Below, piece by piece: positions 1 to 64,000 of a DNA stretch of 64,000 nucleotides. The notes beneath the pieces are model-generated. The model was not told the origin of the DNA and made no database searches. It saw only the letters and a program-made list of their open reading frames with translations. Positions within the stretch are counted from its first letter, which is position 1; each line of letters starts with the position of its first letter. The stretch lies in the IMG/VR virus record IMGVR_UViG_3300024303_000011. One strand, 5' to 3'. Origin of the DNA: a virus (Duplodnaviria; Heunggongvirae; Uroviricota; Caudoviricetes). The translations under genes and the position numbers were made by a program.

Positions 1-1
1 A

Positions 2-91
2 ATTTTTCCTATCTTAAATGTTGAAGTAGGAACTCAACGAGAACCAGAGAGCATTGAAACTGTAGTTGAAGTTGAGTGTGTATTGAAATAA
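2..91 (+). CDS. 3' fragment of an upstream CDS (29 codons, truncated by window edge)
   Basis: Open frame from window start to TAA at 89-91; overlaps RBS of next gene. Confidence 0.25.
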   Translation: MFPILNVEVGTQREPESIETVVEVECVLK

Positions 92-102
92 GGAGGATAA
101 AT

Positions 103-978
103 ATGTGTAGGCCAACTTTGATTTTGCTCGTTGGCGTTCCCGGCGTTGGGAAGTCTACTTATGCAAAAAATTATATCAGCGAAGGTACAAAGACGTCGGT
201 ACATCTCTCTTCCGATAAGATCCGCGAGGAGCTGTATGGGAACGAGTCCATTCAAGGAGATCCGGCAGAGGTATTCTCTCTTATGCAGAAAAGAGCAGTA
301 GAGGCGCTCAAAGAAGGCCATGATGTTATATATGATGCAACGAATGTAACCCGTCGTGATAGAGCAAGCATTATTGGGATCTGCCCCAAGTTTGCTAAGA
401 TTGAGGCACATGTTATCTGGGCACCCATAGAGGAGTGCATTAAACGTGATTCTGCAAGAGATCGTACCGTTGGCAAAGCAGTGATCGACAAGATGCTAAA
501 AAGATTTCAGGCTCCTTATTATGACGAGGGTATTGATGAAATTAAAATTATTACACCGGACGGCCACAATGCCGTGAAGTATGAGGTGGATTGCTATGAA
601 GCAATGAATATTCCGCACGACAACCCGCATCATACTAAAGACATTGGGGATCATTGTTTTATGGCTGGAGCGTATTTAGAAAAAAGATGTAATGATATAG
701 ATCTGATTAGAGCCGCAAGAATACACGATATAGGCAAACCATACACAAAGGCTTTTATCGACTCTAATGGAAATTCTTGTGAGCATGCGCATTATTATCA
801 GCATCAGGCCGTCGGAGCGTGGATGTCTTATGGTTGCAATAATATTACGGTCTATTCTGCGTGGCTCATTTCTACGCATATGGAACCATTCTTCAATAGC
901 AAGTATTATAAGAATCTTCCAGAGTGTCTGAAATACAAGATTGATTTGCTGCACGAAGCCGATCTTAATGCACATTAA
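103..978 (+). CDS. P-loop NTP-kinase fused to HD-domain phosphohydrolase (polynucleotide kinase/phosphatase-like RNA end-healing candidate)
   Basis: AGGAGG RBS at 91-96 then ATG 103 (ORF track starts at 76). Walker A GVPGVGKST. C-terminal HD motif pattern H..HD(IHDIGKP)..H..H..D. Confidence 0.6.
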   Translation: MCRPTLILLVGVPGVGKSTYAKNYISEGTKTSVHLSSDKIREELYGNESIQGDPAEVFSLMQKRAVEALKEGHDVIYDATNVTRRDRASIIGICPKFAKIEAHVIWAPIEECIKRDSARDRTVGKAVIDKMLKRFQAPYYDEGIDEIKIITPDGHNAVKYEVDCYEAMNIPHDNPHHTKDIGDHCFMAGAYLEKRCNDIDLIRAARIHDIGKPYTKAFIDSNGNSCEHAHYYQHQAVGAWMSYGCNNITVYSAWLISTHMEPFFNSKYYKNLPECLKYKIDLLHEADLNAH

Positions 979-1025
979 ATAAAAAGTGTACAATAAATTC
1001 AATTAAAGTTTGGTTATTTCGTCAA

Positions 1026-1054
1026 TAGACAAGACAAAATGATTATGCTATAAT
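1026..1054 (+). promoter_or_regulatory. sigma70-like promoter P0 (TAGACA-N17-TATAAT) with ACAAAATGATT in spacer
   Basis: -35 1026-1031, -10 1049-1054; cassette near-identical to P5 at 16383-16411 (TTCGTCAAT..ACAAAATGATT..TATAAT). Confidence 0.5.
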
Positions 1055-1091
1055 ATATACACGGTTGGAGATCTTCTAGATGAATTGATCC

Positions 1092-1112
1092 AATTGTAAA
1101 CGAATTGTAAAC
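1092..1112 (+). repeat. tandem direct repeat (G)AATTGTAAAC x2, upstream element of promoter P1
   Basis: caattgtaaacgaattgtaaacg; related to 20-mer TGTTAATGAATTGTAAATAA found upstream of P2 and P3. Confidence 0.6.
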
Positions 1113-1127
1113 GATTGCAGAACCCAC

Positions 1128-1156
1128 TTGACAGACACAATCGCTTATGATATAAT
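1128..1156 (+). promoter_or_regulatory. sigma70-like promoter P1 (TTGACA-N17-TATAAT) driving tRNA/hairpin-RNA/Ro60 array
   Basis: Perfect consensus hexamers with 17-nt spacer; ACAGAATGATTC motif 20 nt downstream (1176-1187). Confidence 0.65.
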
Positions 1157-1196
1157 ATATACACGATGAACACGACAGAATGATTCATCGTGATAC

Positions 1197-1323
1197 GGGA
1201 CGGTAGCTCAGCGGACAGAGCAACGTAAACATCAACCAATGCGGTTTGACAAAATCGTATGCAGCAATTTTAATGATAAGCCTTATAAGCCGTAGGTCGC
1301 AAGTTCGAATCTTGCTCGTCCCA
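1197..1323 (+). tRNA. tRNA gene with 54-nt insertion in anticodon stem (between nt 29/30); mature anticodon UAU (Ile-like) if insert removed
   Basis: Acceptor GGGACGG/TCGTCCC, D-arm GCTC-AGCGGACA-GAGC, T-arm GCAAG-TTCGAAT-CTTGC, variable AGGTC. 5' exon ends ..AACG(1225), 3' resumes GC-CTTATAA-GCCGT at 1280 giving stem ACGGC/GCCGT. Insert 1226-1279 contains GCAGCAATTTTAA. Confidence 0.5.
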
Positions 1324-1331
1324 ACTAATAT

Positions 1332-1449
1332 GCACGGATAGCTCAGTCGGTAGAGCACAGTAATAACAGGGTTTAGCCATAAGCCCTAACAGCAACTTTA
1401 CAAATGCTTGAGGAGCCTGGTGTCGCTGGTTCAAGTCCAGCTCCGTGCA
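1332..1449 (+). tRNA. tRNA gene with 45-nt insertion between nt 29/30; mature anticodon loop TTGAGGA (anticodon GAG, class I body) if insert removed
   Basis: Acceptor GCACGGA/TCCGTGC, D-arm GCTC-AGTCGGTA-GAGC, T-arm GCTGG-TTCAAGT-CCAGC. 5' exon ..ACAG(1360), 3' resumes GC(1406)-TTGAGGA-GCCTG. Insert 1361-1405 contains AACAGCAACTTTAC. Confidence 0.45.
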
Positions 1450-1456
1450 ACAATAC

Positions 1457-1575
1457 AGGGAGATAGTCAAGTGGTAAGACAATAGACGTCAATAAATAGT
1501 CTTGCTAAAGAGTATTCAGCAATCATAGACAACCAATTCTATGTATCGGTGGTTCGAATCCATCTCTCCCTGCCA
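1457..1575 (+). tRNA. tRNA gene with ~44-nt insertion in anticodon loop (stem ATAGA/TCTAT intact); anticodon not resolvable; CCA encoded
   Basis: Acceptor AGGGAGA/TCTCCCT perfect, D-arm GTC-AAGTGGTAA-GAC, T-arm GGTGG-TTCGAAT-CCATC. Loop plus insert 1487-1537 contains TTCAGCAATCAT; ATAGAC direct repeat at both insert ends. Confidence 0.45.
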
Positions 1576-1579
1576 TCAT

Positions 1580-1643
1580 AAGGCACTAACAGCAAACTTA
1601 GATACATAATTCTTGCTATTGAAATTAGATGTAAAGGTGCCTT
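1580..1643 (+). ncRNA. hairpin RNA element A (7-bp stem AAGGCAC/GTGCCTT, 50-nt loop starting TAACAGCAAACTTAG)
   Basis: Inverted repeat read directly; loop motif shared with elements B-D and with tRNA inserts. Confidence 0.4.
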
Positions 1644-1652
1644 GAATTTTAA

Positions 1653-1741
1653 AAGACGCACACAGCAAATTTACTAAGGATAATAAATTTATTTTGTGAA
1701 TGAATTTTAGTGGGTTCAAATCCCACAAGTTTATGCGTCTT
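1653..1741 (+). ncRNA. hairpin RNA element B (stem AAGACGC/GCGTCTT; loop starts ACACAGCAAATTTAC; contains internal T-arm-like GTGGG-TTCAAAT-CCCAC)
   Basis: Inverted repeat plus tRNA T-arm mimic at 1710-1726; Y-RNA-like architecture. Confidence 0.4.
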
Positions 1742-1749
1742 GTTCAAAA

Positions 1750-1815
1750 GAGAGACCAACAGCAAACTTTATTTGGCTCCATAAAATCACTCTGCCCTAG
1801 AGAAAACGGTCTCTC
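1750..1815 (+). ncRNA. hairpin RNA element C (stem GAGAGACC/GGTCTCTC; loop starts AACAGCAAACTTTATTTGG)
   Basis: 8-bp inverted repeat with conserved loop motif. Confidence 0.4.
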
Positions 1816-1833
1816 GAACGTTAATTATATCTT

Positions 1834-1890
1834 AAGACACGCACAGCAATTTCAAGGAATAGACTTTTAATCTATAAACCTACGTGTCTT
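1834..1890 (+). ncRNA. hairpin RNA element D (stem AAGACACG/CGTGTCTT; loop starts CACAGCAATTTCAAGG); ends 37 nt before Ro60-like start
   Basis: 8-bp inverted repeat with conserved loop motif. Confidence 0.4.
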
Positions 1891-1926
1891 GGATTGATTA
1901 TAAATAATATTTTGGAGGAAATCAAA

Positions 1927-3465
1927 ATGGCATTTATGGATTCAATCAAAAATGAACTCAACAACGAGAAGCGGATCACCGAGAACGGTGCTGTGGGTTA
2001 TCGTACCACAGGTAAGGGTCTGCTGGATCTCAACTTTAGCGTGGCTTCACTGAGAAACGCATCGGAAGCAGATATCATCGATAAGTTCATTCATGCTTAT
2101 TTCGAAGATAAGCTCACTGCCACTAAGTGGCTGTTCTATGCAAGAGACGCAAGAGAGGGCCTTGGTGAACGTAGACTGTTCCGAGTTGTTATGGAAGAGT
2201 TTGCGGTACAGCAGCCTGAGATCGTCAAAGAACTGATTAAGTTTGTGCCCGAATATGGTCGCTGGGACGATCTGTGGTGCATGCTTGATACAGACATGCA
2301 GACCGATATTGTTGATATGGTTCAGAAACAGCTTCTTATTGATCTTAATAATATGAAGTTGAACAAGTCGGTTTCTCTTCTTGGAAAGTGGATGCCTAGT
2401 GAAAATGCATCTTCTGCCGAGACGAAGGCACGAGCAACACTCATCAGAAACAAGCTTGACATGACATCCAAGTATTATCGTAAGATGCTATCTAAGTTGC
2501 GCAAGTACATTGACGTCGTCGAGTGCAAGATGTCTGCTAAGCAGTGGAGTGAAATCGATTACGAGGCAGTTCCCAGTAGAGCTAACCTGATTTACAATAA
2601 CGCTTTCCTTCGTAATGATGAAGAGCGTCGCAGAGAATATCTTGGCAAGCTTGAAAAGGGCGAAGCTAAGATTAACGCCGGAGTTCTGTTCCCTCATGAC
2701 ATTGTTCACAAATATGGTCGTTCTTATGGTGTAGATGCGGCTCTTGAAGGCATGTGGAAAGCACTGCCGGATACTGTAAAGGGTTGCGGTAATACAATCG
2801 TTGTGGCTGATGGATCTGGCAGTATGCAGGTTCGAGTAGGCAATACTGATGTATCTGCTCTTGAAGTTGCTAATTCTCTTGCAATTTACTTTGCAGAGCA
2901 TTCTTCCGGTGAGTTTAAGAATAAGTATATTACGTTCAGTGAAAGGCCTCAGCTGGTTGACTTTAGCAAGGCAAAGAACCTTCGTGAGAAGCTTAATATT
3001 GCACGTCAGCATAACGAGGTAGCTAATACCAACATTGAAGCGGTGTTCGATCTGATCCTGTCTACGGCTATCAATAACCATATGCATCAGGAAGATATTC
3101 CCGTAAATATTCTGATCATCTCAGATATGGAATTTGATGGCTGTGCAACTACCAATACGGTTAGACGCAGTGGTTGGTATGCTTCATATGAGCGTCCCAC
3201 CGCAACTCTTTTTGAAACAATTGAGAAGAAGTATAGAGCTGCTGGATATAAGATCCCGCGTCTCGTGTTCTGGAACGTAAATTCTAGAACTGGCACCATT
3301 CCTGTTAAGGAAAATGATCTTGGCGTAGCTCTTGTCAGTGGCTTCTCCGTCAACATTGCTAAGATGGTTATGTCTGGAAAGACTGATCCTTACGAGTGTT
3401 TGCTTGAGGCTCTGAATGTAGAGCGGTATCAGCCTATCGAGGATGCCATTAAAGACATTTGTTAA
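1927..3465 (+). CDS. rsr: Ro60/Rsr-like RNA-binding protein (TROVE domain + C-terminal vWA domain)
   Basis: GGAGGAA RBS then ATG 1927. C-terminal vWA MIDAS VVADGSGSM and ILIISDMEFDG resemble Ro60 LLAVDVSASM and FIVFTDNETF. N-terminal region Ro60-like (ENGAVGYRTTG...ARDAREGLGERRLF). Length 512 aa. Confidence 0.55.
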   Translation: MAFMDSIKNELNNEKRITENGAVGYRTTGKGLLDLNFSVASLRNASEADIIDKFIHAYFEDKLTATKWLFYARDAREGLGERRLFRVVMEEFAVQQPEIVKELIKFVPEYGRWDDLWCMLDTDMQTDIVDMVQKQLLIDLNNMKLNKSVSLLGKWMPSENASSAETKARATLIRNKLDMTSKYYRKMLSKLRKYIDVVECKMSAKQWSEIDYEAVPSRANLIYNNAFLRNDEERRREYLGKLEKGEAKINAGVLFPHDIVHKYGRSYGVDAALEGMWKALPDTVKGCGNTIVVADGSGSMQVRVGNTDVSALEVANSLAIYFAEHSSGEFKNKYITFSERPQLVDFSKAKNLREKLNIARQHNEVANTNIEAVFDLILSTAINNHMHQEDIPVNILIISDMEFDGCATTNTVRRSGWYASYERPTATLFETIEKKYRAAGYKIPRLVFWNVNSRTGTIPVKENDLGVALVSGFSVNIAKMVMSGKTDPYECLLEALNVERYQPIEDAIKDIC

Positions 3466-3479
3466 TGAATTGTAAATAA
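3460..3479 (+). promoter_or_regulatory. conserved 20-mer TGTTAATGAATTGTAAATAA (upstream promoter element), identical copy at 7681-7700
   Basis: Exact 20/20 identity; both copies end 14 nt before a TTGACA -35 box. Confidence 0.55.
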
Positions 3480-3492
3480 AATACAATCCATA

Positions 3493-3521
3493 TTGACAAG
3501 AGTTTAACAATGTGATATAAT
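3493..3521 (+). promoter_or_regulatory. sigma70-like promoter P2 (TTGACA-N17-TATAAT) with downstream ACAGAATGATTG (3531-3542)
   Basis: Consensus hexamers; same cassette architecture as P3. Confidence 0.6.
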
Positions 3522-4025
3522 AATCACACAACAGAATGATTGAGTAGTGAGTACAGATCCATATCGAGTATGCCACAACGTACAAACTCAAGTAGGTATC
3601 GCCGTAATGCGTCTTATGTACAAAGACATCTTGAGAGTGGCAGAGATTAGCCCAACGATGTTGTAAGCAGGTAGCATAGGCGACATTTGGAGTCGTCGGA
3701 GCCGTTCGAATCGGATGAGGGTGACCACAAAGAAAATCTCTTAAAAGTACGAGATATGAAAAAGCAAGGTAAACATTAATGAACAGCCTGGTCAGCATAT
3801 GAGGATATTAATGATTAATTAATAATGAATTGACCGTTGGAAGTGGGTGCACACACGAATCCAACCCTTGCTCCTGTGGGTGAAAGTCCTACAGCTCAAT
3901 CTAATATGCCAGTTACGGCTTTGAGTGGGTTCGAGTCCCACCGCTGGTGACAAGCGGCGTATACAGCCGCAAGTTTAGTACTAAGTGTTATGGCTGTTGA
4001 ATTAGCTACTCGACGGCTATAATAT

Positions 4026-4101
4026 GTGCCTGTAGCTCAGATGGAAGAGCACATGACTTTTAATCATGGGGTCGGGAGTTCGAGCCTCCCCAGGCACACC
4101 A
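4026..4101 (+). tRNA. tRNA-Lys (anticodon UUU), CCA encoded
   Basis: Acceptor GTGCCTG/CAGGCAC, anticodon arm CATGA-CTTTTAA-TCATG, T-arm GGGAG-TTCGAGC-CTCCC. Confidence 0.8.
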
Positions 4102-4298
4102 CACGAGGCATGTATCTGCTAATGAGATTAAGTCTACGGATACTGATTTCAGAATGCCAAAAGAGCCTGTCATAGAAGATGCGGATACAGTTAATTCTAT
4201 GGTCCAAGCATACACGGAGTAGAGTGGGTTAACTTGCGATAATTCAAGCAGTATGCATAAGAGGATAGCAAGTGACAGCCGGAATAGACGGCAACAAT

Positions 4299-4431
4299 GC
4301 GGGATTGGTGGAATGGCAGACACCGGGGACTTGTTCGAGAGCCAGAGCGAAGTGAGGTCATCACTCACCTTGAGCACCAAAAATCCCCTGGTAGCAATAC
4401 CGTATCGGTTCGAGTCCGATATCCCGCACCA
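4299..4431 (+). tRNA. class II tRNA (long variable arm) with ~47-54 nt insertion in anticodon loop; anticodon UAA (Leu) or UGA (Ser) depending on junction; CCA encoded
   Basis: Acceptor GCGGGAT/ATCCCGC, anticodon stem GGGGA/TCCCC separated by 54 nt, variable hairpin GGTA-GCAA-TACC, T-arm ATCGG-TTCGAGT-CCGAT. Confidence 0.5.
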
Positions 4432-4433
4432 AA

Positions 4434-4552
4434 TAGTCACCAACAGCAACTAAATTGTCTTCGTCATAATTGAAGATGTAGCTTAGAGGTTAGAGCATCA
4501 GCCGTGAAAAGCTGAAGACGCTGGTTCGAATCCAGTCTTTAAACGGTGACTA
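4434..4552 (+). ncRNA. tRNA-like ncRNA element E: terminal stem TAGTCACC/GGTGACTA, bulge with AACAGCAACTAAATTG, D-arm, 8-nt anticodon-like loop (TCAGC-CGTGAAAA-GCTGA), T-arm GCTGG-TTCGAAT-CCAGT
   Basis: Does not fold as canonical tRNA (acceptor cannot pair) but retains D/T arms; Y-RNA (YrlA)-like layout. Confidence 0.4.
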
Positions 4553-4558
4553 GATTAT

Positions 4559-4633
4559 GGAGAATGAAGTGTAATGGTTTGCACTCCGGCCCTGGGAGCT
4601 GGAAGAGAGGTTCGATTCCTACATTTTCCACCA
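4559..4633 (+). tRNA. tRNA-Pro-like (anticodon UGG) with C33 and weak T-stem; CCA encoded
   Basis: Acceptor GGAGAAT/ATTTTCC, D-arm AGTG-TAATGGTTTG-CACT, anticodon arm CCGGC-CCTGGGA-GCTGG, T-loop TTCGATT. Confidence 0.4.
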
Positions 4634-4663
4634 TTATAAATATAATAAGGATCACGTATTAAA

Positions 4664-5122
4664 ATGGCACATTCAGGATACTCTGACGATTTTTGTATAG
4701 TATGTGGTAAGAGATTATCAAGAGGTCATTTATCACAATATTGTCAAATTCATTACAATGAACAAAGAAGAAAAGAAAAAATTGAAAAATGGCTAGAAAG
4801 CGGAGACACGGGAACGTCGGTAGACACAACAATTCGTGGTGTTATTAGGGATTATATATTAGAACAACAAAACAAATGTTGTGCAATATGTGGCATTAAA
4901 AATGAATGGAATGGAATGCAACTGAATTTTGTTCTTGATCATATTAATGGAGACGCATCTGAATCATCAAGAGACAATTTGCGTTTAATATGCCCAAACT
5001 GCGATAGTCAATTAGATACATATAAATCAAAAAATAAAAATTCTTCACGAACTAAAAGAAAAGAATTCTTAAAAAACTTAAATACATACTCAAAAAACAA
5101 AAACAATGGGGAGTTAGCCTAA
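4664..5122 (+). CDS. HNH homing-type endonuclease (Zn-ribbon + HNH)
   Basis: CIVCGK..C, VLDHINGD...NLRLICPNCD HNH motif; 3' end overlaps tRNA-Ser by 15 nt. Confidence 0.6.
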   Translation: MAHSGYSDDFCIVCGKRLSRGHLSQYCQIHYNEQRRKEKIEKWLESGDTGTSVDTTIRGVIRDYILEQQNKCCAICGIKNEWNGMQLNFVLDHINGDASESSRDNLRLICPNCDSQLDTYKSKNKNSSRTKRKEFLKNLNTYSKNKNNGELA

Positions 5123-5195
5123 TTGGTAAGGCAGCAGACTTGAAATCTGCCGTTGGCGAAAGCCATTCAGGGTTCGAGTCCCTGGCTCCCCGCCA
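5108..5195 (+). tRNA. tRNA-Ser (anticodon UGA), class II, CCA encoded
   Basis: Acceptor GGGGAGT/GCTCCCC, anticodon arm GCAGA-CTTGAAA-TCTGC, variable hairpin TGGC-GAAA-GCCA, T-arm CAGGG-TTCGAGT-CCCTG. Confidence 0.75.
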
Positions 5196-5199
5196 ATAT

Positions 5200-5286
5200 G
5201 CGAATGTGACGGAATAGGCAGACGAGGCAGACTCAAAATCTGTTGCTAGAAATAGCGTGTGAGTTCGAGTCTCACCATTCGCACCA
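5200..5286 (+). tRNA. tRNA-Leu (anticodon CAA), class II, CCA encoded
   Basis: Acceptor GCGAATG/CATTCGC, anticodon arm CAGA-CTCAAAA-TCTG, variable GCTAGAAATAGC, T-arm GTGAG-TTCGAGT-CTCAC. Confidence 0.75.
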
Positions 5287-5424
5287 GTCCCTCAGTATGG
5301 AGAGGTTTAAGAATAAGCCGATGACAAGGCAAGGAATAGTGCCATACCACTATTTGATAACCATTCATATTTCTGTATTGGTCTTACATCACATGTCCTA
5401 CAACATGCTCTTTGTGGGAGATCT

Positions 5425-5500
5425 GCGGTAGTAACTCAATTGGTAGAGTACCTGCCCTCCAAGCAGGATGTTGCGAGTTCGAGTCTCGTCTATCGCTCCA
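5425..5500 (+). tRNA. tRNA-Gly-like (anticodon UCC; loop CCTCCAA with C33), CCA encoded
   Basis: Acceptor GCGGTAG/CTATCGC, anticodon stem CCTGC/GCAGG, T-arm GCGAG-TTCGAGT-CTCGT. Alternative Trp reading rejected because a canonical Trp loop CTCCAAA exists at 6252. Confidence 0.5.
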
Positions 5501-5505
5501 ATTAT

Positions 5506-5580
5506 GCCCCTGTAGCTCAGTGGAAGAGCAACGCCCTTCTAAGGCGACGGTCAGGAGTTCGAATCTCTTCAGGGGTGCCA
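5506..5580 (+). tRNA. tRNA-Arg (anticodon UCU), CCA encoded
   Basis: Acceptor GCCCCTG/CAGGGGT, anticodon arm ACGCC-CTTCTAA-GGCGA, T-arm AGGAG-TTCGAAT-CTCTT. Confidence 0.75.
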
Positions 5581-5703
5581 GCGGAATATACGTCACTTCT
5601 GTCGTCGTTGCTCAGCGGATAGCCATTGGTAGTGGAGCGAGCAGTCATGACACACTGCGACCAATGGGTTAACAAGGAAGGCAATGGTTTATTCCGCTTC
5701 ATA

Positions 5704-5780
5704 TGGGACATTAGCTCAGCTGGTCAGAGCATCCGGCTCATAACCGGGCGGTCCAAAGTTCGAATCTTTGATGTCCCACC
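5704..5780 (+). tRNA. tRNA-Met/Ile2 (anticodon CAU), CCA encoded
   Basis: Acceptor GGGACAT/ATGTCCC, anticodon arm TCCGG-CTCATAA-CCGGG, T-arm CAAAG-TTCGAAT-CTTTG. Confidence 0.75.
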
Positions 5781-5784
5781 AATA

Positions 5785-5877
5785 CGGAGGAGTACCCAAG
5801 TAGGTGAAGGGGCGGGTTTGCTAAACCTGTAGGTCATCGCAAGGTGGCGCGTGGGTTCGAACCCCACCTCCTCCGCC
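5785..5877 (+). tRNA. tRNA-Ser (anticodon GCU), class II, CCA encoded
   Basis: Acceptor GGAGGAG/CTCCTCC, anticodon arm CGGGT-TTGCTAA-ACCTG, long variable arm, T-arm GTGGG-TTCGAAC-CCCAC. Confidence 0.75.
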
Positions 5878-6015
5878 AGAAGAGCATCTGTCTTATGCTC
5901 TGCTAAAAGCATAGTGAAGGCGATATATAACCATAGACTTTGGATAGTTATGATACGGTTAGAGACTATCGCTATTATTTATCTTAGCGCTGAGATTTTT
6001 AGTAGTCCGTTTTAT

Positions 6016-6090
6016 TGGGGTGTAGCCAAGCGGTAAGGCAGCGGACTTTGACTCCGCCATTCGCATGTTCGAATCATGCCATCCCAGCCA
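6016..6090 (+). tRNA. tRNA-Gln (anticodon UUG), U1-A72, CCA encoded
   Basis: Acceptor TGGGGTG/CATCCCA, anticodon arm GCGGA-CTTTGAC-TCCGC, T-arm GCATG-TTCGAAT-CATGC. Confidence 0.7.
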
Positions 6091-6251
6091 GTACGGTGGT
6101 CTTTGGTAGTAATCACGCACCCGTTAAAGAGCCAATTGACGAATTGGCAAAGTGGAAACTACATGCCATAACTTCCAAGTGTACATAAGAAGTTAAACGG
6201 TAACTACGGTTTGAGAGGATCTTGCGTAGTAAAACCCAATCCTCAGTTTAT

Positions 6252-6325
6252 AGGAGCATAGTTCAATGGTAGAATAAGAGTCTCCAAAACTCCTGATCGG
6301 GGTTCGACTCCCTGTGCTCCTGCCA
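6252..6325 (+). tRNA. tRNA-Trp (anticodon CCA; loop CTCCAAA), CCA encoded
   Basis: Acceptor AGGAGCA/TGCTCCT, D-arm GTTC-AATGGTA-GAAT, T-arm CGGGG-TTCGACT-CCCTG. Confidence 0.65.
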
Positions 6326-6352
6326 TTAAAATTTATTCAAAGGAGAAGAGAC

Positions 6353-6466
6353 ATGGAAAAGATGGCCCTAGAAAATCGTATCGCTCTTTTGCGAACACGC
6401 GGCACCAATAATGGAAACATTGTTCGCAAACTACAGCGTAGACTACGAAAGCTCGAAAAGGAGTGA
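6353..6466 (+). CDS. small basic protein (37 aa)
   Basis: AAGGAGAAG RBS, ATG 6353; not in ORF track (<60 aa). Confidence 0.3.
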   Translation: MEKMALENRIALLRTRGTNNGNIVRKLQRRLRKLEKE

Positions 6467-6471
6467 TAAAC

Positions 6472-6576
6472 ATGCCAATTAAAGGTGTTATATTACTGTT
6501 TGCCGCAGCAATGGTTATCGCATTTTTTTATCGCAAAGAAATTTATAATTGGATTGAAAAGAATTTTAAAAATTAA
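6472..6576 (+). CDS. small single-TM membrane peptide (34 aa)
   Basis: Hydrophobic core VILLFAAAMVIAFF; immediately upstream of SPFH gene. Confidence 0.3.
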   Translation: MPIKGVILLFAAAMVIAFFYRKEIYNWIEKNFKN

Positions 6577-6587
6577 GGAGATTTAAT

Positions 6588-7634
6588 ATGAGCAAGTTTG
6601 TAGCAGCCCTTTTGGCTATGGTTATTCTGGTTACTGGCGGACTGATTATTTATGGCGCAACTCATGAGACGATTCCTGCTGGCTACGTTGGTTATGTTTA
6701 TGACCGTAACGCACGAGACGACGATAATGTGATTCCCGGAACATCCGTAATTAACGAAGCAAGAACAGGTCGAATTTCAATTAACCCAATCACTCAGGAT
6801 GTACTTACCTATCCCACTACTATTATTAGCTGCAACTGGACTGGTCTTGCAGAAGGTGATAACAAGAAGGATATGAGCATGCAGATTGCATCTCAGGAAG
6901 GCAAGAACATCGATGCTGATATTTATATTAGCGTAAGACCTCTCGACATCGAGAAAATCATTAAGTCTTTCGGTACAAAGTCCTTCGATTCCATTGTTGA
7001 TAACGATATCTATGGTCTTACTAAGGGTAAACTCTCTTCCGTGTCTCAGGCATATTCCGTTTATGATATCCAGTCTTCTAGAGTAGAGATCCAGTCTGAG
7101 GTATTTAACATCCTTTCCAGCACTCTAAACGACGTATATGGTGTTGAACTTGTCCGCCTTGAGATTGGTACTCTTATTCTCCCTGAAGATATCCAGGCTA
7201 AGATTGACCAGAAGACTCAGGCACAGAATGAGGTTGAACTCGCTAAGCTTGAGCGCGAGCGTCAGAATGAAGTGAATCAGCAGATCGTCGATCAGCAGAA
7301 GGCACAGTCTGAGCGTGAGATGATTCAGCGCCAGGCAGAAGCAGACGCGGCTGCATATGAAAAGCAGAAAGAAGCAGAAGCTCTTCTGGCAGTCTCCGAG
7401 GCAAATGTAAAGATCGCAGAGCAGGAGCTTGAGATCGCAAAGCTTGAGAAAGAAGCAGAACTCGAAAAGCAGAAGGGTTACACCACGGAGTACTTTAAGG
7501 ATAAGGAACTTGACGTAAAGATGGCTGCAGTAGAAGCAATCAACCCGACCGTGAAGACTATTATTACATCCGGTGAAGGAGAGGGCTTCGGTGCGCTCGT
7601 TGGTATCAAAGAAGTTCTTAATAGTATCGGCTAA
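6588..7634 (+). CDS. SPFH/band-7 (stomatin/prohibitin/flotillin-like) membrane protein with C-terminal coiled coil
   Basis: N-terminal TM, SPFH-like core, Glu/Lys/Gln-rich coiled coil (ELAKLERERQNE...). Confidence 0.55.
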   Translation: MSKFVAALLAMVILVTGGLIIYGATHETIPAGYVGYVYDRNARDDDNVIPGTSVINEARTGRISINPITQDVLTYPTTIISCNWTGLAEGDNKKDMSMQIASQEGKNIDADIYISVRPLDIEKIIKSFGTKSFDSIVDNDIYGLTKGKLSSVSQAYSVYDIQSSRVEIQSEVFNILSSTLNDVYGVELVRLEIGTLILPEDIQAKIDQKTQAQNEVELAKLERERQNEVNQQIVDQQKAQSEREMIQRQAEADAAAYEKQKEAEALLAVSEANVKIAEQELEIAKLEKEAELEKQKGYTTEYFKDKELDVKMAAVEAINPTVKTIITSGEGEGFGALVGIKEVLNSIG

Positions 7635-7648
7635 TACAACCACTAATG

Positions 7649-7683
7649 AAAGGAGAGTTTAACATGGCTCTCCTTTTATTTGT
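7649..7683 (+). terminator. rho-independent terminator (AAAGGAGAG...CTCTCCTTT + T-rich tail)
   Basis: 9-bp stem, 10-nt loop, followed by TATTTGTT. Confidence 0.6.
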
Positions 7684-7713
7684 TAATGAATTGTAAATAA
7701 TGGAATATAGTTA

Positions 7714-7741
7714 TTGACAAAGCTAAGATTTTAAGTATAAT
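7714..7741 (+). promoter_or_regulatory. sigma70-like promoter P3 (TTGACA-N16-TATAAT) with upstream 20-mer (7681-7700) and downstream ACAAAATGATTG (7751-7762)
   Basis: Same cassette as P2 with identical 14-nt spacing from the 20-mer. Confidence 0.6.
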
Positions 7742-7755
7742 ATATACAGTACAAA

Positions 7756-8805
7756 ATGATTGAAAGGTTTAAACGAATGACAATCAGTGAAATAAAATCC
7801 ATGTTAAAAACACCGGAATATGGATTCCTAAAAACGAATGAGCATCTTGGGCCTAATGTTATTTTACTAACGCTTGGTGGCAGCTACGCATATGGAACAA
7901 ATGTTGAAACATCAGATGTTGATATTCGTGGTTGCGCTTTGAACTCAAAAGAGGAAATTTTGACGAATAAAAATTTCGAACAGTTTGTCAATGAAGAAAC
8001 AGATACAACGATCTATAGCTTTAATAAGCTTATCAGTCTGCTTTCTAACGTAAACCCAAATACTATTGAACTGCTTGGATGTAAGCCCGAACATTATGTA
8101 TATCTTTCTCCAGTAGGTAAAGAGCTGCTGGAACATAAACATCTGTTTTTGTCTAAAAAGTGTGTACATTCTTTTGGCGGATATGCGAACGCACAGCTCA
8201 GACGTCTAGACAACAAAGCAGCGAGACTTGTTACGCAGACAGAACAAGAACATCATATTTTAAAAAGTATCGAAAATGCCTCATATACCTTCAAAGAGCA
8301 TTACTTCAAATATGACGATGAGGCCATCAAGCTATATATCGATAAATCAGAGTCTGAAGAATATGATACTGAAATCTTTATGGATGTAAATCTTAAGCAT
8401 TATCCTTTGCGGGACTACAAAGGAATGTGGTCTGTAATGCACAATGTTGTTAAAGAATACGGCAAGATCGGAAAGCGCAATTCTCATGCAATAGAGCATG
8501 GCAAACTTGGTAAGCACATGATGCATTTGGTCAGGCTGTATCTAATGTGTCTTGATATTCTTAACGATGGCGAAATTATTACATACAGAGAAAAAGATCA
8601 CGACTTCCTTATGAGTATTCGCAATGGTAAATATCTAGATGACAACAGACAGCCAACGCCTGAGTTCTTTGATATTGTTGATGACTTGGAGGCTAAGCTG
8701 GATGCGGCAAAACATAGTACGGATCTACCAGATAATCCTGATTATAAAAAGATCAATGAGTTCGTTGCTTCTGTGAATGAAAGAATTGTTAGAGGTGAAG
8801 TATAA
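7756..8805 (+). CDS. Pol-beta superfamily nucleotidyltransferase (GS...DxD), function unknown
   Basis: LTLGGSYAYGTNVETSDVDIRG NTase signature. ATG 7756 lies inside the conserved promoter-proximal motif, so true start may be ATG 7777 (MTISEIKS). Confidence 0.5.
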   Translation: MIERFKRMTISEIKSMLKTPEYGFLKTNEHLGPNVILLTLGGSYAYGTNVETSDVDIRGCALNSKEEILTNKNFEQFVNEETDTTIYSFNKLISLLSNVNPNTIELLGCKPEHYVYLSPVGKELLEHKHLFLSKKCVHSFGGYANAQLRRLDNKAARLVTQTEQEHHILKSIENASYTFKEHYFKYDDEAIKLYIDKSESEEYDTEIFMDVNLKHYPLRDYKGMWSVMHNVVKEYGKIGKRNSHAIEHGKLGKHMMHLVRLYLMCLDILNDGEIITYREKDHDFLMSIRNGKYLDDNRQPTPEFFDIVDDLEAKLDAAKHSTDLPDNPDYKKINEFVASVNERIVRGEV

Positions 8806-9161
8806 TGTTTGGATGGAATAAAAATAACAGTTATTCGACTGTTTCTGTAAATGGTAAAACGATTCGAGTAAACGGAAATAATATTACCGTTATCAATGAT
8901 AAGATTATTGTTGATGGCAAAGTGCTTGATGAATCAATGGACTGTAAGAATATTACCGTCATTGTTGAGGGAGATTGTAATAAACTCGATGCCGCAGGAG
9001 CAGTAACTGTTCAAGGTAATTGTGGTTCCGTGGATTGCAGTGGTAGTTGTACTATTCACGGTAATGTAACTGGTAATGTTGACGCTAGTGGCTCTGTTAC
9101 TTGTGGTGATGTTGGCGGAGACATTGATGCAAGCGGCAGTGTTAGATGTATTAGGAAATAA
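8805..9161 (+). CDS. small beta-helical repeat protein (bactofilin-like G-x-V repeats)
   Basis: Repeats NITVI..GKV..ITVIVEGD..AVTVQGN..TIHGNVTGNVDASGSV. Confidence 0.3.
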   Translation: MFGWNKNNSYSTVSVNGKTIRVNGNNITVINDKIIVDGKVLDESMDCKNITVIVEGDCNKLDAAGAVTVQGNCGSVDCSGSCTIHGNVTGNVDASGSVTCGDVGGDIDASGSVRCIRK

Positions 9162-9192
9162 TTGCAGAAATGCTTAAATAAGGAGAAATATT

Positions 9193-9741
9193 ATGAAAAC
9201 TTTAATTGTAATTGACATGCAGAATGACTTTATCACAGGTTCTCTTGGAACCAAAGAAGCACAGGCTATTGTACCTAACGTAAAAAAGAAGATCGATGAG
9301 TATCTGGAGCGTGGCGACGAAGTTATTTTTACCAGAGACACCCACGATGAGGACTACCTAAATACCAACGAAGGAAAGCATCTTCCTGTTAAGCATTGCA
9401 TCTTTGGCACCGAGGGTTGGGAGATCCACCACGATCTTGATGTTAAGGATTGCGAACATATTGACAAACATACTTTTGGTTGGCAGTTCTGGACTTCTAC
9501 TGAGTCTGCTTACGAAAATGACGAGGATGATACGTATTACTTCCGAGATCTTGAAGACATTGAGATCGTCGGTCTGTGTACGGATATCTGCGTGGTATCC
9601 AACGCGTTGATCCTTAAAGCAAATTATCCTTGGGCAAATATTACTGTGGACGCAAGCTGTTGCGCTAGTGTAACTCCTGAGAAGCACAAGGCAGCACTTG
9701 AGGTTATGAAGAGCTGTCAGATCAATGTAATCGGAGAGTAA
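9193..9741 (+). CDS. pncA: nicotinamidase (isochorismatase family)
   Basis: VIDMQNDF N-terminal motif, GLCTDICV catalytic Cys context. Confidence 0.65.
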   Translation: MKTLIVIDMQNDFITGSLGTKEAQAIVPNVKKKIDEYLERGDEVIFTRDTHDEDYLNTNEGKHLPVKHCIFGTEGWEIHHDLDVKDCEHIDKHTFGWQFWTSTESAYENDEDDTYYFRDLEDIEIVGLCTDICVVSNALILKANYPWANITVDASCCASVTPEKHKAALEVMKSCQINVIGE

Positions 9742-9743
9742 TA

Positions 9744-10274
9744 ATGAATACTTTTCAGAAGTTTATTGGCCATGCGCGAACCGTGCATAAGCATCGTGCA
9801 ATGGTGCGAAAACTATGTTTCAAATGCGGCCTCTATTGGCAGGGATTGACGCACGATCTCTCTAAGTATCATCCCGTTGAATTCTGGAATGGAGTCAAAT
9901 ACTACACTGGAACAGCATCTCCGCATCACGGGGAACGTAAAGACAAAGGATACTCAGATGCGTGGGTTCATCATCATAACAGAAACAAACACCATGTAGA
10001 GTATTGGCAGGATATTAATCCTAACACTGGTGTAAGTGTGCCTATCGAGATGCCTGAGAAGTATCTAAAAGAGATGATCTGTGATCGTGTAGCAGCTTCT
10101 ATGACATATCTAGGTGATAAATACTATAGTGCTGCACCTCTTGAATATTATGAAAGTCATAAGTACGAAAATAGATGGCATCATATGACACAAGAAAAGG
10201 TTGAGTATTATCTCGATAAAATTGCAAGACACGGATTTGAAAAAATTATGAGAGACATAGACCAAATGATATGA
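9744..10274 (+). CDS. His-rich hypothetical protein (possible metal-binding)
   Basis: HHGERKD...HHHNRNKHH cluster; no recognisable family. Confidence 0.3.
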   Translation: MNTFQKFIGHARTVHKHRAMVRKLCFKCGLYWQGLTHDLSKYHPVEFWNGVKYYTGTASPHHGERKDKGYSDAWVHHHNRNKHHVEYWQDINPNTGVSVPIEMPEKYLKEMICDRVAASMTYLGDKYYSAAPLEYYESHKYENRWHHMTQEKVEYYLDKIARHGFEKIMRDIDQMI

Positions 10275-10493
10275 CACTCATTGATATACTTTACTACATG
10301 GCTTATGCTACATTTGCCATAATTGGTATTGGCGTATTTATAGAATACTTAAAAAATATTTAAGGGAAATAATTAATTATGGAAACAATTATACTTGCTT
10401 ATATTGGACTTATGGGCGTTCTTGGTCTTGGCTTTATCCTTTTCGGTATTGTAGCAATCAAAGAATTGAATAAATGAAAGGAAATAATTGATT

Positions 10494-11717
10494 ATGATGA
10501 AACTGTCTCCCATTATTACCCATCTTACTGATACTGACCTGTATAAGTTCACTATGCTCCAGACCATGTTCCATCGTCATACTAATCTTAATGGCACTTA
10601 TATCTTCAAATGCCGCAATAATGACGTGAAGTTTACCGCAGAAATGGTGGAAGAAATCAATGCGCAGATTGACCACCTTTGCACTCTTCGTTTTACCGAT
10701 GAAGAACTTGACTATCTCGCGTCTCTGCGTTTCATCAAGCCTGACTTCGTTGAGTTCCTTCGCATCTGGCATCCTCTTCGTAGATATGTAGAAGCTTATA
10801 TGTCTGATTATGATGTTCATGGAACTAATCCAGAAGGAACACTCAATATCAAGGTAGAGGGCCCTCTCTTCAATACTATGATGTTTGAAATCTATCTCCT
10901 TGCTATTGTCAACGAAGTATATTTCCGTATGGAGTATAACTATCTTGACCTCGTTGATAGTGCGAGAAAGGAGCTTTACAGCAAACTTGTAGGATTTGTA
11001 CCTCCTGACCCTCTTTATACTTTCAACTTTGCGGAATTCGGCACCAGAAGACGCCTTAGCCGAGAGTGGCAGGATTATGTAATGACTGAGCTTCTCAAAA
11101 CCAAGCACTGTGTTGGCACTTCTAATGTCTATCTCGCTATGAAATATGGTATCAAGGCAATCGGCACCTACGCTCACGAATATGTTCAGATGTTCCAGGG
11201 CGTCCCCGGCATTCAGCTTGCATATACTAACAAGGCAGCTCTTGAAGAGTGGTTTGAAGAATACCAGGGTGACCTGGGAACCGCATTGACTGATACTCTT
11301 GGAACTGACCTGTTCCTGCGGGACTTCAACAAGCTTCAGGCGACTTGCTATACTGGTGTTCGCCATGACTCTGGTGACCCCTACGAGTGGGGCGAGAAGA
11401 TTATTGAACACTACCTAAAGCTTGGTATTGATCCTAAAACCAAGACCCTTCTGTTTAGCGATAGCCTTGATTTTGAAAAAGCTCAGGCGATCTACGATCA
11501 CTTTAATGGCCGCATTAATGTAAGCTTTGGTATTGGCACTTATCTCACTAACGATACTAATGTAGATCCTCTGAATATCGTCATTAAACTTCAGTATGTA
11601 AATGGTCATCCAGTAGCAAAACTGAGCGATGTTCCCGGTAAGACGATGTGTCAGGACGAGAACTATGCAGACTATTTGAAGCAGGCGGTTGATTATAGAC
11701 TGCGGGAAGGTATTTAA
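10494..11717 (+). CDS. pncB: nicotinate phosphoribosyltransferase
   Basis: N-terminal LTDTDLYKFTMLQ matches PncB LLDTDAYKLHMQQ; length ~408 aa. Track start 10488 is TTG; ATG 10494 preferred. Confidence 0.6.
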   Translation: MMKLSPIITHLTDTDLYKFTMLQTMFHRHTNLNGTYIFKCRNNDVKFTAEMVEEINAQIDHLCTLRFTDEELDYLASLRFIKPDFVEFLRIWHPLRRYVEAYMSDYDVHGTNPEGTLNIKVEGPLFNTMMFEIYLLAIVNEVYFRMEYNYLDLVDSARKELYSKLVGFVPPDPLYTFNFAEFGTRRRLSREWQDYVMTELLKTKHCVGTSNVYLAMKYGIKAIGTYAHEYVQMFQGVPGIQLAYTNKAALEEWFEEYQGDLGTALTDTLGTDLFLRDFNKLQATCYTGVRHDSGDPYEWGEKIIEHYLKLGIDPKTKTLLFSDSLDFEKAQAIYDHFNGRINVSFGIGTYLTNDTNVDPLNIVIKLQYVNGHPVAKLSDVPGKTMCQDENYADYLKQAVDYRLREGI

Positions 11718-11719
11718 TA

Positions 11720-11953
11720 ATGTGCATTGAAACAGTTGGTGAATTAAAACAAATGCTTAAAGAGCTTAACCTTGCGGATGATGCTCCAATTATTATGACA
11801 AGAGAATCATTAAGAGAGGCTCCCTATAGTGTTCCCGTGCGCCCGCTTTACATTTATACTGGCGTTATTGATTCAAAATATAATCAGTATGAACGACGAC
11901 TTGAAGCTTGTTATTCTGCTGATGGAAAATATGGATTGATGGTACTTGGATAA
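11720..11953 (+). CDS. hypothetical protein
   Basis: ORF with tight coupling to pncB stop. Confidence 0.3.
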   Translation: MCIETVGELKQMLKELNLADDAPIIMTRESLREAPYSVPVRPLYIYTGVIDSKYNQYERRLEACYSADGKYGLMVLG

Positions 11954-12120
11954 TGAATAAATGGATAAATAAGTTTCTTTGGTGGTTTCTTCATATTACT
12001 AAAAGAAATTGTAGGCATTGTTCTGTCTTTGATGAAGAAACTAACAAATGTAAAATATTTAATTGTTGTTTTCGCCCAGATGATGATTTTTGTATGCGTT
12101 GGATAAAGAAGGAGTAAAAA

Positions 12121-12687
12121 ATGACAGGTGTAATTCTATTTCGCGCCCAGCCTTTTCATAACGGCCACCTAGCGCAGATTAAACGTGCTTATAAAGATAT
12201 GCGGAAACTTGGTGGCGATTTGTATGTTCTAGTCGGTAGCGCCGATAAATTTGGCACTAAACGCAACCCTATTCCAATTGATATACGGCTTGATTTAATT
12301 AAAAGTAGTCTCAATGAAGTACTCAATTCAGATCAATTGAAACATATTGAGATAGTCCCTCTTAATGACCTTAGCGATGAAGCCAATAATACACATTCTT
12401 GGGGCGAATATCTTTATAGCAAAATGTGTGAATATACTGGCGATACTGATTTTGTCTTCTATTACAGTGACAAACCCGAAATCGCATTGAGTTGGTTCGG
12501 TGACAATGAACGAGAGCATATTTATTTCAAATTTCTTCCAAGAGTAGATAATGTGAATGCTACCGAAGTAAGAGGACTCCTTTATACTTGTGTTCTTGGC
12601 GATGCTATGAAATTGGAGCTCCTGCTTCCTAATTATGTTTATGGCAAAATTACTACACTTCATGATTATATTGTAAATGCGAGGTAA
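12121..12687 (+). CDS. NMN/NaMN adenylyltransferase-like nucleotidyltransferase (HxGH family)
   Basis: AQPFHNGH (H/TxGH) and C-terminal NATEVRG (ISSTxxR-like) motifs; AAGGAG RBS. Confidence 0.55.
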   Translation: MTGVILFRAQPFHNGHLAQIKRAYKDMRKLGGDLYVLVGSADKFGTKRNPIPIDIRLDLIKSSLNEVLNSDQLKHIEIVPLNDLSDEANNTHSWGEYLYSKMCEYTGDTDFVFYYSDKPEIALSWFGDNEREHIYFKFLPRVDNVNATEVRGLLYTCVLGDAMKLELLLPNYVYGKITTLHDYIVNAR

Positions 12688-12692
12688 AGAAA

Positions 12693-13469
12693 ATGTTTGA
12701 TGCAGTAAAAGCAAAAAATGATTGTGTGCAGTGGATACGCGATTGGTTTGAAGAGAATGGCAAAGATTGTAATGCGGTTATTGGCATCTCTGGTGGTAAG
12801 GATTCCACTGTTGTGGCTGCTTTGTGTGTTGAGGCACTTGGCAGGGATAGAGTTATTGGAGTATTGATGCCTAATGATATTCAAAATGATATAGCAGATG
12901 CTTTTAAGGTAGTTGAGCATCTTGATATTAAACACGCAGTGGTTGATATAAATAAAGCATATAAAGCTATTTTGAATAGTGTATTTTATTGTTCGCCTCG
13001 TGGAAATATGGGAAGACATATTATTCCTACAAATCAGGCGATAACCAATCTTCCTCCACGTATTCGTATGACTGTACTCTATGCAATGTCTCAGTCGTTG
13101 AACGGTCGTGTAGCTAATACATGCAACCTTTCTGAGGATTACGTAGGTTATAGCACCCGTTGGGGAGATTCCGTTGGAGACTTTAGCCCCCTTGCTAATC
13201 TTACCACGGATGAGGTAGTTGCTATTGGCGACGCTTGTGGGTTGCCCTATGAACTCACTCACAAAACTCCATCTGATGGCCTTTGTGGCAAAACAGATGA
13301 AAATAATCTTGGATTCACTTATGAAATACTAAATAAATATATCCTAACCGGCATATGTGAAAATGAAGCAGTAAAAGAAAAGATTGATAATCTACATAAC
13401 AAAAACTTGTTTAAACTTCAGCCTATACCTAGTTTTGTACCGATTGGTGTGCGCGGTTATGATGTTTAA
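12693..13469 (+). CDS. nadE: NH3-dependent NAD+ synthetase
   Basis: PP-loop GISGGKDSTV; length 258 aa. Confidence 0.65.
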   Translation: MFDAVKAKNDCVQWIRDWFEENGKDCNAVIGISGGKDSTVVAALCVEALGRDRVIGVLMPNDIQNDIADAFKVVEHLDIKHAVVDINKAYKAILNSVFYCSPRGNMGRHIIPTNQAITNLPPRIRMTVLYAMSQSLNGRVANTCNLSEDYVGYSTRWGDSVGDFSPLANLTTDEVVAIGDACGLPYELTHKTPSDGLCGKTDENNLGFTYEILNKYILTGICENEAVKEKIDNLHNKNLFKLQPIPSFVPIGVRGYDV

Positions 13470-13486
13470 TAAAAGGAGGTGCTAAT

Positions 13487-13690
13487 ATGGATTGGTCAAA
13501 AGCAACAGTATTAACAACAAAATTTCAAGAGATCAAAAAAGAATTAGATTTGGCTAGACCAAGAGATACTTCCATGTCAGCAGCAGAATGGAATGTATAT
13601 CAGTGCAGACAGGCAATCATCAAGCTATGTGATATCTTGGATGAAATGGCTAAAGATAACGTCTGTGAAAATAATTATGCCGAGCAGTAA
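13487..13690 (+). CDS. hypothetical protein
   Basis: AGGAGG RBS. Confidence 0.3.
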   Translation: MDWSKATVLTTKFQEIKKELDLARPRDTSMSAAEWNVYQCRQAIIKLCDILDEMAKDNVCENNYAEQ

Positions 13691-13802
13691 AAAATTTAAT
13701 CGGTTCGGATATGTGTATACAAAAATACGCAACAAACATCCGCAATGGTCCAAAGGGCAAATACGTGCTTGTACGATATATGCGATTAGTAGGAGGAAAT
13801 GA

Positions 13803-15758
13803 ATGGAAAAGATAGAACGAATTAAAGAGTTGGTTGAGCTACTTAATCATTACAGAAATGAATATTATAATAACCAACGCAGTGAAATTTCTGATTTTGA
13901 ATATGATCTATTTTATGATGAGCTATCAGAGCTAGAGAGTGAAACTGGATTCATTATGGCCACTTCTCCTACTCAGACTGTTGGCTATGAAGTCAGATCG
14001 GAACTAACTAAAGTAAGACATAACCATCCAATGCTTTCACTTGACAAGACGAAAGAAATTGGCGATGTAGTTAAGTTTCTTGATGGAAGAGACGGCGTAG
14101 TGATGGCCAAAATGGACGGACTAACATGTTCACTTCGATATCTAGATGGAGAACTTGTTTCTGCGGAGACGAGGGGTGATGGAGAAACCGGTGAAGATAT
14201 TTTACACTGCGCTAAGACCATTAAAAACATTCCTTTGCATATTAACTGTAAGGATGAGATTATTGTAGATGGTGAGGTTATCATTTCATATGATGATTTC
14301 GAAAAGATTAACTCAACACTCCCCGAAGATGAAAAATATAAACATCCTCGCAATCTCGCATCAGGATCTATTCGTCAGCTTGATAGTGCTATAGCAGCAC
14401 AGAGAAATATGCAGTTTGTTGCGTGGAAGTTAATTAAGGGTTGTAACCTTAACTCTTTTACAGATAGATGGATAATAATGGGAGAACTAGGGTTTGATGT
14501 AGTCCCAATGATTCCTCTTAATAGGGAATGTGTTGATTATGATAGACTTCAACACGTAATTATGCTCATTCAAAAAATTGCGCAGAATTATGGTTATCCA
14601 ATTGATGGTTGCGTAATTGGTTATGATGACGTTGCCTACGGTGACTCTCTTGGTGCAACCGGGCATCACCTAAGAAGTCAGCTTGCATATAAGTTTTATG
14701 ACGAGCTATACGAAACCAAATTGCTTGATATTGAATGGACAATGGGCAAAACAAACACTCTCACGCCAACTGCTGTTTTTGAAACAGTTAATATTGATGG
14801 AACCGACGTAAGCAAAGCGTCATTGCACAACATTTCCATCATCAAGAAACTAGGACTGACTAATAATTGCACCGTAAAAGTTTATAAAGCCAACCAAATC
14901 ATTCCGCAGATTGACTCTTGCCTCCAAGATGGCGATTCTCCTATAATTCCGCCTAAGTACTGCCCGGTTTGCGGACATGAAACAGAAGTTGTGAAGGAGA
15001 ATGAATCCGAAGTTTTGGTATGTAAAAATAATAACTGTTCAGGCAAATTACTTGGCAGATTGAAGTTCTTCGTATCTAAACCCGCGATGAATATCGACAG
15101 CTTAAGCGAAGCCACTCTGGAAAAATTCATTGAACTTGGATGGATTACAAACTTCCTTGATATTTATTATTTAGACGTAAATAAATCAGACATGATGAAG
15201 CTTGATGGATTTGGCAAGAAGTCTGTGGATAAACTCCTCAATGCAATTGAACAAAGTAAAAACGTTAAACTAGAAAACTTTATCACGGCACTCTCTATTG
15301 ACGGCGTCGGAAAGTCAGCCTCCAAGACTATTTCCGCAGCTTTTGACGGCGATTTCGACAAACTACTTAAGGCATTTAAGGATGATTTCAATTGGTCCGA
15401 TTTAGAGGACATTGGCAGTATTACATCTTCAAATATCACGAAGTACTTTGCAGAAAACGAGAAAGAAATTTGCGATCTTGCCGCTGAGATGAACTTTATT
15501 AAACCAGAAAAAGTCGAAATCAAAGCAAATCCATTTAGCGGGAAAACCCTATGCGTGACAGGAAAATTGACGAAATTCACCAGAGATAGTATTAATGAAA
15601 AAATTGTTTCTCTTGGTGCAAAATCTGCCGGATCAGTTTCTTCAAAAACAGATTACTTAATTACAAATGAACAAAGTGGCAGTAGTAAATACAAGAAAGC
15701 CGTTGAATTAAATATTCCAATCATTACAGAAGAAGAGTTTCTTAAGATGATCTCTTGA
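13803..15758 (+). CDS. ligA: NAD-dependent DNA ligase
   Basis: Adenylation motif AKMDGL (KxDG), Zn-finger CPVCG...C..NNC, C-terminal BRCT-like; 651 aa. Confidence 0.75.
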   Translation: MEKIERIKELVELLNHYRNEYYNNQRSEISDFEYDLFYDELSELESETGFIMATSPTQTVGYEVRSELTKVRHNHPMLSLDKTKEIGDVVKFLDGRDGVVMAKMDGLTCSLRYLDGELVSAETRGDGETGEDILHCAKTIKNIPLHINCKDEIIVDGEVIISYDDFEKINSTLPEDEKYKHPRNLASGSIRQLDSAIAAQRNMQFVAWKLIKGCNLNSFTDRWIIMGELGFDVVPMIPLNRECVDYDRLQHVIMLIQKIAQNYGYPIDGCVIGYDDVAYGDSLGATGHHLRSQLAYKFYDELYETKLLDIEWTMGKTNTLTPTAVFETVNIDGTDVSKASLHNISIIKKLGLTNNCTVKVYKANQIIPQIDSCLQDGDSPIIPPKYCPVCGHETEVVKENESEVLVCKNNNCSGKLLGRLKFFVSKPAMNIDSLSEATLEKFIELGWITNFLDIYYLDVNKSDMMKLDGFGKKSVDKLLNAIEQSKNVKLENFITALSIDGVGKSASKTISAAFDGDFDKLLKAFKDDFNWSDLEDIGSITSSNITKYFAENEKEICDLAAEMNFIKPEKVEIKANPFSGKTLCVTGKLTKFTRDSINEKIVSLGAKSAGSVSSKTDYLITNEQSGSSKYKKAVELNIPIITEEEFLKMIS

Positions 15759-15782
15759 CAAAATCAATCGCATCATATAAAA
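15756..15782 (+). promoter_or_regulatory. promoter P4 (TTGACA-N15-TATAAA) with downstream ACAGAATGATTG (15790-15801)
   Basis: Hexamers plus conserved downstream motif. Confidence 0.45.
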
Positions 15783-15813
15783 TAAACACGACAGAATGAT
15801 TGGGAGTGATAAA

Positions 15814-16056
15814 ATGTTCATATGTTTGGATTGTGGAAAAATTTTTGAAGTGCCGAAGAAATATACAGAAACCCATGGTATGGATCATGGCCCATTTGAA
15901 GTATTTTATGCTTGTCCAGAATGTGGCGGAGAATATGCGGAAACTTTGCAGTGCAACTGTTGTGGTCATTGGATTACAGGAGATTTTATTACCGTCGATG
16001 ATGGTAATATATATTGCGAAAATTGTTATTGTCGTCATAATATCGGTGATAAATAA
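15814..16056 (+). CDS. Zn-ribbon protein (two CxxC pairs)
   Basis: GGGAG RBS then ATG 15814 (track start 15796 lies in motif); CLDCG...CPECG...CNCCG...CENC. Confidence 0.4.
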   Translation: MFICLDCGKIFEVPKKYTETHGMDHGPFEVFYACPECGGEYAETLQCNCCGHWITGDFITVDDGNIYCENCYCRHNIGDK

Positions 16057-16071
16057 AAAAGGAGACATTAT

Positions 16072-16332
16072 ATGAATTTACAAGACATTGCCCAGGAAAT
16101 GTTAAAAGAAGCAGACAAATACGCCGTTCTAAAAGAAACCGAAATTCCAAAACTTGTTCCAGTTAGAACGCATAAAAAGAAGCGCATCAAAAAGAAATGG
16201 CTTAAGAGATATGGAACAAAGGTAGTATATGAAAAGAAGATGGCCAAGGTTATTGACGTTACAATGGATCTAGTGGTTGAATTTTGTCACGAAAAAGGAT
16301 TGCCTCTACCAGACGAATTATTAGGACGATAA
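16072..16332 (+). CDS. small basic hypothetical protein
   Basis: ORF with RBS AAGGAGA. Confidence 0.3.
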   Translation: MNLQDIAQEMLKEADKYAVLKETEIPKLVPVRTHKKKRIKKKWLKRYGTKVVYEKKMAKVIDVTMDLVVEFCHEKGLPLPDELLGR

Positions 16333-16382
16333 ATTATATATAATGCATATATTATATCGTTAAAGTTTGTGCAGTTCGTCAA

Positions 16383-16411
16383 TTTACAATACAAAATGAT
16401 TGTGATATAAT
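16383..16411 (+). promoter_or_regulatory. promoter P5 (TTTACA-N17-TATAAT) with ACAAAATGATTG in spacer; paralogue of P0
   Basis: TTCGTCAATTTACAATACAAAATGATTGTGATATAAT vs P0 TTCGTCAATAGACAAGACAAAATGATTATGCTATAAT. Confidence 0.5.
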
Positions 16412-16441
16412 ATTATAAATCAATATAGAAAGGAAATAAAT

Positions 16442-16741
16442 ATGGAAGAAGAAAAGGTATCAGCTGCGGTTGCAGAAATTAAAAATGCCAATGAAGACGA
16501 TCTAAAGAAGGTCATCACTCAGTGGTTTGAATCCACGAGAACATCTGGAATGAAAATTGGAGCAAAGATGATTAGTGCTGCAGTTTTTGCCGCAATTCAA
16601 AAGCACACTGTAAAGCCCGGCAAAGTTTCTTTGCGCGATTATGAAAGAATGACGGCGGAGATTAAGAAACTGATTTCTGTACAGCTTACAGAACAAAATG
16701 ATTCGGAAGAGGTAAATGAAGATGACGGAACAGCAGAGTAA
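16442..16741 (+). CDS. hypothetical protein
   Basis: ORF with RBS. Confidence 0.3.
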   Translation: MEEEKVSAAVAEIKNANEDDLKKVITQWFESTRTSGMKIGAKMISAAVFAAIQKHTVKPGKVSLRDYERMTAEIKKLISVQLTEQNDSEEVNEDDGTAE

Positions 16742-17492
16742 TATGGTTGCTCCAATCCTTGCAACTATTGTTAACGAGGATATTCGAGAATTTGCAAAAG
16801 TTCTTGTAGATGGACTTCCGGCTTATATTTGGGAAGTTGGCGCTTCCTCAACAGGCAAATATCATCCTGCATACTCACTTGGCGTAGGTGGACTTATGCG
16901 ACATCAGATTGCCGTCGTAAGATTCCTGAACTTCTTTTTCGAGCTTGAGCAATACAATACAGTATTTACAAGCCGTCAAATGGACTTAATGCGTGTAGCC
17001 GGACTTGTGCATGACGGACGTAAGAGCGGAGAACAGTCTGATTATGAAAGATCTAAATTCACCAAATTTGATCACCCTATGCAAATGGCAAATGTGATTA
17101 AAAGTTTTGATGGTAAGTATCTTAATCATGAAGAGATTGAGTTTATGGCGAACTGCATTGAATCGCATATGGGGCAGTGGAATGTTGATAAAAAGAGCTC
17201 TGTTTCTCTACCAAAACCTGCAAGCATATATCAGCATTTTGTACATCTAGCCGACTATCTTGCTAGTAGAAAAGATCTTACTATGGCTTTTGATAATTTC
17301 GAACAGCCTAAAATGGAATTACCTGACGTCAATACCTATACAATCAACTTCGGCAAAATGAAGGGGCATACAATTCCTGAGATTGCTAAGATTGATATTT
17401 CCTATCTGCATTGGGCAAAAGAAAATCTTACTAGACAGCCAGAGCAAGATTTGATTAAGAACTTTCTTAAAAGCCAGGAGGACGAAATATGA
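16716..17492 (+). CDS. HD-domain phosphohydrolase
   Basis: KYHPAYS...MRHQIA...LVHDGRK...HMGQW...HLADYL HD pattern. Confidence 0.5.
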   Translation: MKMTEQQSNMVAPILATIVNEDIREFAKVLVDGLPAYIWEVGASSTGKYHPAYSLGVGGLMRHQIAVVRFLNFFFELEQYNTVFTSRQMDLMRVAGLVHDGRKSGEQSDYERSKFTKFDHPMQMANVIKSFDGKYLNHEEIEFMANCIESHMGQWNVDKKSSVSLPKPASIYQHFVHLADYLASRKDLTMAFDNFEQPKMELPDVNTYTINFGKMKGHTIPEIAKIDISYLHWAKENLTRQPEQDLIKNFLKSQEDEI

Positions 17493-17836
17493 GTCAGCCA
17501 GTAATCGGATGGGTATGTAGTTATCTGAGTGATTATCCAACAGTTTCATTTACTGAAGAACGCAAAAGAGCATTAGTAGAGCGTATTCGTAAGCGTGGAT
17601 ATAACTTTACATATGAAGCGCATCAAACACTTCCTTATGCCGCCCCTTTATTTAAGGATAAAGTTATTTGTGTGCTCACTAAACCACAATGGGACTCTGT
17701 AATGTCAGAAGCATACGGAGATATGTCACGCGGATCTAGACTCATTCCTCAAGACGCAATTTCTCGCCCTCCAAAAAACGGCGTTCTTTACGAGAAAGAA
17801 AAATTTGAATTAGAGGAGGGTACTGATAATGGATGA
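17489..17836 (+). CDS. hypothetical protein
   Basis: ORF coupled to HD gene. Confidence 0.3.
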   Translation: MSQPVIGWVCSYLSDYPTVSFTEERKRALVERIRKRGYNFTYEAHQTLPYAAPLFKDKVICVLTKPQWDSVMSEAYGDMSRGSRLIPQDAISRPPKNGVLYEKEKFELEEGTDNG

Positions 17837-17989
17837 TTTTGAGCCGCGTCAAATTGCTCGATGCGAAGAGTGCAGAGAAGATATCTATGATGATTCAGGC
17901 GAAATTCATATTGACGATGAAGGCAATTACTTCTGTTGTTTAGAATGTGCTTGTCAATATCATGGCATTAGAAAAATTGAAGATTAAAG

Positions 17990-18277
17990 ATGAATTCAAT
18001 AGAAAAATTTATATCATTATTTGACGGCGATGATCGTTACTTAAACGGATTGTGCTACTGGTTTACTTATATGCTTAAAGGAAGATTTCCTGATGGTGTA
18101 ATTTGGTATGATCAGGTTTTGTGTCATTTTTACTTTGTTTTTGATGATAATGCTTATGATGTTAGAGGTCTTGTTGATTTACCTAAGACAGCAATAAAAT
18201 GGGATGATTATCAAAAGTTTGATTCGTCTGATTATCAAAGAGTTATGAAATATTGTATTTTAAAGGAAGGTGAATAA
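17990..18277 (+). CDS. hypothetical protein
   Basis: ORF. Confidence 0.3.
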   Translation: MNSIEKFISLFDGDDRYLNGLCYWFTYMLKGRFPDGVIWYDQVLCHFYFVFDDNAYDVRGLVDLPKTAIKWDDYQKFDSSDYQRVMKYCILKEGE

Positions 18278-18280
18278 GAT

Positions 18281-18976
18281 TTGATTAAGATTGAAAGAAT
18301 AAATGTTTTCAATTTTGATGGTGCAATACGTGGCATGCGTAATCCTATGAACAGTTGGGACAAGAGTGATAGTTTTTGGGACTTATCGGAGCACCCAGGC
18401 AGATTTGTGATTGGTGAAAACGACCTTAAACTGGCACGATCTCTCGCTAAGTCCGGCTCGGATCACCGCAAGTTTTTAAGACAGATTTTCGTTTCCGTGG
18501 ACATTACTGCACCGCTATATTGGTGGAAGGAATTTGATACTTATAAAGTGGGAACGGTGGTCAACTCGTGTTCTACGATGCATAAGATCCATGACAAAGA
18601 ATTTACCACCAAGGATTTTAGTTGTGAGGATTTACTTGACGGAACAAACTCATCCGAAGAAGAAATTTTGTGCACAACACCCGGTAATTATTATACGTCT
18701 CTTGGAGTTCTATCTATGGTAACACGGGCTCTGAACTTTTATAGAGAGTTATATATTAAAACAAAAGACAAAAAATATTGGAAGCAAATGATTCAGCTTC
18801 TACCGTCAAGTTATAACCAGATGCGCACTTGTACTCTAACATATGAAAATATTCTAAATATGCATCGCGCACGCAAGAACCATAAACTAGACGAATGGAT
18901 TCAAATATGTGGCGTATTTGAAACGCTTCCATACTTTAAGGAAATCTGTTTAGAGGTGCAGTCAGATGGCAATTAA
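18281..18976 (+). CDS. hypothetical protein
   Basis: GGAAGGTGA RBS, TTG start. Confidence 0.3.
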   Translation: MIKIERINVFNFDGAIRGMRNPMNSWDKSDSFWDLSEHPGRFVIGENDLKLARSLAKSGSDHRKFLRQIFVSVDITAPLYWWKEFDTYKVGTVVNSCSTMHKIHDKEFTTKDFSCEDLLDGTNSSEEEILCTTPGNYYTSLGVLSMVTRALNFYRELYIKTKDKKYWKQMIQLLPSSYNQMRTCTLTYENILNMHRARKNHKLDEWIQICGVFETLPYFKEICLEVQSDGN

Positions 18977-19229
18977 CGAAGACGTAAGGGCAGAGCTGGA
19001 TGATGAAACACTGGTCTTTGATAATCCATCCTTTGATAACTCTATTATTGGTATAACGACAGATGGTCAAGCAGTTTATTGCTACGACTCTATGGTTCGT
19101 GAATTAATGGAGGACGATAACATATCTGAACAAGATGCAATTGACTGGATTGAATATAATACACTGAGATCCATTCCTTATGCTGGTCCAATGGCACCGG
19201 TCGTAGTGTTTCTAATCAAGGAGGTTTGA
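18966..19229 (+). CDS. hypothetical protein
   Basis: ORF. Confidence 0.3.
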   Translation: MAINEDVRAELDDETLVFDNPSFDNSIIGITTDGQAVYCYDSMVRELMEDDNISEQDAIDWIEYNTLRSIPYAGPMAPVVVFLIKEV

Positions 19230-19234
19230 TAATA

Positions 19235-19816
19235 ATGAATGATAAAGAGCATGTGTTGATGTGCATAATGGGAGAATCTTCTTGCGGGAAGGATACACTG
19301 GTAAATGAACTGTGCCGTCGAAATCATCTAAATCAAATCATCTCATATACTACACGACCACGAAGAATCAATGAGGGAGATACACACATTTTCGTTGACG
19401 AAGATACATATACGCAGATGAGAGAAGACAATGAGATTGCTGCCTATACATGCATTAACGGCAACCATTATTGGTCCACCATCGATCAGCTGTATAAGTG
19501 TGATTATTATATTATAGACCCTACAGGTGTCGAATCTCTTAAGGCGCTAAATCTTCCAAACTTACGACTCGTTACAGTATATATAAATGTACCAGAAGAC
19601 ACTCGTAGAGAGCGGGCAAAAATGCGTGGGGATGATATGGATGTATATCGCAGCCGTTGTCTATCAGAGCGTGAACAGTTCCGAAATATGAAAAAGAATA
19701 TGGACGTAGAATGGGTTATTTCAAATATTGATTTTGCAGAAGCTTATTCTATGCTAAAATGGCTCTCTGATGTAAAAGGAGTTTGGAAAAACTATACGGA
19801 GGACGCTACAGAATGA
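19235..19816 (+). CDS. guanylate-kinase-family nucleotide kinase
   Basis: P-loop GESSCGKDT, TTRPRR guanylate kinase-like motif; AAGGAGG RBS. Confidence 0.5.
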   Translation: MNDKEHVLMCIMGESSCGKDTLVNELCRRNHLNQIISYTTRPRRINEGDTHIFVDEDTYTQMREDNEIAAYTCINGNHYWSTIDQLYKCDYYIIDPTGVESLKALNLPNLRLVTVYINVPEDTRRERAKMRGDDMDVYRSRCLSEREQFRNMKKNMDVEWVISNIDFAEAYSMLKWLSDVKGVWKNYTEDATE

Positions 19817-20382
19817 TTATCTGTGTTGACATTGATAACTGCCTAAACAACCTCGGCGAAAAAATGTTGGAAATTTATAATTCACGCTTTAATAAGAAAC
19901 TTCAAATGTCAGATTTGACGTCTTATAATTTTGCGGAATGCATGCCTAAATGTGATGCCGATGCACTCTGTTCGCTTTTTAAGGAGAAGGATCTTTGGGA
20001 CTCTCTTAAACCGCTTCCGGGAGCACGCGAAACACTTAAGAGACTGTCGCAGAAAGGACACCGCATTTATCTAGCAACGGCAACAGATCCAATCAACTTT
20101 GAATGGAAATGCTCATGGGTATCCACATTCTATCCGTTTATTCCAACCGATCATATTATCCGTATTATGGATAAAAGCATGCTGAGAGTGGATGTAATGA
20201 TAGATGACCATTTAGATAATCTGATTGGCAATATCTGTGAACGTATTTGCTTGGATTATCCATACAACAGAAGCATTACAAAAGATTTTTCTTATGATAT
20301 CAATCGAGCTTACAATTGGAGCGAAATTGAAAAATTTATTGAAGATATAGAAAGGAAGAATCAAGAATGGGAGAGAGGGTAA
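19813..20382 (+). CDS. HAD-superfamily 5'(3')-deoxyribonucleotidase-like
   Basis: DxDxT-type motif VDIDNCL at N-terminus after GGAGGA RBS. Confidence 0.45.
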   Translation: MIICVDIDNCLNNLGEKMLEIYNSRFNKKLQMSDLTSYNFAECMPKCDADALCSLFKEKDLWDSLKPLPGARETLKRLSQKGHRIYLATATDPINFEWKCSWVSTFYPFIPTDHIIRIMDKSMLRVDVMIDDHLDNLIGNICERICLDYPYNRSITKDFSYDINRAYNWSEIEKFIEDIERKNQEWERG

Positions 20383-20573
20383 TTTTATATTCAACGCATT
20401 GCCCAAGATGTCTTGTTATTGCCAGAAAACTGCAAGGCGCCGGCATTCAATACGAAGAGGTTAATGACGTAGAAGTAATGAAGACTAAGGGGTTTCAGGA
20501 AGCTCCAAAGCTTGAAGTAAACGGAGTAATTATGGACTTTAAGGATGCCGTGAAATGGATTGGAGAACAGTAA
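20367..20573 (+). CDS. glutaredoxin-like redoxin (CPRC)
   Basis: YSTHCPRC active site, 68 aa; precedes nrdD. Confidence 0.5.
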   Translation: MGERVILYSTHCPRCLVIARKLQGAGIQYEEVNDVEVMKTKGFQEAPKLEVNGVIMDFKDAVKWIGEQ

Positions 20574-20576
20574 AAT

Positions 20577-22517
20577 ATGGATATTGAACTTAAATTTAAC
20601 AAAGATTTTGAAAGAGCGCTGTATAATTTAAGAGAAAAATATGGAGAAGATTTTGAAATCCTTAACGGCATACATAGTTCTCAAATGAACTTTTCTGATT
20701 TTATTGATGCTTTTGTCGATAAAAATGTGGCAGATGTCACAATAGACTCAAACGCAAATGCCTCTAATAAAGACATTGCATCGTTCAGAACTGAAAAAGG
20801 TAAATCAATCGATAAAGTCATTGCAGCCAATAAAATCTTTTACGAAATTAAAAAGAAGTATGGTTTGAAAACAGCAAAGGAATGGCTTGAAACGGAATAT
20901 ACTGGCGGTTTTTATCTGCACGACTTCCCGTCTACGACATATGTACCTTATTGTTATGCATATGATCTTAGCAGATTGGCAACTGAAGGACTTTTCTTCT
21001 TGAATAATTATAATTCACGTCCTCCTAAGCACTTGACCACATTTATCGATGATGTAATTGAATTCATCAGTTTCATGTCTAATAGATCTTCTGGGGCAGT
21101 TGGAATTCCAAATATTCTTGTATGGACATATTATTTCTGGAAAAAAGATTGTGAAAGCGGATTTATTATCAACAATCCTGATTATTATGTTAGACAGTCG
21201 TTCCAAAAACTCATCTATAGACTGAATCAGCCATTTATGCGAATCGATCAGTCCGCATTCGTAAATGTTTCAATCTTTGACAAAGAATATTATGAAGCTC
21301 TGTTTGGCGGACTCGAATTCCCAGATGGAACATTTGCAATTGACTATGTAGACGAATTTATCGAACATCAAAAAATCTTCATGGAAGTTGTATCTGAGAT
21401 TAGACAAGAAAACATGTTCACATTTCCCGTTTTGACATATTCTCTTCTTTATAAAGATGGAAAGTTCGTAGACGAAGAATTTGCGAGATGGTGTTCTGAT
21501 CATAACTGTAAATGGAATGACTCAAACTTCTTTGTAAGCGGTGATGTAACAACGCTCAGTAACTGTTGTAGACTTCTTTCCGATACGTCTAAGCTTAAAG
21601 GATTCATTAACTCTATTGGTGGAACAGCGCTCAGCATTGGTTCTGTTAAGGTTAATACAATCAACCTCGTGCATATCTTCTATGAACTTGGAGATGAGGT
21701 ATCTGAAAAGAAATATTTGAATCTACTCAAGAAACGAACTGTTTTATGTTGTAAGGTTCTTGATAGAGTTAGACATATTATTCAGAGAAATATTGAAAAG
21801 AAACTACTTCCTAATTATTGTGACGGCGGCATAGAAATGGATAAACAGTATTGTACAGTTGGAATTCTCGGCCTCTACGAAACAATGGAGAAGTTTGGAT
21901 ATATCGATACAGATGAATTTGGCAACAAGTTCTATACCGAAGATGGCATGGATTTTGCAAGCAAGATCTTTGATGTGCTCAATGAAACAAAAGATGGATT
22001 TACTGATGAATATTCCTTCAACATTGAAAGTGTCCCGGCTGAACAGGCGGCAGTAAAACTTTGTGCTAAAGACAATATTCTATTTGATGTTCATGATAAC
22101 TTTATCTATAGTAATCAGTGGATTCCGCTTACAGCAAAGTGTACTATCAACGAAAAGATTAGAACCAGCGCAATTCTCGATAATAAGTGTTCAGGTGGCG
22201 CAATAGCCCACATTAACATCGATAATAATTTCCCAAATACTGAGATGGCATGGGAGATGCTTAATTACATTGCTAGCCAGGGCGTCATTTATTTCTGCTA
22301 TAACACAAAAATCAATGTTTGCAAAAACCATCACGGTTTTGTAGATAGCGATATTTGTCCTGAGTGTGGAGAGCATGCATGCGATACATATCAAAGAGTT
22401 GTTGGATTCCTAACTCCTTCTAAGTCTTATAGCAAAGAAAGATTTAAGGAATTTTCTGCAAGAGAATGGTATGATACCGCCGCTATGTATGGCGAAACAT
22501 CTCTGATTGGTGATTAA
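20577..22517 (+). CDS. nrdD: anaerobic ribonucleoside-triphosphate reductase
   Basis: C-terminal Zn site CPECG..C and glycyl-radical motif RVVGFLTP; 646 aa. Confidence 0.7.
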   Translation: MDIELKFNKDFERALYNLREKYGEDFEILNGIHSSQMNFSDFIDAFVDKNVADVTIDSNANASNKDIASFRTEKGKSIDKVIAANKIFYEIKKKYGLKTAKEWLETEYTGGFYLHDFPSTTYVPYCYAYDLSRLATEGLFFLNNYNSRPPKHLTTFIDDVIEFISFMSNRSSGAVGIPNILVWTYYFWKKDCESGFIINNPDYYVRQSFQKLIYRLNQPFMRIDQSAFVNVSIFDKEYYEALFGGLEFPDGTFAIDYVDEFIEHQKIFMEVVSEIRQENMFTFPVLTYSLLYKDGKFVDEEFARWCSDHNCKWNDSNFFVSGDVTTLSNCCRLLSDTSKLKGFINSIGGTALSIGSVKVNTINLVHIFYELGDEVSEKKYLNLLKKRTVLCCKVLDRVRHIIQRNIEKKLLPNYCDGGIEMDKQYCTVGILGLYETMEKFGYIDTDEFGNKFYTEDGMDFASKIFDVLNETKDGFTDEYSFNIESVPAEQAAVKLCAKDNILFDVHDNFIYSNQWIPLTAKCTINEKIRTSAILDNKCSGGAIAHINIDNNFPNTEMAWEMLNYIASQGVIYFCYNTKINVCKNHHGFVDSDICPECGEHACDTYQRVVGFLTPSKSYSKERFKEFSAREWYDTAAMYGETSLIGD

Positions 22518-23000
22518 ATGATTATCAAAGAAATTCGAGACGAAGATTTTACAAGTTACAAAAAACCATCAATGGTAATCGGATTCCCATATTGTAGTTG
22601 GAAATGTGGTAAGAGGCTGTGTCAAAACAGCTCTCTTGCCAAATCACCAAATATAGAAATTGACGTTAATATATTGGTTAAAAGATATATTAATAATCCA
22701 ATAACCCATGCAATTATCTGTGCTGGATTAGAACCTTTTGATAGTCCATTGGCATTGCCGGAATTAGTTAAAGAATTTCGTAAATATACTAATGATGATA
22801 TTGTCATATATACTGGGTATAGAAAAGATGAACTGGTCAACGGCTTTGATTCATTAAAAGAAGCTTATAATAAGATTCAGCAATGTAAAAACATTATTAT
22901 CAAGTTTGGTCGTTTTGTTCCAAACGAAGAGCCACATTACGATGCTGTTTTGGGTGTGAAATTAGCATCATCAAATCAGTATGCTGAAAGGATATCATAA
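22518..23000 (+). CDS. nrdG: anaerobic RNR activating protein-like (radical SAM, short form)
   Basis: Cys cluster CSWKCGKRLC directly downstream of nrdD. Confidence 0.45.
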   Translation: MIIKEIRDEDFTSYKKPSMVIGFPYCSWKCGKRLCQNSSLAKSPNIEIDVNILVKRYINNPITHAIICAGLEPFDSPLALPELVKEFRKYTNDDIVIYTGYRKDELVNGFDSLKEAYNKIQQCKNIIIKFGRFVPNEEPHYDAVLGVKLASSNQYAERIS

Positions 23001-23212
23001 TGGTTAAATATAAAATTGTTCTTGGTGACGACAAAGCGCTTGTCGCAGAGGTAAATAGACAACTGCAAGAGACGCGAGGATATTGCCCATGCGCTCTTGA
23101 ATGGAATGAATCAACAAAATGTGTTTGCTCTGCATTCAGAGAATCGCTGGCAAAAGGCGAAGAGACTGAATGTAATTGTGGCAAATACAAGATTATCAAA
23201 GTAGAAGATTAA
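23000..23212 (+). CDS. Cys-rich hypothetical protein
   Basis: ORF. Confidence 0.3.
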   Translation: MVKYKIVLGDDKALVAEVNRQLQETRGYCPCALEWNESTKCVCSAFRESLAKGEETECNCGKYKIIKVED

Positions 23213-23243
23213 CAACACAAAATGATTGAAAGGAAGATGAATT

Positions 23244-23513
23244 ATGTACGGTGAAAAAGAAATGAAGATCGAAGAACTGGAAGCAGAATATGCGCACCTT
23301 GGAGAAATAATCAAGCAGAAGAAGCAAGACGAGGCGGATAGAAAAAAGGCAGAGCTTGCTTTAGAAAAAGAGACACGCAAGAAAGAGTTAGATGAAGCAA
23401 AAGCGCGTTATTATGAGCTTCTGCATACATATCTGAGAGATTATCACTCTTATGAAAACTTTTATAATAGCGACAACTCTCCTATGAGTAAAATCTTCGA
23501 ATTGTTTATGTAA
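23244..23513 (+). CDS. hypothetical protein (charged/coiled coil)
   Basis: ORF. Confidence 0.3.
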   Translation: MYGEKEMKIEELEAEYAHLGEIIKQKKQDEADRKKAELALEKETRKKELDEAKARYYELLHTYLRDYHSYENFYNSDNSPMSKIFELFM

Positions 23514-23525
23514 GGAGTAAATATT

Positions 23526-23975
23526 ATGGCAAGATTTTTTGAAGTTGTAAAAGACGAGTATAGAAAGAACAAGGGGGAGATTAAGCTCCCTACGCGAGCA
23601 ACAAAATATTCCTCTGGATATGATTTTTATAGTCCGGTAAATGTAATTATTCCACCAAAAGAAATGGTAATGATTTGGACTGATGTGCGTGCACACATGT
23701 ATTATGACAACGCTCTACTTATTATGCCTAGATCTAGTATGGGAAAACAGCCCGTTATGATTGCTAATACAATTGGAAATATAGATTCTGATTACTGGGA
23801 TAATGAGTCTACTGGTGGCAATATCGGCTTCAGACTTCTAAATCTCGGCGACACTTCTTATGAGATTAAAGAAGGCGATAGAATAGGGCAGGGTATCTTT
23901 ATTAAGTACGGCACTGTTAAAGACGACAACGTAACTGCAACTAGAACCGGAGGTTTTGGCTCTACTAATGGATAA
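23526..23975 (+). CDS. dut: dUTP diphosphatase
   Basis: Motifs PRSS, IDSDYWD, RTGGFGSTNG. Confidence 0.7.
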   Translation: MARFFEVVKDEYRKNKGEIKLPTRATKYSSGYDFYSPVNVIIPPKEMVMIWTDVRAHMYYDNALLIMPRSSMGKQPVMIANTIGNIDSDYWDNESTGGNIGFRLLNLGDTSYEIKEGDRIGQGIFIKYGTVKDDNVTATRTGGFGSTNG

Positions 23976-24549
23976 GCAATCGTACTATCGAACTATAACA
24001 ATTTTGGGATCTATTATTATCCTACAGATTGTTTTTATTGCAGCACTATTAATGAATCCATCGGTTGAAACTCAGATAGTAGAGGTGCCAAAAGAAGTTG
24101 TCGTCGAAAAAGAGATTGTAAAAGAAGTTCCAGTAGAAGCAATCAAAGAAGTCATTGTAGAAGTAGAGCCGACATATGTGTACAATATAACCGCTGAAGA
24201 GCGTGAAATGCTCGCAAGAATAGTACATCAGGAGGCTAATATTGAAAGCCTTGATTGTCAAAAAGCTGTTGCGTCTGTGGTTATTAATAGGTGGCAAAAT
24301 GGTTATTGGGGAGAAACATTGAAAGATGTAATTTATGCGAAAAATCAATTTTCTCCAGCATATCTAATACCAAAGACAACACCTACAAATAAAAATTATG
24401 AAGCCGTAGATTATGTGCTCCAAAATGGATGTACGATGCCTGAGTATGTAATGTATTTTAGGGCATATTATCATTTTAATTGGAATGGCTATGTGCCATA
24501 TATCAAAATAAACAACACATGTTTTGGTTATTTACAAAAAGACAAATAA
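23956..24549 (+). CDS. membrane-anchored cell-wall hydrolase (SleB/Hydrolase_2-like), probable endolysin
   Basis: N-terminal TM; RIVHQEAN...VASVVINRWQNGYWG. Confidence 0.55.
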   Translation: MALLMDKQSYYRTITILGSIIILQIVFIAALLMNPSVETQIVEVPKEVVVEKEIVKEVPVEAIKEVIVEVEPTYVYNITAEEREMLARIVHQEANIESLDCQKAVASVVINRWQNGYWGETLKDVIYAKNQFSPAYLIPKTTPTNKNYEAVDYVLQNGCTMPEYVMYFRAYYHFNWNGYVPYIKINNTCFGYLQKDK

Positions 24550-24557
24550 CAATTTCA

Positions 24558-24590
24558 TAGCGGCGGTAGAAATATCGTCGCTATTTTTTT
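24558..24590 (+). terminator. rho-independent terminator
   Basis: TAGCGGCG-loop-CGTCGCTA followed by TTTTTTT. Confidence 0.65.
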
Positions 24591-24831
24591 ATAGGTGATT
24601 ATATGGAAAAAAGGACAATTTATATACATAAAAACAAAGACGAAGATATACAAAAATATACAAACAATGATTATAGAGTTGTTACATTTATCGGTGGCAA
24701 TAACGATATAGTTGAAATAATAAAAAAATTGATTCAATATAAAATTAATTCATAATTTTTTATTTACATAATTTCATATCCTATGTTATAATACATTCAA
24801 GGTACATATAAATAACATAGGAGGTACATCA

Positions 24832-26772
24832 ATGTTAGAAGAAAGAGTTGCATATGTAAGATTAAGCGACGACGATAATTGCAACTTTGAGTCTATGTCT
24901 ATAGCTAATCAGAGAAAAATTATATTGCAATACGCCAACGAACATGGCTACACAATCACTGAATTTTACGTTGATGACGGCATAAGCGGATACTTGTGGA
25001 GCAGACCAGCATTCAATAGATTAAAACAAGATATTGATGATGGTTTAGTTAAAGGTATCATTGTCAAAGATCTATCAAGATTGGGAAGGCATAATGCAAG
25101 AGTACAATTATTCAACGAAGACCTAATCCAAAAACGCGTTGAACTAATCAGTATAGGAGATAATTACAACAATCTCACAGACGATGACTCGATGCTTGGT
25201 ATTACAACGTGGGCAAATGAAAAACTTGTTAAAGACACTAGTAAAAAGGTTCGCGCTGTAATTCACTCAAAACAAAAAGAAGGCAAGTGGATTAGCAGTA
25301 ATGTTCCTTACGGATACAGAAGAATATACGGCAAAAAACATACATTCGAGATTGATCCTATAACAAGCGTATATGTTAAAAAAATATTTGATCTTTATGT
25401 GAATGGATATGGAAGCATGAATATTGCTAAAATGTTAAACGACGAAAAAATTCCAACTCCAACGCAGGCACTAGAAAGAATTAGAGAAGAAAATGGTTTG
25501 GAGCCAAGCAAAAGGACTGCCGCCACATTATGGTCTGCAACACACGTCAAGAGAATAATTGCTAATGAATTCTACGTTGGAACGTTGATACAAAGAAAAA
25601 TGCAAGTAATAGGAATTCACGGCAAAAACATTAAAAGAGATAAAAGCGAAAATATTATATTCCCAGATCACCATGAAGCACTTATAGACAAAGAGACATT
25701 TTATCTCGCTCAGAAGGTTAAAGCGGAAAGGGCTACCAAACATCATAAGGGTGTAAGAAAGCATGTAAATATATTTACCGGATTGATATTCTGCGGTGAC
25801 TGTGGAAGGCCATTAACACCAAGAAGTGGAGTTAATAAAAGAAGATATTATGTTTGTTCTACCTATAATTCTTATGGCGCAAATTATTGCAATCATAACA
25901 GAGTATATGAAGATGAATTGACGGAATTTGTTAAAGTATATCTGAGACAGTGCAGACATAGTTTGAAGGGAGCAATCGAAAACTTAGATAATATCATTCA
26001 AAAGGAATTAAAACAAGTATGCGACGTTAATGCTATTAATTCAATAGAAGCTCTACAAAAAGAATTATCAAAGACAACAAATGAACTAAAAATCCTCATG
26101 GAGCAAAAGGTCAAAGATATTATAAAAAATCCTGCAATGAAGGATATACTTGAAGAAACTTACCAGCAAGCAATAAATGATAAATCAAGCTATATACAAT
26201 CCTTAAAAACTCAAATTAATGAACAACAAAGCGTTTCTCAATCGAGCAAGGAAGTAAGGAGTGGATTAAACAAGGCACTACTATTATTTGATGAAATCAT
26301 TACGAGTGATGCGCTAACTGTTAAACAATTAAAGTTACTTGTAGAAAGAATTGTTGTGAATTATAATGGCGGCATAGATATTTTTATGAACGGCAATCTA
26401 AATGAAGTTATGAGCGGACACATAGACATAAGCCTTGGATCAATAGACATATATAAGAAAGCAATTATTGATACTATGTTTGAGTTAAAAGAATTTCACT
26501 TCGGAGATTTGCACAAGCGTGTTGCAAGCAAAGGATATAAAGAAGGATATTACAGTGTATTCATGCCAATCGTCAATAAACTTGAAAGCGCTGGCATTAT
26601 AGTACGCACGCCAAGAGCGCGAGATAAGAATTATGTAGTTGGTACTAAAGACGATGCGTATATGTTATTTAATTTATACACTGAAGGGTACATACAGGGA
26701 TATAGATGTATCTTCAATGTAACATTTACGGGACTATTAAAGATTTGCAAATGGGTGAAACGTATAAGATAA
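24832..26772 (+). CDS. large serine recombinase (integrase)
   Basis: Resolvase catalytic N-terminus YVRLSDDD...DLSRLGR, recombinase and Zn-ribbon (CGDCG...C) domains, C-terminal coiled coil; 646 aa. Confidence 0.7.
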   Translation: MLEERVAYVRLSDDDNCNFESMSIANQRKIILQYANEHGYTITEFYVDDGISGYLWSRPAFNRLKQDIDDGLVKGIIVKDLSRLGRHNARVQLFNEDLIQKRVELISIGDNYNNLTDDDSMLGITTWANEKLVKDTSKKVRAVIHSKQKEGKWISSNVPYGYRRIYGKKHTFEIDPITSVYVKKIFDLYVNGYGSMNIAKMLNDEKIPTPTQALERIREENGLEPSKRTAATLWSATHVKRIIANEFYVGTLIQRKMQVIGIHGKNIKRDKSENIIFPDHHEALIDKETFYLAQKVKAERATKHHKGVRKHVNIFTGLIFCGDCGRPLTPRSGVNKRRYYVCSTYNSYGANYCNHNRVYEDELTEFVKVYLRQCRHSLKGAIENLDNIIQKELKQVCDVNAINSIEALQKELSKTTNELKILMEQKVKDIIKNPAMKDILEETYQQAINDKSSYIQSLKTQINEQQSVSQSSKEVRSGLNKALLLFDEIITSDALTVKQLKLLVERIVVNYNGGIDIFMNGNLNEVMSGHIDISLGSIDIYKKAIIDTMFELKEFHFGDLHKRVASKGYKEGYYSVFMPIVNKLESAGIIVRTPRARDKNYVVGTKDDAYMLFNLYTEGYIQGYRCIFNVTFTGLLKICKWVKRIR

Positions 26773-26793
26773 TAAATATAAGGAGATGATATT

Positions 26794-26994
26794 ATGATAA
26801 CCAATCCAAGAAAAATCGCATGCTATTCAAGAGAGAAAGCAAAAATATATCAGCAAATTCTTGACGCTATGGAAAATGACAAATTATATCAAGACGATCC
26901 GATATGGCAAAGAGCAGCTGAAATCGGCAGAGAAAGACATATACAACCGACCGAAGCATTTAAGCTTGCAGAACAAGAATTTCAAAACAAATAA
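26794..26994 (+). CDS. hypothetical small protein
   Basis: AAGGAGA RBS. Confidence 0.3.
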   Translation: MITNPRKIACYSREKAKIYQQILDAMENDKLYQDDPIWQRAAEIGRERHIQPTEAFKLAEQEFQNK

Positions 26995-27183
26995 AAAATA
27001 GGAGCCACCGTTATGGTGACTCCTAAAAATTTGGAAGCAAATATGATAATAAAATTGTATCTATATTATTACCATGTAATTCAAATCTATTCTCCCCTAT
27101 CGCACACAAATAATTCATGCTATCGTTCGTATAAATATTGCCATCATTTTTATCTTATGATAGTATTAAAATAGAGGTGGTTA

Positions 27184-27339
27184 TATGGAAAAAGAACGGA
27201 AAGTAATGACTCTAAGAGTAGATCCTCAGCTTAAATTTGAGATAGAAAAATGTGCAATAGCAGAAGGATACTCGACAGTTAACTCCTGGATCATCGACAT
27301 TATAAAGGGATATATTGAGAATAAAAACGTAAAAAAATA
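27184..27339 (+). CDS. ribbon-helix-helix (CopG-like) small protein, 51 aa
   Basis: MTLRVDPQLKFEIEKCA N-terminal beta-strand pattern; not in ORF track. Confidence 0.3.
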
Positions 27340-27342
27340 AGG

Positions 27343-27370
27343 AGAACAGATCATTGTCTGTACTCCTTAA
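27343..27370. terminator. bidirectional hairpin terminator between convergent genes
   Basis: GGAG-ACAGA...TCTGT-CTCC hairpin with T-rich flank on minus strand. Confidence 0.4.
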
Positions 27371-27375
27371 ATTCT

Positions 27376-27765
27376 TTAACCAATTTTTTTCTGGCTCTTT
27401 ACGGTTGCCTCAATTAGTGTGTCTAGATATACGTCTATGTTACCATATACTTTAGATATGATATCTTTTGCTTCTTCTGTTAATAACTGCATTGCAGTCT
27501 CCTTACTTCTCTTAAATGCCTCCGTTGCGGCCTCTTTTGTAAACTCACCGTTCTTCTTAAGCTCGTCTACATATGTCTGGGTTGTAGCAGCCACAACATC
27601 ACACACCATAGAAACAACCTGTTCTAATACTGCCTTTATGTGCTCATTTTTAACCGAATCTTTATTTCCAGTCCATTTCTCATAAAGAAACTTGCAAAGA
27701 TACGTTGTTAATACGGGAACTGCCGCAGTAAGCAATATGTATAATAAATCTTGAACTAATTCCAT
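27376..27765 (-). CDS. putative holin
   Basis: N-terminal TM helix, charged C-terminus, at start of lysis/tail block. Confidence 0.35.
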   Translation of the reverse strand: MELVQDLLYILLTAAVPVLTTYLCKFLYEKWTGNKDSVKNEHIKAVLEQVVSMVCDVVAATTQTYVDELKKNGEFTKEAATEAFKRSKETAMQLLTEEAKDIISKVYGNIDVYLDTLIEATVKSQKKIG

Positions 27766-27778
27766 AACCTATTTCTCC

Positions 27779-28165
27779 TTATTCGCTCTGTATAATATTT
27801 TGATTTGTTTCGCAAACTTCGTTTTCAATACTAATATCTATTTTAGATAATTCGCTATCTAATTCTGCTTGCACACGATAATCATCTAATAATCCAATGC
27901 TTTTTAATATTAAGTATTTAATCTTTAAGATATATTTTTGTATCTTAATTACATTTTCGTGGCGTGCTTTGTTATAATAAAAGGCAGATGTTGTAGCAAA
28001 TGCAGATCCAGTTACACTAATCAATGTAATTAAAAATGTAAAGTCACACATCTTGTCATATATTACGCCATAAGAATATATAAACATGCTATAAATTAGT
28101 GATGCAGCAAAACAAATGCCAGAAAACCATGCTATCTTTTTTGAAGTCTCTATTTTCTTTTTCAC
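27779..28165 (-). CDS. membrane protein (2 TM)
   Basis: Hydrophobic segments. Confidence 0.3.
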   Translation of the reverse strand: MKKKIETSKKIAWFSGICFAASLIYSMFIYSYGVIYDKMCDFTFLITLISVTGSAFATTSAFYYNKARHENVIKIQKYILKIKYLILKSIGLLDDYRVQAELDSELSKIDISIENEVCETNQNIIQSE

Positions 28166-28187
28166 ACTAATCAGCCTCCATCACGAG

Positions 28188-28682
28188 TTATTTTTCGTCG
28201 TTCTTTTCGTGATAGGACGGAAAATGCTGATTATTATAATAATTGTGGATAAAATTATACTCAGTTTCACCCTCATGATTTTGATGGAGAACATCCGTAT
28301 ACTTTCGGAATATTTCCTTTATGTGTTCAAATTCTTCTGGATGCAATCTAATTCCTCTACGGCATCTATTGCCACAATCAAATAACTCTGCGCGAATCCT
28401 ATCTGCCTCGTTTTCAAGTACATTTTCTTTTATGTGCTTAATTTCTCTTTTAATTTCTTTTATTTCAGATTGTTGCGTTTTATTGTCATCCATTACGGTG
28501 TCTATTTTTTTACTCATCGAATCTATTTTAGTTTCTATTGCTTGCTTCTGTGCCTTCTCGGCAAACTTATTAACAATCCTCTGTCTTAATGGTTTAATAA
28601 TCAGTGTCAAAAATGCAACACAAGTAGACAAGCATCCTACTACAGCCGCAATATTTTTGATAACTTCTAACACTTCGTTCAT
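28188..28682 (-). CDS. membrane-anchored coiled-coil protein
   Basis: N-terminal TM + coiled coil. Confidence 0.3.
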   Translation of the reverse strand: MNEVLEVIKNIAAVVGCLSTCVAFLTLIIKPLRQRIVNKFAEKAQKQAIETKIDSMSKKIDTVMDDNKTQQSEIKEIKREIKHIKENVLENEADRIRAELFDCGNRCRRGIRLHPEEFEHIKEIFRKYTDVLHQNHEGETEYNFIHNYYNNQHFPSYHEKNDEK

Positions 28683-28700
28683 AATAAAATCCCCTTTAAG

Positions 28701-30842
28701 TTATAATGGTGTGTTCATCTCTAGATCATCTACTTTCTGTTTTAGTTCATCGATTATTTTTTGTTGGTCTTGCAGAATTTTAAGCATCGCAGGAACAATG
28801 GCTTTAATATTCCACATTTCTACTTGTCCATCTTCGTTATATTCTGCCGCAGCAGGATATTCTTTTTCTACTTCTTCTGCGATTAAACCAATATATAAAT
28901 CATCGACACACTTATTAACAGGGACATTATCCTTGTTATACTTAAATTGTCTAACTGGAATACTAAGGATATTATATGGGTTTAACGTATCGTCTTTAAC
29001 GTTCTCTATATCTGTTTTGTATCTTTGCGACGATGACGTGCCTCTGCCAAAAGTGCCTAGGCTTGTAATATATACGTTCGGAGATGCGTCATATGTACGG
29101 TTATATGTAGGCACGGATCGTATGTATTCACTTTGATCGTCCTTATCCGTCTCAAATGTTAACGTATTACCTACGTAGAAATCTGTTGTACCTCGTACTT
29201 TTACTTTCGTAGGACGAAGATCTAATACGGTAGGATAGTCGTCGCTTCCAACCCATCCAAGACCTGTTGTTAAACCGTCATTACTCCGAACCAAGATATC
29301 ATGTGTACTTCCATCTTTCCAATAACAGTTAATATTAAAATTACGTGCATCATAAGGATTATTGCAAGTAATTTTGTTTGTGACAAATAAGCTATCGTTA
29401 AAATATGCATCCCAGTTACATTCAAATTTTGGTAAATTATTTTCGTCTGTCGGACGCTCTACAGTGCTTAGACCGCCAATAGCGACACCATTGCCATGTT
29501 TCGCGATATTGATTGTTCTCTCAGAAACTTGCAATGTGGTAGTTTTATTATGCTTACCACCCATCGAGTCTGTTATAGTCGCTCGAATTGTATAACTCTG
29601 ATTATTTTCAAAATCACCACCGTACACACCAGTATATGTATCCTCAGTGTTGTTTGCATCAATAACGGTCTTGGCTACAGTATAGTTGTCTTTACTATTA
29701 AAAAGCTTTAATGTAACCTTATTATGTCCATCTATACTAACATAGCTTATTTTTACAGTCACCTTTGCACAAGTGCCATTTGTGTCTAATTTACCATCAG
29801 CCAAGCATCTTTGTGCCGAAATTAATTTTACTTGCGGAGTGGCATATGTATGTACTTTAATTGATGTAGAGAATGGTTCTGATTCCCTTCCTCTTGAATC
29901 TTTGACAACAACCTGGTATGTGATCGTTCCAGATTTGTTAATTACACTACTAGTCTTTGTATTACTATTACCAGTGAATTCAGATGATGTTCCTGAAATA
30001 TTTGCACCTTTAAAAGTATACGAACTTATCACCGCGCTTGCTCCATCTCCGGCTTTAGCGGTAGCTACTAATTTCACTTGCGATTTGCCCTGTATGTATT
30101 GTCCATCTAGTCCAGTACCATAAAGAGATGGTGTTAAGGCAGTAACTGACGGCCTGATATTTGATGGCACCACGACATTTATAGTACGTTCTTTTTCGGC
30201 AATGTATGCCTCAGACGAAGTATACGTTAAAACCCGCACGGTCATTACTTTAAGAGTATGGTTAGGTAGCCATCCATGCGGTATAGGGTGTGAAAATGAA
30301 GTTGTTCCAGCGGCAATAAAGCTACTTGTATACTTTGCAGCTCCATCAATAAGAAGCTGAACTCTGTGTTTAAAACTACTATTAGCAGGTGAGATACTCA
30401 CGTTTAAGTTGGAACCAGTATTAACAGAGCTTGGAATAGTAAAACTGGATGCACGAGGAATTGTATCCAAACCTACTGTTTTTGAGGCTGTAATGTTTGA
30501 TAAATACTTTCCAGACACAGTTCCGTTAAATTCAAGATTTGCTGTAATTACTATAGATTTACTGCCATCGGTATTATGTGACACGGTCGTCGAATGTGTT
30601 GTCAACAAAGTATCAGTTAAAGAACTTGAAGTTTTATTTAACGACGTTCCAGCAAAACTCTTTTTATTACCGTTAATAGTAATATAAGAATTTGTCAACG
30701 CCTTACCACTAATGGTATAACTACGCATATACACCTTAGCTGTAACCACAGATGTATTCGAGCTAACATCAGTAGTGGATGACCATGTAACATATAAATT
30801 AAGATTGGTACCTGTACTTGAAATAAAATTTCCAGAAGCCAT
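28701..30842 (-). CDS. tail fibre protein with C-terminal intramolecular chaperone (peptidase S74) domain
   Basis: C-terminus ...YIGLIAEEVEKEYP...coiled coil resembles endosialidase chaperone; FN3-like repeats. Confidence 0.55.
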   Translation of the reverse strand: MASGNFISSTGTNLNLYVTWSSTTDVSSNTSVVTAKVYMRSYTISGKALTNSYITINGNKKSFAGTSLNKTSSSLTDTLLTTHSTTVSHNTDGSKSIVITANLEFNGTVSGKYLSNITASKTVGLDTIPRASSFTIPSSVNTGSNLNVSISPANSSFKHRVQLLIDGAAKYTSSFIAAGTTSFSHPIPHGWLPNHTLKVMTVRVLTYTSSEAYIAEKERTINVVVPSNIRPSVTALTPSLYGTGLDGQYIQGKSQVKLVATAKAGDGASAVISSYTFKGANISGTSSEFTGNSNTKTSSVINKSGTITYQVVVKDSRGRESEPFSTSIKVHTYATPQVKLISAQRCLADGKLDTNGTCAKVTVKISYVSIDGHNKVTLKLFNSKDNYTVAKTVIDANNTEDTYTGVYGGDFENNQSYTIRATITDSMGGKHNKTTTLQVSERTINIAKHGNGVAIGGLSTVERPTDENNLPKFECNWDAYFNDSLFVTNKITCNNPYDARNFNINCYWKDGSTHDILVRSNDGLTTGLGWVGSDDYPTVLDLRPTKVKVRGTTDFYVGNTLTFETDKDDQSEYIRSVPTYNRTYDASPNVYITSLGTFGRGTSSSQRYKTDIENVKDDTLNPYNILSIPVRQFKYNKDNVPVNKCVDDLYIGLIAEEVEKEYPAAAEYNEDGQVEMWNIKAIVPAMLKILQDQQKIIDELKQKVDDLEMNTPL

Positions 30843-30856
30843 CGTATCTCACCTCC

Positions 30857-32629
30857 TTACGCAAATACTGAGAAGCTAAAGCTTCCATTGTCTTCTTTCA
30901 CAAGACGTAATGAATCTAGACTAATAGAACCATCAACATGAAGATTATTTTCCACTTCAACACTTGGAGCAGTTAATTTGTTATTTGCAAGAGTCAGCAG
31001 CTTGTCTGAATTTTGATAGAATGCCAATTCCTCAGACGTGAATAAGCTTGTAAACGGACTAAAAACACCATTTGCATCTTTTGCCCCAATGCGCAATCCA
31101 TCTGCATTGATCGTCACGTATTGCGCTAAATTATCCAACTGCAACTTTACGTCTTCGATATCTTTATCGTATTTTAGTGTAGGACTCCAGTCGCTTGCGT
31201 TGTATACAGTATTATCAGCCTGTGCTTGTAGCAATGTTCCTTGTAAGTAAGATCCATGGTCATCATCAGACGAAGTAATCCATAAATCTCCGACATTATA
31301 TTTAGATGGTCTACTGGTGTATACTTGACTGTTTGTGCCATCATCAGGCATAACCCATGTTTGTACAATACCATCCCAAACAAACATTAAAAAACTTCCA
31401 TCGTCGTTCTTTTTTATCCAAATTTGTCCATGCTTAGCGCTTTGAGGTTCGCTATCAGAGACAATAGGATCGGATGTGTCTGTAAGGCTTAATGTGGATT
31501 TAGTTAATATACCATCCTCACTCATAACTTCACACAACAATGTCACTGTAGAAGTAAAATCATGCGCAGATATCATTTGCACTTTATTTACATCGCCAAT
31601 TGCTATATTCGTGCTGCCATTTTCTATAGCACTCCAGCAATAATCTAATTGTTGTGTATCATTGGTATCAATCCATGCAGTACCATCAAACTGTTTTAAC
31701 TTGATAGTCAAATTTGTTTCATCTATAGCATACCAATAATCATTTACTAATGGCGATTCTGGCTCACTAGTGGATATTGGTCCATATAACGGGTCTATTT
31801 CTCCATATTGGTTGTACACCAGCGTATACATTATCCAATAATAGCGACCAGTTGCTGTATTCATGTTATTTGATATACATATAACAGAATTGTATGTGTC
31901 TCCCTTATCTTCAACTAAAATGGTATCTGTATAGGTGTTTCCTTTATACAGCATGTCACATTTAAAGTTTTTGAATTGGTTAACAAAGCTTCTTGTAACA
32001 ACATACGATGATGCGGTACCATCTTGGATAAGCTCCCAATTTGTGTCGTTTTGGGCATACCACCGATAAGTCGCCTCTCCAAGTCCAATTTGTGTACTAC
32101 CAACATATGCACTTGTATTTAATTCCAATGATTCTATTGTATTTGATAATATATATCCATTTGGTGCATATAATTTGAAAGTAACACTAGCATTATCTGA
32201 TGTAGCAGTTGCTCCAGATGAAATTAAAGAATATGAAATTTTTTCCGTTGTTGTTTTGCCATCTGTTGTAACGGTACAAATATATGTAATAATACCGCTT
32301 GAAGACTCAGACAAAGTATTTGTTGATACGGTCAGTATTCCATTAGCAACAGTCTCGCTTGCAATTCGACTAACAGGTGGCGACGCACCATCCTGCCTCT
32401 GCCATGTAATTGAATCAACAACAGATGATGTTATATCTTTTGAATTTAAAAATACTGTAGGTTTTAATACCAAGTTTGTATCTTCCCAAGACGGCGAATA
32501 TGTAATTGGGCTTTGTGTGTTGTCTTTTATTTGCACTGTTGGCAAATTTGATGCTATTGTTATTTCTAATTGTGTTGCATCTGTTAAATCTATAAATGTT
32601 TGTTGGTTTGACGTAAGTCCAATTTTCAT
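30857..32629 (-). CDS. tail fibre / receptor-binding protein
   Basis: Position and Ser/Thr-rich beta composition. Confidence 0.4.
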   Translation of the reverse strand: MKIGLTSNQQTFIDLTDATQLEITIASNLPTVQIKDNTQSPITYSPSWEDTNLVLKPTVFLNSKDITSSVVDSITWQRQDGASPPVSRIASETVANGILTVSTNTLSESSSGIITYICTVTTDGKTTTEKISYSLISSGATATSDNASVTFKLYAPNGYILSNTIESLELNTSAYVGSTQIGLGEATYRWYAQNDTNWELIQDGTASSYVVTRSFVNQFKNFKCDMLYKGNTYTDTILVEDKGDTYNSVICISNNMNTATGRYYWIMYTLVYNQYGEIDPLYGPISTSEPESPLVNDYWYAIDETNLTIKLKQFDGTAWIDTNDTQQLDYCWSAIENGSTNIAIGDVNKVQMISAHDFTSTVTLLCEVMSEDGILTKSTLSLTDTSDPIVSDSEPQSAKHGQIWIKKNDDGSFLMFVWDGIVQTWVMPDDGTNSQVYTSRPSKYNVGDLWITSSDDDHGSYLQGTLLQAQADNTVYNASDWSPTLKYDKDIEDVKLQLDNLAQYVTINADGLRIGAKDANGVFSPFTSLFTSEELAFYQNSDKLLTLANNKLTAPSVEVENNLHVDGSISLDSLRLVKEDNGSFSFSVFA

Positions 32630-32647
32630 ATAAACTACTCTCCGTTC

Positions 32648-35600
32648 TTATGTTGTTTCAATATCGACTTCACAGTGAATTGTTGCGTTATTTTTTATAT
32701 CGTCATGTGTTATTGTTATCTCCTTTTTCCCAATATGTTCGGTATTTTCATTCCAAGCGTTGTCTGCGTTAGAATCTCCTGATGAACGAATCCATTCAAA
32801 TTTAGATTCAGGTATTTCACCTGTTTTATCCGTTCCTTGGTAATATACTCTACAGGTTAGGGTAGTTTTTTGATTTTTATCAGTAAATATAGTTGGTCCA
32901 CTTGATGTAATAACGGTTGACCATCCTGTGGCTTGTTGAAAATCATTGGCTGTGGCAAAAGCACTCTTACCGTCAGATCCTTTGATTTCAACGGATCCAT
33001 CTTTTCCAACTTTAAATGTTCCGCCCTTGCCGCCTATCTCTAGTGATCCACCTTTGATTTCAGAACCCTCAATGTAGCCACCGACAACCGCATCGGCTAA
33101 TAAACCATACATTGTTTCTTGTTTGCCATTTCCTAAGTCAATATTAAACTCTCCAAATACTCCTTTGGCCGTATTCCAGTTGTCATTCGTAAACACTAAT
33201 TTATTGTTGGTTAAAAGAAACTGTTCATTTTCATACGTATCATCCGATCCATCTTTTAATTTTCTTCCAAGTATTCCCTTTTCGTTCCATGTAATTGATT
33301 GCCCGGTAGACGAAGACACAGATAATGCTGCATCTTTTAATCCTTCGGATATTGCTTTATCGAGCGCAGTTGCTTTATCTGCTCCCTTTTGCCACTTACT
33401 TGAACTTGATGCAACGGTTTTACCGGCTTGTACTGCCTGTTGCAACAAATCTGCAGTTTTAGAAATCTCATCTTTCGTTGTAACAAGATCTCCAAATTGA
33501 CAAGAGAAGTCAGATAAGTCTTCGAAGTTTATACTCACTTCAAGTAACCTGGCTCTTTTTACGTATCCATCTCTAATTTTAACACGAACAAAATTGCCAA
33601 GCCTGAATTGTCCTTTTAATGGAGCAAATTCTGGTATTGCCATTATGTTCGCCATAGTGATGCCAAATGATAGCTTTGGTTGAGATATTTTTTTTAGTTC
33701 CTTCTTAGCCTCTTCTAACAGATCTCTTTTAATAGACATCTGTTCTTCTTCTGATTCATATCCTGTTAATATAAAGTTCGAGTCATTATACTCGTCTTCT
33801 CTCATAAATGGAGAAAGCCTAATCAATTCTCCCTCTGTGAAATAATCTTCCATAGAAGACAGCTCAGACAGGCGGTTCATTTGTGCCAGGCATACACCCT
33901 GTGATCTACTGTATGCAATATATGGAGTTCCTCCAGTAACATACACAGCATATTCGTTCTTGTCATTAAAACTCTCTGGCAACATAAATTTTAATATACC
34001 GAATTTGCCACTATATCCGGTTACAGTGAATGTATCAATATTGAAGTAAGTAGATACCGCGCGAGTCAAACCAAGGAAATTTGCGCCATCTTGTTTATCT
34101 TCATATGTAAATTTACCGTCAAGGTCATCTGGCAAAATGTTTCGCATACTCTCAACTTCATAACCATTTTTTAAGTATGTAGCAAGCCGTTGTTTTTCTG
34201 CGAGCACTTCTTGAACTATCTGCAATTTATTATAGTTTTCAATAAAACGTGTATAATTTTCAAAATCGGCTGAGTTGTTAATGAAATTACCGTTGCCATC
34301 TTCATTAACACTATATTCTTCCCATGTCATCTTCCCGTTGCTATCTACCTTTGTACAAATCAATATACGCGCATTTTTACTGCTCGTATCAAGCCATTTG
34401 TCACCAACACTGCCACCTATGGGTTCTTTATCGCTTGCAACACATCGGAATCCTTCTTTAGACATATATCCTTCTGTTTGGGTAATAAATATCTTAGTAT
34501 AGATACCTTGTTTTTCTTGTAATAACCTAATACCATAGGCTGCAACATTATCTTTGACCGTCTCATCTTTAGCGATACATAAATACGCGCCGAGGGTTCC
34601 AATAGATTTAACTTTAAAATCAAATATCTCTGCTCCTGTTTCTGCATAGCTAGACAATCCTAATTCATCTGATGTTAATTCTCCTCTAACCCATTGCCTT
34701 AATGTATATTCATCCGTATGTGATAATCCAGAACTTGCAATGGTTTTTGTGCAGTAAATCTTATAATCAGAATTTTTATAATAAGTAGTATCTTTACCGT
34801 CGATAACTATTGTTGGAGCTTTAATACATTTTACACGAATGGTTACGGAGTCATTGGCGTTATTTTCAAGAGTTAACAAGATATCGTCTGTTTTATCTAT
34901 TTTAGAAATTGTTCCATTATCATCAACACCAACACGATAGAGGCCTAGTTTTTCTTTAAGAGTATTTAGTAATTCCTCTTCACTTAAGCCTGGACTTAAA
35001 TAATATTTTTCTTGCAGCTCGTGAATTCGTTCAGCTGCCTTTTCAGCCTCTTCGATTGCATTTTCTCCCTCAAACATAAAACCAATTTGTAACTTCTCAT
35101 AGTCTTCTATTTCACCATAAATAATTCCACCAGCATAACCTTCAAGTTCATCTGGTGACATAACGTCTCCATTTGGTAAAATAGGGGTAACATTTATAGC
35201 AATTGTTTCATCTTCATTTGAATATGTATGTGTGTACACTGTAGATGTTCCGTCACCAGCATCTGTCCATCCAACGTCAACTAATTTAGAAGACGGTATT
35301 TGTGGACGATTAAATAAATCAACATTGCCGCCCAGTTGAAGCCCTTCCATTTCTTGTATTTCACTATGTGTTAAGGAACTATATGTATTGTTATATGTAC
35401 AATATAGCTTATCAAAAGGATCGCCAATCAATAAGACACGCGGTTCAACAGGAACATGGTTCATCAACTCATTATGCTCATTATATGCCGTAGACCATTG
35501 AGACATGAGATCAGTATACATGTCAGTATATCCATTAACCTCGTCCATGTACTTATTGTACTTAATAGCTAAATCACGGCCTAGCCACGTAGGATCGTTG

Positions 35601-36634
35601 TAAAATGACAAGTTAGTTATATAATTCTGTCCAAGGTTTACGTCTCTGATATCTACACCCTCTCCGCCTGTAACCTTCAGTTTTGTACGAATGTCATCTG
35701 TCGAATAAGACACATCAATAGACGACGCAAGGTTTTCGCGAGAAATAAATACATCAGTATCCCACAATGTCTGCACATTATTATCTGCCGTTATGCCATC
35801 CTCTTCGGTTATATAAAAATTAACTTCTCCATTTATGGAGTCCCATTCCATAGCATATTTGAATGTTTCTGCTGCAGCGTTATATAAGAAGTCATATACA
35901 GCAACGCGTTCTTCGCTGAATGTACGCTCTTGATACCAAAGCTCTTTATCAACATGTCCAATCTTCCACTCTGGTATATGACTGAAAATAATATGCAATA
36001 AACTTAAATCCGGATTGCTTGGCCAATAAAACCTAATATTTGGGTATGCCTTAATATATAAACCTTCATCATATGAAGCAAAAGAATCTGGGTCAACAAT
36101 CTGTACTTCAGTGTACACATACGCCTTATTGCTTGTATATTCTTTTATATAATACCTTTCATATGGATCAAACGCAGTCGGAGCATTTTTATATGGTCTA
36201 TCGATAGAATAACCAACCCCATACTGTTGCATATGGTATATATATTCTAAAGAATCATCTTCACCGGTATTTATTCTAAAATTATCAAGATATTTTGTTG
36301 CGGTCGCATACTCAAGAGAAAATGCAGTAATGGTTTTCGTATCTGATTCTGCTAAATTCTCTTTTACGTCTTGAATAACAAAATGGCCAATACCACGAAT
36401 ATAAATAACTCTTAAAGAATCAAGTAGCAAATAATATGGATTTAGACGCATTTTGCCATCAAGAATATCTATATATGTTTTACTAATTGTAAAAGTTGTT
36501 TCTGAGTAAGTGTTGAATTTAAAAACAGCAGAAAAATCATATGGTTGCAATTCGCCAATAATTGTTTTATCAGGCTGACATAAAAATACTTGCGGTGGAG
36601 TATAATTATCAAATAAATTAGAAGGTAAATTCAT
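32648..36634 (-). CDS. tail tip protein (Tal / prophage tail endopeptidase-like), 1328 aa
   Basis: Follows Dit in canonical siphovirus order. Confidence 0.5.
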   Translation of the reverse strand: MNLPSNLFDNYTPPQVFLCQPDKTIIGELQPYDFSAVFKFNTYSETTFTISKTYIDILDGKMRLNPYYLLLDSLRVIYIRGIGHFVIQDVKENLAESDTKTITAFSLEYATATKYLDNFRINTGEDDSLEYIYHMQQYGVGYSIDRPYKNAPTAFDPYERYYIKEYTSNKAYVYTEVQIVDPDSFASYDEGLYIKAYPNIRFYWPSNPDLSLLHIIFSHIPEWKIGHVDKELWYQERTFSEERVAVYDFLYNAAAETFKYAMEWDSINGEVNFYITEEDGITADNNVQTLWDTDVFISRENLASSIDVSYSTDDIRTKLKVTGGEGVDIRDVNLGQNYITNLSFYNDPTWLGRDLAIKYNKYMDEVNGYTDMYTDLMSQWSTAYNEHNELMNHVPVEPRVLLIGDPFDKLYCTYNNTYSSLTHSEIQEMEGLQLGGNVDLFNRPQIPSSKLVDVGWTDAGDGTSTVYTHTYSNEDETIAINVTPILPNGDVMSPDELEGYAGGIIYGEIEDYEKLQIGFMFEGENAIEEAEKAAERIHELQEKYYLSPGLSEEELLNTLKEKLGLYRVGVDDNGTISKIDKTDDILLTLENNANDSVTIRVKCIKAPTIVIDGKDTTYYKNSDYKIYCTKTIASSGLSHTDEYTLRQWVRGELTSDELGLSSYAETGAEIFDFKVKSIGTLGAYLCIAKDETVKDNVAAYGIRLLQEKQGIYTKIFITQTEGYMSKEGFRCVASDKEPIGGSVGDKWLDTSSKNARILICTKVDSNGKMTWEEYSVNEDGNGNFINNSADFENYTRFIENYNKLQIVQEVLAEKQRLATYLKNGYEVESMRNILPDDLDGKFTYEDKQDGANFLGLTRAVSTYFNIDTFTVTGYSGKFGILKFMLPESFNDKNEYAVYVTGGTPYIAYSRSQGVCLAQMNRLSELSSMEDYFTEGELIRLSPFMREDEYNDSNFILTGYESEEEQMSIKRDLLEEAKKELKKISQPKLSFGITMANIMAIPEFAPLKGQFRLGNFVRVKIRDGYVKRARLLEVSINFEDLSDFSCQFGDLVTTKDEISKTADLLQQAVQAGKTVASSSSKWQKGADKATALDKAISEGLKDAALSVSSSTGQSITWNEKGILGRKLKDGSDDTYENEQFLLTNNKLVFTNDNWNTAKGVFGEFNIDLGNGKQETMYGLLADAVVGGYIEGSEIKGGSLEIGGKGGTFKVGKDGSVEIKGSDGKSAFATANDFQQATGWSTVITSSGPTIFTDKNQKTTLTCRVYYQGTDKTGEIPESKFEWIRSSGDSNADNAWNENTEHIGKKEITITHDDIKNNATIHCEVDIETT

Positions 36635-36645
36635 AACCTACCTCC

Positions 36646-37731
36646 TTATACATTTCCAACTTTAATTGGTTCAACCCATTGGAAAGTTATTGTGCAATCT
36701 CCGGCAACGGTAATGTGGTTTTCTCCGGGAACAAAATAAACCCATTCCCAGTTGAATGAGTCTCCAATTATACGCATAGGCGTTTCGGAACTTGCAATCA
36801 TGCGATTATCTGCATCTATGGTAATAACCTCGTTTTCATAGCAATCAGTTACCACAGATGAGGCTGTTATATCTTGACCGTTTTCATAATAAGTATTTTT
36901 AATCTCAAATCCAGCACCGACTTTTGTTATCTTCTGCCATGCAGGAAGACCACTTTCATTTATAATACACTGATATATGTATCTATCTGTAATGCAAAGA
37001 TAATAACTACCAACCATACTACCATCAAGTCCTTGATCTTCAATATTTGTTGCAAAGACTTTTATTTCGCGCTTTCCGTCATTTACTTTCACATAATATT
37101 TATCATTATATTTATATACAGTATTGTCCAGCATTTCATATGTTTCTGCCATTGGATCTTTGTTTATGGGCAAATATATAGAATCTCCAATTGTCACTTG
37201 AATTTTAGGATATAATGGTTTTTCATATACATCTGTACGGCAATTAATTACAATCTCATTGTCTTCTGCCGTAATTGTTTTTGTTAGTGTTTTTACCGGA
37301 GAGAATGCATACGGAGATATGTTTTCAAAAGTAATAATATATCCTATGATACTTCCGTTTGTGTTTTTGTACTGTTCAACGCCGACTATATTTCCAATTA
37401 GTCTATAACTAATAACTTCGCTGTCGTCTTGATATACGGTTAGTTCTTCTACCGTATTACTTCCAGTAAGCCATGAGATAATTTTTCGATTCTCATACAT
37501 AGTTATTTCTCTATAATCCTGGTGTATCAGTGTGATATTCACATTCATAACGTCTGTATATCGATAACCATGTACATTTCTTCTAGATCCATCGTATAAA
37601 TTGGACGATGTTGTTTCTTTGTTAAAAAATGATTCAACGTTGCCACTTTCTCCCTCGAAGGAAGCGCCGCATATTAAATCAAAGTCTGTATTGAATTTAT
37701 CTCGAAATTTTATTCGATGAGGAACGATCAT
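36646..37731 (-). CDS. distal tail protein (Dit)
   Basis: 361 aa, immediately downstream of tape measure. Confidence 0.5.
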   Translation of the reverse strand: MIVPHRIKFRDKFNTDFDLICGASFEGESGNVESFFNKETTSSNLYDGSRRNVHGYRYTDVMNVNITLIHQDYREITMYENRKIISWLTGSNTVEELTVYQDDSEVISYRLIGNIVGVEQYKNTNGSIIGYIITFENISPYAFSPVKTLTKTITAEDNEIVINCRTDVYEKPLYPKIQVTIGDSIYLPINKDPMAETYEMLDNTVYKYNDKYYVKVNDGKREIKVFATNIEDQGLDGSMVGSYYLCITDRYIYQCIINESGLPAWQKITKVGAGFEIKNTYYENGQDITASSVVTDCYENEVITIDADNRMIASSETPMRIIGDSFNWEWVYFVPGENHITVAGDCTITFQWVEPIKVGNV

Positions 37732-37810
37732 TTAAATCACCTTCCTTAAACTACTTCATAATAGCGTAGTAAAAGGAGGAGATTACTCTCCTCCCATTAC
37801 TACAATAATC

Positions 37811-40800
37811 TTATGTGCTTCCTACTCTTTTCAAATTATAATTCAATTTTCTTGTAAAGTTTTCTAGTTGTTCTGTTATAATCTTCTTTACTTCGGGGAT
37901 GACTTCTTTGCTACAATTATCAATATGCAACAAGCTATCAAATGTTAAATTCGTTTCTGGTTTATTAATCACATTGCTCATCAAGTTGACACCATGAACA
38001 GCGGTAGAAGTGCTATCCATATTAGGATTAAGTTTTCCCCACTCAATCAAGTTTTCAGTGATATCCGCTGGAACAACAGTAGATCCAGCCCTCATATAGG
38101 ACAAAGTACCCTGTGGAGTTGCATACATAACAAGCTCGTCACCGATTTCGTCGGTGATAGCCCAGTCGTCTTTTTTGGTACCGAGGGTACCTTTGGCATA
38201 AAAGGTAACATTCTGATCCCACATTTTTCTATAGACCTTTTCTAAGTGTTCATCTCTGTATCCCTTAGATTTATAATATCTATATGCCTGGGATATAACA
38301 TCTTCTTTGGCATTAGATTTTGCCTGACTCTCTGTACCATACCCCATAGCCGTAAATGTTCCTAACGCCGTTTTCAGCGATGCGGTTACAGTTTTCCATC
38401 CACCACCAGGATTATATCCTCCGCCATCACTGTCCTTACCATTGCCAATATAATTCGGAGTAGTTATGGTAAGTTCTTTTTCAATCTCTGCTCCTATATT
38501 TCTTGCCTTTGTTAGAGCATCATTTAGCTTTTGCTCAACGTGTAAATACCAATTAGTTATAGCGCTTTGAGCGTTATCCCACGGGCTCTTAAGGATGCCC
38601 TCTAAGGTACCATATTGACCTTCTTGTTTGCTCTTTGCGTCTGCTACAGCTTTTTCCAACAACTCTTTTACCTTATCAGAAAATGTAATCACAGATCCAT
38701 TCTCTTTTGTAGGATTTTTCCACGGCTGATCTATATATTTCTGCAGCTCAGGAGATTCGGTAGTCAAGAAATTCTTAATCAAACCAACATATGATTCTAC
38801 GTCGGTCTTAAATTTCCATGCCGCACCAGAGCCAGCACCAAAAGCACTAGACAACAAACCAGGAGCATTTTGTCCGAACAGGGTAATTACGCCACTTTCG
38901 TTAATCAAACTAAGCACACCATCATGCACAGTGTTCTTAAATATAACAGATTCGGTCGATGCATTTATCCATGGATTAATAAGGTTTTCGTTTATGGTAA
39001 AGCCTTTTTCTGTGGACAGGTTTACCAACGTATCAAGAACAACGTCAGCATTCGCCATAACGTTCTGATATGTTTGCTCAACAACCAAATCCGTTTCCTT
39101 AATAGATTCTCTAAGGTTTTCAAGATAATCCATTTTACTCTTTTCAAAAGACTCCATCTCATCGTCAAGAGCCTTTGCCTGAGAATCCATCGCGTGATTA
39201 TAATAAGTATCATCTAACCCTTCTCTGGCGTCTCGCAATTCCGCTTCGAGCTTGATTCTCTCTGCTATTGTTGCAGCGTCCGTACTACCAGACATAGAAG
39301 CAATTCGTCTTTCAAGGGTGCTAATGTCCTTTGTCTGCTTCTGGATATCTTTTCTGAAGTTATAAAGATCTCTTTCGGCGTCAAGTTCTTCTTTCTTCAA
39401 ATCAATTAATTCTTGATATGCCTCGATTTCTTTATTCATACCCTCTTCTATCATATCGATGCGAGCTTCATTCAAATCAATAATTGCATCTTCTGCCGCC
39501 TCGTATGCTTTGATTGCAGACCATTGTGCATCCTTAATTGCCTGTGTATTCTCGTAGTATTTGTCCTGAGAAATTTCTCCCGCATCAAGCAGTCTCTTCT
39601 GTTCCTCTAATTGTTCATTACATTCTTCTATTACCTGCTTTTGCATTTCCATCTCTTGGAATGCTAATCCTGCACGAGAGATACCTTCTGCTGTCCAGGA
39701 GCCATCTTCATATGCGACATCATCATCGGACATTAAATCTGAGATATTATTTAACTCATTGATAGAATCATCAATTCTGCCGATAAGCTGTTCGAATTTC
39801 TCAAATCTACTATCAAGAATCTTCTGTTCCCATTCAAGAACCTTGGTTTGTCCCTCATAAGTTTCGGTTTCAAGCTGAGCTACTTCAAGTAGTTTTGCAT
39901 GATATTGCTCATCGTCTTCTCCTACTTCCCTCTTGAGTCGTTCTAACTCTTCATATTCCCAATTAAGCTGATTTTGATTATCTGCATTGCGAGCACGTTG
40001 TCTTGCAATCATTTCATCATATGCACTTTCTGGGACGTCAATATTGAGCGTCTCAAGTCTGCTGATGTAAGATTCGATATAACCAAGCTGGTTATCAATA
40101 AAGGAACCCTTATTGTCAAATGCCTCTCTTACCTTATCCCAGCCTTCAAGATAAAGATTCTTTAGGTCTTCGTTGAATTGAGCCAAAGCTTTGTCGTTTT
40201 CAAGAATATCCAGTTCAGTTTGATGCATATCTGCTTGCATTTTAATAGCAGCTGCATTTCTATCTTCTTCATATTGTTTTGCCTTTTCAGAGCCCTCTTC
40301 AAACGGATTTGCAGAATTCATAAATTGATCATACAGTTCTTGTTGCGCAGCTAATTTATCAACATTGTTCTGTCTGTCTTCTTGTTCTTTTGCAATAAGA
40401 TCATCATACATATCAGGATGAGCCAGTTCTCCCTGTATGTCGAACAGATCCATATATCCCTCAAGGTATGACTTTGCATCGTCTATAAGTTGGCCTTTAT
40501 CGTCGAACTTTTCTCCAATATTCTCAAAAGCAGTATTATATAGTTCAATGATAGACTTGCGGAACTCAATCATTCGAAGAGTAGATTCTTGGATGGCATG
40601 CTCTACTTCCCAAAGAGCGGCAGCAACTTCGTCGGTCATATCCAACTTTTTCAATGCTTCTCGCTCTTGTTCGTATAGATCAATTTTGTCTTGTTCTAGT
40701 TTTATCTGCTTCTCATAATATGACTTTGAGACACCCTCTTCTTCTGCTTCAAGCTTTTCTATTTCGTTTTCAATGTATGTTTGCTGATTATCAAGGTTTT

Positions 40801-43800
40801 CGATTTGACGCTCATATTTCTTTTGGAGGGCTTCTAAGGCAGCATTTTCGTCTGGGTCACCAGATGTAGAACTTCCTCCGCCATAAAGTGCTTTTGGTAA
40901 ATTTGATATAGTGTGCTCATAAGCAGCAATAGCGGCTTCAATTTGTGACTGAATAGAATTATAATAACTATCTTGTTCTGCCTGAGATAAACCAAGTTCC
41001 GGGTTAGCTAAATTAGTTCTTAGCTCTGCCATTCCAGAAATATTAAATGCGTGTCTAGCATCTGCTGCGCCATACAGTGCACTTGTCAACTCATCTAGTT
41101 TATCAATTTCACCATTTTTTGCAGCATTAGAAGCATTTGTGATAATACTATCAATTTGCTTCTGAGTCATATCGAATATACGAGCTTGGGCAACATTTAA
41201 TATTGCCTGTTTATTGAACTCCAATTGACCCTGCTCATTCATAAGCATGGTCAAATATTTTGGCTCAAGTGACAATAGTGACTGAAGTGTATCGACAGAG
41301 AAGTAGCCCTTTTCGTTATATTCCGTGGCAGCATCCATCAGGGCGTCATAGACGCTTTGAATATCATCAACAGCTTGTTCTGCATTTATTAACTCTATCT
41401 GGAGAGTAAGCCCCATATTATCTAGTGCCTGTTGGTATGTATCTTCCGCATCTTTTGCTTTTTTTTCTGCATCATCGACATTCACATCAACAGGAACATC
41501 AATACTTCCAACTTTCTCTTCCGCTTCTTTAACAGCCTTTTCCGCTTCTTTAACAACTTTTGGATCTACATACTGTACCTCAGTATTCCCATCTGTATAA
41601 TATTCGCCATTATAGGACCAAATACTTAAACTGCCGCCGTCATTAAGCTCTGATCCTACTTCTGAAACTTTCTTAGTTTCTCCTTCTGATTTGACCTTTT
41701 CTAATTCGGATTGCGCGTTTTGCAGTGCTTCTTCTGCCTTTTCTTTTTCATACACTGCTTTTTCATGTTCACTATGCTTTTTAGCGGCTTCGGTTGCAGC
41801 TTGTTTAGCTTTTTCAGCGGTAATAGCTTTTTCGATGGCCAATCTTTCTTCATCGGATAGTGTGATGCCATACTGTTCTTCATACTGTTGCGTGTATTGT
41901 CGGATCAGCTCGTCCTGAGTTTTCCCATCTTCATTTTTATCATTAACAACGGCCTTACCAATTCCAGATATCATTGATGCTCTTTGAAGCGCATCAACAT
42001 AACCCTTTGCATTAGTAACACCAAGACTTTGCAACTGGCCAATTAGAGAAAGGTAATCTTTTATATCAGTGATTGGACCTTTATCAAGACGTGCATTCAT
42101 AAACGCCTCAAGCAATTCTTCTGTCGCCTTTTGAGCATCTTTGGTTGAGGAAGTACCTGTCGCCATTATATCAACATAATTATCCCATGCATCACCAAGA
42201 GATCCAAATGTATCGTACAAAGCGACCAAAGTGTCAGCAGTTACCATGCCTTCTTCTTTAAACTCACCGAAAGCATCCTTTAAAGCACCTATACCATCAG
42301 AAAGAGCACTCACAGATTGAACAACATTATATGTAGCGCCCTCAACGTCTTCTTCTGCTTCTTTCCAATCTAAATAATAATATTTAAGATCGGTAACGGT
42401 TAGGCCCATGTCGTAAAGTCGTTGTTTTGTTTCTGCAAGACTATCATCATTGAATATCTCGTGGAAATCAACCTCTTTACCAGATGCAATGGTATTTTTG
42501 ATTTGCTGATCAATGTCTTTTAACTCTTGGCTTGCTTCAGCACCACCAAATATACGCTCAATAGCACTAGATTTTGCGCCGGTAGTGCCCATAGAGATGC
42601 TATACCTGCTTAACCAGTCAGCATACTCCATCATTTCCTTCTTCTGCTCTTCTGTTGCAGTTTCCCAATCCATGGCATTGTAATTTGCTTGAATCTGAGA
42701 AATGTGTTTTGCCATCTGATTATCATATGTAGTTAATGCTTCTGTTGCCTCATTATATGCTTCTGTGTCTCTATCAGCAAGAGCTTCGTCTTGAGCTTTC
42801 TTGAGCTCTTTACGAGTGGCGATCATATTGTCCATTGCTTCGCCAACGGTTTGCTCAGAATCATAGGAAGCACCTGCTATGGCCTCTCCGGTAATCTTAC
42901 CAAGAGGTCCACCCAACATATTACCTATGCCTGCTCCAGCTGCTAAAGCCACCGGAGTTAAAGTACCTCCAGAGGCCGTAATAATGGCGGCAGCAACTAG
43001 TGCGCCAATTACTGTACCAGCTACTTTACCAATTTCTTCGCCGGTTTCTCCCTTTTTTTCTTGTCTTTCGGTTTTCGTTTGGTCGCTCATAAAGCTAGTA
43101 TTCAGATATGCCTCATTAGCAGCTACCGCCTGGCCATTTGCTGCAGCCTGTTTGCTATCTTGAAGTGTCTTTTTAAGAGCGATTTGTGCTTCGAGTTCTG
43201 CCGTTGCAGACTTGAGCCTTGATAATTCTTCTTGTTCGACATAAGACAGAGAACCTTTACTTGTTAACTCTTCAATTCTCTCGTTAGTATCGTCTAATTC
43301 AGAGTTTAAGTTGCGGATTTCAGATTCAACGTTAGATATTTCGCTTTCGGTTTGTTCTAATTCTTCTTGTAAATCTTCGAACGTTTTTGGCTTAAAAGCA
43401 TCCCAAGCATCACCAATCCAACCACCAATAATGGCGATTGATTCAAGAACTGCCGTCATAGCCATTGAGTAGGCCATCGACTTGAGTATTTCTTTGCCAA
43501 ATTTCGTTACAGAACTCCAAGCAGTTTTGAATCCTGCTTTAAATTTCTGTCCAGCAGTAAGTCCAGCAGTACCAGTTGCATTTGCTTGCTTTTCGACTTT
43601 CTTTAATTCGACATCTGTGTTAATGATCTCTTGGTCTAATTGTGTGATTTGACCTTCCAATTTTTTCGTATTTGCGCTAGCATTATCAAGCTCTTTTGCA
43701 GCATTCTCATAACCAGCGGCCATTCTCGCTGCGGCAAATTCTTCCTGAGCCTGACTGTTTGTCAGTTCATCAGAAAGAGACTGTCTTGTATCTTTTAATG

Positions 43801-44755
43801 ATTTGAGTTTCTTTTCTAAGTTGTCATATTCTTCTATTTGCGGTTCAACAGCCTTCTTGTATTTTTCATATTGTTGTTTTGATTGATCAAAGCGTTTTGC
43901 ATTTTTCTTATTTGGATTCTTTTTATATTTTGCTTCTGCTGTTTTAAGCTCATCTTCCAGTGTCTTCAGATGAGACTTCATATCAGCTATGCTTTCACCA
44001 AATAGACCACCAAATAAGTCTCCATTAAAGTGCTTTTGGATTAGATAAGTGCCAATAGTGAAAATCAGAGTTTTAACTAGTCCAAGTTGGTCAACGACGT
44101 TAATAAGACCAGTGCCAACATCAACAATGATTTTTACCAAATCACTATCCAATGCATTGCTCCACATAGTCTGGACAGAGTTAGTGAATAAGTCTATACG
44201 ACCTTGGATAGAATCAAGGTATTTTTCATTCTCTTCCCATGCGCTGCCTTCGGCTTCCATGGCGGATGCATATGCTTCTTCTAAGTCTTTTGTGTTGGAA
44301 AGGATCGCGGCAGCAGTGTTCGCACGGTTTTTGCCTGCAAGGATTTCCAGTAATGCAGCTTGGTCAATGTCCGATATGTCTTTCCAGACTTTGGAGATTT
44401 CGAGTAAGATGTCGTATGTACTCTTATATGCGCCAGTATCGGTTAGAATATCGACACCGGACAGGGATTTAATTTTTCCGCGAAGTTTACTTTGAGAGGT
44501 GATTGCGCCTGTAGTATCTTCTCCGGCTTCTTCTAACTCCTTAACGCTTGTACCACGTAGACGGAGCGAGATTGTACGCAGGGCACTGCCTACAGAATTT
44601 GGGTCTTGGACTACTCTGTTAGCAGCCGCTATAAGTGCTACTGCTTCTTCATAGCTGTTGTTCGCTGCCATTAATGAGCTTGCTGAATCTTGAAGCGCTG
44701 TTGCTATACCATCCGAACTGATGGCAAAATTGTTCAAAATTTCTGTTACTTTCAC
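37811..44755 (-). CDS. tail tape measure protein, 3' exon (2314 aa; coding probably begins at 44734 after splicing)
   Basis: N-terminus NNFAISSDGIATALQDSASS...GSALRTISLRLRG is the second half of the TP901-type tape-measure core (PhageMin_Tail) motif; long coiled coils. Confidence 0.6.
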   Translation of the reverse strand: MKVTEILNNFAISSDGIATALQDSASSLMAANNSYEEAVALIAAANRVVQDPNSVGSALRTISLRLRGTSVKELEEAGEDTTGAITSQSKLRGKIKSLSGVDILTDTGAYKSTYDILLEISKVWKDISDIDQAALLEILAGKNRANTAAAILSNTKDLEEAYASAMEAEGSAWEENEKYLDSIQGRIDLFTNSVQTMWSNALDSDLVKIIVDVGTGLINVVDQLGLVKTLIFTIGTYLIQKHFNGDLFGGLFGESIADMKSHLKTLEDELKTAEAKYKKNPNKKNAKRFDQSKQQYEKYKKAVEPQIEEYDNLEKKLKSLKDTRQSLSDELTNSQAQEEFAAARMAAGYENAAKELDNASANTKKLEGQITQLDQEIINTDVELKKVEKQANATGTAGLTAGQKFKAGFKTAWSSVTKFGKEILKSMAYSMAMTAVLESIAIIGGWIGDAWDAFKPKTFEDLQEELEQTESEISNVESEIRNLNSELDDTNERIEELTSKGSLSYVEQEELSRLKSATAELEAQIALKKTLQDSKQAAANGQAVAANEAYLNTSFMSDQTKTERQEKKGETGEEIGKVAGTVIGALVAAAIITASGGTLTPVALAAGAGIGNMLGGPLGKITGEAIAGASYDSEQTVGEAMDNMIATRKELKKAQDEALADRDTEAYNEATEALTTYDNQMAKHISQIQANYNAMDWETATEEQKKEMMEYADWLSRYSISMGTTGAKSSAIERIFGGAEASQELKDIDQQIKNTIASGKEVDFHEIFNDDSLAETKQRLYDMGLTVTDLKYYYLDWKEAEEDVEGATYNVVQSVSALSDGIGALKDAFGEFKEEGMVTADTLVALYDTFGSLGDAWDNYVDIMATGTSSTKDAQKATEELLEAFMNARLDKGPITDIKDYLSLIGQLQSLGVTNAKGYVDALQRASMISGIGKAVVNDKNEDGKTQDELIRQYTQQYEEQYGITLSDEERLAIEKAITAEKAKQAATEAAKKHSEHEKAVYEKEKAEEALQNAQSELEKVKSEGETKKVSEVGSELNDGGSLSIWSYNGEYYTDGNTEVQYVDPKVVKEAEKAVKEAEEKVGSIDVPVDVNVDDAEKKAKDAEDTYQQALDNMGLTLQIELINAEQAVDDIQSVYDALMDAATEYNEKGYFSVDTLQSLLSLEPKYLTMLMNEQGQLEFNKQAILNVAQARIFDMTQKQIDSIITNASNAAKNGEIDKLDELTSALYGAADARHAFNISGMAELRTNLANPELGLSQAEQDSYYNSIQSQIEAAIAAYEHTISNLPKALYGGGSSTSGDPDENAALEALQKKYERQIENLDNQQTYIENEIEKLEAEEEGVSKSYYEKQIKLEQDKIDLYEQEREALKKLDMTDEVAAALWEVEHAIQESTLRMIEFRKSIIELYNTAFENIGEKFDDKGQLIDDAKSYLEGYMDLFDIQGELAHPDMYDDLIAKEQEDRQNNVDKLAAQQELYDQFMNSANPFEEGSEKAKQYEEDRNAAAIKMQADMHQTELDILENDKALAQFNEDLKNLYLEGWDKVREAFDNKGSFIDNQLGYIESYISRLETLNIDVPESAYDEMIARQRARNADNQNQLNWEYEELERLKREVGEDDEQYHAKLLEVAQLETETYEGQTKVLEWEQKILDSRFEKFEQLIGRIDDSINELNNISDLMSDDDVAYEDGSWTAEGISRAGLAFQEMEMQKQVIEECNEQLEEQKRLLDAGEISQDKYYENTQAIKDAQWSAIKAYEAAEDAIIDLNEARIDMIEEGMNKEIEAYQELIDLKKEELDAERDLYNFRKDIQKQTKDISTLERRIASMSGSTDAATIAERIKLEAELRDAREGLDDTYYNHAMDSQAKALDDEMESFEKSKMDYLENLRESIKETDLVVEQTYQNVMANADVVLDTLVNLSTEKGFTINENLINPWINASTESVIFKNTVHDGVLSLINESGVITLFGQNAPGLLSSAFGAGSGAAWKFKTDVESYVGLIKNFLTTESPELQKYIDQPWKNPTKENGSVITFSDKVKELLEKAVADAKSKQEGQYGTLEGILKSPWDNAQSAITNWYLHVEQKLNDALTKARNIGAEIEKELTITTPNYIGNGKDSDGGGYNPGGGWKTVTASLKTALGTFTAMGYGTESQAKSNAKEDVISQAYRYYKSKGYRDEHLEKVYRKMWDQNVTFYAKGTLGTKKDDWAITDEIGDELVMYATPQGTLSYMRAGSTVVPADITENLIEWGKLNPNMDSTSTAVHGVNLMSNVINKPETNLTFDSLLHIDNCSKEVIPEVKKIITEQLENFTRKLNYNLKRVGST

Positions 44756-45975
44756 GATATATTTTGTATATATTTACTAAATATCGTTACTGACCATTAT
44801 TAATGGCGGATAGTCATTTCTGGCTATCTCTCACATTTCACCATTAGATTATTGTGTGAGATCAGACTGTATATTAATTTCCATAAATATAGAAATGATA
44901 ACTTCAATATACATATTGCTATGCACATCCTGCAGTCGTTACGGATAAATGATATTCATAAATTGTTTTCTTTATTTCTTCTGTAGAAAATGTATATGGT
45001 ATGCGTAACAATGGAATGTTGTATTTTTCACAATAATTATTCTTAATAGCATCACGTTTTTGTCTGTCTTTAAATCCTTCAATGCCACCAAATAAATCTA
45101 TTGGTTCAAAATGTTGTTTACCATCGTACTCTATTAAATATAATAAATTAGAATTATTAAAAACCGCAAAATCAAATCTTAATACATTTACGCTTCTACA
45201 ATCACTAAATGAATATTGGGTATCAAACTCTGCATTTAATTCTTCTAATATATTAGTAATAAACCTTTCTCCCGATGATTGCAATGCACAACCGCATGAT
45301 GTGATATGATCATTATTAATCCTAGCGGGCAGCGCTGAAAACACGGTTCCACATATTCCACATCTACATTTCCACAACCACTGACCTTTATCGTTCATTA
45401 CGTCTTGACATAAAAACTCGATTCCATGATCAGAAATAACTCCAGCCCAATCTTTTGTATTGGCTTCTGAAGCCCTTTCTCTTTGCAAACATCCACATGA
45501 TTGTGTGTGCTCTCCAATAATATCTGCCTGCCATCCAATATATTTATTTCCGCAATCACATATACATTTTACTTTTGTTGGGTGCGTATTTGGAATAGTT
45601 TCCACTATTGTAAGCCTACCATATTTATTACCAATTACATTAATTCGTTGCTTCTCTGCTCTTCTCTTAATAGCACATTCATTACACGTCATATTTGGCC
45701 TCTTGCTTAAATTATCTGCAATAACATCTAATTCGTTTCCGCAATTACATCTACAGTGCCATCTCACTCTTCTTTTCTTTCCGTCTTTAATAATATCTTC
45801 TCCTCGATATAAAACAGTTAAATTTTCAAACTGTTTACCAGTTAAATCTATCAACTTCATAATATCCACCTCCTTTGTTCAATCATTTTGTTGTGTATTA
45901 TGAATATCAAGTCTTTCCTCGGTCTTGACTGTCTCCAGCCTTTAACCGATATAGTTATCTACGGGCAACTAATTT
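44735..45975 (-). mobile_element. candidate group I intron (~1.24 kb) interrupting tape-measure gene, with homing endonuclease ORF
   Basis: Upstream exon ends ..GTGGGT(U) and downstream exon follows ..TTG(G). Tape-measure core domain split across flanking ORFs. Intervening region has stops, own RBS and promoter-proximal ACAAAATGATTG motif (45880-45891, minus). Confidence 0.5.
44919..45869 (-). CDS. homing endonuclease: N-terminal CxxC Zn-finger repeats + C-terminal DUF559/Vsr-like PD-(D/E)xK nuclease
   Basis: VLRFDFAV...LIEYDGKQHF...DRQKRDAIKNNY...LLRIPY; AGGAGG RBS. Confidence 0.55.
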   Translation of the reverse strand: MDIMKLIDLTGKQFENLTVLYRGEDIIKDGKKRRVRWHCRCNCGNELDVIADNLSKRPNMTCNECAIKRRAEKQRINVIGNKYGRLTIVETIPNTHPTKVKCICDCGNKYIGWQADIIGEHTQSCGCLQRERASEANTKDWAGVISDHGIEFLCQDVMNDKGQWLWKCRCGICGTVFSALPARINNDHITSCGCALQSSGERFITNILEELNAEFDTQYSFSDCRSVNVLRFDFAVFNNSNLLYLIEYDGKQHFEPIDLFGGIEGFKDRQKRDAIKNNYCEKYNIPLLRIPYTFSTEEIKKTIYEYHLSVTTAGCA

Positions 45976-48900
45976 ACCCACTTCGTTTAGCACATCGACC
46001 ACATTCATACTTTGGCTAGCAGTATAACCAAATGCCTGTAATGTACTGGTCAATGCGCTCGTTGCTTCTTCAATACTCTGAAATTCTGATACGTTAAGCA
46101 ATACGGAAGTACTCTCGGCTAACTGGTGTGCCTCTTCCATTGAATATCCGAGTCTCGACCAGTCTGCTGTTGAGGATACAATTTCTTTTATCGTACTACC
46201 AACCTTACTAGCAGTCTTGCTTGCAGTATCTAAGAATCTATCATAAGACTCCTCTGTCTCATCGGTTACCTTGCGTAATTCTGTCAATGCAGAGTCTATC
46301 TCTCTAATATACTGAACACCACGTCTTAATTCTCCCCAAATTCTATAAATGGACGTAATGCTTGTAGTATATTGTAGAATAGATTTCATCTTTGCCTTCA
46401 TACTCTGCATAAAGCCAGCAAGTCCAGTCAAAGATTCGCGCTCTTGCTTCTGATACGCATACAAAGCATGAGTTGCATCATTATATTGAACGACCATATC
46501 CGCAACAGCGTGCTTGCTTGTGCGGAACGTATAAGTCATCCTCTGGTTTACAGCATCAAACTTAACACCCTCAATATTGGCCTGATGTAAAGTGTTTTCA
46601 ACAAAATCACGCATCTTGGCCTGCAGATTTCCAACTTCTTGTGCCGTTACACCAGTAGTATCGCCAAGATTTCTTTCTTCTCCGGTTTTTCTATCTTTAT
46701 ATGACCCAGATTGTTCAACTAAGTCCTTAAGTTTTTCTGCCTGTGTAACAGAAGACAAAAATCTCTTACCAAGCGTCTGTACCTGTGCAGCCTGTTGCTG
46801 AATTTGCTGTTGAATTTCAGGATTATTAATTTGATTGTTTTTTACATATCTTTCATAATCCGCATTTAGCTGTTGATAAGCAGCGATATATCCTGTTAAA
46901 ATTTCAGGATTATCGGTTGCCGTCAAATCAAATCCAAGTCCACCGGCTTGTGCTGTGCCGAAAATCTTGTTATACTGATTTTCAACTTGCTTTTTAGTTC
47001 CGGTTCCAACCATCCAACCTTTATTTTTGTTGATGGTCTTCTTGGCAAGTTCACCATACCTTAACGCCTCTTGACGCAACTCATACAGCTTTTCTTTTGC
47101 AGTATCAAATGTTTCGTGCCCATTCTTAATACCATCAACCAAGAATCGAATACCATCTTTGGCTTCATAGAAGGCGTCAAAATTCTTATCACCGGCCATC
47201 AAATAACCGTCTTGCACAGCCTGCTGAAGCGCTTCATCATATCTCTCAATTTTAGCAACCATAGGATCGAGAGCATCCGTAGACTTATTGGATGTCATTG
47301 CAATCTGCTGATACAACTCGTTCCATTCCAAGGTAACCTTGCTAATCTTGCCTTCCGCATCAGTCAAAGTATATTGCAACTTATCATTATCAAAGCTAGT
47401 AAAGGAGTATTCGGAATCATTCGCGCTAGCATGACTTCTTGCATATCCTTCCATCGCTGCACGAACATCATCTTCTCGACTATGACGTTGATATCCAATG
47501 TTGAAGCCAAATACATTATCTGGATTTTGTGCCCGGAAATTCTTAAAATCTATGGATGTCTTCTGAACATTCTTACCAAGAGCTATAACTCTTTCGGACA
47601 ATGCCATTATGTAATCGAGTTCTTCCTTGGAGGCGCTCGCTCCACCATTAGCCATACGGTTCCATATATCTGCAACATACTTCTCCATATTAGCCATAGC
47701 TTCTTTATAAGCATCTAGACCAAAAGAACGAGCATTGTCCATAAACATTGCTTGCTCAGCAGGATTGTCGCCAATCGCAACATTCGCCATAACGGTTTCG
47801 TTATAACGCATTGCCTTATTTACATTCTGGAACGCATTGGCAAGCGCCGTCTCAGCGGTCATAAACTCCTTGACTTGTCCTGTTGCTCTATCAACCTCAA
47901 GCGCATATTGCTGAATCGTACCATTCTTAAGTATATCAACAAGCAGTCTTGTGCCATTAGGCGTCTCTGATATACCATTAAAGGCAATATTATCACCTGG
48001 ATTCAGACCATTCTTAGTGTATCTTGCGGTTGCCAAACTCTTGAGACTATCTCCAGCATTAGCAAGATCTGCACCTTCAAAAATCTTAATAGCCTCTTTA
48101 CCATTTAAGAATTTATCTTTGCTAATGATAAGTTTATTCAGTTTTTCTTCTGCGGCATCTAATTCAGGTAACAACTTATCAAACTGGGCCTGTAAACCTT
48201 CTTGTTTAGGATTCTTCTTAAATTCTTCCGTTAGGCGCAAAAACTCGGCATACTTATTTGTGTAATCAACAAGCGCCAACTGAGCATCCGTTCCAATACC
48301 GAATTCTTTGTCAAGACCAAGATTATTAAATGCTCTATTAGTCGCTATTGCGGCCTTAGTGTATTTATCGCTAATCTGATTTGACCAAGTCTTATTACCC
48401 TTCGCATCAGTCTTTTCAGTAGTAGTCATTAATTCTGCGCCGACACGCTCTACCGTCTTTTTAATTGCACGACCGGTGGACTCCTGAAGCATATCTGCAG
48501 CAACCTTCGCATCCTCTTTAAGCATGCCTTGAACCGCACTATCACGAGTTTCTGTTTCTGTATATTTAGATTCAATGCCCTTAATGCCTAGCATCTTAAC
48601 GAGACCTTGAGGAGTAATCTCATTAAATGCTCTGCTAACATATTTAGCACCAAACTTATCAGCCGTTGTTGATAATGCTTCAAAATTCTGCTCTGTTTTA
48701 GCCAACGCATCCAACAGACCATTAACATCTTGCACGCCATCCATATCCAAAACAGTCATATTGTTCTTGGAAAGCAATATCTGTTTTGTGATTCCGTCCG
48801 CGAAGTCGGAAGCAAATAAGCTTAAATCATCTTTTGAAAAATATGGATCGTCTTCGTTGGCATGAGTATGAACCTGCGCATTCAAGTCCATAACATCTTT

Positions 48901-51900
48901 ATACGCAGAACGAAGAATATTTAATCTTTCCGCAGAAATCTGTTTATCATCACCAGTGATAGAGTTGGACATAGTTCCAGTTGCCAAATCAACATAAGCA
49001 ACTCGTTCTTTGCCTTCCCAAGTATCACTCTCAAGCATTCTTCTGAATTGTTCCAGTAAGTCTTGTGCAGAGTTTGCCTTGCCAGCGCCAGCCATAGCAT
49101 TTTTCTTTGCAATTTCGCCAAGCGCAGACAACACCTTACTAAGAGTACTCTCCTGTGCCAACTCTGTGCGCATAATGCCAATGATGCCGCCTTGCGATGT
49201 TGCTGATTTATCCGTAGGTTGATTATTATCAATTTGAGGAGTAGTATTTTCTGTTTGGTCAGCTACAACCCTTTCCCCAACATTATTAATAGCATCAACG
49301 ATTGGCCGGTTTTCTTGTTCAGGTGTTTCTTCATCAAATCCGTCATTTTCTATACCAAGCATACCTGCCAGATTTGTTTTCATATCTTTGACTTCACTGA
49401 GTTCTTTTTCCAATTCATGTTTTTCTATTTGAGCAGATTCGTCGTGTTTTAGCTCTAACTCACCAATTCTCTTCAAAAGATCATTAATGTGTGTAGTTGC
49501 TTTTTTATAAGCTTCGGCTATTTGTTCTTTGGACACTGCATCAGATGCAGTCGCAGGCTCAACCTTAGCTTCGTTTCTAACTTTTTCCCTAATGTCTGCA
49601 CCAATCTCTCGTGCTCTTCTTTGATGCAAAATTTTCTGACCATGCTTTTCAGCTTCAGCGTCCCAATCTTCTTCTGTGGCCGCAAATGACACGGAATAGC
49701 CATTATCTCTAAGTTTTTTCATAAAGGCTGTTTTACTAGTAGATTCACCAGTAACCATATCCCATTTAGCATCGTCGTCACCTTTATATTTGGCCCAAGC
49801 ACTAAACATCTTGAGCTGCTTTTCTGTTTCGGTTGTCTTTTTCTTTTCGTTCTCAAGTTGTTGTTCGCTCTCCACAGTCTCCTGTTTAGAACCCTTATAC
49901 ACGCCTCTGTCGGTCAGTAATTTTAAGACTTTATCAAGCTCCACACTTTCATCAGAAGTAATCTTCTCGTCGCTTAAAGCCTGATGCAAATGTCTAAATT
50001 TCTTAATCAGTTCGTCGTTACTAAGTTGATTGATATCTACATCTTTTTGATTACGGCCTAATTTAGCACCGTATCCAAGCTTAATTAAATTATCTGCAAG
50101 ATCCTTAACTGAAGCGACCATTAAAGATTTGACATCGCCCAACTTCTTTACTTCGGAACGCTCTAATACCGCATTATATTTTAAGTATTTGGTACCATCT
50201 TTGCGAGTATCACTTGTTACACCTTCGTCTTTTAACTTACCAGTATAAGCAAAAACCATATTGGCAAGCTTATATTGCTCTTGCAAATACTCAACAGTAC
50301 CTTTATTCATGCCATTGAGCTTCTTAACCTGGTCAGCCATTTTACCTAAAACAGACTGTTTATCGAGGTCTTTTAATTCTTTTTGTAAATCAGACGCCGC
50401 ATTTTTAATAGCATTGAATTGGGTCTGTCCCTCAGCGTTTAATCGATCTTTTTGCTTTGCAGACTTAGACTGACCACCAGAACTTCTTTCTGCCTCTTGT
50501 TCCGCTTTTCTTTGCTTTTCTTCGGCAATAACTCTTGCTTGTTCTTCTCTTCTTCTTGCTTCTCTCTCTTCTCTTCCTCGTGCCTTCTCTGCGTCTAAAG
50601 CAGCACTAGCCTCACCACCACCACTCAGCATCTCAAAGATTGCTCGAAGTGTAGTTTCTGTGGCTATATCAGAACTGTCAACATCAATTGAACCGACAGA
50701 TACTCCAGAAATACCTTCTTTAATGGCGGAAATAAGTTCTCCAAAAATACCGCCTGGTTTTGTTGTGTTACCAGATGTAGCTTGACTACTCTCTAGTTCC
50801 TGAGTTGCATAACCAAGCTTTTTGTTGGCATTCGCCATTGTGTCAAGAATTCTCTGACGAGCCTCCAGTTTCTTATCATAGGCATATTGTGCGGCAGCAG
50901 CCTCTGTAGAGTCTTTGCCGTGTTGTGCAATTGCCTCGTTCATTGCTTTTTCAAGCGTAGCAATTTCACCGTTGATTTTCTTAAGACTTTCTTTTGATTT
51001 AATAAGCTTGTCTGTGTAATAAATCTGTCTTTCTTCTGCGGACCATTTAGAATCTTCTTTCTCTTTGATTCTTAATTCTGCTAATTTTTCTCTGTTAAGA
51101 ATCAATCTTTGATAATCTTGTATCTCTTGATTTAATAATGCAAGTTTCTTTTCTTTTTCTTTAACATCAATAGACTCGTCTGCTTCAATTTCTGCCTTCT
51201 GTCGCGTCAACTGATCGATCTGTTGCTGATAAAGAATTTGCTCTTTAATAAGATCATCATTCTTAATATCATCATATTGTAAACCACCGTAAGATAACGC
51301 CTTATCTCGTTCGGTTTTTATGGTTTGAATCAACGTTTCAAGATCTTTAAGACGAACACCGTCTTCACCAGTTAAAATTTCTTTGCGACTTTTTAGTTCA
51401 TCTAAAATATGCTTTTTAACGTCACGAATAATTTGTGTACTTTCAACAGCACTGTCTGAACCTTCGTCCCACTTAAATTCTGTACCTTCAAGCATACCTT
51501 TATCGTTAATATGGAGAGATTCTCTAAATTTATCGACAATGGCCTTTGTTTGTGCTTCAAGGGTTTCATAGAGTTGCTTTCTAAGGTTGTAAACCTCTTC
51601 AGACATTTGAGTCGGTTCAACCTGGAACTGTGCATCATTAAGACCAAGCTGTTCTTTAAGTTGTGCGCGCGTCTTTGATCTAAATTCTTCTACAAGTTGT
51701 AATTTATATTGACTATATGCTCTATCACCATAACCAGCCTTAAGTCCATATTTATTGACTTGTTGTTCCCACTTATCAATATCTGCAACTCCATCTGTTA
51801 TAGCTCTTCTTTGTTCGTATGCCTCAATGAGTTGAAGTTGATATTGTTTTGCGTGTTTAAGTGCATAATCTTTTTTGTCTAGGTCTTGATTTGTTTGATA

Positions 51901-54900
51901 TAGTTCTTTTATGTCATTTTGCACTTTTTCATACTCAGATAACTTCGCGTCAATATCTTTTTGGTCGGCACCCTTTTGTCTTAACGCATTAATTTCTTGT
52001 AATAAATTGCGTTCCTTCTCAAACAATGTACTGTACTGTTCTAAGAAACTTGCGTCTGCCTGACCACGATTAAATACATTTAATTCCTGCTCAAAAGTTC
52101 TTAATAAGTTTTGGTCTGTTTCCAATGCGCTCTGTTGTTCTTTTAATTGTAATTCTACTTGTGCTAATAAAGATCTTCTGTCGCCAGAAACATTTGCAGG
52201 AACTGTATTTTTTCGTCTAGTAAGCTGCCTCTTAGTATTTGTAATTTGTTTTTTTAGTTCTTCCTTTTTTGCAGAATCGGTTTCTTTGTTAAGTTGTGAT
52301 TCAAGATCAGATAACTGTCTTTCAAGGCGCTGTACTTCAGAGCTAGTATAATTCTTATTCCACTTTTCTATATTGCTTGACTGCTTCGCATCATAAAATG
52401 CAACATCAGCATATCCATCAAGCTTTGCAAATTGGCCGGTAACGTTCTTTAATTTAGACAGTGTATTTTGTAGCTTTCCTACGGTGTCTTGTTTTGCGCT
52501 TTCACTTAAAGAAGAATTATTTAATATTGCAACATATTCTTCAGCTTCGGCATATAAACGATTTTTGATCTCAATAAGCTGAGACGCAATCTGTTGTGCC
52601 TCTTCTGTTGCTTTATTAATATTTACTTTATTTTGTTCTTCTAAATCGCTAATTAATTTAGATGCATATCCTCTATTTTCAGTAAGCCGTTTATCTACTT
52701 CACTCTTTTGCGTTTTATATACAGACAGGCGTTTATCTACGTCCGACTTATTAAACAACACATCCTTATAAAGATTCGCCTCTGTGATATTTCCACTTTC
52801 AACCGCATTTTTTCTTAATGCTTCTAATTCCTCTTTATTTAATGCTTGAGCGTTTTCAATAGCAGCAATATTGTCTGTTAATTCTTGCGCAACCTTGGTA
52901 TCGGATTGTATATTTTTTAATAATGTCTGTAATCTATAAGATAATTCCGATTGCTCTTGGCTTAAACCATCGTTACTGAAATTAAACTCCCCGCCAGACT
53001 TTAATGAGGAACGCGAAGTTCTAGTAATTTGGTCTATTAAATTTCTTCTATTTTTCGATCTTTGAAATTCATCATATTTTACTGACTGAATATCAGTACT
53101 TCCAGCAATTCCACTAATACTATTTTCTAATTGATTTTTTTGCTCTAATAAAGCATTAACAGACTTTCTCTCTGATTCAATTCGTTTACGTATACTTTCA
53201 ATCTCGCTCTGTAGTGAGGTAATCTCTCTCTTATAAGTATCTTCAGACCAACCAGGAGTAATTCTATCGCCTTCTAATGGCTTAAAGCTTGTTACCTTAA
53301 TCTCTTTATTAAGAATATCCTGCTCATATTCTTTTCTATATTGATGATCTTGTCTGCCCTGTTCTCTTAACGTTCTACCTTCAGCTTTATGTTCTCCTCT
53401 TTCGTCAGCCAAATTGTATGTGCCGATATCTTGATAAGAACGTGGATCAACAATAATTGCGTCTTCCGGTATTTTCAAAAAGTCTTTGGGACTATTAATT
53501 GCAACAGGTTTGTTTCGTCCCTGAATAAAAATATCGCCCTTAAAATCAGCATATTGTTTTTGAAGACGATTGAACACTTCCTTAGAACTTTCGTAGAATC
53601 TAATTGCAGCATCTTGAAATGCTTTAACTTCTTCCGAATTCGTACTATCGCCCAGTGCCTTGCGAGCGTCTCTTAACTCTTCTAATGATTTTGTATCCCA
53701 ACCATTTTTTGCAAAATAATCTATGGTTTTTTTAATATCTTCAATTTTAATTTTGCCAAAATCTTCTGCTGTTGCACCGTCTTTCATGGCTTTGGCTGAA
53801 GATTTTAACTTAGGACGGAACTTATTTAACAGAGCAAGTCCACGTCCAGACTTAGCGGCACTTTCATATATCTGCATGTTGCCAGTTCTCTGTTGCCACT
53901 CTTCTAATGTTTCCATGGGGATTTCTAACATTCTGAAGAGCTCGCCAATATCACCTTTAAGGACATTCAGAGCCTTACCTGCACCCGTATCTGGCTTCAA
54001 TGACTTATATTTAGAGAAAAAGTTTGCAATTTGAGCAACAATTGTAGATCCGGTTGCATGACCCATGTCATCTTCACGCATCCACGCGTCTTGAAGCATA
54101 GCTCGAATTTCAGAGTCATTCACTGCCCCAGCTCTAATAAGAGACGTATCAATACCGCTGTCAGTTAACCATTGATCAACGGATCTGCCTGCTTTGCTGT
54201 TTTGTGAGAGTTTAGCAAATTTCTTTAATGATTCAACGACTTTATCAATATGTATTGTGGTCTCATCTAATGTTTTAACATACTTTATGCTGCTCTCATT
54301 GGCCGAATCGGTTGCTTCACTTACTTCCTCTGAGGTAGTGGTTGTATCACCAAAATCAAATGTTGGCATCGCCTTGCCTGACAAAGCGGCCTGGATGGCA
54401 GAATAAAATGCAGAAGCCATCATCTTTGGATCAAACGTTGCAGTACCACCTGATGAGCCAAGCACAGCGCCTGAATCCTTAACAACGTTTTCTATTCTTC
54501 TCTTTAACTCTTCTTCATTAATAATGATGTCGAGCTCGTGTCCAGACTCATAGAAATATTGTTGTAGACTATCCATTAATGAGTTACCGAAGTTAAATTC
54601 AAAGTCGCCACTCTTGAATTTAAGCATCTTCAGCATTTCTTCGCGCCATTTCTTTGTCTTTTCTTTAGTTCTATCTTGCATTTTGTCAATTGCAGATTCA
54701 AACTTTGAAAGACCAGACTGAGAAATTACATCCTCGGTTTCTTGCTCAGAGTCTACGGTTTTCTTTTTCTTCTTTTTATTTAGACTAAATGAGTCATCAA
54801 TATTGACTTTAATTGTATGTAATTTCTTTTCGTTTATTTTATCTACAAAAGTATTAATCTTCTTTACAAAGTCAGCTTGTTTAGGTAGGTCGATAGACAA

Positions 54901-55842
54901 ATTAAGCCCTTTGAGATTCTTCGTTAGCTTATCAGCCAGGTCTAATTCAAATGCCTTTTGAACTTCGTCTTCGTATCTCTGTTTTGCATCCTTAGCATAA
55001 TCAACTTGTGCGTCAATAAAATTCTTAAATTCTTGTAAATTTTGCTCTGTAATTGTGGTATTAACAAGAGCGATGCCGGATTTGGGATCTTTTTCAGCCT
55101 GCTTAACCCACTTCATAATATCCAAGATTTCTTGCGCAGCTAATGCGGCGCTCTCCCTTGTGGCACCATATAATTCAGATTTACCAGATTTGTATTCAGC
55201 ATTTAATGCATTTAGCCTCTTAGAAACTTCTACAGCCGACTTAAAATCATATTTTTGGTTCTGCGTTTTATTTAATAACGTCAAAAATTTTTGTGTGTCT
55301 TTATATTCTTTTTGAATCTTTGCAGACACATTATGCACACGAGTTACAATAACATCACCCATGCCATCGATTGCCTTAGTTGCTTGCTTTGTGGCAGTAG
55401 ACACGTCTATCTTCGGCGCAATATCAAACCCAAGATCTCCAAAAGAAGCACCTAGCTCCGCTATCGAACCTTTCAGTGGTTCAATAATCTTGGCCAGATC
55501 GGAAAGCTGCTTGTTCATATTAGAGAATGTTTGTGCAAACACCTTTCCGCTCTTAGCCCAGTCTTCTGCTGGGTTCAATGTTTTCATCTCGTTAAAGACT
55601 TCGCGCATAAACTTGAGTTCTTCCTCAAGCCCACTAACTATTGCAGAGTTACCAGGATTTTTCTTTGCCGCTTTCGCCTGAGCGTTCAAACCGTCCATTC
55701 TTGCCTGAACAACTTCTTTAATTTCCTTCTTTTCACGCGCAGTCAGCTTAGATATTTCTCCGCTAGTATTTTTAAGCTGCTTTTTAAGTTGGCTATCATC
55801 GGCCAACAAATTAATAATATAATCTACTCTAATTCCTGCCAT
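45955..55842 (-). CDS. tail tape measure protein, 5' exon (3295 aa ORF; coding probably ends at 45976 before splicing)
   Basis: C-terminus ...EEAHQLAESTSVLLNVSEFQSIEEATSALTSTLQAFG...NVVDVLNEVG is the first half of the TP901-type tape-measure core; very long coiled coil. Confidence 0.55.
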   Translation of the reverse strand: MAGIRVDYIINLLADDSQLKKQLKNTSGEISKLTAREKKEIKEVVQARMDGLNAQAKAAKKNPGNSAIVSGLEEELKFMREVFNEMKTLNPAEDWAKSGKVFAQTFSNMNKQLSDLAKIIEPLKGSIAELGASFGDLGFDIAPKIDVSTATKQATKAIDGMGDVIVTRVHNVSAKIQKEYKDTQKFLTLLNKTQNQKYDFKSAVEVSKRLNALNAEYKSGKSELYGATRESAALAAQEILDIMKWVKQAEKDPKSGIALVNTTITEQNLQEFKNFIDAQVDYAKDAKQRYEDEVQKAFELDLADKLTKNLKGLNLSIDLPKQADFVKKINTFVDKINEKKLHTIKVNIDDSFSLNKKKKKKTVDSEQETEDVISQSGLSKFESAIDKMQDRTKEKTKKWREEMLKMLKFKSGDFEFNFGNSLMDSLQQYFYESGHELDIIINEEELKRRIENVVKDSGAVLGSSGGTATFDPKMMASAFYSAIQAALSGKAMPTFDFGDTTTTSEEVSEATDSANESSIKYVKTLDETTIHIDKVVESLKKFAKLSQNSKAGRSVDQWLTDSGIDTSLIRAGAVNDSEIRAMLQDAWMREDDMGHATGSTIVAQIANFFSKYKSLKPDTGAGKALNVLKGDIGELFRMLEIPMETLEEWQQRTGNMQIYESAAKSGRGLALLNKFRPKLKSSAKAMKDGATAEDFGKIKIEDIKKTIDYFAKNGWDTKSLEELRDARKALGDSTNSEEVKAFQDAAIRFYESSKEVFNRLQKQYADFKGDIFIQGRNKPVAINSPKDFLKIPEDAIIVDPRSYQDIGTYNLADERGEHKAEGRTLREQGRQDHQYRKEYEQDILNKEIKVTSFKPLEGDRITPGWSEDTYKREITSLQSEIESIRKRIESERKSVNALLEQKNQLENSISGIAGSTDIQSVKYDEFQRSKNRRNLIDQITRTSRSSLKSGGEFNFSNDGLSQEQSELSYRLQTLLKNIQSDTKVAQELTDNIAAIENAQALNKEELEALRKNAVESGNITEANLYKDVLFNKSDVDKRLSVYKTQKSEVDKRLTENRGYASKLISDLEEQNKVNINKATEEAQQIASQLIEIKNRLYAEAEEYVAILNNSSLSESAKQDTVGKLQNTLSKLKNVTGQFAKLDGYADVAFYDAKQSSNIEKWNKNYTSSEVQRLERQLSDLESQLNKETDSAKKEELKKQITNTKRQLTRRKNTVPANVSGDRRSLLAQVELQLKEQQSALETDQNLLRTFEQELNVFNRGQADASFLEQYSTLFEKERNLLQEINALRQKGADQKDIDAKLSEYEKVQNDIKELYQTNQDLDKKDYALKHAKQYQLQLIEAYEQRRAITDGVADIDKWEQQVNKYGLKAGYGDRAYSQYKLQLVEEFRSKTRAQLKEQLGLNDAQFQVEPTQMSEEVYNLRKQLYETLEAQTKAIVDKFRESLHINDKGMLEGTEFKWDEGSDSAVESTQIIRDVKKHILDELKSRKEILTGEDGVRLKDLETLIQTIKTERDKALSYGGLQYDDIKNDDLIKEQILYQQQIDQLTRQKAEIEADESIDVKEKEKKLALLNQEIQDYQRLILNREKLAELRIKEKEDSKWSAEERQIYYTDKLIKSKESLKKINGEIATLEKAMNEAIAQHGKDSTEAAAAQYAYDKKLEARQRILDTMANANKKLGYATQELESSQATSGNTTKPGGIFGELISAIKEGISGVSVGSIDVDSSDIATETTLRAIFEMLSGGGEASAALDAEKARGREEREARRREEQARVIAEEKQRKAEQEAERSSGGQSKSAKQKDRLNAEGQTQFNAIKNAASDLQKELKDLDKQSVLGKMADQVKKLNGMNKGTVEYLQEQYKLANMVFAYTGKLKDEGVTSDTRKDGTKYLKYNAVLERSEVKKLGDVKSLMVASVKDLADNLIKLGYGAKLGRNQKDVDINQLSNDELIKKFRHLHQALSDEKITSDESVELDKVLKLLTDRGVYKGSKQETVESEQQLENEKKKTTETEKQLKMFSAWAKYKGDDDAKWDMVTGESTSKTAFMKKLRDNGYSVSFAATEEDWDAEAEKHGQKILHQRRAREIGADIREKVRNEAKVEPATASDAVSKEQIAEAYKKATTHINDLLKRIGELELKHDESAQIEKHELEKELSEVKDMKTNLAGMLGIENDGFDEETPEQENRPIVDAINNVGERVVADQTENTTPQIDNNQPTDKSATSQGGIIGIMRTELAQESTLSKVLSALGEIAKKNAMAGAGKANSAQDLLEQFRRMLESDTWEGKERVAYVDLATGTMSNSITGDDKQISAERLNILRSAYKDVMDLNAQVHTHANEDDPYFSKDDLSLFASDFADGITKQILLSKNNMTVLDMDGVQDVNGLLDALAKTEQNFEALSTTADKFGAKYVSRAFNEITPQGLVKMLGIKGIESKYTETETRDSAVQGMLKEDAKVAADMLQESTGRAIKKTVERVGAELMTTTEKTDAKGNKTWSNQISDKYTKAAIATNRAFNNLGLDKEFGIGTDAQLALVDYTNKYAEFLRLTEEFKKNPKQEGLQAQFDKLLPELDAAEEKLNKLIISKDKFLNGKEAIKIFEGADLANAGDSLKSLATARYTKNGLNPGDNIAFNGISETPNGTRLLVDILKNGTIQQYALEVDRATGQVKEFMTAETALANAFQNVNKAMRYNETVMANVAIGDNPAEQAMFMDNARSFGLDAYKEAMANMEKYVADIWNRMANGGASASKEELDYIMALSERVIALGKNVQKTSIDFKNFRAQNPDNVFGFNIGYQRHSREDDVRAAMEGYARSHASANDSEYSFTSFDNDKLQYTLTDAEGKISKVTLEWNELYQQIAMTSNKSTDALDPMVAKIERYDEALQQAVQDGYLMAGDKNFDAFYEAKDGIRFLVDGIKNGHETFDTAKEKLYELRQEALRYGELAKKTINKNKGWMVGTGTKKQVENQYNKIFGTAQAGGLGFDLTATDNPEILTGYIAAYQQLNADYERYVKNNQINNPEIQQQIQQQAAQVQTLGKRFLSSVTQAEKLKDLVEQSGSYKDRKTGEERNLGDTTGVTAQEVGNLQAKMRDFVENTLHQANIEGVKFDAVNQRMTYTFRTSKHAVADMVVQYNDATHALYAYQKQERESLTGLAGFMQSMKAKMKSILQYTTSITSIYRIWGELRRGVQYIREIDSALTELRKVTDETEESYDRFLDTASKTASKVGSTIKEIVSSTADWSRLGYSMEEAHQLAESTSVLLNVSEFQSIEEATSALTSTLQAFGYTASQSMNVVDVLNEVGKLVARR

Positions 55843-55859
55843 AATTATTCACCATCCTT

Positions 55860-56444
55860 TCATTTTGAAAATTTTTTAATTGCATCTTTATAATGCTTAT
55901 CAAATCTTGTTTTATACGAATTAACGTAATTATACAAAACATATCCAGCAGAAGGAGTTGTAGTGTACACCGCTTCATTACCATGTACACCCCACAAGAA
56001 GTCTTCAACTATATCCCATTCAGTAAAATTATTACCTTTTACGCTATGGCGCATTTTCTTGCTCAACTGTTCTTCATCAAAGATAACACCAGCCTGATAT
56101 CCAAATCTGCTATCAATTGGTCTGCATACTCCTATTGCTGGCACTCCGCTCTCCATTGATTTAATTGCGGATCTTAAACTTACATCATTGCTTCTCTTCC
56201 ATTCACTTCTATTTTTATATCTAAATTTACCGTTTTTACCACGAGGATGTTTATATTCGTCCGTTCTAATATATGTCCTACCCTGATCGCGGGTATAATC
56301 CTCATAAAAAGCATCGATGACATTATAAGTCACTGCCACTAAATCACCTTGTATTTTTTGTGCAACATCATACATAACATTGTCAAGACGTTTTGCTTCG
56401 TTTTGACTAATAAGAGTCATTAAACCATCGGTGAAATCTTTCAT
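55860..56444 (-). CDS. hypothetical protein (tail assembly chaperone position)
   Basis: Directly upstream of tape measure. Confidence 0.3.
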   Translation of the reverse strand: MKDFTDGLMTLISQNEAKRLDNVMYDVAQKIQGDLVAVTYNVIDAFYEDYTRDQGRTYIRTDEYKHPRGKNGKFRYKNRSEWKRSNDVSLRSAIKSMESGVPAIGVCRPIDSRFGYQAGVIFDEEQLSKKMRHSVKGNNFTEWDIVEDFLWGVHGNEAVYTTTPSAGYVLYNYVNSYKTRFDKHYKDAIKKFSK

Positions 56445-56470
56445 AGTACAACTCCTCCAAAATTTAAGAA

Positions 56471-57043
56471 TTACTTCCGGGCAAACATATCTATAAGCCC
56501 CTTATATTTATCTATATCAATCTGACTAAGGTCGAGATTCATATCCTCTACTTTTTCTGACAATACATCAATTAAGCCATCAACAGAGTTACCAATCTTG
56601 CCTAAAGCGTGGCCAATAACGTTTTCTACCGTATTATTGTTTGCCACAATATCAGCCATCATCATGTTGAGAACATTGTTGCATACAGCATACTCTGCGC
56701 CGATTGCCTCAAGAACAAGATCCAGTAAACCAGCCTTACAAAGCATGTCATACTCATCAAGAGAATCAAACTCATCATCTTTGCCAGAAGAAAATTCCAA
56801 GTTAGTATATTTAGAAATAACAGAGATCGTGAAAACTATATAACGACTTACGCTATCTACTTTTACGAGCCCATTATCATCTTTTTCATTGCAAATATTA
56901 AGCACATTTTCGCACAGGTCTCGCTTTTCCACGAATGGTACATAATCCTTGATTTCCAATTCTTTTCTTATATAATCCACAACAGCGTTAGGATTCATAT
57001 TTTTCTTTGCGAGAAATCCATCAACAAATTCTTTAATCTTCAT
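56471..57043 (-). CDS. hypothetical protein (tail assembly chaperone position)
   Basis: Upstream of tape measure. Confidence 0.3.
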   Translation of the reverse strand: MKIKEFVDGFLAKKNMNPNAVVDYIRKELEIKDYVPFVEKRDLCENVLNICNEKDDNGLVKVDSVSRYIVFTISVISKYTNLEFSSGKDDEFDSLDEYDMLCKAGLLDLVLEAIGAEYAVCNNVLNMMMADIVANNNTVENVIGHALGKIGNSVDGLIDVLSEKVEDMNLDLSQIDIDKYKGLIDMFARK

Positions 57044-57072
57044 AATAATAATCTCCTTTTAATCATTCTGTA

Positions 57073-57549
57073 TTATAACCTATAAATTTTGTGAGCCGCA
57101 GAATTGATACATACGGCCTCACTCTCATCATCTGTCAGACCAGTTAGTCCAAAATTCTTCTCCACGTAATTAATTGCCTGCGCCTTCAACTCAGGCCGCT
57201 TAACACCGGCTCCTTGCTTAAACGCCAGCGCCGACCGCCAACGAGACGGCGGCAATATATGAATTGGAATATTATGTGCAGTAGCATATCCAATGGCAAT
57301 ACCCTGAATACGCGCCAAGAGCTTCAGTGTCATCACGTTGCCCTGCTGTTGCTGAATATCCTCTATAAACAGAATCTCCGGCTTATATTCGCCAATCTTC
57401 TTACATATCTCCAATCCCATTTCTTTGACACGCAATTCAGTATCAGACATTTTGTGTAAATCAATGACGCCACTCTCCGAATATTCTCCATCAATAAAAA
57501 AAGACCAGGCACTAATCTTCGTGCTTTGGTCCCATGCCATTACTTTCAT
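57073..57549 (-). CDS. RuvC-like Holliday junction resolvase
   Basis: Motifs AWDQST (D), ILFIEDIQ (E), HILPPSRWR, DDESEAVCI (D) in RuvC order. Confidence 0.5.
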   Translation of the reverse strand: MKVMAWDQSTKISAWSFFIDGEYSESGVIDLHKMSDTELRVKEMGLEICKKIGEYKPEILFIEDIQQQQGNVMTLKLLARIQGIAIGYATAHNIPIHILPPSRWRSALAFKQGAGVKRPELKAQAINYVEKNFGLTGLTDDESEAVCINSAAHKIYRL

Positions 57550-57552
57550 GTA

Positions 57553-57969
57553 TTATCCCTCTTTAACAAAAGAAATAAAGTCCTGCACCTGCAGGATCTC
57601 TTTCGGACTAGGCAACGTGCCCTTAAACGAACCTCGGTTCACAATGATCTTTTCAGGATCATAATTCGCATCGCCGTCACTAATCTTTTGCATTTCAGCA
57701 TCATACTCTTCAAGCGACTTGCCCGGCTTCATCATCGGACTGCCGCCATTCATTCTCACATACCCGTTTTCGTCTGCAGCACAATACTCTTCTGTGACTC
57801 TCTTTATCATAGATGATATGATATTGTATCTTGTAGTCACGTCATTGAGCATGAGCGCTATATCTAAATTCACATCATAATCATTGTAATTCATATCCGC
57901 CAGCTTCATTAGCGTTGGATATGCGTTAAAAATTTGATAATTCTTCATAATATTTCTCCTTTTTGTCAA
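57553..57969 (-). CDS. hypothetical protein
   Basis: ORF. Confidence 0.3.
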   Translation of the reverse strand: MTKRRNIMKNYQIFNAYPTLMKLADMNYNDYDVNLDIALMLNDVTTRYNIISSMIKRVTEEYCAADENGYVRMNGGSPMMKPGKSLEEYDAEMQKISDGDANYDPEKIIVNRGSFKGTLPSPKEILQVQDFISFVKEG

Positions 57970-57974
57970 TAGGT

Positions 57975-58580
57975 TTACTTATGTATCGAATTTAATTCTG
58001 TCATCAAAACGTTCATTTGATACGCATATATGGGATAACCAGATTGCACTGTCGATAAATAATATCCATATCCACTAATTCCTTGTATAGCATAAACCGC
58101 TTCATTATACATACTGTATGTAAAAGTAAGGCCAGGATATGCTGAAGTAAAATTATATATCCAGTATCCCATATAAGCACGAACGTCATTGATGTTTGAA
58201 CACAAATTATTCCATTCTTGAGCCGTTAAATTAAAAGATCCGTTGCTAACCTTTTCTATAAGCCCTGTATTCCAATTCAGCGCACCATTAGTCCATGAAA
58301 AATATGAGGGACGTGTTGTAATATAAATTGTATCCGGCCTTGCTACGCCTCCATCATAAACTATTTCGGCATATACAGAGTGTTGAGTGTAGCTTTGCAA
58401 TCCAGATACCGTGAATCCGTTGCTGATACTAGCATACGCGCCAAGAGACTCGCTTCCGCGTGCCACATTATTAACCGCCCAGTAAATTGTACGTCCAGGC
58501 TTTGAATAGTTGGTATCAAGTCCGGCAACATACAATGTAAAAGATGATGGAGTAACGTTTCCATAAGTTATATATGCCAT
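57975..58580 (-). CDS. hypothetical structural protein
   Basis: Tyr/Ser/Thr-rich beta-type composition. Confidence 0.3.
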   Translation of the reverse strand: MAYITYGNVTPSSFTLYVAGLDTNYSKPGRTIYWAVNNVARGSESLGAYASISNGFTVSGLQSYTQHSVYAEIVYDGGVARPDTIYITTRPSYFSWTNGALNWNTGLIEKVSNGSFNLTAQEWNNLCSNINDVRAYMGYWIYNFTSAYPGLTFTYSMYNEAVYAIQGISGYGYYLSTVQSGYPIYAYQMNVLMTELNSIHK

Positions 58581-58594
58581 CTACGCTCACCACC

Positions 58595-61500
58595 TTATCC
58601 AAACACTGCTACGGCAGATAATCCAATTACAGTGGCCATTGAAAAATCTACGGTACCAGTAAAATATTTATATCCTTGAAAATATGATACTGGAAACGTC
58701 CAATAACCATACGCACCAGCTGGAGACCCAAAAGAAACATTAGGAGAATCGCCTCTAGAATACAATATTCGGAGCATATGATGCATTGTTTCACCAAATG
58801 TACCATATAGATTAAATGAGCCGCCACCATCACTAGCAGTAGATATTGCATTAAATTCATTCGCATATATTTGAGGAGAAAAGATTTTACGTTCACTAAT
58901 AAATGTATTTTTGCCACTTTCATTTTCTTTATATTCTCCTCTAGCAATCGATTGAGCCATATCTACGGCGCTGCTAGCACTCCCACTAGCAATATTTGCA
59001 GTTATATTCGCATTACCAGCCAGTTGATTTGCAGCATTTGCAGTTGTATTTGCATTCTGCGCCAGCATTACTGGATCATTGTCACCTGAGCCAATTACAT
59101 TATCCCAACTGATAGTAGAGCCAGCGCCCATATGAACCGTTCCATTAATTGTAACATTGCCACTTTCATCTATTGAAAATGTAGTGCCGCCGTCTGCCGT
59201 TTGTCCGTTCTGCGTAATTTTCTGTTTCACAGTAATTCCATATAAGCTAATGCGATTTGCATTAATTGTACCTGTTGTAATATTAGAGCCGCTAATAACA
59301 GTCTTTCCGTCTTGCAAATTATCAATCGTAACATATCCATTAAGATCTATTTTATCTGCATTTATTGTAACGTTAGACGTATCATCATTAATCTTGGCCA
59401 CAATACTAGCAGGCGTAATATTTCCGTCATCGTCTACAATAGCGCTAAACATTGTAGATGACTTAAAATCAATGTGATCCGCAGACAAAGAAAGTTTTGA
59501 AGTTCCATCAGTATTATCAATAGCTGCTACAATACTTGCAGGCGTAATAGCTCCGTCTTCTCCAACAACAGCCTTAAACATTTTATGTGCGCTCAAGTCA
59601 ATGCTGTCTGCGTCAATTTCAACATGATCTGCATCAATTTTAACAGAAGACTCAGAGCCATTAATGGCAGCCACTATACTTGCAGGAGTAATAATATCGT
59701 CTTCTTTACCAACCACAGCACTAAACATTGATGAGGCAGCTAAATTAATTTTATCTGCACTAATAGTAGTCGTAGACGTATCACCGTTAATAGACTGAAT
59801 AATCTTTGCTGGCGTAACTACTCCATTATCTACAATAGAACTAATCACAGTAGACGCCGCGATGTTCACGCGATCCGCCTCAATGGTCGCAGTAGATTCT
59901 CCATTAATAGCTTCAATAATTATGCTACCCTTGCTCGATATTGAATCATCGGTCAAATTACCATTCTCGTCAATAACCTTCTCGACTCTTTGAACAACTA
60001 ACCCAATAGACGAGCTATTGTCTTCTACCTTTTGCTCAACAGCAGCTATAGAGCCTATGACAACGCCATATATTTCATATAAAACAGTTCCATCAGATGC
60101 TGTTACAATACGACAATATGTTTGATCATTTTCATCTGCCATATAATAAATGCCATCATCGATTCTATCATCAATATCGAATTCATATTTTCTGGTTGTT
60201 GACTTCCATTCTGGTGGGTTTGCGAATCTATATTCACCATATATAGCAACTTCTTCTTCACTAACTCTAAGTAATTTATGGTAATTACGGGAAGTCAGAT
60301 TTGTAATACTCGCTTTATTTTCATTTGCCAGAGCCGTTGTATTAGCTAAAGAATCTGTTGTTTCTGTCTTAAATTCAACTAACTCGCTTATGCTTGCCTC
60401 GGCTTCGCTAATACGACTATCTATCATAGATGTTGCTTTATTGCCTATGGTCCAGATATTATAACCAACTTCTACACCATCTACATCATATACAACTTCG
60501 CAATACTTTGTTTCATCGTCGCTGGTAAAATAATATGCACCATTTTCATCCTCATCCTCATCTGAGTCTGCAAATTCAAAAATTCCTGTTTCGTCATTCC
60601 ATACTGGTTTATTATTATATTTCTTTCCGTCCTCAACGACGTCTGGAGCAGTACCCAAATAAGAATGATATACTACATGAAATCTACCATACGTTATCGC
60701 AGTTAAAGACGCATCTGTTTCATCGGCCTGTTGTTGAACAGAAGCAACAGCATTTTCTGTTGTTTGAACGGTAGCCGTAATTGTTTCAACATTCTGCTGA
60801 ATTGCGCTAATATTACGATTTGCGTCCGTGACGCTTGTAGTAATACCGTTAACGTCTGCCGCGATACTGGTGGCTCTTTCGTCAAGAGCAACGATGTCTG
60901 CTCTAATAGAATTATCTGTTTGCTTCATTGATGCAATAATACGGCTTTGATAGTTGTCATCATTTGATGCAACCCAATCCCACATGTATCCAGTCCAAAT
61001 ATAAAGATTTCCTCCTTTTAATGGACTTACTCCTACCGGCACGTCATCAACATCGCGTATGCAATACCATAAATCTCCAATTTCAAGCTTATTATCGTAC
61101 TCGTCTATTATATCGTCCTCATTAACATATTCGGCCGAAGTTATTACAATTCTCTTTTCCTTATCCCATTTACCACTATCCTGCTTATCTTCATTATAAG
61201 GAATCCATTTATATCTATAATAATGAGTGTCTGATGTTTCAAATTCAAACGACATTGTTTCTTCATTGATTTCTCCGGTTTCATCATCCACGACATCCAT
61301 TACTTCTTTATATTCTTTAGTTGGTACATAAATATGTTCTTGTGACAAGATTGACTTTGCTTCATTGTACGTCAATCCATGAGTAACCGAATATTCGCCA
61401 ACACTATATTTGTCCACGTGAGATGTTAAATGTTGAATCATTGCGCCGTTAGCATCGACCTTTTGTATAATGGCAGCAAGACTTGTACCATCAGGAAAGT

Positions 61501-62800
61501 CGCCAGTCATCAGTGAGACCAACTTTTTATGGTCTGAATTTGCCTGTGTTATAAACCCATGAACACCATTAGCTGCCCCATAATCATCATCGGCGCCCCA
61601 ATCGATAATTGGTTGCAAATCATTTTTCAAATTTACTGTATCGGCCACAGCTGTTCTAACATCATGAATAGCTCCATCGGCGGCATCTTTTGCTTCTTGT
61701 GCTACATCCCTTGCTTCTGTTGCCGCATTGGTTGCTATGCTTATAGCTTCATCGGCATTTTTAATGGCAGTTTTTGCTACTTCATCCGCTGTGGTGACTT
61801 TCACGGTCATATCCTCAAGTTCGCCTATAATATCTTGAATATCTTTGTCGGAAGCATTTACTTTTATTTCAACGTCCTCAATTTTAATAAATAAGTCTCT
61901 CAAATCCCCACCGGCCACAGATTCTTGCAGGCGGCTCAGAGCATCACTTTGAGGTGTAATAGCAATTGTTACATACTCATAACCAAGAATACTGCTCGTT
62001 GACAGCACCTTGTAGCCATAACTGTTCTTGGAAAGCGTCGCCATTCCATCGCTAGCCGGAACAACATAATCGCCTTTTCGTGCAGTGCCATCAGTATGAA
62101 CCCGCATTGCACCAACAATACCAACGATAGAATAGGCAGTGCTATTTGCATAGTTGTTTACAATATCTTTCCCTTTTTGGTACTCGCTGTTCTGATTACC
62201 GACAAATCCACTACTGCTCACGGAAATACCGTAAACATCATGTGCTTCACCGCATATTTCTATGTCATAGCCGTTATCAGAAATAGTAACAAAATATCCA
62301 GATCTATCTTCGCCACCTGGATTTCCGTCACTCCATCTTCGGAATTCGCCAAGTCCGGATTCATTAGAATAAACGCGATCAGCAACACCTAGATCGTTTA
62401 GTTCTTTGCGCAACCCAGTTATAGCGGATATTTCATGCTGATTACTCAGGTTTCTTCCATGCAGAAGAGAATGGGACACAGTTCCACTGTCTGCCGAAAT
62501 CTCTAACAAATCCTGCAAAGCCACAAACTCGGCATTCTTATCAATAGCCAATCCACCATCAAGAAGAACATCCTTATCATCCATGGCCTCATTCAGTGCC
62601 CCATTCGTCATAAATGGAAAAGCTTCAGACATTTCAATATCAATAATATTTTCGTCCTCTACTTCTATGTTTGCCGTAGATACGGTCTGGACGGAAACTT
62701 CTTGTATTTCTTCTTTTATTTCGGTGTCCATGGATTTTGCTACTGTTTGAATTACAATAGGTTCTTCAACGACTTTAACCTTTTCATCCATAGTAAACAC
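58595..62800 (-). CDS. large virion structural protein (1401 aa) with tandem ~45-aa ITPASIVAAI repeats
   Basis: Four tandem repeats (..DGxITPASIVAxI(N/D)..); N-terminal region similar to the 63153 ORF. Confidence 0.4.
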   Translation of the reverse strand: MFTMDEKVKVVEEPIVIQTVAKSMDTEIKEEIQEVSVQTVSTANIEVEDENIIDIEMSEAFPFMTNGALNEAMDDKDVLLDGGLAIDKNAEFVALQDLLEISADSGTVSHSLLHGRNLSNQHEISAITGLRKELNDLGVADRVYSNESGLGEFRRWSDGNPGGEDRSGYFVTISDNGYDIEICGEAHDVYGISVSSSGFVGNQNSEYQKGKDIVNNYANSTAYSIVGIVGAMRVHTDGTARKGDYVVPASDGMATLSKNSYGYKVLSTSSILGYEYVTIAITPQSDALSRLQESVAGGDLRDLFIKIEDVEIKVNASDKDIQDIIGELEDMTVKVTTADEVAKTAIKNADEAISIATNAATEARDVAQEAKDAADGAIHDVRTAVADTVNLKNDLQPIIDWGADDDYGAANGVHGFITQANSDHKKLVSLMTGDFPDGTSLAAIIQKVDANGAMIQHLTSHVDKYSVGEYSVTHGLTYNEAKSILSQEHIYVPTKEYKEVMDVVDDETGEINEETMSFEFETSDTHYYRYKWIPYNEDKQDSGKWDKEKRIVITSAEYVNEDDIIDEYDNKLEIGDLWYCIRDVDDVPVGVSPLKGGNLYIWTGYMWDWVASNDDNYQSRIIASMKQTDNSIRADIVALDERATSIAADVNGITTSVTDANRNISAIQQNVETITATVQTTENAVASVQQQADETDASLTAITYGRFHVVYHSYLGTAPDVVEDGKKYNNKPVWNDETGIFEFADSDEDEDENGAYYFTSDDETKYCEVVYDVDGVEVGYNIWTIGNKATSMIDSRISEAEASISELVEFKTETTDSLANTTALANENKASITNLTSRNYHKLLRVSEEEVAIYGEYRFANPPEWKSTTRKYEFDIDDRIDDGIYYMADENDQTYCRIVTASDGTVLYEIYGVVIGSIAAVEQKVEDNSSSIGLVVQRVEKVIDENGNLTDDSISSKGSIIIEAINGESTATIEADRVNIAASTVISSIVDNGVVTPAKIIQSINGDTSTTTISADKINLAASSMFSAVVGKEDDIITPASIVAAINGSESSVKIDADHVEIDADSIDLSAHKMFKAVVGEDGAITPASIVAAIDNTDGTSKLSLSADHIDFKSSTMFSAIVDDDGNITPASIVAKINDDTSNVTINADKIDLNGYVTIDNLQDGKTVISGSNITTGTINANRISLYGITVKQKITQNGQTADGGTTFSIDESGNVTINGTVHMGAGSTISWDNVIGSGDNDPVMLAQNANTTANAANQLAGNANITANIASGSASSAVDMAQSIARGEYKENESGKNTFISERKIFSPQIYANEFNAISTASDGGGSFNLYGTFGETMHHMLRILYSRGDSPNVSFGSPAGAYGYWTFPVSYFQGYKYFTGTVDFSMATVIGLSAVAVFG

Positions 62801-62801
62801 C

Positions 62802-63134
62802 TCACTCTAAAATGGTGTCGTCTTTGACCGGATATACAGTGATAGGCATAACACGACTACCGAAAACAAAATCGTTGATCGTTAATCCTCTGAGCTGCAC
62901 AAATGCTTTTCTGTCTGTTTTAAAAGCCGCAGTTGCAACCTGATCAAGCTCTACATACAGTTCCTTAGAATCTGGATCTCCCATACAGTCTTCTATACCC
63001 TTTGTAATTGGTAACGCAGGGTTATCTTCTTGCCAGAATGTTATTTGCACCTTTTTTATGTCTTCTTTTTTATAAGGTAACTTAAATCTAAATTGTTGAC
63101 ATGTAGCTCGAATCAATAGACTCACCCCTTTCAT
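62802..63134 (-). CDS. hypothetical protein
   Basis: ORF. Confidence 0.3.
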   Translation of the reverse strand: MKGVSLLIRATCQQFRFKLPYKKEDIKKVQITFWQEDNPALPITKGIEDCMGDPDSKELYVELDQVATAAFKTDRKAFVQLRGLTINDFVFGSRVMPITVYPVKDDTILE

Positions 63135-63152
63135 AAAAAATGCGTTGGAGGG

Positions 63153-64000
63153 TCATTTAAAAACGACCCTCACAACATTATCGCTAACTCTTTTAATTAC
63201 TCTATAGCCGCTTTCAGAAGCTGTTGCTATTCCGCCTTCTGCTACTGTGCAATAACCGTTAACAGTACACGTGCCGTCATCTCTTACGGCCAAGACGCCA
63301 AACATACCGACAGCATCCCACTCTGGTCTATCTTTACGCTGAATATAAGGAAGAGAAGGATCATAATCCGGATTTTCTTTGTACTTGGTTCCTGTTTTTG
63401 TCACAGTTTTCTTTTCGCCCGTTTCTTTATCAAAAACATCTTCTTCATATTCAAACTCTTCAGTAATAAACGCTCCAAAGTCGTCAAGAATATATCTTCC
63501 TCTCCAGTTTTCGTCTCCATTACCAATTACTGCGGGCAGACCGCTGATGATACCAAGAATATAGTCGTTTGGTTCTGCAATTTTAATCTTATCTCCATCA
63601 AGAGTTACGAAATAGCCACGTCTATCTTCATCGTTTGGATTCAAGTCTTGCCACTCAAAAAACTCGGCATAGTCGGCACCAGAAGCTACCAAATAAGACT
63701 GTGCATATGGTACACCGTTGTAATCTACACGGAATGCATTTGAAAGATGACCGGGTGCGCCATTGCCGATTACAAAAGCTACTCCTTCTGTTCCAGCAAT
63801 AGAACCTTCTGCAATATTATAATTATAATGTCCTTGTACATGTTGATATTGAAATGCACTAGTCTTATTTCCCTCAGCATGAGAAGCAGTACCGATGGCT
63901 TCCGTTTCAACTCCTTCTGCATGAGAAGCATCTCCCTCTGCGATTGTACCGATTCCCTCTGCATGAGAATAGTCACCCTGAGCTCTTGTTAACTGACCTT
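63153..64000 (-). CDS. fibre-like structural protein with YadA-head-like SHAEG repeats (5' partial, continues beyond window)
   Basis: Frame stays open upstream of the track TTG start to the window edge; repeats ..SHAEGIGTIAEGDASHAEGVETEAIGTASHAEG.. Confidence 0.45.
   Translation of the reverse strand, partial: GQLTRAQGDYSHAEGIGTIAEGDASHAEGVETEAIGTASHAEGNKTSAFQYQHVQGHYNYNIAEGSIAGTEGVAFVIGNGAPGHLSNAFRVDYNGVPYAQSYLVASGADYAEFFEWQDLNPNDEDRRGYFVTLDGDKIKIAEPNDYILGIISGLPAVIGNGDENWRGRYILDDFGAFITEEFEYEEDVFDKETGEKKTVTKTGTKYKENPDYDPSLPYIQRKDRPEWDAVGMFGVLAVRDDGTCTVNGYCTVAEGGIATASESGYRVIKRVSDNVVRVVFK

What the first reader, a model, noticed from the sequence alone, without database searches (positions are those of the whole stretch)
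1026..3465. Ro60/Rsr-like gene preceded by a tandem array of ACAGCAA-loop hairpin RNAs and insert-bearing tRNAs: candidate phage Y-RNA/Ro60 module
Seen in sequence: 700 nt between two consensus promoters and the Ro60-like start codon contain no ORF. They hold three tRNA-like genes with inserts, then four paralogous hairpins (1580-1643, 1653-1741, 1750-1815, 1834-1890). The hairpin stems are 7-9 bp (AAGGCAC, AAGACGC, GAGAGACC, AAGACACG) and the 45-75 nt loops all begin (A)ACAGCAA(A)(C)TT. One hairpin embeds a tRNA T-arm mimic (GTGGG-TTCAAAT-CCCAC). The last hairpin ends 37 nt before a TROVE+vWA protein gene. Established knowledge: bacterial Ro60 orthologues (Rsr) are encoded next to their Y RNAs, and those Y RNAs are tRNA-like. 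Phage-encoded Rsr with several hairpin RNAs sharing one loop motif has not, to my knowledge, been described. Inference: this is an RNA-surveillance or decoy module.
Basis: partly seen in the sequence, partly recalled or inferred. Interest (0 to 1): 0.85.

Follow-up and report, generated by a model that had tools for sequence, protein, structure and literature searches.

The report
Phage Ro60-like protein with ACAGCAA RNAs
A phage gene for a distant, ring-shaped relative of the Ro60 RNA-binding protein sits beside a battery of small RNAs that share one motif (an 8-bp stem followed by ACAGCAA) fused to pieces of tRNA. The same protein-RNA pairing recurs in very different phages, which points to an undescribed family of Y-RNA-like partners.

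Summary
Two consensus promoters (1026-1054, 1128-1156) drive a roughly 770-nt ORF-poor leader. It holds three insert-bearing tRNA-like genes and four hairpins. All seven carry (N)CAGCAA, and an eighth unit lies at 4434-4552.

The RNAs are not YrlA and match no other Rfam 15 family, apart from tRNA hits to the tRNA-like units. A covariance model of the hairpin (8-bp covarying stem, 1 nt, ACAGCAA) gave 167 hits in 80 held-out viral loci that encode a homologue. All 167 are on the gene's strand, and 66 of 80 loci have at least one hit. Units also flank the gene in Listeria, Bacillus, Enterococcus, Staphylococcus, Mycobacterium, Klebsiella, E. coli, Pseudomonas and Campylobacter phages and a cyanophage. 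A 25-tRNA array of phage T5 has none.

The variable parts are tRNA pieces: T-arms, anticodon-arm mimics (CUUUUAA) and whole or permuted tRNA-like domains.

Best reading: these are Y-RNA-like partners of a phage Ro60-like protein. RNA binding and function remain untested.

The parts
1026..1054 (+). Promoter-like site P1 (TAGACA, 17-nt spacer, TATAAT, with TG)
   Evidence: 11 of 12 consensus positions.
1128..1156 (+). Promoter-like site P2 (TTGACA, 17-nt spacer, TATAAT, with TG)
   Evidence: 12 of 12 consensus positions. A promoter-like TTGACA / -10 sequence precedes the array in L001, L013, L014, L017, L018 and L019 (read by eye).
1163..1192 (+). 5' leader hairpin at the predicted transcript start, with loop sequence ACAGAAUGAUU
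   Evidence: -8.8 kcal/mol, z -2.25. Similar hairpins follow the promoter in L013, L014, L017 and L019.
1197..1323 (+). tRNA-like RNA t1. It has an acceptor stem, D arm and T arm. The anticodon arm is replaced by about 70 nt holding a local hairpin followed by AUGCAGCAAUUUUAAUG (CAGCAA at 1262-1267).
   Evidence: Orthologues are present in L001, L013, L014, L018 and L019.
1332..1449 (+). tRNA-like RNA t2. The insert is an 8-bp local hairpin followed by A-ACAGCAA-CUUU (motif 1389-1395).
   Evidence: Rfam tRNA 48.5 bits with a 56-nt insert. In an alignment of 14 homologues that includes cyanophage B23, 17 of 19 pairs show compensatory changes.
1457..1572 (+). tRNA-like RNA t3. The insert (hairpin plus UUCAGCAAUC, CAGCAA at 1517-1522) lies between the D arm and a degenerate anticodon arm.
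   Evidence: Rfam tRNA 50.7 bits. Orthologues keep an intact anticodon arm after the insert: CCA in L013 and L014, GUA in L017 and L019.
1580..1643 (+). Hairpin hA: 8-bp basal stem, 1 nt, ACAGCAA (1589-1595), then a variable interior
   Evidence: Model R1 scores 46.4 bits, E 1.6e-8; this unit was in the training set.
1653..1741 (+). Hairpin hB: basal stem, ACAGCAA (1662-1668) and a T-arm mimic at 1710-1726
   Evidence: z -4.3. R1 scores 39 bits, E 1e-6, and this unit was not in the training set. Orthologues keep the T-arm mimic.
1750..1815 (+). Hairpin hC: basal stem GAGAGACC, then ACAGCAA (1759-1765)
   Evidence: R1 scores 34.8 bits.
1834..1890 (+). Hairpin hD: basal stem, ACAGCAA (1843-1849) in a large 5' internal loop, a 3-bp helix, then an anticodon-arm mimic AUAGA-CUUUUAA-UCUAU (1859-1875). 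It ends 36 nt before the start codon.
   Evidence: In an alignment of 17 orthologues, 11 of 15 pairs show compensatory changes and the loop is C-U-N-N-U-A-A. The 11-mer GACUUUUAAUC is identical to the anticodon arm of the window's tRNA-Lys.
1927..3465 (+). Gene for a 512-aa Ro60-like protein (DUF2828 helical repeats plus a vWA domain with an intact MIDAS motif D295-x-S297-x-S299). The Shine-Dalgarno GGAGGA lies at 1914-1919.
4434..4552 (+). Eighth unit: basal stem UAGUCACC/GGUGACUA, ACAGCAA (4443-4449), a hairpin, and an embedded tRNA-like domain with D, anticodon-like and T arms
   Evidence: z -2.6. Rfam tRNA scores 46.8 bits at 4472-4541. Orthologues are in L013, L018, L019 and L014.

Best explanation
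This is a phage ribonucleoprotein module built on the Ro60/Y-RNA plan.

Shown. One transcript, started at the consensus promoters, carries eight small structured RNAs and the mRNA of a Ro60-fold protein of the DUF2828/vWA family. Each RNA combines a constant module with a variable one.
- The constant module is a helix of about 8 bp. One strand runs, after 1 nt, into single-stranded ACAGCAA(N)UUU.
- The variable module derives from tRNA. It can be a complete tRNA-like body (t1-t3 and the unit at 4434-4552), a T-arm (hB) or an anticodon-arm mimic (hD).

Inferred.
- The constant module is the binding site of the Ro60-like protein. It is the counterpart of the conserved stem and bulge that Ro60 recognises in Y RNAs.
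- The tRNA-like modules bring tRNA-binding factors to the protein, or occupy them. Candidates are processing or modification enzymes, exoribonucleases such as PNPase, and host tRNA-targeting defence nucleases. This would parallel Y RNA tethering PNPase to Rsr.
- The unit next to the ribosome-binding site (hD) probably also lets the protein feed back on its own translation.
- tRNA-processing enzymes probably release the individual RNAs from the precursor.

For: Gene to RNA. In 80 held-out IMG/VR loci encoding a homologue (41-72% identity), model R1 found 167 hits at E<=0.01. All are on the gene's strand and none is on the other strand. 66 of 80 loci have 1-8 hits. The median distance is 293 nt upstream or about 128 nt downstream of the gene.

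RNA to gene. Of 79 hairpin-forming matches to a sequence pattern in IMG/VR, 34 have the gene within the same 1-14-kb piece. All 34 are co-oriented with the gene, at 35-72% protein identity.

Breadth. At 30-40% protein identity, units flank the gene in Listeria A511, Bacillus Tsamsa, Enterococcus EF1, Staphylococcus S-CoN_Ph2, Mycobacterium Whirlwind, Klebsiella KP13-26, E. coli JH2, Pseudomonas Astolliot (variant ACAGCAC), Campylobacter F371 and cyanophage B23.

The hairpins follow the gene, not the tRNAs. In S-CoN_Ph2 and Whirlwind the units abut the gene while the nearest tRNA is 1-2 kb away. A T5 array of 25 tRNAs with no homologue in the piece has no hit on the tRNA strand.

RNA-level selection. 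In the basal stem, 6 of 7 pairs show double-sided changes. There are 69 compensatory cells against 15.9+-3.3 in shuffles and at most 9 in slid controls. Inner helices of hD and t2 also covary.

Y-RNA-like architecture. A 5'/3' stem closes a large internal loop that holds the invariant motif, and a tRNA-like module follows. In Tsamsa, JH2, L008 and Whirlwind the tRNA-like part is permuted (T arm before D arm), as in YrlA. KP13-26 and Whirlwind give sub-threshold YrlA hits of 38-40 bits, E about 1e-5 to 1e-4.

Against: - No binding, expression or processing data exist for any of these RNAs.
- The AF2 model is only moderately confident (mean pLDDT 68, pTM 0.67). There is no TROVE Pfam hit and no significant sequence match to Ro60.
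- 14 of 80 gene-bearing loci, plus Acinetobacter ME3 and L011, show no unit within about 4-5 kb.
- About half of the hairpins found by pattern have no gene in the DNA piece held, although most of those sit in tRNA arrays on large contigs.
- The hairpins used for the covariation count were selected for having a stem, so the percentage paired is circular.
- Co-orientation is partly expected inside phage gene modules.
- Only one negative-control tRNA array was tested.
Confidence: 0.68

Rival explanations
1. The elements act only in cis. The repeated stem-ACAGCAA units are operators or processing signals in the mRNA leader or trailer that control translation, stability or cleavage of the DUF2828 transcript. 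They would not be free-standing RNP partners.
For: - The array and the gene have no terminator between them.
- 38 of 80 loci have a unit ending within 120 nt of the start codon.
- In Vibrio phage VH7D the single unit's 3' arm overlaps the start codon and encloses the Shine-Dalgarno sequence.
Against: - Units occur in 1-8 copies and are often downstream of the gene. In Astolliot and JH2 they lie up to about 3.6 kb away among tRNAs.
- Many carry their own conserved, covarying tRNA-like, T-arm or anticodon-arm modules, which an operator does not need.
- Autoregulation is compatible with, and is part of, the best explanation.
Confidence: 0.12
2. The hairpins are generic features of phage tRNA clusters, such as processing punctuation or decayed tRNA genes. 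They sit near the DUF2828 gene only because that gene also lives in tRNA clusters.
For: - The gene lies in or beside tRNA arrays in most phages examined.
- Orphan hairpins lie in arrays of 8-26 tRNAs.
- The variable parts look like tRNA fragments.
Against: - The invariant ACAGCAA and the fixed register to the stem persist across phages with about 35% protein identity. Decay products would not stay that way.
- In S-CoN_Ph2 and Whirlwind the units abut the gene rather than the tRNA.
- The T5 array of 25 tRNAs has none.
- In the window, 7 of 8 units precede the gene and only 1 lies among the 12 tRNAs.
Confidence: 0.08
3. The RNAs are functional, but their partner is another factor and the Ro60-like protein is only a neighbour. 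That factor could be a host RNA chaperone, a nuclease or a tRNA-modification enzyme. The RNAs could equally be protein-free decoys for tRNA-targeting toxins.
For: - Anticodon-arm mimics keep a C-U-N-N-U-A-A loop, most often with UUU or GUU.
- T-arm mimics are common.
- tRNA-targeting defences against phage are well known (my own knowledge).
Against: Tight, strand-specific linkage to this one gene family across very different phage lineages and hosts is best explained by a direct partnership. The conserved part is the non-tRNA module.
Confidence: 0.1

Closest known systems
Bacterial Ro60 (Rsr) with YrlA-type Y RNAs (Rfam RF02553; Chen et al. 2014, PMC4201824)
   Same: - A ring-fold Ro60-like protein with a vWA domain, encoded beside and on the same strand as its small RNAs.
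- Each RNA is a closing stem, a conserved motif at the 5' side of an internal loop, and a tRNA-like module.
- In some phages the T-then-D arm order is permuted, as in YrlA.
   Different: - The protein is DUF2828/DUF7788, not Pfam TROVE.
- The RNA motif is ACAGCAA, not GNCGAAN0-1G.
- The YrlA model scores far below its threshold.
- There are up to eight RNAs per locus.
- The variable modules include bare T-arm or anticodon-arm mimics, and unpermuted tRNA bodies with the module placed at the anticodon arm.
Thermus phage phiLo Ro60 with Yrl1/Yrl2 (PMC12135203; PDB 9L5Y, 9KOP)
   Different: - phiLo Ro60 is a recognised TROVE protein.
- Its two RNAs carry a CGAA bulge.
- Its binding and its PNPase complex were shown experimentally, whereas nothing has been tested here.
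Bas63 (Felixounavirus) gp130, a Ro60-like counter-defence protein (preprint 10.1101/2024.10.10.617714)
   Same: It is probably an orthologue of the JH2 homologue examined here (inference, not checked). The authors note that it lies next to tRNA genes and suggest that some of them may be Y RNAs. It gives the only phenotype reported for a probable family member: it counters the Ppl defence system.
   Different: No RNA motif, RNA family or binding was described. Here the RNAs are defined and shown to occur in Felixounavirus JH2.
Stable non-tRNA and tRNA-like RNAs of the phage T5 tRNA region (annotated in NC_005859)
   Same: Discrete stable RNAs of unknown function are interspersed with phage tRNA genes, and some are tRNA-like.
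   Different: The T5 RNAs lack the stem-ACAGCAA module. No DUF2828 homologue lies in that 25-kb region.

Membership tests
Ro60/Rsr (TROVE) proteins | Match to the Pfam TROVE domain PF05731 | tested here: not met
   No TROVE hit even at E<=10. The matches are DUF2828 at 1.9e-32 and DUF7788 at 3.1e-46.
Ro60/Rsr (TROVE) proteins | Helical-repeat ring plus C-terminal vWA fold | tested here: met
Ro60/Rsr (TROVE) proteins | vWA domain with a MIDAS motif | tested here: met
   D295, S297, S299, T368 and D400 are invariant across 14 distant homologues. VWA_2 scores E 0.003 and vWA_Ro60 (PF25045) E 0.01, both below their cut-offs. The top PDB profile matches are Ro60 vWA regions at E 0.09-0.46.
Ro60/Rsr (TROVE) proteins | Binds Y RNA on the outer surface and misfolded RNA ends in the central cavity | not testable with these tools
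   This needs biochemistry or a solved structure.
DUF2828 / PHROG 850 phage 'RNA-binding protein' | Full-length profile match | tested here: met
   PHROG 850 matches at E 3.4e-140 over residues 1-502. 702 phage records hold a homologue. There are 7,919 50%-identity cluster representatives at E<=1e-3.
YrlA Y RNA (Rfam RF02553) | Covariance-model score at or above the gathering threshold of 69 bits | tested here: not met
   The best score in the window is 24.6 bits, and that hit straddles t1 and t2. The best scores in related phages are 38-40 bits.
YrlA Y RNA (Rfam RF02553) | GNCGAAN0-1G motif near the 5' end, the Ro60 binding site (PMC4201824) | tested here: not met
   The conserved motif is ACAGCAA. 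C, A, G, C and A were required by the search, the preceding A is 74% conserved and the following A 91%.
YrlA Y RNA (Rfam RF02553) | Encoded within a few kb of the Ro60-like gene and on the same strand | tested here: met
   All 167 hits are on the gene's strand, and most lie within 1.5 kb.
YrlA Y RNA (Rfam RF02553) | A tRNA-like domain with T and D arms | tested here: met
   This holds for part of the units: t1-t3 and 4434-4552 in the window, and permuted T/D units in L008, L020, L022 and L024. Plain hairpins such as hA and hC lack it.
tRNA (Rfam RF00005) | Cloverleaf with a 7-nt anticodon loop that could decode | tested here: not met
   t2 and t3 pass the tRNA threshold only with a 50-56-nt insert in place of the anticodon loop. 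Default ARAGORN does not call them. With the intron option it produces forced anticodon arms containing mismatches. Some orthologues of t3 do keep a regular anticodon arm after the insert.

The most novel reading that the evidence does not exclude
The RNAs are a set of tRNA-part mimics displayed on a Ro60-like scaffold to capture, titrate or sense host factors that attack tRNAs. The mimics are anticodon arms of Lys/Asn type, T-arms and whole tRNA bodies. Candidate targets are anticodon nucleases and other tRNA-directed defence systems. That would make this a widespread RNA-based counter-defence device.

A bolder variant concerns the t3-type genes. They could be true tRNAs carrying a protein-bound insert between the D and anticodon stems, which is removed or tolerated with help from the neighbouring kinase/phosphatase and RlaP repair enzymes.
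Probability: 0.2. Interest if true: 0.9.

Novelty: new variant of a known kind. Interest (0 to 1): 0.78.

Why it matters
DUF2828 'RNA-binding' proteins form a large phage family: 702 GenBank phage records and about 7,900 50%-identity clusters. Their mechanism is unknown. The only phenotype reported is for a probable member, Bas63 gp130, which counters a defence system.

This work defines a conserved, easily searchable RNA partner with an invariant motif. It gives that family a concrete, testable RNP model. It extends the Ro60/Y-RNA principle to a second protein-RNA recognition code. It also explains many odd 'tRNA-Undet', 'tRNA-OTHER' and pseudo-tRNA calls and many unannotated gaps in phage tRNA regions.

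The anticodon-arm and T-arm mimics offer a direct way to test whether phage Ro-like RNPs deal with tRNA damage or with tRNA-targeting immunity.

Tried and rejected
- Pfam TROVE membership: no hit.
- Single-sequence and close-family profile searches of PDB sequences found nothing significant. Only a diverse profile put Ro60 proteins on top, and those matches are still sub-significant.
- YrlA identity: rejected. The window hit of 24.6 bits simply joins the T arm of t1 to the D arm of t2. No other Rfam 15 family matches the hairpins.
- Nucleotide similarity of the region to GenBank phages found only a tRNA fragment.
- Functional intron-containing tRNAs: ARAGORN with introns allowed gives forced models with mismatched anticodon stems. 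I do not accept these for the window's copies.
- Constant pairing of ACAGCAA with a downstream UUGCU was considered. It is present in hA, t2 and some orthologues but absent in many others, so the motif is more likely single-stranded.
- Terminator function: no terminator-like sites lie in the array.
- Literature: 'DUF2828' returned only irrelevant plant and tardigrade papers. Burroughs & Aravind 2016 and the 2020 Annual Review on bacterial Ro60 are not held. The supplement listing the 22 phages of Chen et al. 2014 is not held either. I therefore could not check whether any DUF2828-type phage was in that set.


Full report
OBSERVATION

Two extended -10 consensus promoters lie at 1026-1054 (11 of 12 positions) and 1128-1156 (12 of 12). 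No terminator-like site lies between them and the gene.

After a 5' leader hairpin (1163-1192) come three tRNA-like genes.
- t1 is at 1197-1323, t2 at 1332-1449 and t3 at 1457-1572.
- Rfam's tRNA model scores t2 at 48.5 bits and t3 at 50.7 bits, but only by skipping 50-56 nt at the anticodon-arm position.
- Default ARAGORN calls none of them.

Four hairpins follow, at 1580-1643, 1653-1741, 1750-1815 and 1834-1890. Put in one register, each is an 8-bp stem, one nucleotide, then ACAGCAA.

CAGCAA occurs seven times on the + strand within 600 nt, including inside all three tRNA inserts. The window-wide count (49 on both strands) is at the shuffle expectation.

An eighth unit lies outside the given range, at 4434-4552. 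It has the stem UAGUCACC, ACAGCAA, a hairpin and an embedded tRNA-like domain.

A covariance model built from 50 hairpins finds only the four array hairpins at E below 1e-5 in the whole 64 kb. One of those four was not in the training set.

THE PROTEIN

The ORF at 1927-3465 is preceded by GGAGGA at 1914-1919.
- It is Pfam DUF2828 plus DUF7788, with only sub-threshold VWA_2 and vWA_Ro60 matches and no TROVE match.
- It belongs to PHROG 850, 'RNA-binding protein'.
- It has homologues in 702 GenBank phage records. The hosts include Escherichia, Mycobacterium, Salmonella, Vibrio, Listeria, Staphylococcus, Campylobacter, Enterococcus and Bacillus.
- It represents about 7,900 50%-identity clusters.

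A profile of 14 distant homologues puts four Ro60 sequences at the top of a PDB sequence search, in the vWA/MIDAS region. Each match is individually insignificant. The MIDAS residues are invariant.

My conclusion is a Ro60-like fold in a distinct sequence family. Mycobacteriophage annotators already call cluster L members 'Ro-like RNA-binding protein'.

THE RNAs ARE A CONSERVED FAMILY LINKED TO THIS GENE

Close relatives. In relatives with 50-85% protein identity the whole array is syntenic. It runs promoter, leader hairpin, three insert-bearing tRNA-like genes, then three to six stem-ACAGCAA hairpins, the last about 40 nt before the start codon.

Basal stem. The stem changes sequence while staying paired (AAGGCAC, AAGACGC, GAGAGAC, GAGAUGC, UAAGCUC, UAUGCCC, UGGGCGC).
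- On a MAFFT alignment of 50 units, 6 of 7 pairs show double-sided changes.
- There are 69 compensatory cells, against 15.9+-3.3 in shuffles and at most 9 in slid controls.
- The units were chosen for having a stem, so the percentage paired is not independent evidence. The compensatory pattern is.

Gene to RNA. A search with a diverse protein alignment returned 80 new IMG/VR loci (41-72% identity).
- The model found 167 hits at E<=0.01 in them. All are on the gene's strand and none is on the other.
- 66 of the 80 loci have at least one hit.
- 120 hits are upstream (median 293 nt) and 46 downstream (median about 128 nt).

RNA to gene. Scanning IMG/VR for AAGRCNCNNACAGCAANTT gave 79 hairpin-forming matches.
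- 34 have the gene in the same 1-14-kb piece, always co-oriented.
- Most of the rest sit in large tRNA arrays on big contigs.

Distant phages. At 30-40% protein identity the units still flank the gene:
- three upstream in Listeria A511;
- two or more in Bacillus Tsamsa;
- one in Enterococcus EF1;
- three directly downstream in Staphylococcus S-CoN_Ph2;
- two, plus two YrlA-like RNAs, downstream in Klebsiella KP13-26;
- three downstream in Mycobacterium Whirlwind;
- several among the tRNAs downstream in E. coli Felixounavirus JH2 and in Pseudomonas Astolliot (variant ACAGCAC);
- two upstream in Campylobacter F371;
- two, plus a t2-type tRNA-like gene, in cyanophage B23.

Exceptions and control. 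Acinetobacter ME3, L011 and 14 of the 80 loci show none. A T5 region with 25 tRNAs and no homologue has no hit on the tRNA strand.

ANATOMY

The consensus comes from 275 distinct units: 5'-(U/A)(A/U)AAGRCRC-N-N-ACAGCAA-N-UUU-A ... GYGYCUU-G-3'. The median length is 70 nt.

In the tRNA-like forms the helix next to the motif is a local hairpin lying 5' of it. Even there, the strand that runs into the motif often reads UAAGNNNN. What is conserved is therefore a helix whose strand continues into N-ACAGCAA.

No constant pairing partner for the motif exists, so it is probably single-stranded in a large asymmetric internal loop.

The variable parts derive from tRNA.
- hB and its orthologues hold a T-arm.
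- hD holds a 5-bp stem with a C-U-N-N-U-A-A loop. In the window this is AUAGA-CUUUUAA-UCUAU, and the central 11 nt are identical to the phage's own tRNA-Lys anticodon arm.
- Across all units the loop triplets are mostly UUU and GUU.
- Other units enclose whole tRNA-like domains. In Tsamsa, JH2, L008 and Whirlwind these are in the permuted T-then-D order typical of YrlA. Sub-threshold YrlA hits occur in KP13-26 and Whirlwind.

MECHANISM

Shown: a Ro60-fold protein family and a structured RNA family are genetically coupled, on the same strand, across very diverse phages. The RNAs combine an invariant module with tRNA-derived modules.

Inferred:
- The invariant module is the protein's binding site, the analogue of the Y RNA stem and bulge.
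- The tRNA-like modules recruit or occupy tRNA-binding factors.
- The unit next to the ribosome-binding site allows feedback. In VH7D the only unit encloses the Shine-Dalgarno sequence and the start codon.
- tRNA-processing enzymes release the units from the precursor.

The neighbourhood fits RNA repair and counter-defence. It holds an AAA_33 kinase with an HD domain (76-978), a tRNA array, a Band_7 gene, an RlaP nucleotidyltransferase (7756-8805) and NAD-salvage genes. RlaP adds nucleotides to damaged RNA ends (PMC12776372).

Two published findings bear on this.
- phiLo Ro60 binds two upstream Y-like RNAs and forms a complex with host PNPase (PMC12135203).

RIVALS

Three alternatives remain: purely cis-acting operators, generic tRNA-array punctuation, and a different protein partner. 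Each explains part of the data. None explains all three of these: the invariant non-tRNA motif, its fixed register to a covarying stem, and its strand-specific linkage to one gene family both inside and outside tRNA arrays.

NOVELTY

Ro60/Y-RNA modules, including phage ones, are known for TROVE proteins (PMC4201824, PMC12135203). I found no description of the stem-ACAGCAA RNA family, of its anticodon-arm, T-arm or insert-bearing tRNA forms, or of its link to DUF2828 proteins. I looked in Rfam 15 and in the searchable literature. Some key reviews could not be read.

I class it as a new variant of a known kind. It is of high interest because it is widespread and immediately testable.

Noticed in passing
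window 3493-4025: A third perfect consensus promoter (3493-3521) drives about 500 nt with no plausible ORF. The stretch ends near a T-arm-like GAGTGGGTTCGAGTCCCAC (about 3923-3941). It is conserved at 66-77% identity downstream of the homologous gene in L013, L018 and L019, and in part in L014, L016 and L048. It has no Rfam match. It may be a large structured phage RNA.
   Followed up: partly
window 4299-4431: A tRNA-Leu(UAA)-like gene carries a 47-nt insert in the anticodon loop. ARAGORN calls it only with introns allowed, and it has no ACAGCAA motif. Parts of it are conserved in L018, L019, L036 and L145.
   Followed up: partly
window 4558-4630: A tRNA-like sequence is detected only as a sub-threshold Rfam tRNA-Sec hit (38.4 bits against a threshold of 47). 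ARAGORN does not call it.
   Followed up: no
window 1175-1185 and 3531-3541: Both promoter-proximal leaders contain the same 11-mer, ACAGAATGATT. In relatives, the leader hairpin after the promoter has a similar loop (ACAAAATGATT).
   Followed up: no
window 9193-15758: A cluster of NAD-related genes: isochorismatase/nicotinamidase-like (9193-9741), NAPRTase (10488-11717), a cytidylyltransferase-like gene that may be an NMNAT (12121-12687), NAD synthase (12693-13469) and an NAD-dependent DNA ligase (13803-15758). It looks like a phage NAD-replenishing set, possibly directed against NAD-depleting defences.
   Followed up: no
window 76-978, 4664-5122, 6588-7634, 7756-8805: Neighbouring genes are an AAA_33 kinase with an HD domain (a polynucleotide-kinase-like gene), an HNH endonuclease inside the tRNA array, a Band_7/SPFH protein and an RlaP nucleotidyltransferase. 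A Band_7 gene also accompanies the DUF2828 gene in L014, L017, L018 and Mycobacterium phage Whirlwind.
   Followed up: partly
L021 1498-2049 (Listeria phage A511): A ROOL RNA match (87.5 bits, E 2.6e-16, just under the 99.1-bit threshold) lies about 650 nt upstream of the three ACAGCAA hairpins and the DUF2828 gene.
   Followed up: no
L026 4954-4996 (Vibrio phage VH7D): The only stem-ACAGCAA unit starts at the predicted transcript start. Its 3' arm overlaps the start codon of the DUF2828 gene and encloses the Shine-Dalgarno sequence. This suggests translational autoregulation.
   Followed up: partly
L152 (phage T5, record 30284-33949 and 40848-41566): The T5 tRNA region is annotated with eight stable RNAs of unknown function, some of them tRNA-like. 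None carries the stem-ACAGCAA module.
   Followed up: partly
L013 1889-2003, L014 2020-2136, L017 2023-2148, L009 3684-3810: In these relatives the t3-type gene keeps a regular anticodon arm (CCA, GUA or GAA) after the roughly 40-nt hairpin-ACAGCAA insert. A near-duplicate of the stem's 5' strand lies before the insert, so two alternative pairings are possible.
   Followed up: partly

Follow-up and report, generated by a model that had tools for sequence, protein, structure and literature searches.

The 64-kb window (the whole stretch of phage DNA that was analysed) belongs to a phage genome of 170.7 kb and contains a repeated asymmetric 17-mer, ACA-NN-ACA(A/G)AATGATT(G/A), in nine exact and two one-mismatch copies (Table 1). 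Four further copies are located in the 8 kb upstream, and across these 72 kb the orientation of the 17-mer follows the sense of local transcription in 15/15 copies. Thirteen of the 15 sites fall in the early and metabolic arm, and 36 kb of structural genes contain only two, neither of which heads an operon. About half of the sites are promoterless and directly precede ribosome-binding sites. The exact 16-mer ACANNACARAATGATT occurs nine times in the window and the exact 12-mer ACARAATGATTG six times (3531, 7751, 15791, 16391 and 23217 on the plus strand, 45880–45891 on the minus strand), with 0.05 occurrences of the latter expected. The original prediction listed eight copies of the 12-mer, of which six are exact and the other two are 11/12 copies (1034, ending in A, and 1175, ending in C). 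It missed those at 16693, 19808 and 57061–57071 (minus strand), and its motif boundary was too short by 5 nt on the upstream side. The ACA at −5 to −3 is present in 57/58, 52/58 and 50/58 non-redundant sites, and this triad was outside the search pattern used to collect the 58 sites. The motif is near-invariant at 14 positions, features a purine at position 17 in 52/58 sites and is much less degenerate than most operators, a point that speaks against an operator. The repeat family first described is therefore real and larger than reported, with several of its details corrected here.

Table 1. Promoter cassettes, upstream boxes and copies of the 17-mer in the window
Feature	Position	Strand	Description
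Spacer-type cassette	1018..1054	+	TTCGTCAAT, then TAGACA-N17-TATAAT
17-mer of the 1018..1054 cassette	1029-1045	+	Occupies the spacer and shares the -35 ACA; extended -10 TG follows
Tandem upstream boxes, (C/G)AATTGTAAAC x2	1091..1112	+	11-bp period; end 15 nt before the P1 -35
Promoter P1	1128..1186	+	TTGACA-N17-TATAAT, 12/12; 17-mer 1170-1186, ending in C
Cassette P2	3460..3542	+	20-mer box 3460-3479; TTGACA-N17-TATAAT 3493-3521; 17-mer 3526-3542
Cassette P3	7681..7762	+	20-mer box 7681-7700; TTGACA-N16-TATAAT 7714-7741; 17-mer 7746-7762
Cassette P4	15755..15802	+	TTGACA-N17-TAAAAT; 17-mer 15786-15802 abuts the SD of a zinc-ribbon gene (ATG 15814)
Spacer-type cassette, paralogue of 1018-1054	16375..16411	+	TTCGTCAAT, TTTACA-N17-TATAAT; 17-mer 16386-16402 in the spacer
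Promoterless copy	16688..16704	+	Within the 3' end of gene 16442-16741; the HD-domain gene at 16722 lies downstream
One-mismatch copy, ACG for ACA	19803..19819	+	Overlaps the ATGA at which gene 19235-19816 stops and gene 19813-20382 starts
Promoterless copy	23212..23228	+	Follows the stop of gene 23000-23212 and precedes the SD of gene 23244-23513
Promoterless copy	45880..45896	-	Just ahead of the SD of the HNH endonuclease gene 44919-45860 (-)
One-mismatch copy, ATA for ACA	57060..57076	-	Directly 3' of TATAAT; ahead of the SD of gene 56471-57043 (-)

All intergenic plus-strand TTGACA/TATAAT promoters of the window that score at least 11/12 (6/6) have a copy of the motif inside the RNA polymerase footprint. 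The match is 12/12 for the promoters at 1128, 3493 and 7714 and 11/12 for those at 1026, 15755 and 16383. Two more motif-carrying promoters of the same kind are found in the 8 kb upstream, for eight promoter-associated copies in 72 kb; the integrase-module promoter at 24763 is without the motif. The element overlaps the core promoter in three registers, namely at the start site, in the spacer or, in relatives, at the −35, and within the window it lies either just 3' of the −10 or in the spacer in one fixed register. The distances from the −10 to the motif core were measured as 9, 9, 7 and 18 nt, in place of the 9–20 nt given by the original prediction. P1 drives tRNA-like non-coding RNAs, and P2 is followed by an ORF-free region and then by tRNA genes. 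P3 is preceded by a hairpin at approximately 7649–7676 and followed by the SD GAAAGG and the ATG at 7777 of an RlaP-like gene. The second, paralogous cassette pair was correctly recognised at the outset, with TTCGTCAAT ahead of both spacer-type cassettes at 1018 and 16375.

The 20-mer TGTTAATGAATTGTAAATAA reported ahead of P2 and P3 is exact in both (3460 and 7681), though the gap to the −35 is 13 nt and not 14, and the tandem AATTGTAAAC reported at P1 was confirmed at 1092 and 1103. The AATTGTAAA boxes are positioned at about −50 to −70 and constitute a module separate from the 17-mer, as they are unchanged in a lineage with an altered 17-mer. They are probably a UP-like element or an activator site.

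Among the promoterless copies, the one at 16688 is invariant at four diverged orthologous sites of relatives in which the flanks have diverged, and the one at 23212 is kept at the same junction in three relatives (L013, L031 and L047). The place of the one-mismatch copy at 19803 in the motif family is uncertain. The ATG inside the motif was said not to be a start codon, which holds for the copies listed at the time, where the SD is 3' of the motif, but not at 19808, where it is probably the true start of gene 19813–20382, overlapping the upstream stop as ATGA. A tape-measure intron had also been claimed; no Rfam group I or group II intron was detected at threshold anywhere in the window.

Loss of the motif from related phages had been named as evidence against its relevance, and it is in fact conserved: approximately 20 contigs of related uncultured phages keep the cassette, with promoter spacers that have diverged. 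The orthologous P4 promoter in five phages (the window and four relatives) has an invariant −35, −10 and motif and a diverged spacer. The register TTGACA-NN-core-TGN-TATAAT is found at six promoters from four lineages and again at L104:1094, and in L025, L042 and L169 the TTG of the motif doubles as the −35. Copies in relatives are oriented in the sense direction in 35 cases and antisense in two. The L002 clade exhibits a variant, ACAAAGTGATT, at seven sites, and L001 exhibits ACAAAATTAAT at five sites together with one ACAAAATGAAT copy; the lineage-wide change includes promoterless sites. That two sister lineages altered the motif at all sites together points to one sequence-specific trans-acting factor.

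The genome, which encodes a large serine integrase that is retained in relatives, is SPβ-like; the phage is probably temperate, in an uncultured host of the Firmicutes type. A search of 185,579 species-representative genomes revealed no integrated prophage with the cassette, so lysogeny is proposed from the integrase alone. In relatives, a cassette and a tiny ORF precede the gene for a homologue of the YonO RNA polymerase, an arrangement that parallels yonP-yonO of SPβ, whose promoter carries an SPBRE. The relatives also encode a homologue of MrpR (YopR), which is located in a yopM–R-like operon beside a YopP-like recombinase. This homologue is present in every large motif-carrying relative, including one of 172.7 kb with an NrdD 96% identical to that of the window, and the corresponding gene of the window's own genome is expected approximately 25 kb upstream of the window. 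BLASTP analysis of the clade homologue against YopR showed 24% identity over 135 residues (E 3e-6). Database homologues of the relatives' protein carry PF22823 (MrpR_C_cat), and in the Pfam copy used here the clade homologues match both MrpR models (PF22822/PF22823) with scores that fall short of the curated cut-off. The repressor-operon promoter of relatives has its −35 overlapped by the motif, and two relatives have a palindromic motif pair over the promoter that immediately precedes the MrpR-like gene; no antisense copies other than those of the palindromic pairs were seen in relatives. The element was located at repressor-operon or yonP-yonO-like promoters at L217:8016, L221:8037, L249:3842 and 5927–5952, and L018:7656 and 7559. 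The SPβ connection, the longer motif and the many promoterless copies were all absent from the original prediction.

Judged from the DNA and its relatives, the 17-mer is probably an SPBRE/MrpR-type (YopR-family) master-repressor operator whose promoterless copies may block elongation; that MrpR binds the 17-mer and represses transcription is inferred, as is what the promoterless copies do. Of the alternatives first suggested (a phage-regulator binding site, an anti-sigma or activator site, or a conserved leader or processing site), the first is favoured and specified as an MrpR-type operator, and a leader or processing site is less supported. The 17-mer sits where RNA polymerase must bind, be it the start site, the spacer (sharing the −35 ACA) or the −35. 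Since it lies within the polymerase site on strong early promoters of the host sigma-A type, a bound repressor would block initiation, and this block would keep the lytic genes silent in the lysogen. The promoterless sense copies in tight gene junctions may be additional repressor binding sites, acting as roadblocks to read-through, as the stoperators of mycobacteriophage L5 do, or as anchors for repressor oligomers.

It is unlikely that the 17-mer instead serves as promoter for a phage-encoded single-subunit RNA polymerase of the YonO type. Genes with a sigma-A promoter and a motif would then be read by the host enzyme first and by the phage enzyme later, and promoterless copies would be phage-polymerase-only promoters that start at the terminal purine of the motif. 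Relatives do encode a YonO homologue, the promoter recognised by YonO is unknown (PMC5467207), and the stringent conservation, constant sense orientation and usual purine at position 17 would suit phage polymerase promoters. Concerted lineage variants are also typical of co-evolving polymerase/promoter pairs, and one copy lies ahead of an endonuclease gene, as self-contained promoters often do. In SPβ, however, YonO transcribes the late structural genes as a single operon with one start site, and no SPBRE-like sequence was found in the region of that start site, whereas the motif is early-biased and does not stand at the heads of late operons in the window. It also precedes the YonO gene itself, and leaders counted from the motif end would be only 10–19 nt long and begin at the SD. 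The three precise registers of overlap with host promoters and the palindromic pair at the repressor promoter would lack a rationale. It is quite improbable that the 17-mer is the promoter type of YonO-family polymerases and that in this clade many such short promoters drive middle (metabolic and replication) genes, unlike the single late operon of SPβ.

A role in RNA, by which the motif forms a 5' leader before the RBS and a bound factor, encoded by phage or host, enhances or represses translation or processes long transcripts (compare Cluster K SAS and the T4 RegA and RegB targets), is likewise doubtful. All copies in the 72 kb are on the sense strand, the motif ends 10–19 nt from the ATG at most protein-gene sites, with its last G often the first SD base, and downstream of promoters its first base falls at about transcript position +1 to +14; in one case (L040:3015) the motif separates the 3' end of a tRNA from the gene that follows. 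A conserved leader or processing site fits these RBS-adjacent copies but not the others: spacer and −35-overlapping copies are upstream of the start site, yet are in exact register in several lineages, and the antisense palindrome partner cannot serve as a sense-strand RNA signal. The copies at 1175, 3531, L017, L021 and L040:1622 are followed by genes for tRNA-like or non-coding RNAs, which lack an SD, and the next start codon lies anywhere from 11 to 40 nt away at the conserved in-gene site. The motif has no consistent RNA hairpin, and no RNA complementary to it was found in the window. It is very unlikely that the cassettes are mainly mobile, providing short homology for recombination that shuffles modules between phages in the manner of T4-type PeSL, for which there is published precedent (PMC2839356). 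Near-identical blocks beside unrelated genes would agree with such shuffling, as would the position after the SPFH gene, where the window has a full cassette and the L002 clade the motif alone. Such mobility would be compatible with a regulatory role, but 17 bp is short homology for recombination of this kind, and the concerted lineage change, fixed promoter registers and strict orientation argue for sequence-specific recognition over mere homology.

Silencing of large prophages by MrpR and SPBRE is a recent finding, described in 2023 for Bacillus phage SPβ alone. If the 17-mer is an MrpR-type operator, the same silencing logic would extend to a broad uncultured group of 100–175-kb phages of gut- or rumen-type Firmicutes. 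The group would provide a clean operator consensus along with natural specificity variants in sister lineages, which would be material for working out how a recombinase-fold repressor reads DNA. Within operons, the repressor might also act at a large number of orientation-specific sites that have no promoter, a mode of action so far known only from mycobacteriophages, and the motif would mark early transcription units and predict immunity groups from sequence alone.

The closest known system is that of SPβ, in which MrpR binds SPBRE at ten promoters (PMC10516654). The SPBRE derived here from SPβ is ACAAATACAAAWAATATGTATAWA, which supplies the −35 (ACA), spacer and −10 of SPβ promoters, with other copies abutting the SD. 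Both systems belong to large temperate siphophages that encode a serine integrase and, as seen here in relatives, a polymerase of the YonO type, and both repeat one conserved asymmetric element at many sigma-A early promoters, where it reuses the −35 ACA and fills the 17-nt spacer or abuts the SD. The element is present in both at the promoters of the small-gene/yonO operon and the repressor-encoding operon, and an MrpR-family gene adjoins a YopP-like recombinase; both features are seen here in relatives. The 5' half, ACA-AAT-ACAAAA, is common to the two elements, whereas the 3' half is ATGATTG in this phage and AATATGTATATA in SPβ. The element of this phage is also distinct from the −10 and often 3' of it, it is denser (15 sites in 72 kb compared with approximately 10 in the 134 kb of SPβ), and its many promoterless intercistronic copies are not described for SPβ. 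Identity between the clade repressor homologue and MrpR is only about 24%, relatives have the gene order P-R-Q where SPβ has P-Q-R, and the hosts of this phage group, unlike that of SPβ, are uncultured anaerobes. The L5-type operators and stoperators are similarly short asymmetric sites in early promoters and many short intergenic spaces, with an orientation that strictly follows transcription and with site variants in related phages. Their sequence is unrelated, as are the repressor families (a monomeric HTH with a stoperator domain in L5-type phages and the proposed MrpR-type recombinase fold here), and the elongation block known for L5 stoperators is proposed for the 17-mer by analogy. The SAS of Cluster K mycobacteriophages (PMC3203893), whose function is unproven, is also an asymmetric one-orientation repeat just upstream of start codons, mostly in the non-structural genome half. 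It contains the SD and lies 3–7 bp from the start codon, and identity with SAS was rejected since the motif here is ahead of the SD, at a distance of 10–40 nt to the ATG, and is found in promoter spacers and in front of RNA genes as well. The T4-type PeSL cassettes are likewise near-identical early-promoter cassettes scattered through the genome and flanking unrelated genes, but they are defined by a promoter, a stem-loop and a shuffling role, whereas the defining block here is a 17-mer that resembles a protein site and is also found without a promoter.

The 12-mer ACARAATGATTG occurs in six exact copies in the window against 0.05 expected, and the 11-mer ACARAATGATT occurs in 11 copies against 0.26 expected. 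The original prediction counted eight copies of the 12-mer; six of these are exact, but the other two match at 11 of 12 positions only, and copies at 16693, 19808 and 57061-57071 (minus strand) were overlooked. The upstream elements it described are present, with the 20-mer TGTTAATGAATTGTAAATAA exact at 3460 and 7681, the tandem AATTGTAAAC at 1092 and 1103, and TTCGTCAAT preceding both cassettes that carry the motif in the promoter spacer. Across 58 non-redundant sites, collected in the window and in related contigs, positions -5 to -3 read A, C and A in 57, 52 and 50 cases respectively, a triad that was absent from the search pattern, while no position 3' of the motif is conserved. Due to this near-invariant ACA, the real unit is the 17-mer ACA-NN-ACA(A/G)AATGATT(G/A). 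The 16-mer ACANNACARAATGATT is found in the window in nine exact copies and two with one mismatch. The orientation of the motif follows the local direction of transcription in all 11 window copies: the nine plus-strand copies lie in the plus-strand early/metabolic arm (1-27 kb), and the two minus-strand copies in the minus-strand structural arm. Four further sense copies in the 8 kb upstream of the window bring the total to 15 sites over 72 kb.

The window belongs to a contig of approximately 170.7 kb, of which there are three independent assemblies. Against these three 170.7-kb contigs, the first ~20 bases of the window show 10 mismatches; the remainder of the 13.4-kb overlap shows none. The phage encodes a large serine integrase, found at the same location in relatives, and the window contains siphovirus tail genes as well as RNA-repair and NAD-salvage genes. 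The upstream 8 kb (L104:1-8074) encode a PARP-like ADP-ribosyltransferase beside a protein that is macro-domain-like by eye, a possible RNA ligase (likewise by eye), a dCMP deaminase, an amidase and DNA polymerase III alpha; together with Pnkp, RlaP and the NAD-salvage genes of the window, they make up an extensive set of RNA-repair and NAD/ADP-ribose genes. The original prediction named a "tape-measure intron"; in the region concerned (42919-45955), no group I or group II intron scored above the Rfam threshold. Features beside the motif sites and elsewhere in the genome and its relatives are listed in the table.

Coordinates of features in the window (plain numbers) and in uncultured-phage relatives (L-prefixed)
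Feature	Location	Strand	Observation
YonO-like gene upstream layout	L018:7550-7700	minus	Cassette promoter, tiny conserved ORF (MYGAFWTIYW...), second motif; equivalents in L020, L024 and L029
YrlA (Y RNA-like) match	1276-1379		Weak, sub-threshold
tRNA-like RNAs driven by promoter P1	1332-1449, 1457-1572		Rfam tRNA matches of 116-118 nt with large insertion (region 1196-1572); no ARAGORN tRNA call
DUF2828/DUF7788/VWA protein	1927-3465 region		Adjoins the P1 tRNA-like RNAs; PHROGs label "RNA-binding protein"
Promoter P2 to tRNA-Lys	3543-4025		~480 nt without convincing ORF or Rfam match
tRNA-like matches	4472-4541, 4558-4630		Both overlooked by ARAGORN
Integrase module	24555-27340		Flanked by terminator-like hairpins, 24557-24584 (+) and 27025-26999 (-); own motif-free promoter at 24763
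51-residue ORF	27185-27340		After integrase module; ribbon-helix-helix-like by eye; no Pfam match
HNH gene	44919-45860	minus	Between very long minus-strand ORFs 45955-55842 and 37811-42919
Interval beside HNH gene	42919-44919		~2 kb, no minus-strand ORF
Protein with RNA polymerase alpha C-terminal domain (PF03118)	L221:422-817		131 residues
Repeated element (G)TNTCTAAATATGGT	L009, e.g. 7904, 19430-, 11605		More distant relative; in promoter spacers, once as inverted pair

A scan of the whole window for TTGACA-N16-18-TATAAT with at least 11 of 12 positions matching identified 10 sites. The motif is present at all six intergenic plus-strand promoters (1026, 1128, 3493, 7714, 15755 and 16383); the four consensus sites without it are the integrase-module promoter and three that are antisense or intragenic. 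At four window promoters the core begins 9, 9, 7 and 18 nt downstream of the -10, which places the ACA triad over the expected start site. Within the spacer, the arrangement is T(T/A)(G/T)ACA-NN-core-TGN-TATAAT, in which the ACA of the -35 doubles as the first triad of the motif; this register is exact in six promoters of four lineages, with one more 7 kb upstream of the window. In a third register, seen in the relatives L025, L042 and L169, the motif-final TTG opens the -35 TTGACA. The remaining copies are promoterless and sit between a stop codon and the following SD, with one case 3' of a tRNA end and one (16688) within the 3' end of a gene. The latter copy is unchanged at four diverged orthologous sites in relatives, where the flanks differ and the distance to the next ATG ranges from 11 to 40 nt. 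Sequence or geometry spoke against several other readings, namely MotA-box-like sigma appropriation, AR9-type AACA-N6-TW promoters, the host regulator boxes Fur, CodY, cre and LexA, and a sigma-dependent pause element, suggested by the likeness of AATGAT to a -10; in particular, promoterless copies have no following -10 and the 3' side of the motif is unconserved.

The copies at 1175 and 3531 lie upstream of tRNA-like or ORF-free regions and not of protein genes. The RNAs downstream of P1 and the adjoining DUF2828/DUF7788/VWA protein may form a Ro/Y-RNA-like module, and the region between P2 and tRNA-Lys could be a novel non-coding RNA.

The string TATAAT-N9-ACARAATGATTG matched 36 stretches in contigs of uncultured viruses, with two to three copies each in several contigs of 100-175 kb. 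The order in these contigs is one or two AATTGTAAA boxes, ~14 nt, TTGACA, N16-17, TATAAT, the 17-mer and the SD, and paired boxes have an 11-bp period. In a five-phage alignment of the zinc-ribbon gene promoter, the -35, the -10 and the motif are invariant while the spacers have diverged. Distant relatives, retrieved through the DUF2828 protein, carry variant motifs in the same architecture, promoterless sites included. Seven sense sites within 21 kb of the L002 clade read ACAnnACAAAGTGATT (motif form ACAAAGTGATT); in L001, five sense sites within 18 kb read ACA(A/G)TACAAAATTAAT and one further copy reads ACAAAATGAAT (motif form ACAAAATTAAT). As the motif changed in concert at all sites of a genome, its pattern points to recognition by a single sequence-specific factor acting in trans. 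The AATTGTAAA boxes are unaltered in the L002 clade and are therefore a module separate from the motif; the PF03118 protein of one relative might be related to these boxes, which occupy the UP-element position of the cassettes. The repeated element of L009 looks like a putative analogous operator system of different specificity. In L008, the DnaA-box-like sequence ATGTGGATAA / TTATCCACAT (nine copies in 21.5 kb) may mark a replication origin.

A near-identity search with the first 8 kb of the window against cultured or deposited phages gave no useful match and no close isolate, and a literature search for the 12-mer string returned unrelated primers only. Among 185,579 species-representative genomes, the cassette gave 55 single matches scattered over all phyla, which is chance level, and none was a full cassette; neither prophage nor host was therefore identified. 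The viral scan with the 17-mer (15 specified bases) gave mostly chance singletons among the matches listed. Pfam and PHROG scans of the small early proteins of the window identified no HTH protein, sigma factor or repressor, and no antisense or complementary RNA to the motif was found.

A candidate repressor is encoded in the relatives. L169 contains four exact motif copies, and a promoter whose -35 is overlapped by the motif precedes a YopP-like tyrosine recombinase (24% identity to YopP, E 2e-5), followed by a 313-residue protein resembling MrpR (YopR), the SPβ master repressor (24% identity over 135 N-terminal residues, E 3e-6). The recombinase itself (L169:3637-4686) was considered as the MrpR analogue and rejected, being YopP-like with catalytic residues kept, by eye. 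Precomputed PF22823 (MrpR_C_cat) annotation was present on all 120 homologues listed of the 723 found, with no weak flag in the context tables; in the Pfam copy searched, the matches of the clade's MrpR-like proteins to the two MrpR models were all sub-threshold, whereas YopR itself scored 6.7e-146. A YorF homologue lies near the gene. One MrpR-like gene is present per genome in every large motif-bearing relative, among them the 172.7-kb contig whose NrdD shares 96% identity with that of the window. The promoter of the operon, ~2 kb upstream of this gene, carries a AATTGTAAA box in all these relatives, and the motif overlaps its -35. Directly 5' of the repressor gene, two relatives carry the palindromic pair ACAAAATGATTG-caa-TAATCATTTTGT over TTGCAA-N17-TATAAT, and the palindrome partners are the only antisense copies seen (two against 35 sense copies in the relatives).

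The cassette most often recovered in relatives leads into a tiny ORF, a second motif copy and a 949-residue protein. This protein is homologous to the SPβ single-subunit RNA polymerase YonO (E ~1e-19 to 1e-23), which in the SPβ-like phages Goe12-14 carries the annotation "DNA-directed RNA polymerase". Along its full length, the 949-residue protein is 36% identical to a protein of Clostridium phage c-st.

This is a genuine and biologically meaningful finding. In this uncultured clade of SPβ-like phages, the motif is probably an operator of the kind bound by MrpR, the SPβ repeated element (SPBRE). The prediction, made from sequence comparison, accounts for the three-register promoter overlap and the concerted variants, as well as for the autoregulatory sites and the parallels with SPβ. 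It is unlikely that the 17-mer is instead the promoter of the phage's YonO-type polymerase, an attractive idea because the promoter of YonO is unknown (PMC5467207): SPβ YonO transcribes a single late operon, and its one start site lies in a region with no SPBRE-like sequence, whereas the motif here is early-biased and lies upstream of the YonO gene itself. Action of the motif in RNA, as a SAS-like 5' leader (PMC3203893), would explain the copies that adjoin an SD but is a misfit for those in spacers, over the -35, before RNA genes and in the palindrome, and is likewise doubtful. There is a small chance of something more novel than an operator. If the motif is an operator, the role of the promoterless copies is one that we infer; the L5 "stoperators", which are asymmetric, located in short intergenic spaces and oriented with transcription, provide a precedent (PMC9283540).

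In SPβ, the SPBRE is located at ten early promoter regions and is bound by the recombinase-fold master repressor MrpR, as demonstrated by ChAP-seq, EMSA and reporter assays (PMC10516654). As derived from the SPβ record, the SPBRE is ACAAATACAAAWAATATGTATAWA. At yonP, yorE and aimR it consists of the -35 ACA, a 17-nt spacer and the -10; it directly adjoins the SD at yopM, yopV and the second yonX copy. The many promoterless, oriented copies are the unusual feature of the present motif relative to the SPBRE/MrpR kind. The SPBRE and the 17-mer otherwise exhibit the same architecture and have the 5' half ACA-AAT-ACAAAA in common, and as the SPBRE is found at the promoter of SPβ yonP-yonO, so the cassette precedes the YonO homologue in the relatives.

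What the first reader, a model, noticed from the sequence alone, without database searches (positions are those of the whole stretch)
1197..1575. Three consecutive tRNA genes each interrupted by a 44-54 nt insertion in the anticodon arm (two exactly between nt 29 and 30)
Seen in sequence: perfect acceptor, D and T arms are present, but the anticodon stem halves are separated by 45-54 nt. In two genes the only way to restore a 5-bp stem is to remove the sequence after stem position 29 (ACG|..54 nt..|GC-CTTATAA-GCCGT, and CAG|..45 nt..|GC-TTGAGGA-GCCTG). In the third gene the stem ATAGA/TCTAT is intact and the loop holds 51 nt, with an ATAGAC direct repeat at the boundaries. Every insert carries the CAGCAA motif found in the adjacent hairpin RNAs. 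A fourth case is at 4299-4431. Established knowledge: bacterial and phage tRNA introns are group I (200 nt or more), and archaeal BHB introns need a splicing endonuclease. Short introns at 29/30 in a bacterial virus are not a described class. Alternatives: fragmented or split tRNAs, ribozyme-containing precursors, or decoy pseudo-tRNAs.
Basis: partly seen in the sequence, partly recalled or inferred. Interest (0 to 1): 0.8.

Follow-up and report, generated by a model that had tools for sequence, protein, structure and literature searches.

The report
tRNAs carrying a Y-RNA-like handle
Three phage tRNA genes are split by a conserved structured RNA module that also forms the neighbouring small RNAs and always sits beside a Ro60-like protein gene, so they look like tRNA/Y-RNA hybrids, not tRNAs with a new kind of intron.

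Summary
1197-1323, 1332-1449 and 1457-1575 are complete tRNA frames with 54, 45 and 51 extra bases in the anticodon arm. The first two insertions lie exactly between nt 29 and 30.

The insert is a conserved module: a 7-9 bp hairpin, a 1-3 nt spacer, then AC(A/T)GCAA-N-TTTA. Opened up, the same module forms the terminal helix of the four hairpin RNAs at 1579-1892 and of the RNA at 4434-4552.

All are promoter-driven, and no terminator-like site separates them from a DUF2828 gene (1927-3465), whose predicted fold best matches Ro60.

- In 67 of 75 related phage contigs, 155 such interrupted tRNAs lie upstream of that gene and 2 downstream.
- The module also flanks the homologous gene in cultured Bacillus, Enterococcus, Listeria, E. 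coli and Mycobacterium phages, sometimes in YrlA-like permuted form.

The intron reading fits only part of the family:
- 37 of 132 unique sequences, including 1457-1575, cannot yield a canonical anticodon arm.
- Only 11 of 69 encode CCA, against 189 of 215 ordinary tRNAs.
- Discriminator bases are not conserved.
- Serine anticodons sit on class-I bodies.
- Anticodons flip between near-identical bodies.

Best reading (about 0.55): unspliced Y-RNA-like RNAs for a Ro-like protein. Splicing is not excluded. The case at 4299-4431 is a different nested element.

The parts
1128..1156 (+). Sigma-70-type promoter (TTGACA-17-TATAAT, with TG extension) driving the RNA array
   Evidence: 12 of 12 consensus match. 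No terminator-like site lies between it and the start of the DUF2828 gene (the only site called, 2119-2131, is inside the gene).
1162..1192 (+). Leader hairpin CACGATGAA...TTCATCGTG, with loop motif ACAGAATGATT
   Evidence: Read. The same hairpin and loop motif occur in L013, L017 and L018. The motif recurs after other promoters.
1197..1323 (+). Handle-bearing tRNA 1 (class A). Insert 1226-1279 lies between nt 29 and 30. Hairpin 1239-1260, GCAGCAA 1261-1267. Removing the insert on paper gives loop CTTATAA (anticodon UAU). No CCA is encoded.
   Evidence: Orthologues in L013 and L139 have the same body but anticodons TTT and GCT.
1332..1449 (+). Handle-bearing tRNA 2 (class B body). Insert 1361-1405 lies between nt 29 and 30. 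Hairpin 1368-1387, ACAGCAA 1389-1395. Removing the insert on paper gives loop TTGAGGA. No CCA is encoded.
   Evidence: Rfam tRNA 48.5 bits. By my reading of the sequences printed, relatives have 8-nt (L139) or 9-nt (L014) loops at this position. L139 has no canonical parse.
1457..1575 (+). Handle-bearing tRNA 3 (class C, Trp-like: A1-U72, G73, CCA encoded). Stem 1492-1496/1548-1552 encloses 51 nt that include TCAGCAA (1516-1522). The only local hairpin has an 8-nt loop without U33.
   Evidence: Rfam tRNA 50.7 bits. No canonical arm in any single-segment-removal parse. Fold. L013 and L016 orthologues carry ACGGA-CTCCAAA-TCTGT (Trp CCA) after the handle.
1579..1644 (+). Free-standing handle RNA 1. 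Terminal helix TAAGGCACT/GGTGCCTTG, with ACAGCAA directly after the 5' strand.
   Evidence: Orthologues occur in L013-L018.
1653..1741 (+). Free-standing handle RNA 2. Helix AAGACGCA/TGCGTCTT encloses a degenerate tRNA-like cargo with a T arm (GTGGGTTCAAATCCCAC).
   Evidence: Weak Rfam tRNA match at 1666-1734 (20.3 bits).
1750..1815 (+). Free-standing handle RNA 3. Helix GAGAGACC/GGTCTCTC.
1832..1892 (+). Free-standing handle RNA 4. Helix TTAAGACACG/CGTGTCTTGG encloses an anticodon-arm mimic, ATAGA-CTTTTAA-TCTAT (Lys-like).
   Evidence: The mimic loop is CTGCTAA or CTTGTAA in other phages.
1927..3465 (+). Gene for the DUF2828/DUF7788/vWA protein (PHROG 850, 'RNA-binding protein'). It has a Ro60-like predicted fold and is the presumed protein partner of the handle.
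4434..4552 (+). Free-standing handle RNA 5. Helix TAGTCACC/GGTGACTA plus ACAGCAA encloses a complete tRNA-like cloverleaf (4472-4541).
   Evidence: Rfam tRNA 46.8 bits. Orthologues in L013, L016, L017 and L018.
103..978 (+). Polynucleotide-kinase (AAA_33) plus HD-domain protein, a candidate RNA end-healing enzyme, directly upstream
   Evidence: Pfam and NCBIfam. Same position in L013.
6588..8805 (+). Band-7/SPFH protein (6588-7634) and RlaP RNA-repair-type nucleotidyltransferase (7756-8805), downstream neighbours
   Evidence: Pfam. Band-7 also lies next to the homologous gene in L016-L018 and in Mycobacterium phage Lumos.
4299..4431 (+). It is not part of the handle family.
   Evidence: Covariation across 8 loci.

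Best explanation
The three genes are tRNA/Y-RNA chimeras. Each is a complete tRNA frame into whose anticodon arm a 45-55 nt 'handle' has been grafted. The handle is a 7-9 bp hairpin, a short spacer, then AC(A/U)GCAA-N-UUUA.

The same handle, opened so that its helix joins the RNA's 5' and 3' ends, builds five free-standing small RNAs nearby. Their cargo is a T arm, an anticodon-arm mimic or a whole tRNA-like fold.

The array has one strong promoter, and no terminator-like site separates it from the gene for a DUF2828 protein with a Ro60-like fold.

Shown by computation:
- the module and its covariation;
- its two topologies (closed in the inserts, open in the free-standing RNAs);
- its tight, strand-specific association with this gene from gut Clostridia phages to cultured Bacillus, Enterococcus, Listeria, E. 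coli and Mycobacterium phages;
- the Ro60-like fold.

Inferred:
- The protein binds the handle, as Ro60 binds the Y-RNA stem.
- The RNAs act unspliced.
- The tRNA body, and especially the exposed and fast-changing anticodon loop, serves as the effector end. It would engage tRNA-directed enzymes as a decoy or tether. The most plausible targets are host anticodon nucleases or the phage's own RNA end-healing and repair enzymes encoded next door.
For: - Module: 59 unique inserts all have a hairpin ending 0-4 nt before CWGCAA, with 41 distinct helices. 56 of 103 unique segments share an identical geometry of 7 bp, a 4-nt loop and a 3-nt spacer. These 56 were selected for having at least 5 of 7 pairs. 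In that set, 129 cells changed on both sides against 36 in shuffles. The covariation score was 0.93, against 0.25 in shuffles and 0.08-0.15 with the partners slid. The G3-C16 pair is nearly invariant.
- Same module, opened: the free-standing RNAs have an 8-11 bp terminal helix whose 5' strand is followed by ACAGCAA.
- Association with the gene: ACAGCAA occurs at 3.17 per kb on the coding strand upstream, against 0.04 per kb on the other strand. There are 155 handle-bearing tRNAs upstream and 2 downstream, while ordinary tRNAs split 123 to 122. 67 of 75 loci have at least one.
- Cultured phages: the same handle lies beside the homologous gene (33-40% identity) in Tsamsa, Enterococcus VRE9_4, Lumos, wV8 and Listeria LP-083-2.
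- Permuted forms: YrlA-topology versions with the same handle occur in L008, L227, Lumos and wV8. The Lumos RNA matches Rfam YrlA at E = 1.5e-5.
- Against decoding: 37 of 132 have no canonical arm. CCA is encoded in 11 of 69 against 189 of 215 ordinary tRNAs. N73 for the GTT class is G8, A5, C10, T4. GCT and TGA anticodons sit on class-I bodies, and anticodons differ between near-identical bodies. Positions 34 and 35 differ in 12-13% of close pairs, against 0% for positions 33, 37 and 38. No insert-free relatives were found.
- Context: known Ro60 genes carry their Y RNAs next to them on the same strand (PMC4201824, PMC12135203).
Against: - No binding or expression data exist. The protein-handle pairing rests on co-occurrence alone.
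- The structural model is only moderate (pLDDT 64). Sequence searches do not link the protein to TROVE/Ro60.
- Class-A members keep a flawless 5-bp stem and 7-nt loop with invariant U33, A37 and A38 once the insert is removed on paper. A spliced, working tRNA would need exactly this.
- RNA end-healing enzymes next door, and RtcB near the Listeria homologue, would also fit a cut-and-rejoin pathway.
- The acceptor ends are free, unlike YrlA, so RNase P/Z processing and CCA addition remain possible.
- The proposed effector role (decoy or tether for anticodon nucleases) has no direct support.
Confidence: 0.55

Rival explanations
1. The inserts are genuine introns of a new, protein-dependent kind. 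The handle is the recognition element, bound by the DUF2828 protein or another factor. An endonuclease cuts at both junctions. The phage or host healing and sealing enzymes (kinase-HD, RlaP, an RNA ligase or RtcB) rejoin the exons, giving working tRNAs. Maturation might be conditional.
For: - 77 unique sequences give a perfect 5-bp stem and 7-nt loop when a single segment inside the stem is removed. U33, A37 and A38 are invariant.
- The junctions are stereotyped: CG|TA... at the 5' side and a G at the 3' side.
- The kinase-HD and RlaP genes are neighbours. RtcB and an HD hydrolase lie near the Listeria homologue.
- The tRNA bodies are highly canonical, at about 50 bits.
Against: - 37 of 132 unique members, including 1457-1575, cannot be repaired by any single excision. 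Class-B loops are 7, 8 or 9 nt.
- Free-standing and permuted RNAs carry the same module with nothing to splice out.
- CCA is rarely encoded, although the phages' ordinary tRNAs encode it.
- Discriminator bases are unconstrained, and Ser anticodons sit on class-I bodies.
- Redundant ordinary tRNAs with the same anticodon are present: Trp in the window, Pro in L013 and L017, Lys in L018.
- No insert-free alleles were found.
- No ligase or splicing endonuclease was found among the window ORFs I scanned.
Confidence: 0.22
2. The handle is a small self-cleaving ribozyme or an RNase-processing signal. It cuts the polycistronic transcript into units and cuts the tRNAs into halves. It would be analogous to ribozymes found beside phage tRNAs.
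For: - The module has a compact conserved core of about 10 invariant nucleotides beside a helix.
- It is repeated between the units of one transcript.
- End-healing enzymes that act on 5'-OH and cyclic-phosphate ends are encoded nearby.
Against: - No match to any Rfam ribozyme family.
- The conserved nucleotides lie on one strand only.
- The module's strict partnership with one protein family of Ro60-like fold across distant phages is what a protein-binding site predicts.
- One ribozyme cannot excise an insert at both ends.
Confidence: 0.07
3. The genes are dead tRNA genes disrupted by a small mobile repeat. The module has no function.
For: - Short direct repeats flank some inserts: ATAGAC in 1457-1575, CGGA in L017.
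- The module is repeated many times.
Against: - Compensatory changes maintain the hairpin.
- Acceptor, D, T and anticodon-stem pairs covary and stay intact.
- The module is strand-specific and position-specific.
- Order in the operon is conserved across phages whose partner protein is only 50-85% identical.
Confidence: 0.03

Closest known systems
Bacterial and phage Y RNAs of the YrlA type (Rfam RF02553), partners of Ro60/Rsr (PMC4201824; Thermus phage phiLo Yrl1/2, PMC12135203)
   Same: - Small RNAs encoded next to, and on the same strand as, a ring-plus-vWA RNA-binding protein gene.
- A helix plus a short conserved single-stranded motif as the presumed protein site.
- A second domain that mimics tRNA (T and D arms).
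- Several RNAs per locus.
- Neighbouring RNA-repair genes.
- Permuted relatives here (L008, Lumos, wV8) have exactly the YrlA order: T arm, closed acceptor, D arm.
   Different: - The motif is AC(A/U)GCAA-N-UUUA, not GNCGAA.
- The protein is DUF2828, not Pfam TROVE.
- In the window the tRNA keeps free acceptor ends, and usually a canonical anticodon loop, while the handle is a closed hairpin inserted in the anticodon stem.
- The Rfam YrlA model does not reach its threshold. The 24.6-bit match at 1276-1379 merely spans two adjacent genes.
Archaeal non-canonical tRNA introns (including position 29/30) and split or permuted tRNA genes, processed through a bulge-helix-bulge motif by the splicing endonuclease (PMC4090602; positions from my own knowledge)
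   Same: - Short insertions (tens of nt) at varied places in the anticodon arm, including 29/30.
- Permuted gene versions exist.
- Removal would restore a normal tRNA in class A.
   Different: - Bacterial virus with sigma-70 promoters and probable Clostridia hosts.
- No splicing endonuclease was identified.
- The conserved element is a 7-9 bp hairpin plus a sequence motif, not the 3-4-3 bulge-helix-bulge.
- Many members cannot be restored by excision.
Group I introns in bacterial and phage tRNA genes (PMC3984707)
   Same: They interrupt the anticodon arm or loop of tRNA genes in bacteria and phages.
   Different: The inserts here are 45-54 nt instead of 200 nt or more. There is no group I core and no Rfam hit.
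Phage counter-measures to host anticodon nucleases: T4 Pnkp/Rnl1 repair of PrrC-cut tRNA-Lys, and phage tRNAs with altered anticodon loops (from my own knowledge)
   Same: - tRNA-centred phage loci with kinase/phosphoesterase healing enzymes.
- Rapid change concentrated in the anticodon loop.
   Different: No tRNA with a protein-binding handle, and no Ro-like protein, is part of those systems. The link to nucleases here is inference only.

Membership tests
Y RNA / YrlA (RF02553) | Encoded beside, and on the same strand as, a Ro60-type protein gene | tested here: met
   The RNAs lie 35-730 nt upstream of the DUF2828 gene on the same strand. There are 155 upstream against 2 downstream across 75 loci. 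The protein's Ro60 likeness is at fold level only.
Y RNA / YrlA (RF02553) | Terminal 5'/3' stem carrying the GNCGAA(N0-1)G Ro-binding motif | tested here: not met
   The motif here is AC(A/T)GCAA. In the three tRNAs the helix is a closed hairpin, not the RNA termini. The free-standing neighbours do have the terminal stem.
Y RNA / YrlA (RF02553) | tRNA-like domain with T and D arms | tested here: met
   Rfam tRNA 48.5 and 50.7 bits; ARAGORN.
Y RNA / YrlA (RF02553) | Acceptor-like stem closed by a loop, with no free CCA end | tested here: not met
   All three window genes have open 7-bp acceptor stems. The feature is met only in the permuted relatives L008, L227, L221 and L222.
Y RNA / YrlA (RF02553) | Covariance-model score at or above the gathering threshold (69 bits) | tested here: not met
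   24.6 and 19.2 bits in the window, both spanning two adjacent genes. The Lumos relative scores 39.3 bits, E = 1.5e-5.
Y RNA / YrlA (RF02553) | Bound by the Ro60-type protein | not testable with these tools
   Needs EMSA, RIP or CLIP.
Ro60/TROVE proteins (for the 1927-3465 product) | Pfam TROVE domain, or significant sequence similarity to Ro60 | tested here: not met
   Pfam gives DUF2828, DUF7788 and a weak VWA_2. PDB sequence and profile searches give E of 0.8 or worse.
Ro60/TROVE proteins (for the 1927-3465 product) | Helical-repeat domain followed by a vWA domain with MIDAS; overall Ro60 fold | tested here: met
Group I tRNA introns | 200 nt or more with a P1-P9 catalytic core; Rfam Intron_gpI match | tested here: not met
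   The inserts are 45-54 nt. No intron family matched at E up to 10.
Protein-spliced (bulge-helix-bulge) tRNA introns | Removal of one contiguous segment restores a canonical anticodon arm | tested here: inconclusive
   True for 1197-1323 and 1332-1449 and for 95 of 132 unique relatives under a permissive parse. False for 1457-1575 and 36 others.
Protein-spliced (bulge-helix-bulge) tRNA introns | Bulge-helix-bulge motif at the junctions, and a splicing endonuclease available | not tested
   No formal motif search was run. None of the 30 window ORFs scanned is an EndA-type enzyme. Only 64 kb of a roughly 170-kb genome is held.
Ordinary elongator tRNA | 3' CCA encoded, as in the phage's other tRNAs, and a conserved discriminator for the anticodon class | tested here: not met
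   CCA is encoded in 11 of 69 interrupted against 189 of 215 ordinary tRNAs. N73 of the GTT class is G8, A5, C10, T4. Genes 1 and 2 lack CCA; gene 3 has it.

The most novel reading that the evidence does not exclude
The handle-bearing tRNAs are a programmable display library. A Ro-like phage protein holds full tRNAs, or bare anticodon arms, by a grafted handle and presents fast-evolving anticodon loops to host anticodon nucleases as decoys or traps. Alternatively, the handle is the signal for a previously unknown protein-dependent tRNA splicing or activation pathway in bacterial viruses. Either would be a new mechanism in the phage-host conflict over tRNAs. It would also give the first defined job to the tRNA mimicry of bacterial-type Y RNAs.
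Probability: 0.25. Interest if true: 0.9.

Novelty: new variant of a known kind. Interest (0 to 1): 0.7.

Why it matters
What Ro60 and its tRNA-like Y RNAs do in bacteria and phages is still an open question. This locus shows a second, very widespread branch of that system: DUF2828 / PHROG 850, found in 702 cultured-phage records including relatives of Felix O1, P100, KVP40 and Tsamsa.

It has its own RNA motif and 4-8 partner RNAs per phage. Their cargo ranges from a bare anticodon arm to a complete tRNA.

Real tRNA frames, canonical loops and flipping anticodons point to what the tRNA mimicry is aimed at: enzymes that read anticodon loops.

Because the same handle RNAs exist in culturable phages of E. 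coli, Listeria, Bacillus and Mycobacterium, binding, processing and knockout experiments are immediately feasible.

The finding also warns annotators. These genes are missed by default tRNA finders, and intron-mode finders assign them arbitrary 'intron' positions and anticodons.

Tried and rejected
- Known RNA families: Rfam at permissive thresholds found no intron, ribozyme or Y-RNA family for the inserts or hairpins. The weak YrlA matches at 1276-1379 and 1397-1511 arise because the 3' half of one tRNA and the 5' half of the next imitate YrlA's permuted order.
- ARAGORN's intron positions and anticodons (Ile-gat, Val-tac, SeC-tca) are inconsistent with the stems. I replaced them with an explicit parse.
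- A 16-nt DNA pattern scan of viral contigs was too unspecific: 120 mostly chance loci, of which only 5 were useful.
- MAFFT with RNAalifold on whole genes recovered the tRNA arms but not the insert hairpin, because the hairpins were out of register. I therefore used fixed-geometry segments.
- Sequence and profile searches of the protein against PDB did not reach Ro60. Only the fold comparison did.
- No RNA ligase, RtcB or splicing endonuclease was found among the 30 window ORFs I scanned.
- Literature searches for DUF2828, Ro-like phage RNAs and phage tRNA insertions found no description of this module. The 2016 RNA-repair survey by Burroughs and Aravind could not be read.
- I considered and set aside reading the handle as a bulge-helix-bulge (its helix is 7-11 bp, not 4), a terminator (no T run) or a mobile-repeat scar (contradicted by covariation).
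Full report
**1.
ARAGORN in default mode reports nine ordinary tRNAs and nothing at 1197-1575. With introns allowed it finds tRNA frames at 1197-1323, 1331-1451, 1457-1575 and 4299-4431.

The Rfam tRNA model aligns end to end over 1332-1449 (48.5 bits) and 1457-1572 (50.7 bits), skipping 56 and 50 bases in the anticodon arm. Gene 1 reaches only a partial 14-bit Rfam match and rests on ARAGORN and my parse.

An explicit parse gives ACG|54 nt|GC-CTTATAA-GCCGT for gene 1 and CAG|45 nt|GC-TTGAGGA-GCCTG for gene 2. Both insertions lie between nt 29 and 30. In gene 3 the stem ATAGA/TCTAT encloses 51 nt, with ATAGAC repeated at both boundaries.

Minimum-free-energy folds give the acceptor, D and T arms plus a strong hairpin inside the insert for genes 1 and 2. 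For gene 3 they give the acceptor stem, the T arm and the post-insert stem-loop only.

**2. The insert is a conserved, structured module.**
It is not junk sequence. In 59 unique inserts from related phages a hairpin always ends 0-4 nt before C(A/T)GCAA, and there are 41 different helices.

Of 103 unique segments, 56 share one exact geometry: 7 bp, a 4-nt loop (mostly GNNA) and a 3-nt spacer. The number of pairs is bimodal: 6-7, or 4 or fewer.

These 56 were selected for at least 5 of 7 pairs. On them all seven pairs show changes on both sides: 129 cells against 36 in shuffles. The covariation score is 0.93, against 0.25 in shuffles and 0.08-0.15 when the partners are slid. One G-C pair and the sequence ACWGCAA-N-TTTA are nearly invariant.

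**3. The same module builds the neighbouring hairpin RNAs.**
At 1579-1644, 1653-1741, 1750-1815, 1832-1892 and 4434-4552, an 8-10 bp helix joins the two ends of the RNA. Its 5' strand is followed directly by ACAGCAA.

So the helix is either closed by a loop, with the cargo attached through the anticodon stem (the three tRNAs), or open, with the cargo enclosed (the free-standing RNAs).

The enclosed cargo is itself tRNA-derived:
- a T arm (1653-1741);
- an anticodon-arm mimic, ATAGA-CTTTTAA-TCTAT (1832-1892);
- a whole cloverleaf (4472-4541, 46.8 bits).

**4. The partner gene.**
A perfect sigma-70 promoter (1128-1156) precedes the array. No terminator-like site lies between the array and the start of the ORF at 1927-3465.

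That protein is DUF2828 + DUF7788 + weak vWA and PHROG 850, 'RNA-binding protein'.

Neighbours are a polynucleotide kinase + HD protein (103-978), a Band-7 protein and an RlaP nucleotidyltransferase.

**5. The association is general.**
Across 75 further phage contigs found through the protein:
- ACAGCAA occurs at 3.17 per kb on the coding strand in the 1.5 kb upstream of the gene. This compares with 0.04 per kb on the other strand and 0.06-0.15 per kb over the gene and downstream sequence.
- 67 of 75 loci have 1-4 handle-bearing tRNAs upstream, 155 in all, against 2 downstream. Ordinary tRNAs split 123 to 122.

Homologues at 33-40% identity occur in 702 cultured-phage records. The same handle sits beside the gene in:
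- Bacillus phage Tsamsa and Enterococcus phage VRE9_4;
- Mycobacterium phage Lumos, E. coli phage wV8 and Listeria phage LP-083-2.
In the Listeria phage an HD hydrolase and an RtcB-like ligase lie nearby.

MAG bins suggest Lachnospiraceae and other Clostridia as hosts of the window's group.

**6. Link to YrlA.**
Four RNAs (L008, L227, Lumos, wV8) have the handle open and the tRNA circularly permuted, in the order T arm, closed acceptor, D arm. This is the YrlA layout described by Chen et al. (PMC4201824). The Lumos RNA matches the Rfam YrlA model at 39 bits, E = 1.5e-5, which is below the family threshold. L008 keeps the same 29/30 arrangement and an anticodon hairpin, but there is nothing there to splice out.

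**7. Intron or permanent domain?**
*For splicing.* In the class to which gene 1 belongs, removing the insert on paper always gives a 5-bp stem and a 7-nt loop. U33, A37 and A38 are invariant.

*Against splicing as a general reading.*
- Even a permissive parse leaves 37 of 132 unique sequences with no canonical arm. Gene 3 is one of them: its only local hairpin has an 8-nt loop without U33.
- By my reading of the sequences, relatives of gene 2 have 8- or 9-nt loops at this position.
- CCA is encoded in 11 of 69 interrupted genes, against 189 of 215 ordinary tRNAs of the same loci.
- The discriminator of the commonest (GTT) class is G8, A5, C10, T4.
- GCT and TGA (serine) anticodons sit on class-I bodies, which to my knowledge bacterial seryl-tRNA synthetase would not accept.
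- Near-identical bodies carry different anticodons: window TAT, L013 TTT, L139 GCT; also GTT against TCT, and TGA against TGT.
- Among close pairs, positions 34 and 35 differ in 12-13% and the body in 6.6%. These pairs are not independent, so the figures are descriptive only.
- None of 265 ordinary tRNAs in these loci is a close insert-free relative of an interrupted one.
- Ordinary tRNAs with the same anticodon coexist with the interrupted ones.
- A permanent three-way junction explains the preserved anticodon arm equally well.

**8. Best reading and rivals.**
- Best reading (about 0.55): these are Y-RNA-like partners of a Ro-like protein in which a real tRNA is the effector domain. They act unspliced as tethers or decoys for enzymes that read anticodon loops.
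- Protein-dependent splicing, about 0.22.
- A ribozyme or processing role for the handle, about 0.07.
- Dead genes, about 0.03.
Binding, expression and function are inferred, not shown.

**9. The fourth case differs.**
The insert in 4299-4431 has no ACAGCAA. It is a 7-8 bp stem plus a hairpin plus ACCA, nested after C32-U33-U34 of a class-II Leu(UAA)-like gene. It is conserved with compensatory changes in eight loci. In relatives a whole tRNA-like cloverleaf ending in NCCA sits at that place.

**10. Novelty.**
Ro60 with adjacent tRNA-like Y RNAs is known in bacteria and phages (PMC4201824, PMC12135203). I found no description of the DUF2828 branch, its ACWGCAA handle or tRNAs carrying the handle in the anticodon arm. 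I rate this a new variant of a known kind.

Noticed in passing
window 4299-4431; L018 7768-7928; L013 7739-7890; L180 4627-4780; L001 98-251: A second, unrelated kind of interrupted tRNA. A minihelix (in the window) or a complete tRNA-like cloverleaf ending in NCCA (in relatives) is nested inside the anticodon loop of another tRNA, right after U34. RNase P plus 3' processing could in principle release it and leave ligatable halves. It is conserved with covariation in 8 loci.
   Followed up: partly
window 3530-3950: A non-coding stretch of about 420 nt behind a perfect sigma-70 promoter (3493-3521). It is conserved at 66-77% identity in L013, L018 and L139 and ends in a T arm plus a closed stem (3925-3956). 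It matches no Rfam family, so it is probably another structured RNA of this locus.
   Followed up: partly
window 1175, 3531, 7751, 15791 (also L013-L018, L139): The motif ACA(A/G)AATGATT recurs 12-20 nt downstream of sigma-70-like -10 boxes. At 1162-1192 it forms the loop of a leader hairpin. It may be a shared leader or regulatory element.
   Followed up: no
L223 462-1013 (Listeria phage LP-083-2): A ROOL RNA match (87 bits, E = 1e-16, just under the family threshold) lies about 650 nt upstream of the three handle RNAs and the DUF2828 gene. An HD hydrolase and an RtcB-like ligase lie downstream.
   Followed up: no
L014 4012-4140 against L017 4023-4151; L156 1954-2072: A Tyr-like class-II handle-bearing RNA has anticodon TTA (ochre-suppressor-like) in one phage and GTA in its relative. 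Another class-A RNA has an 8-nt loop, CTTTTTAA.
   Followed up: no
window 4664-5122: An HNH endonuclease ORF is embedded in the tRNA/handle-RNA cluster. Its role, if any, in the mobility of these RNA genes was not examined.
   Followed up: no
window 9193-13469: A block of NAD-salvage genes (isochorismatase-family, NAPRTase, a cytidylyltransferase-like protein, NAD synthase) and, further on, an NAD-dependent DNA ligase follow the RNA-repair-type genes.
   Followed up: no
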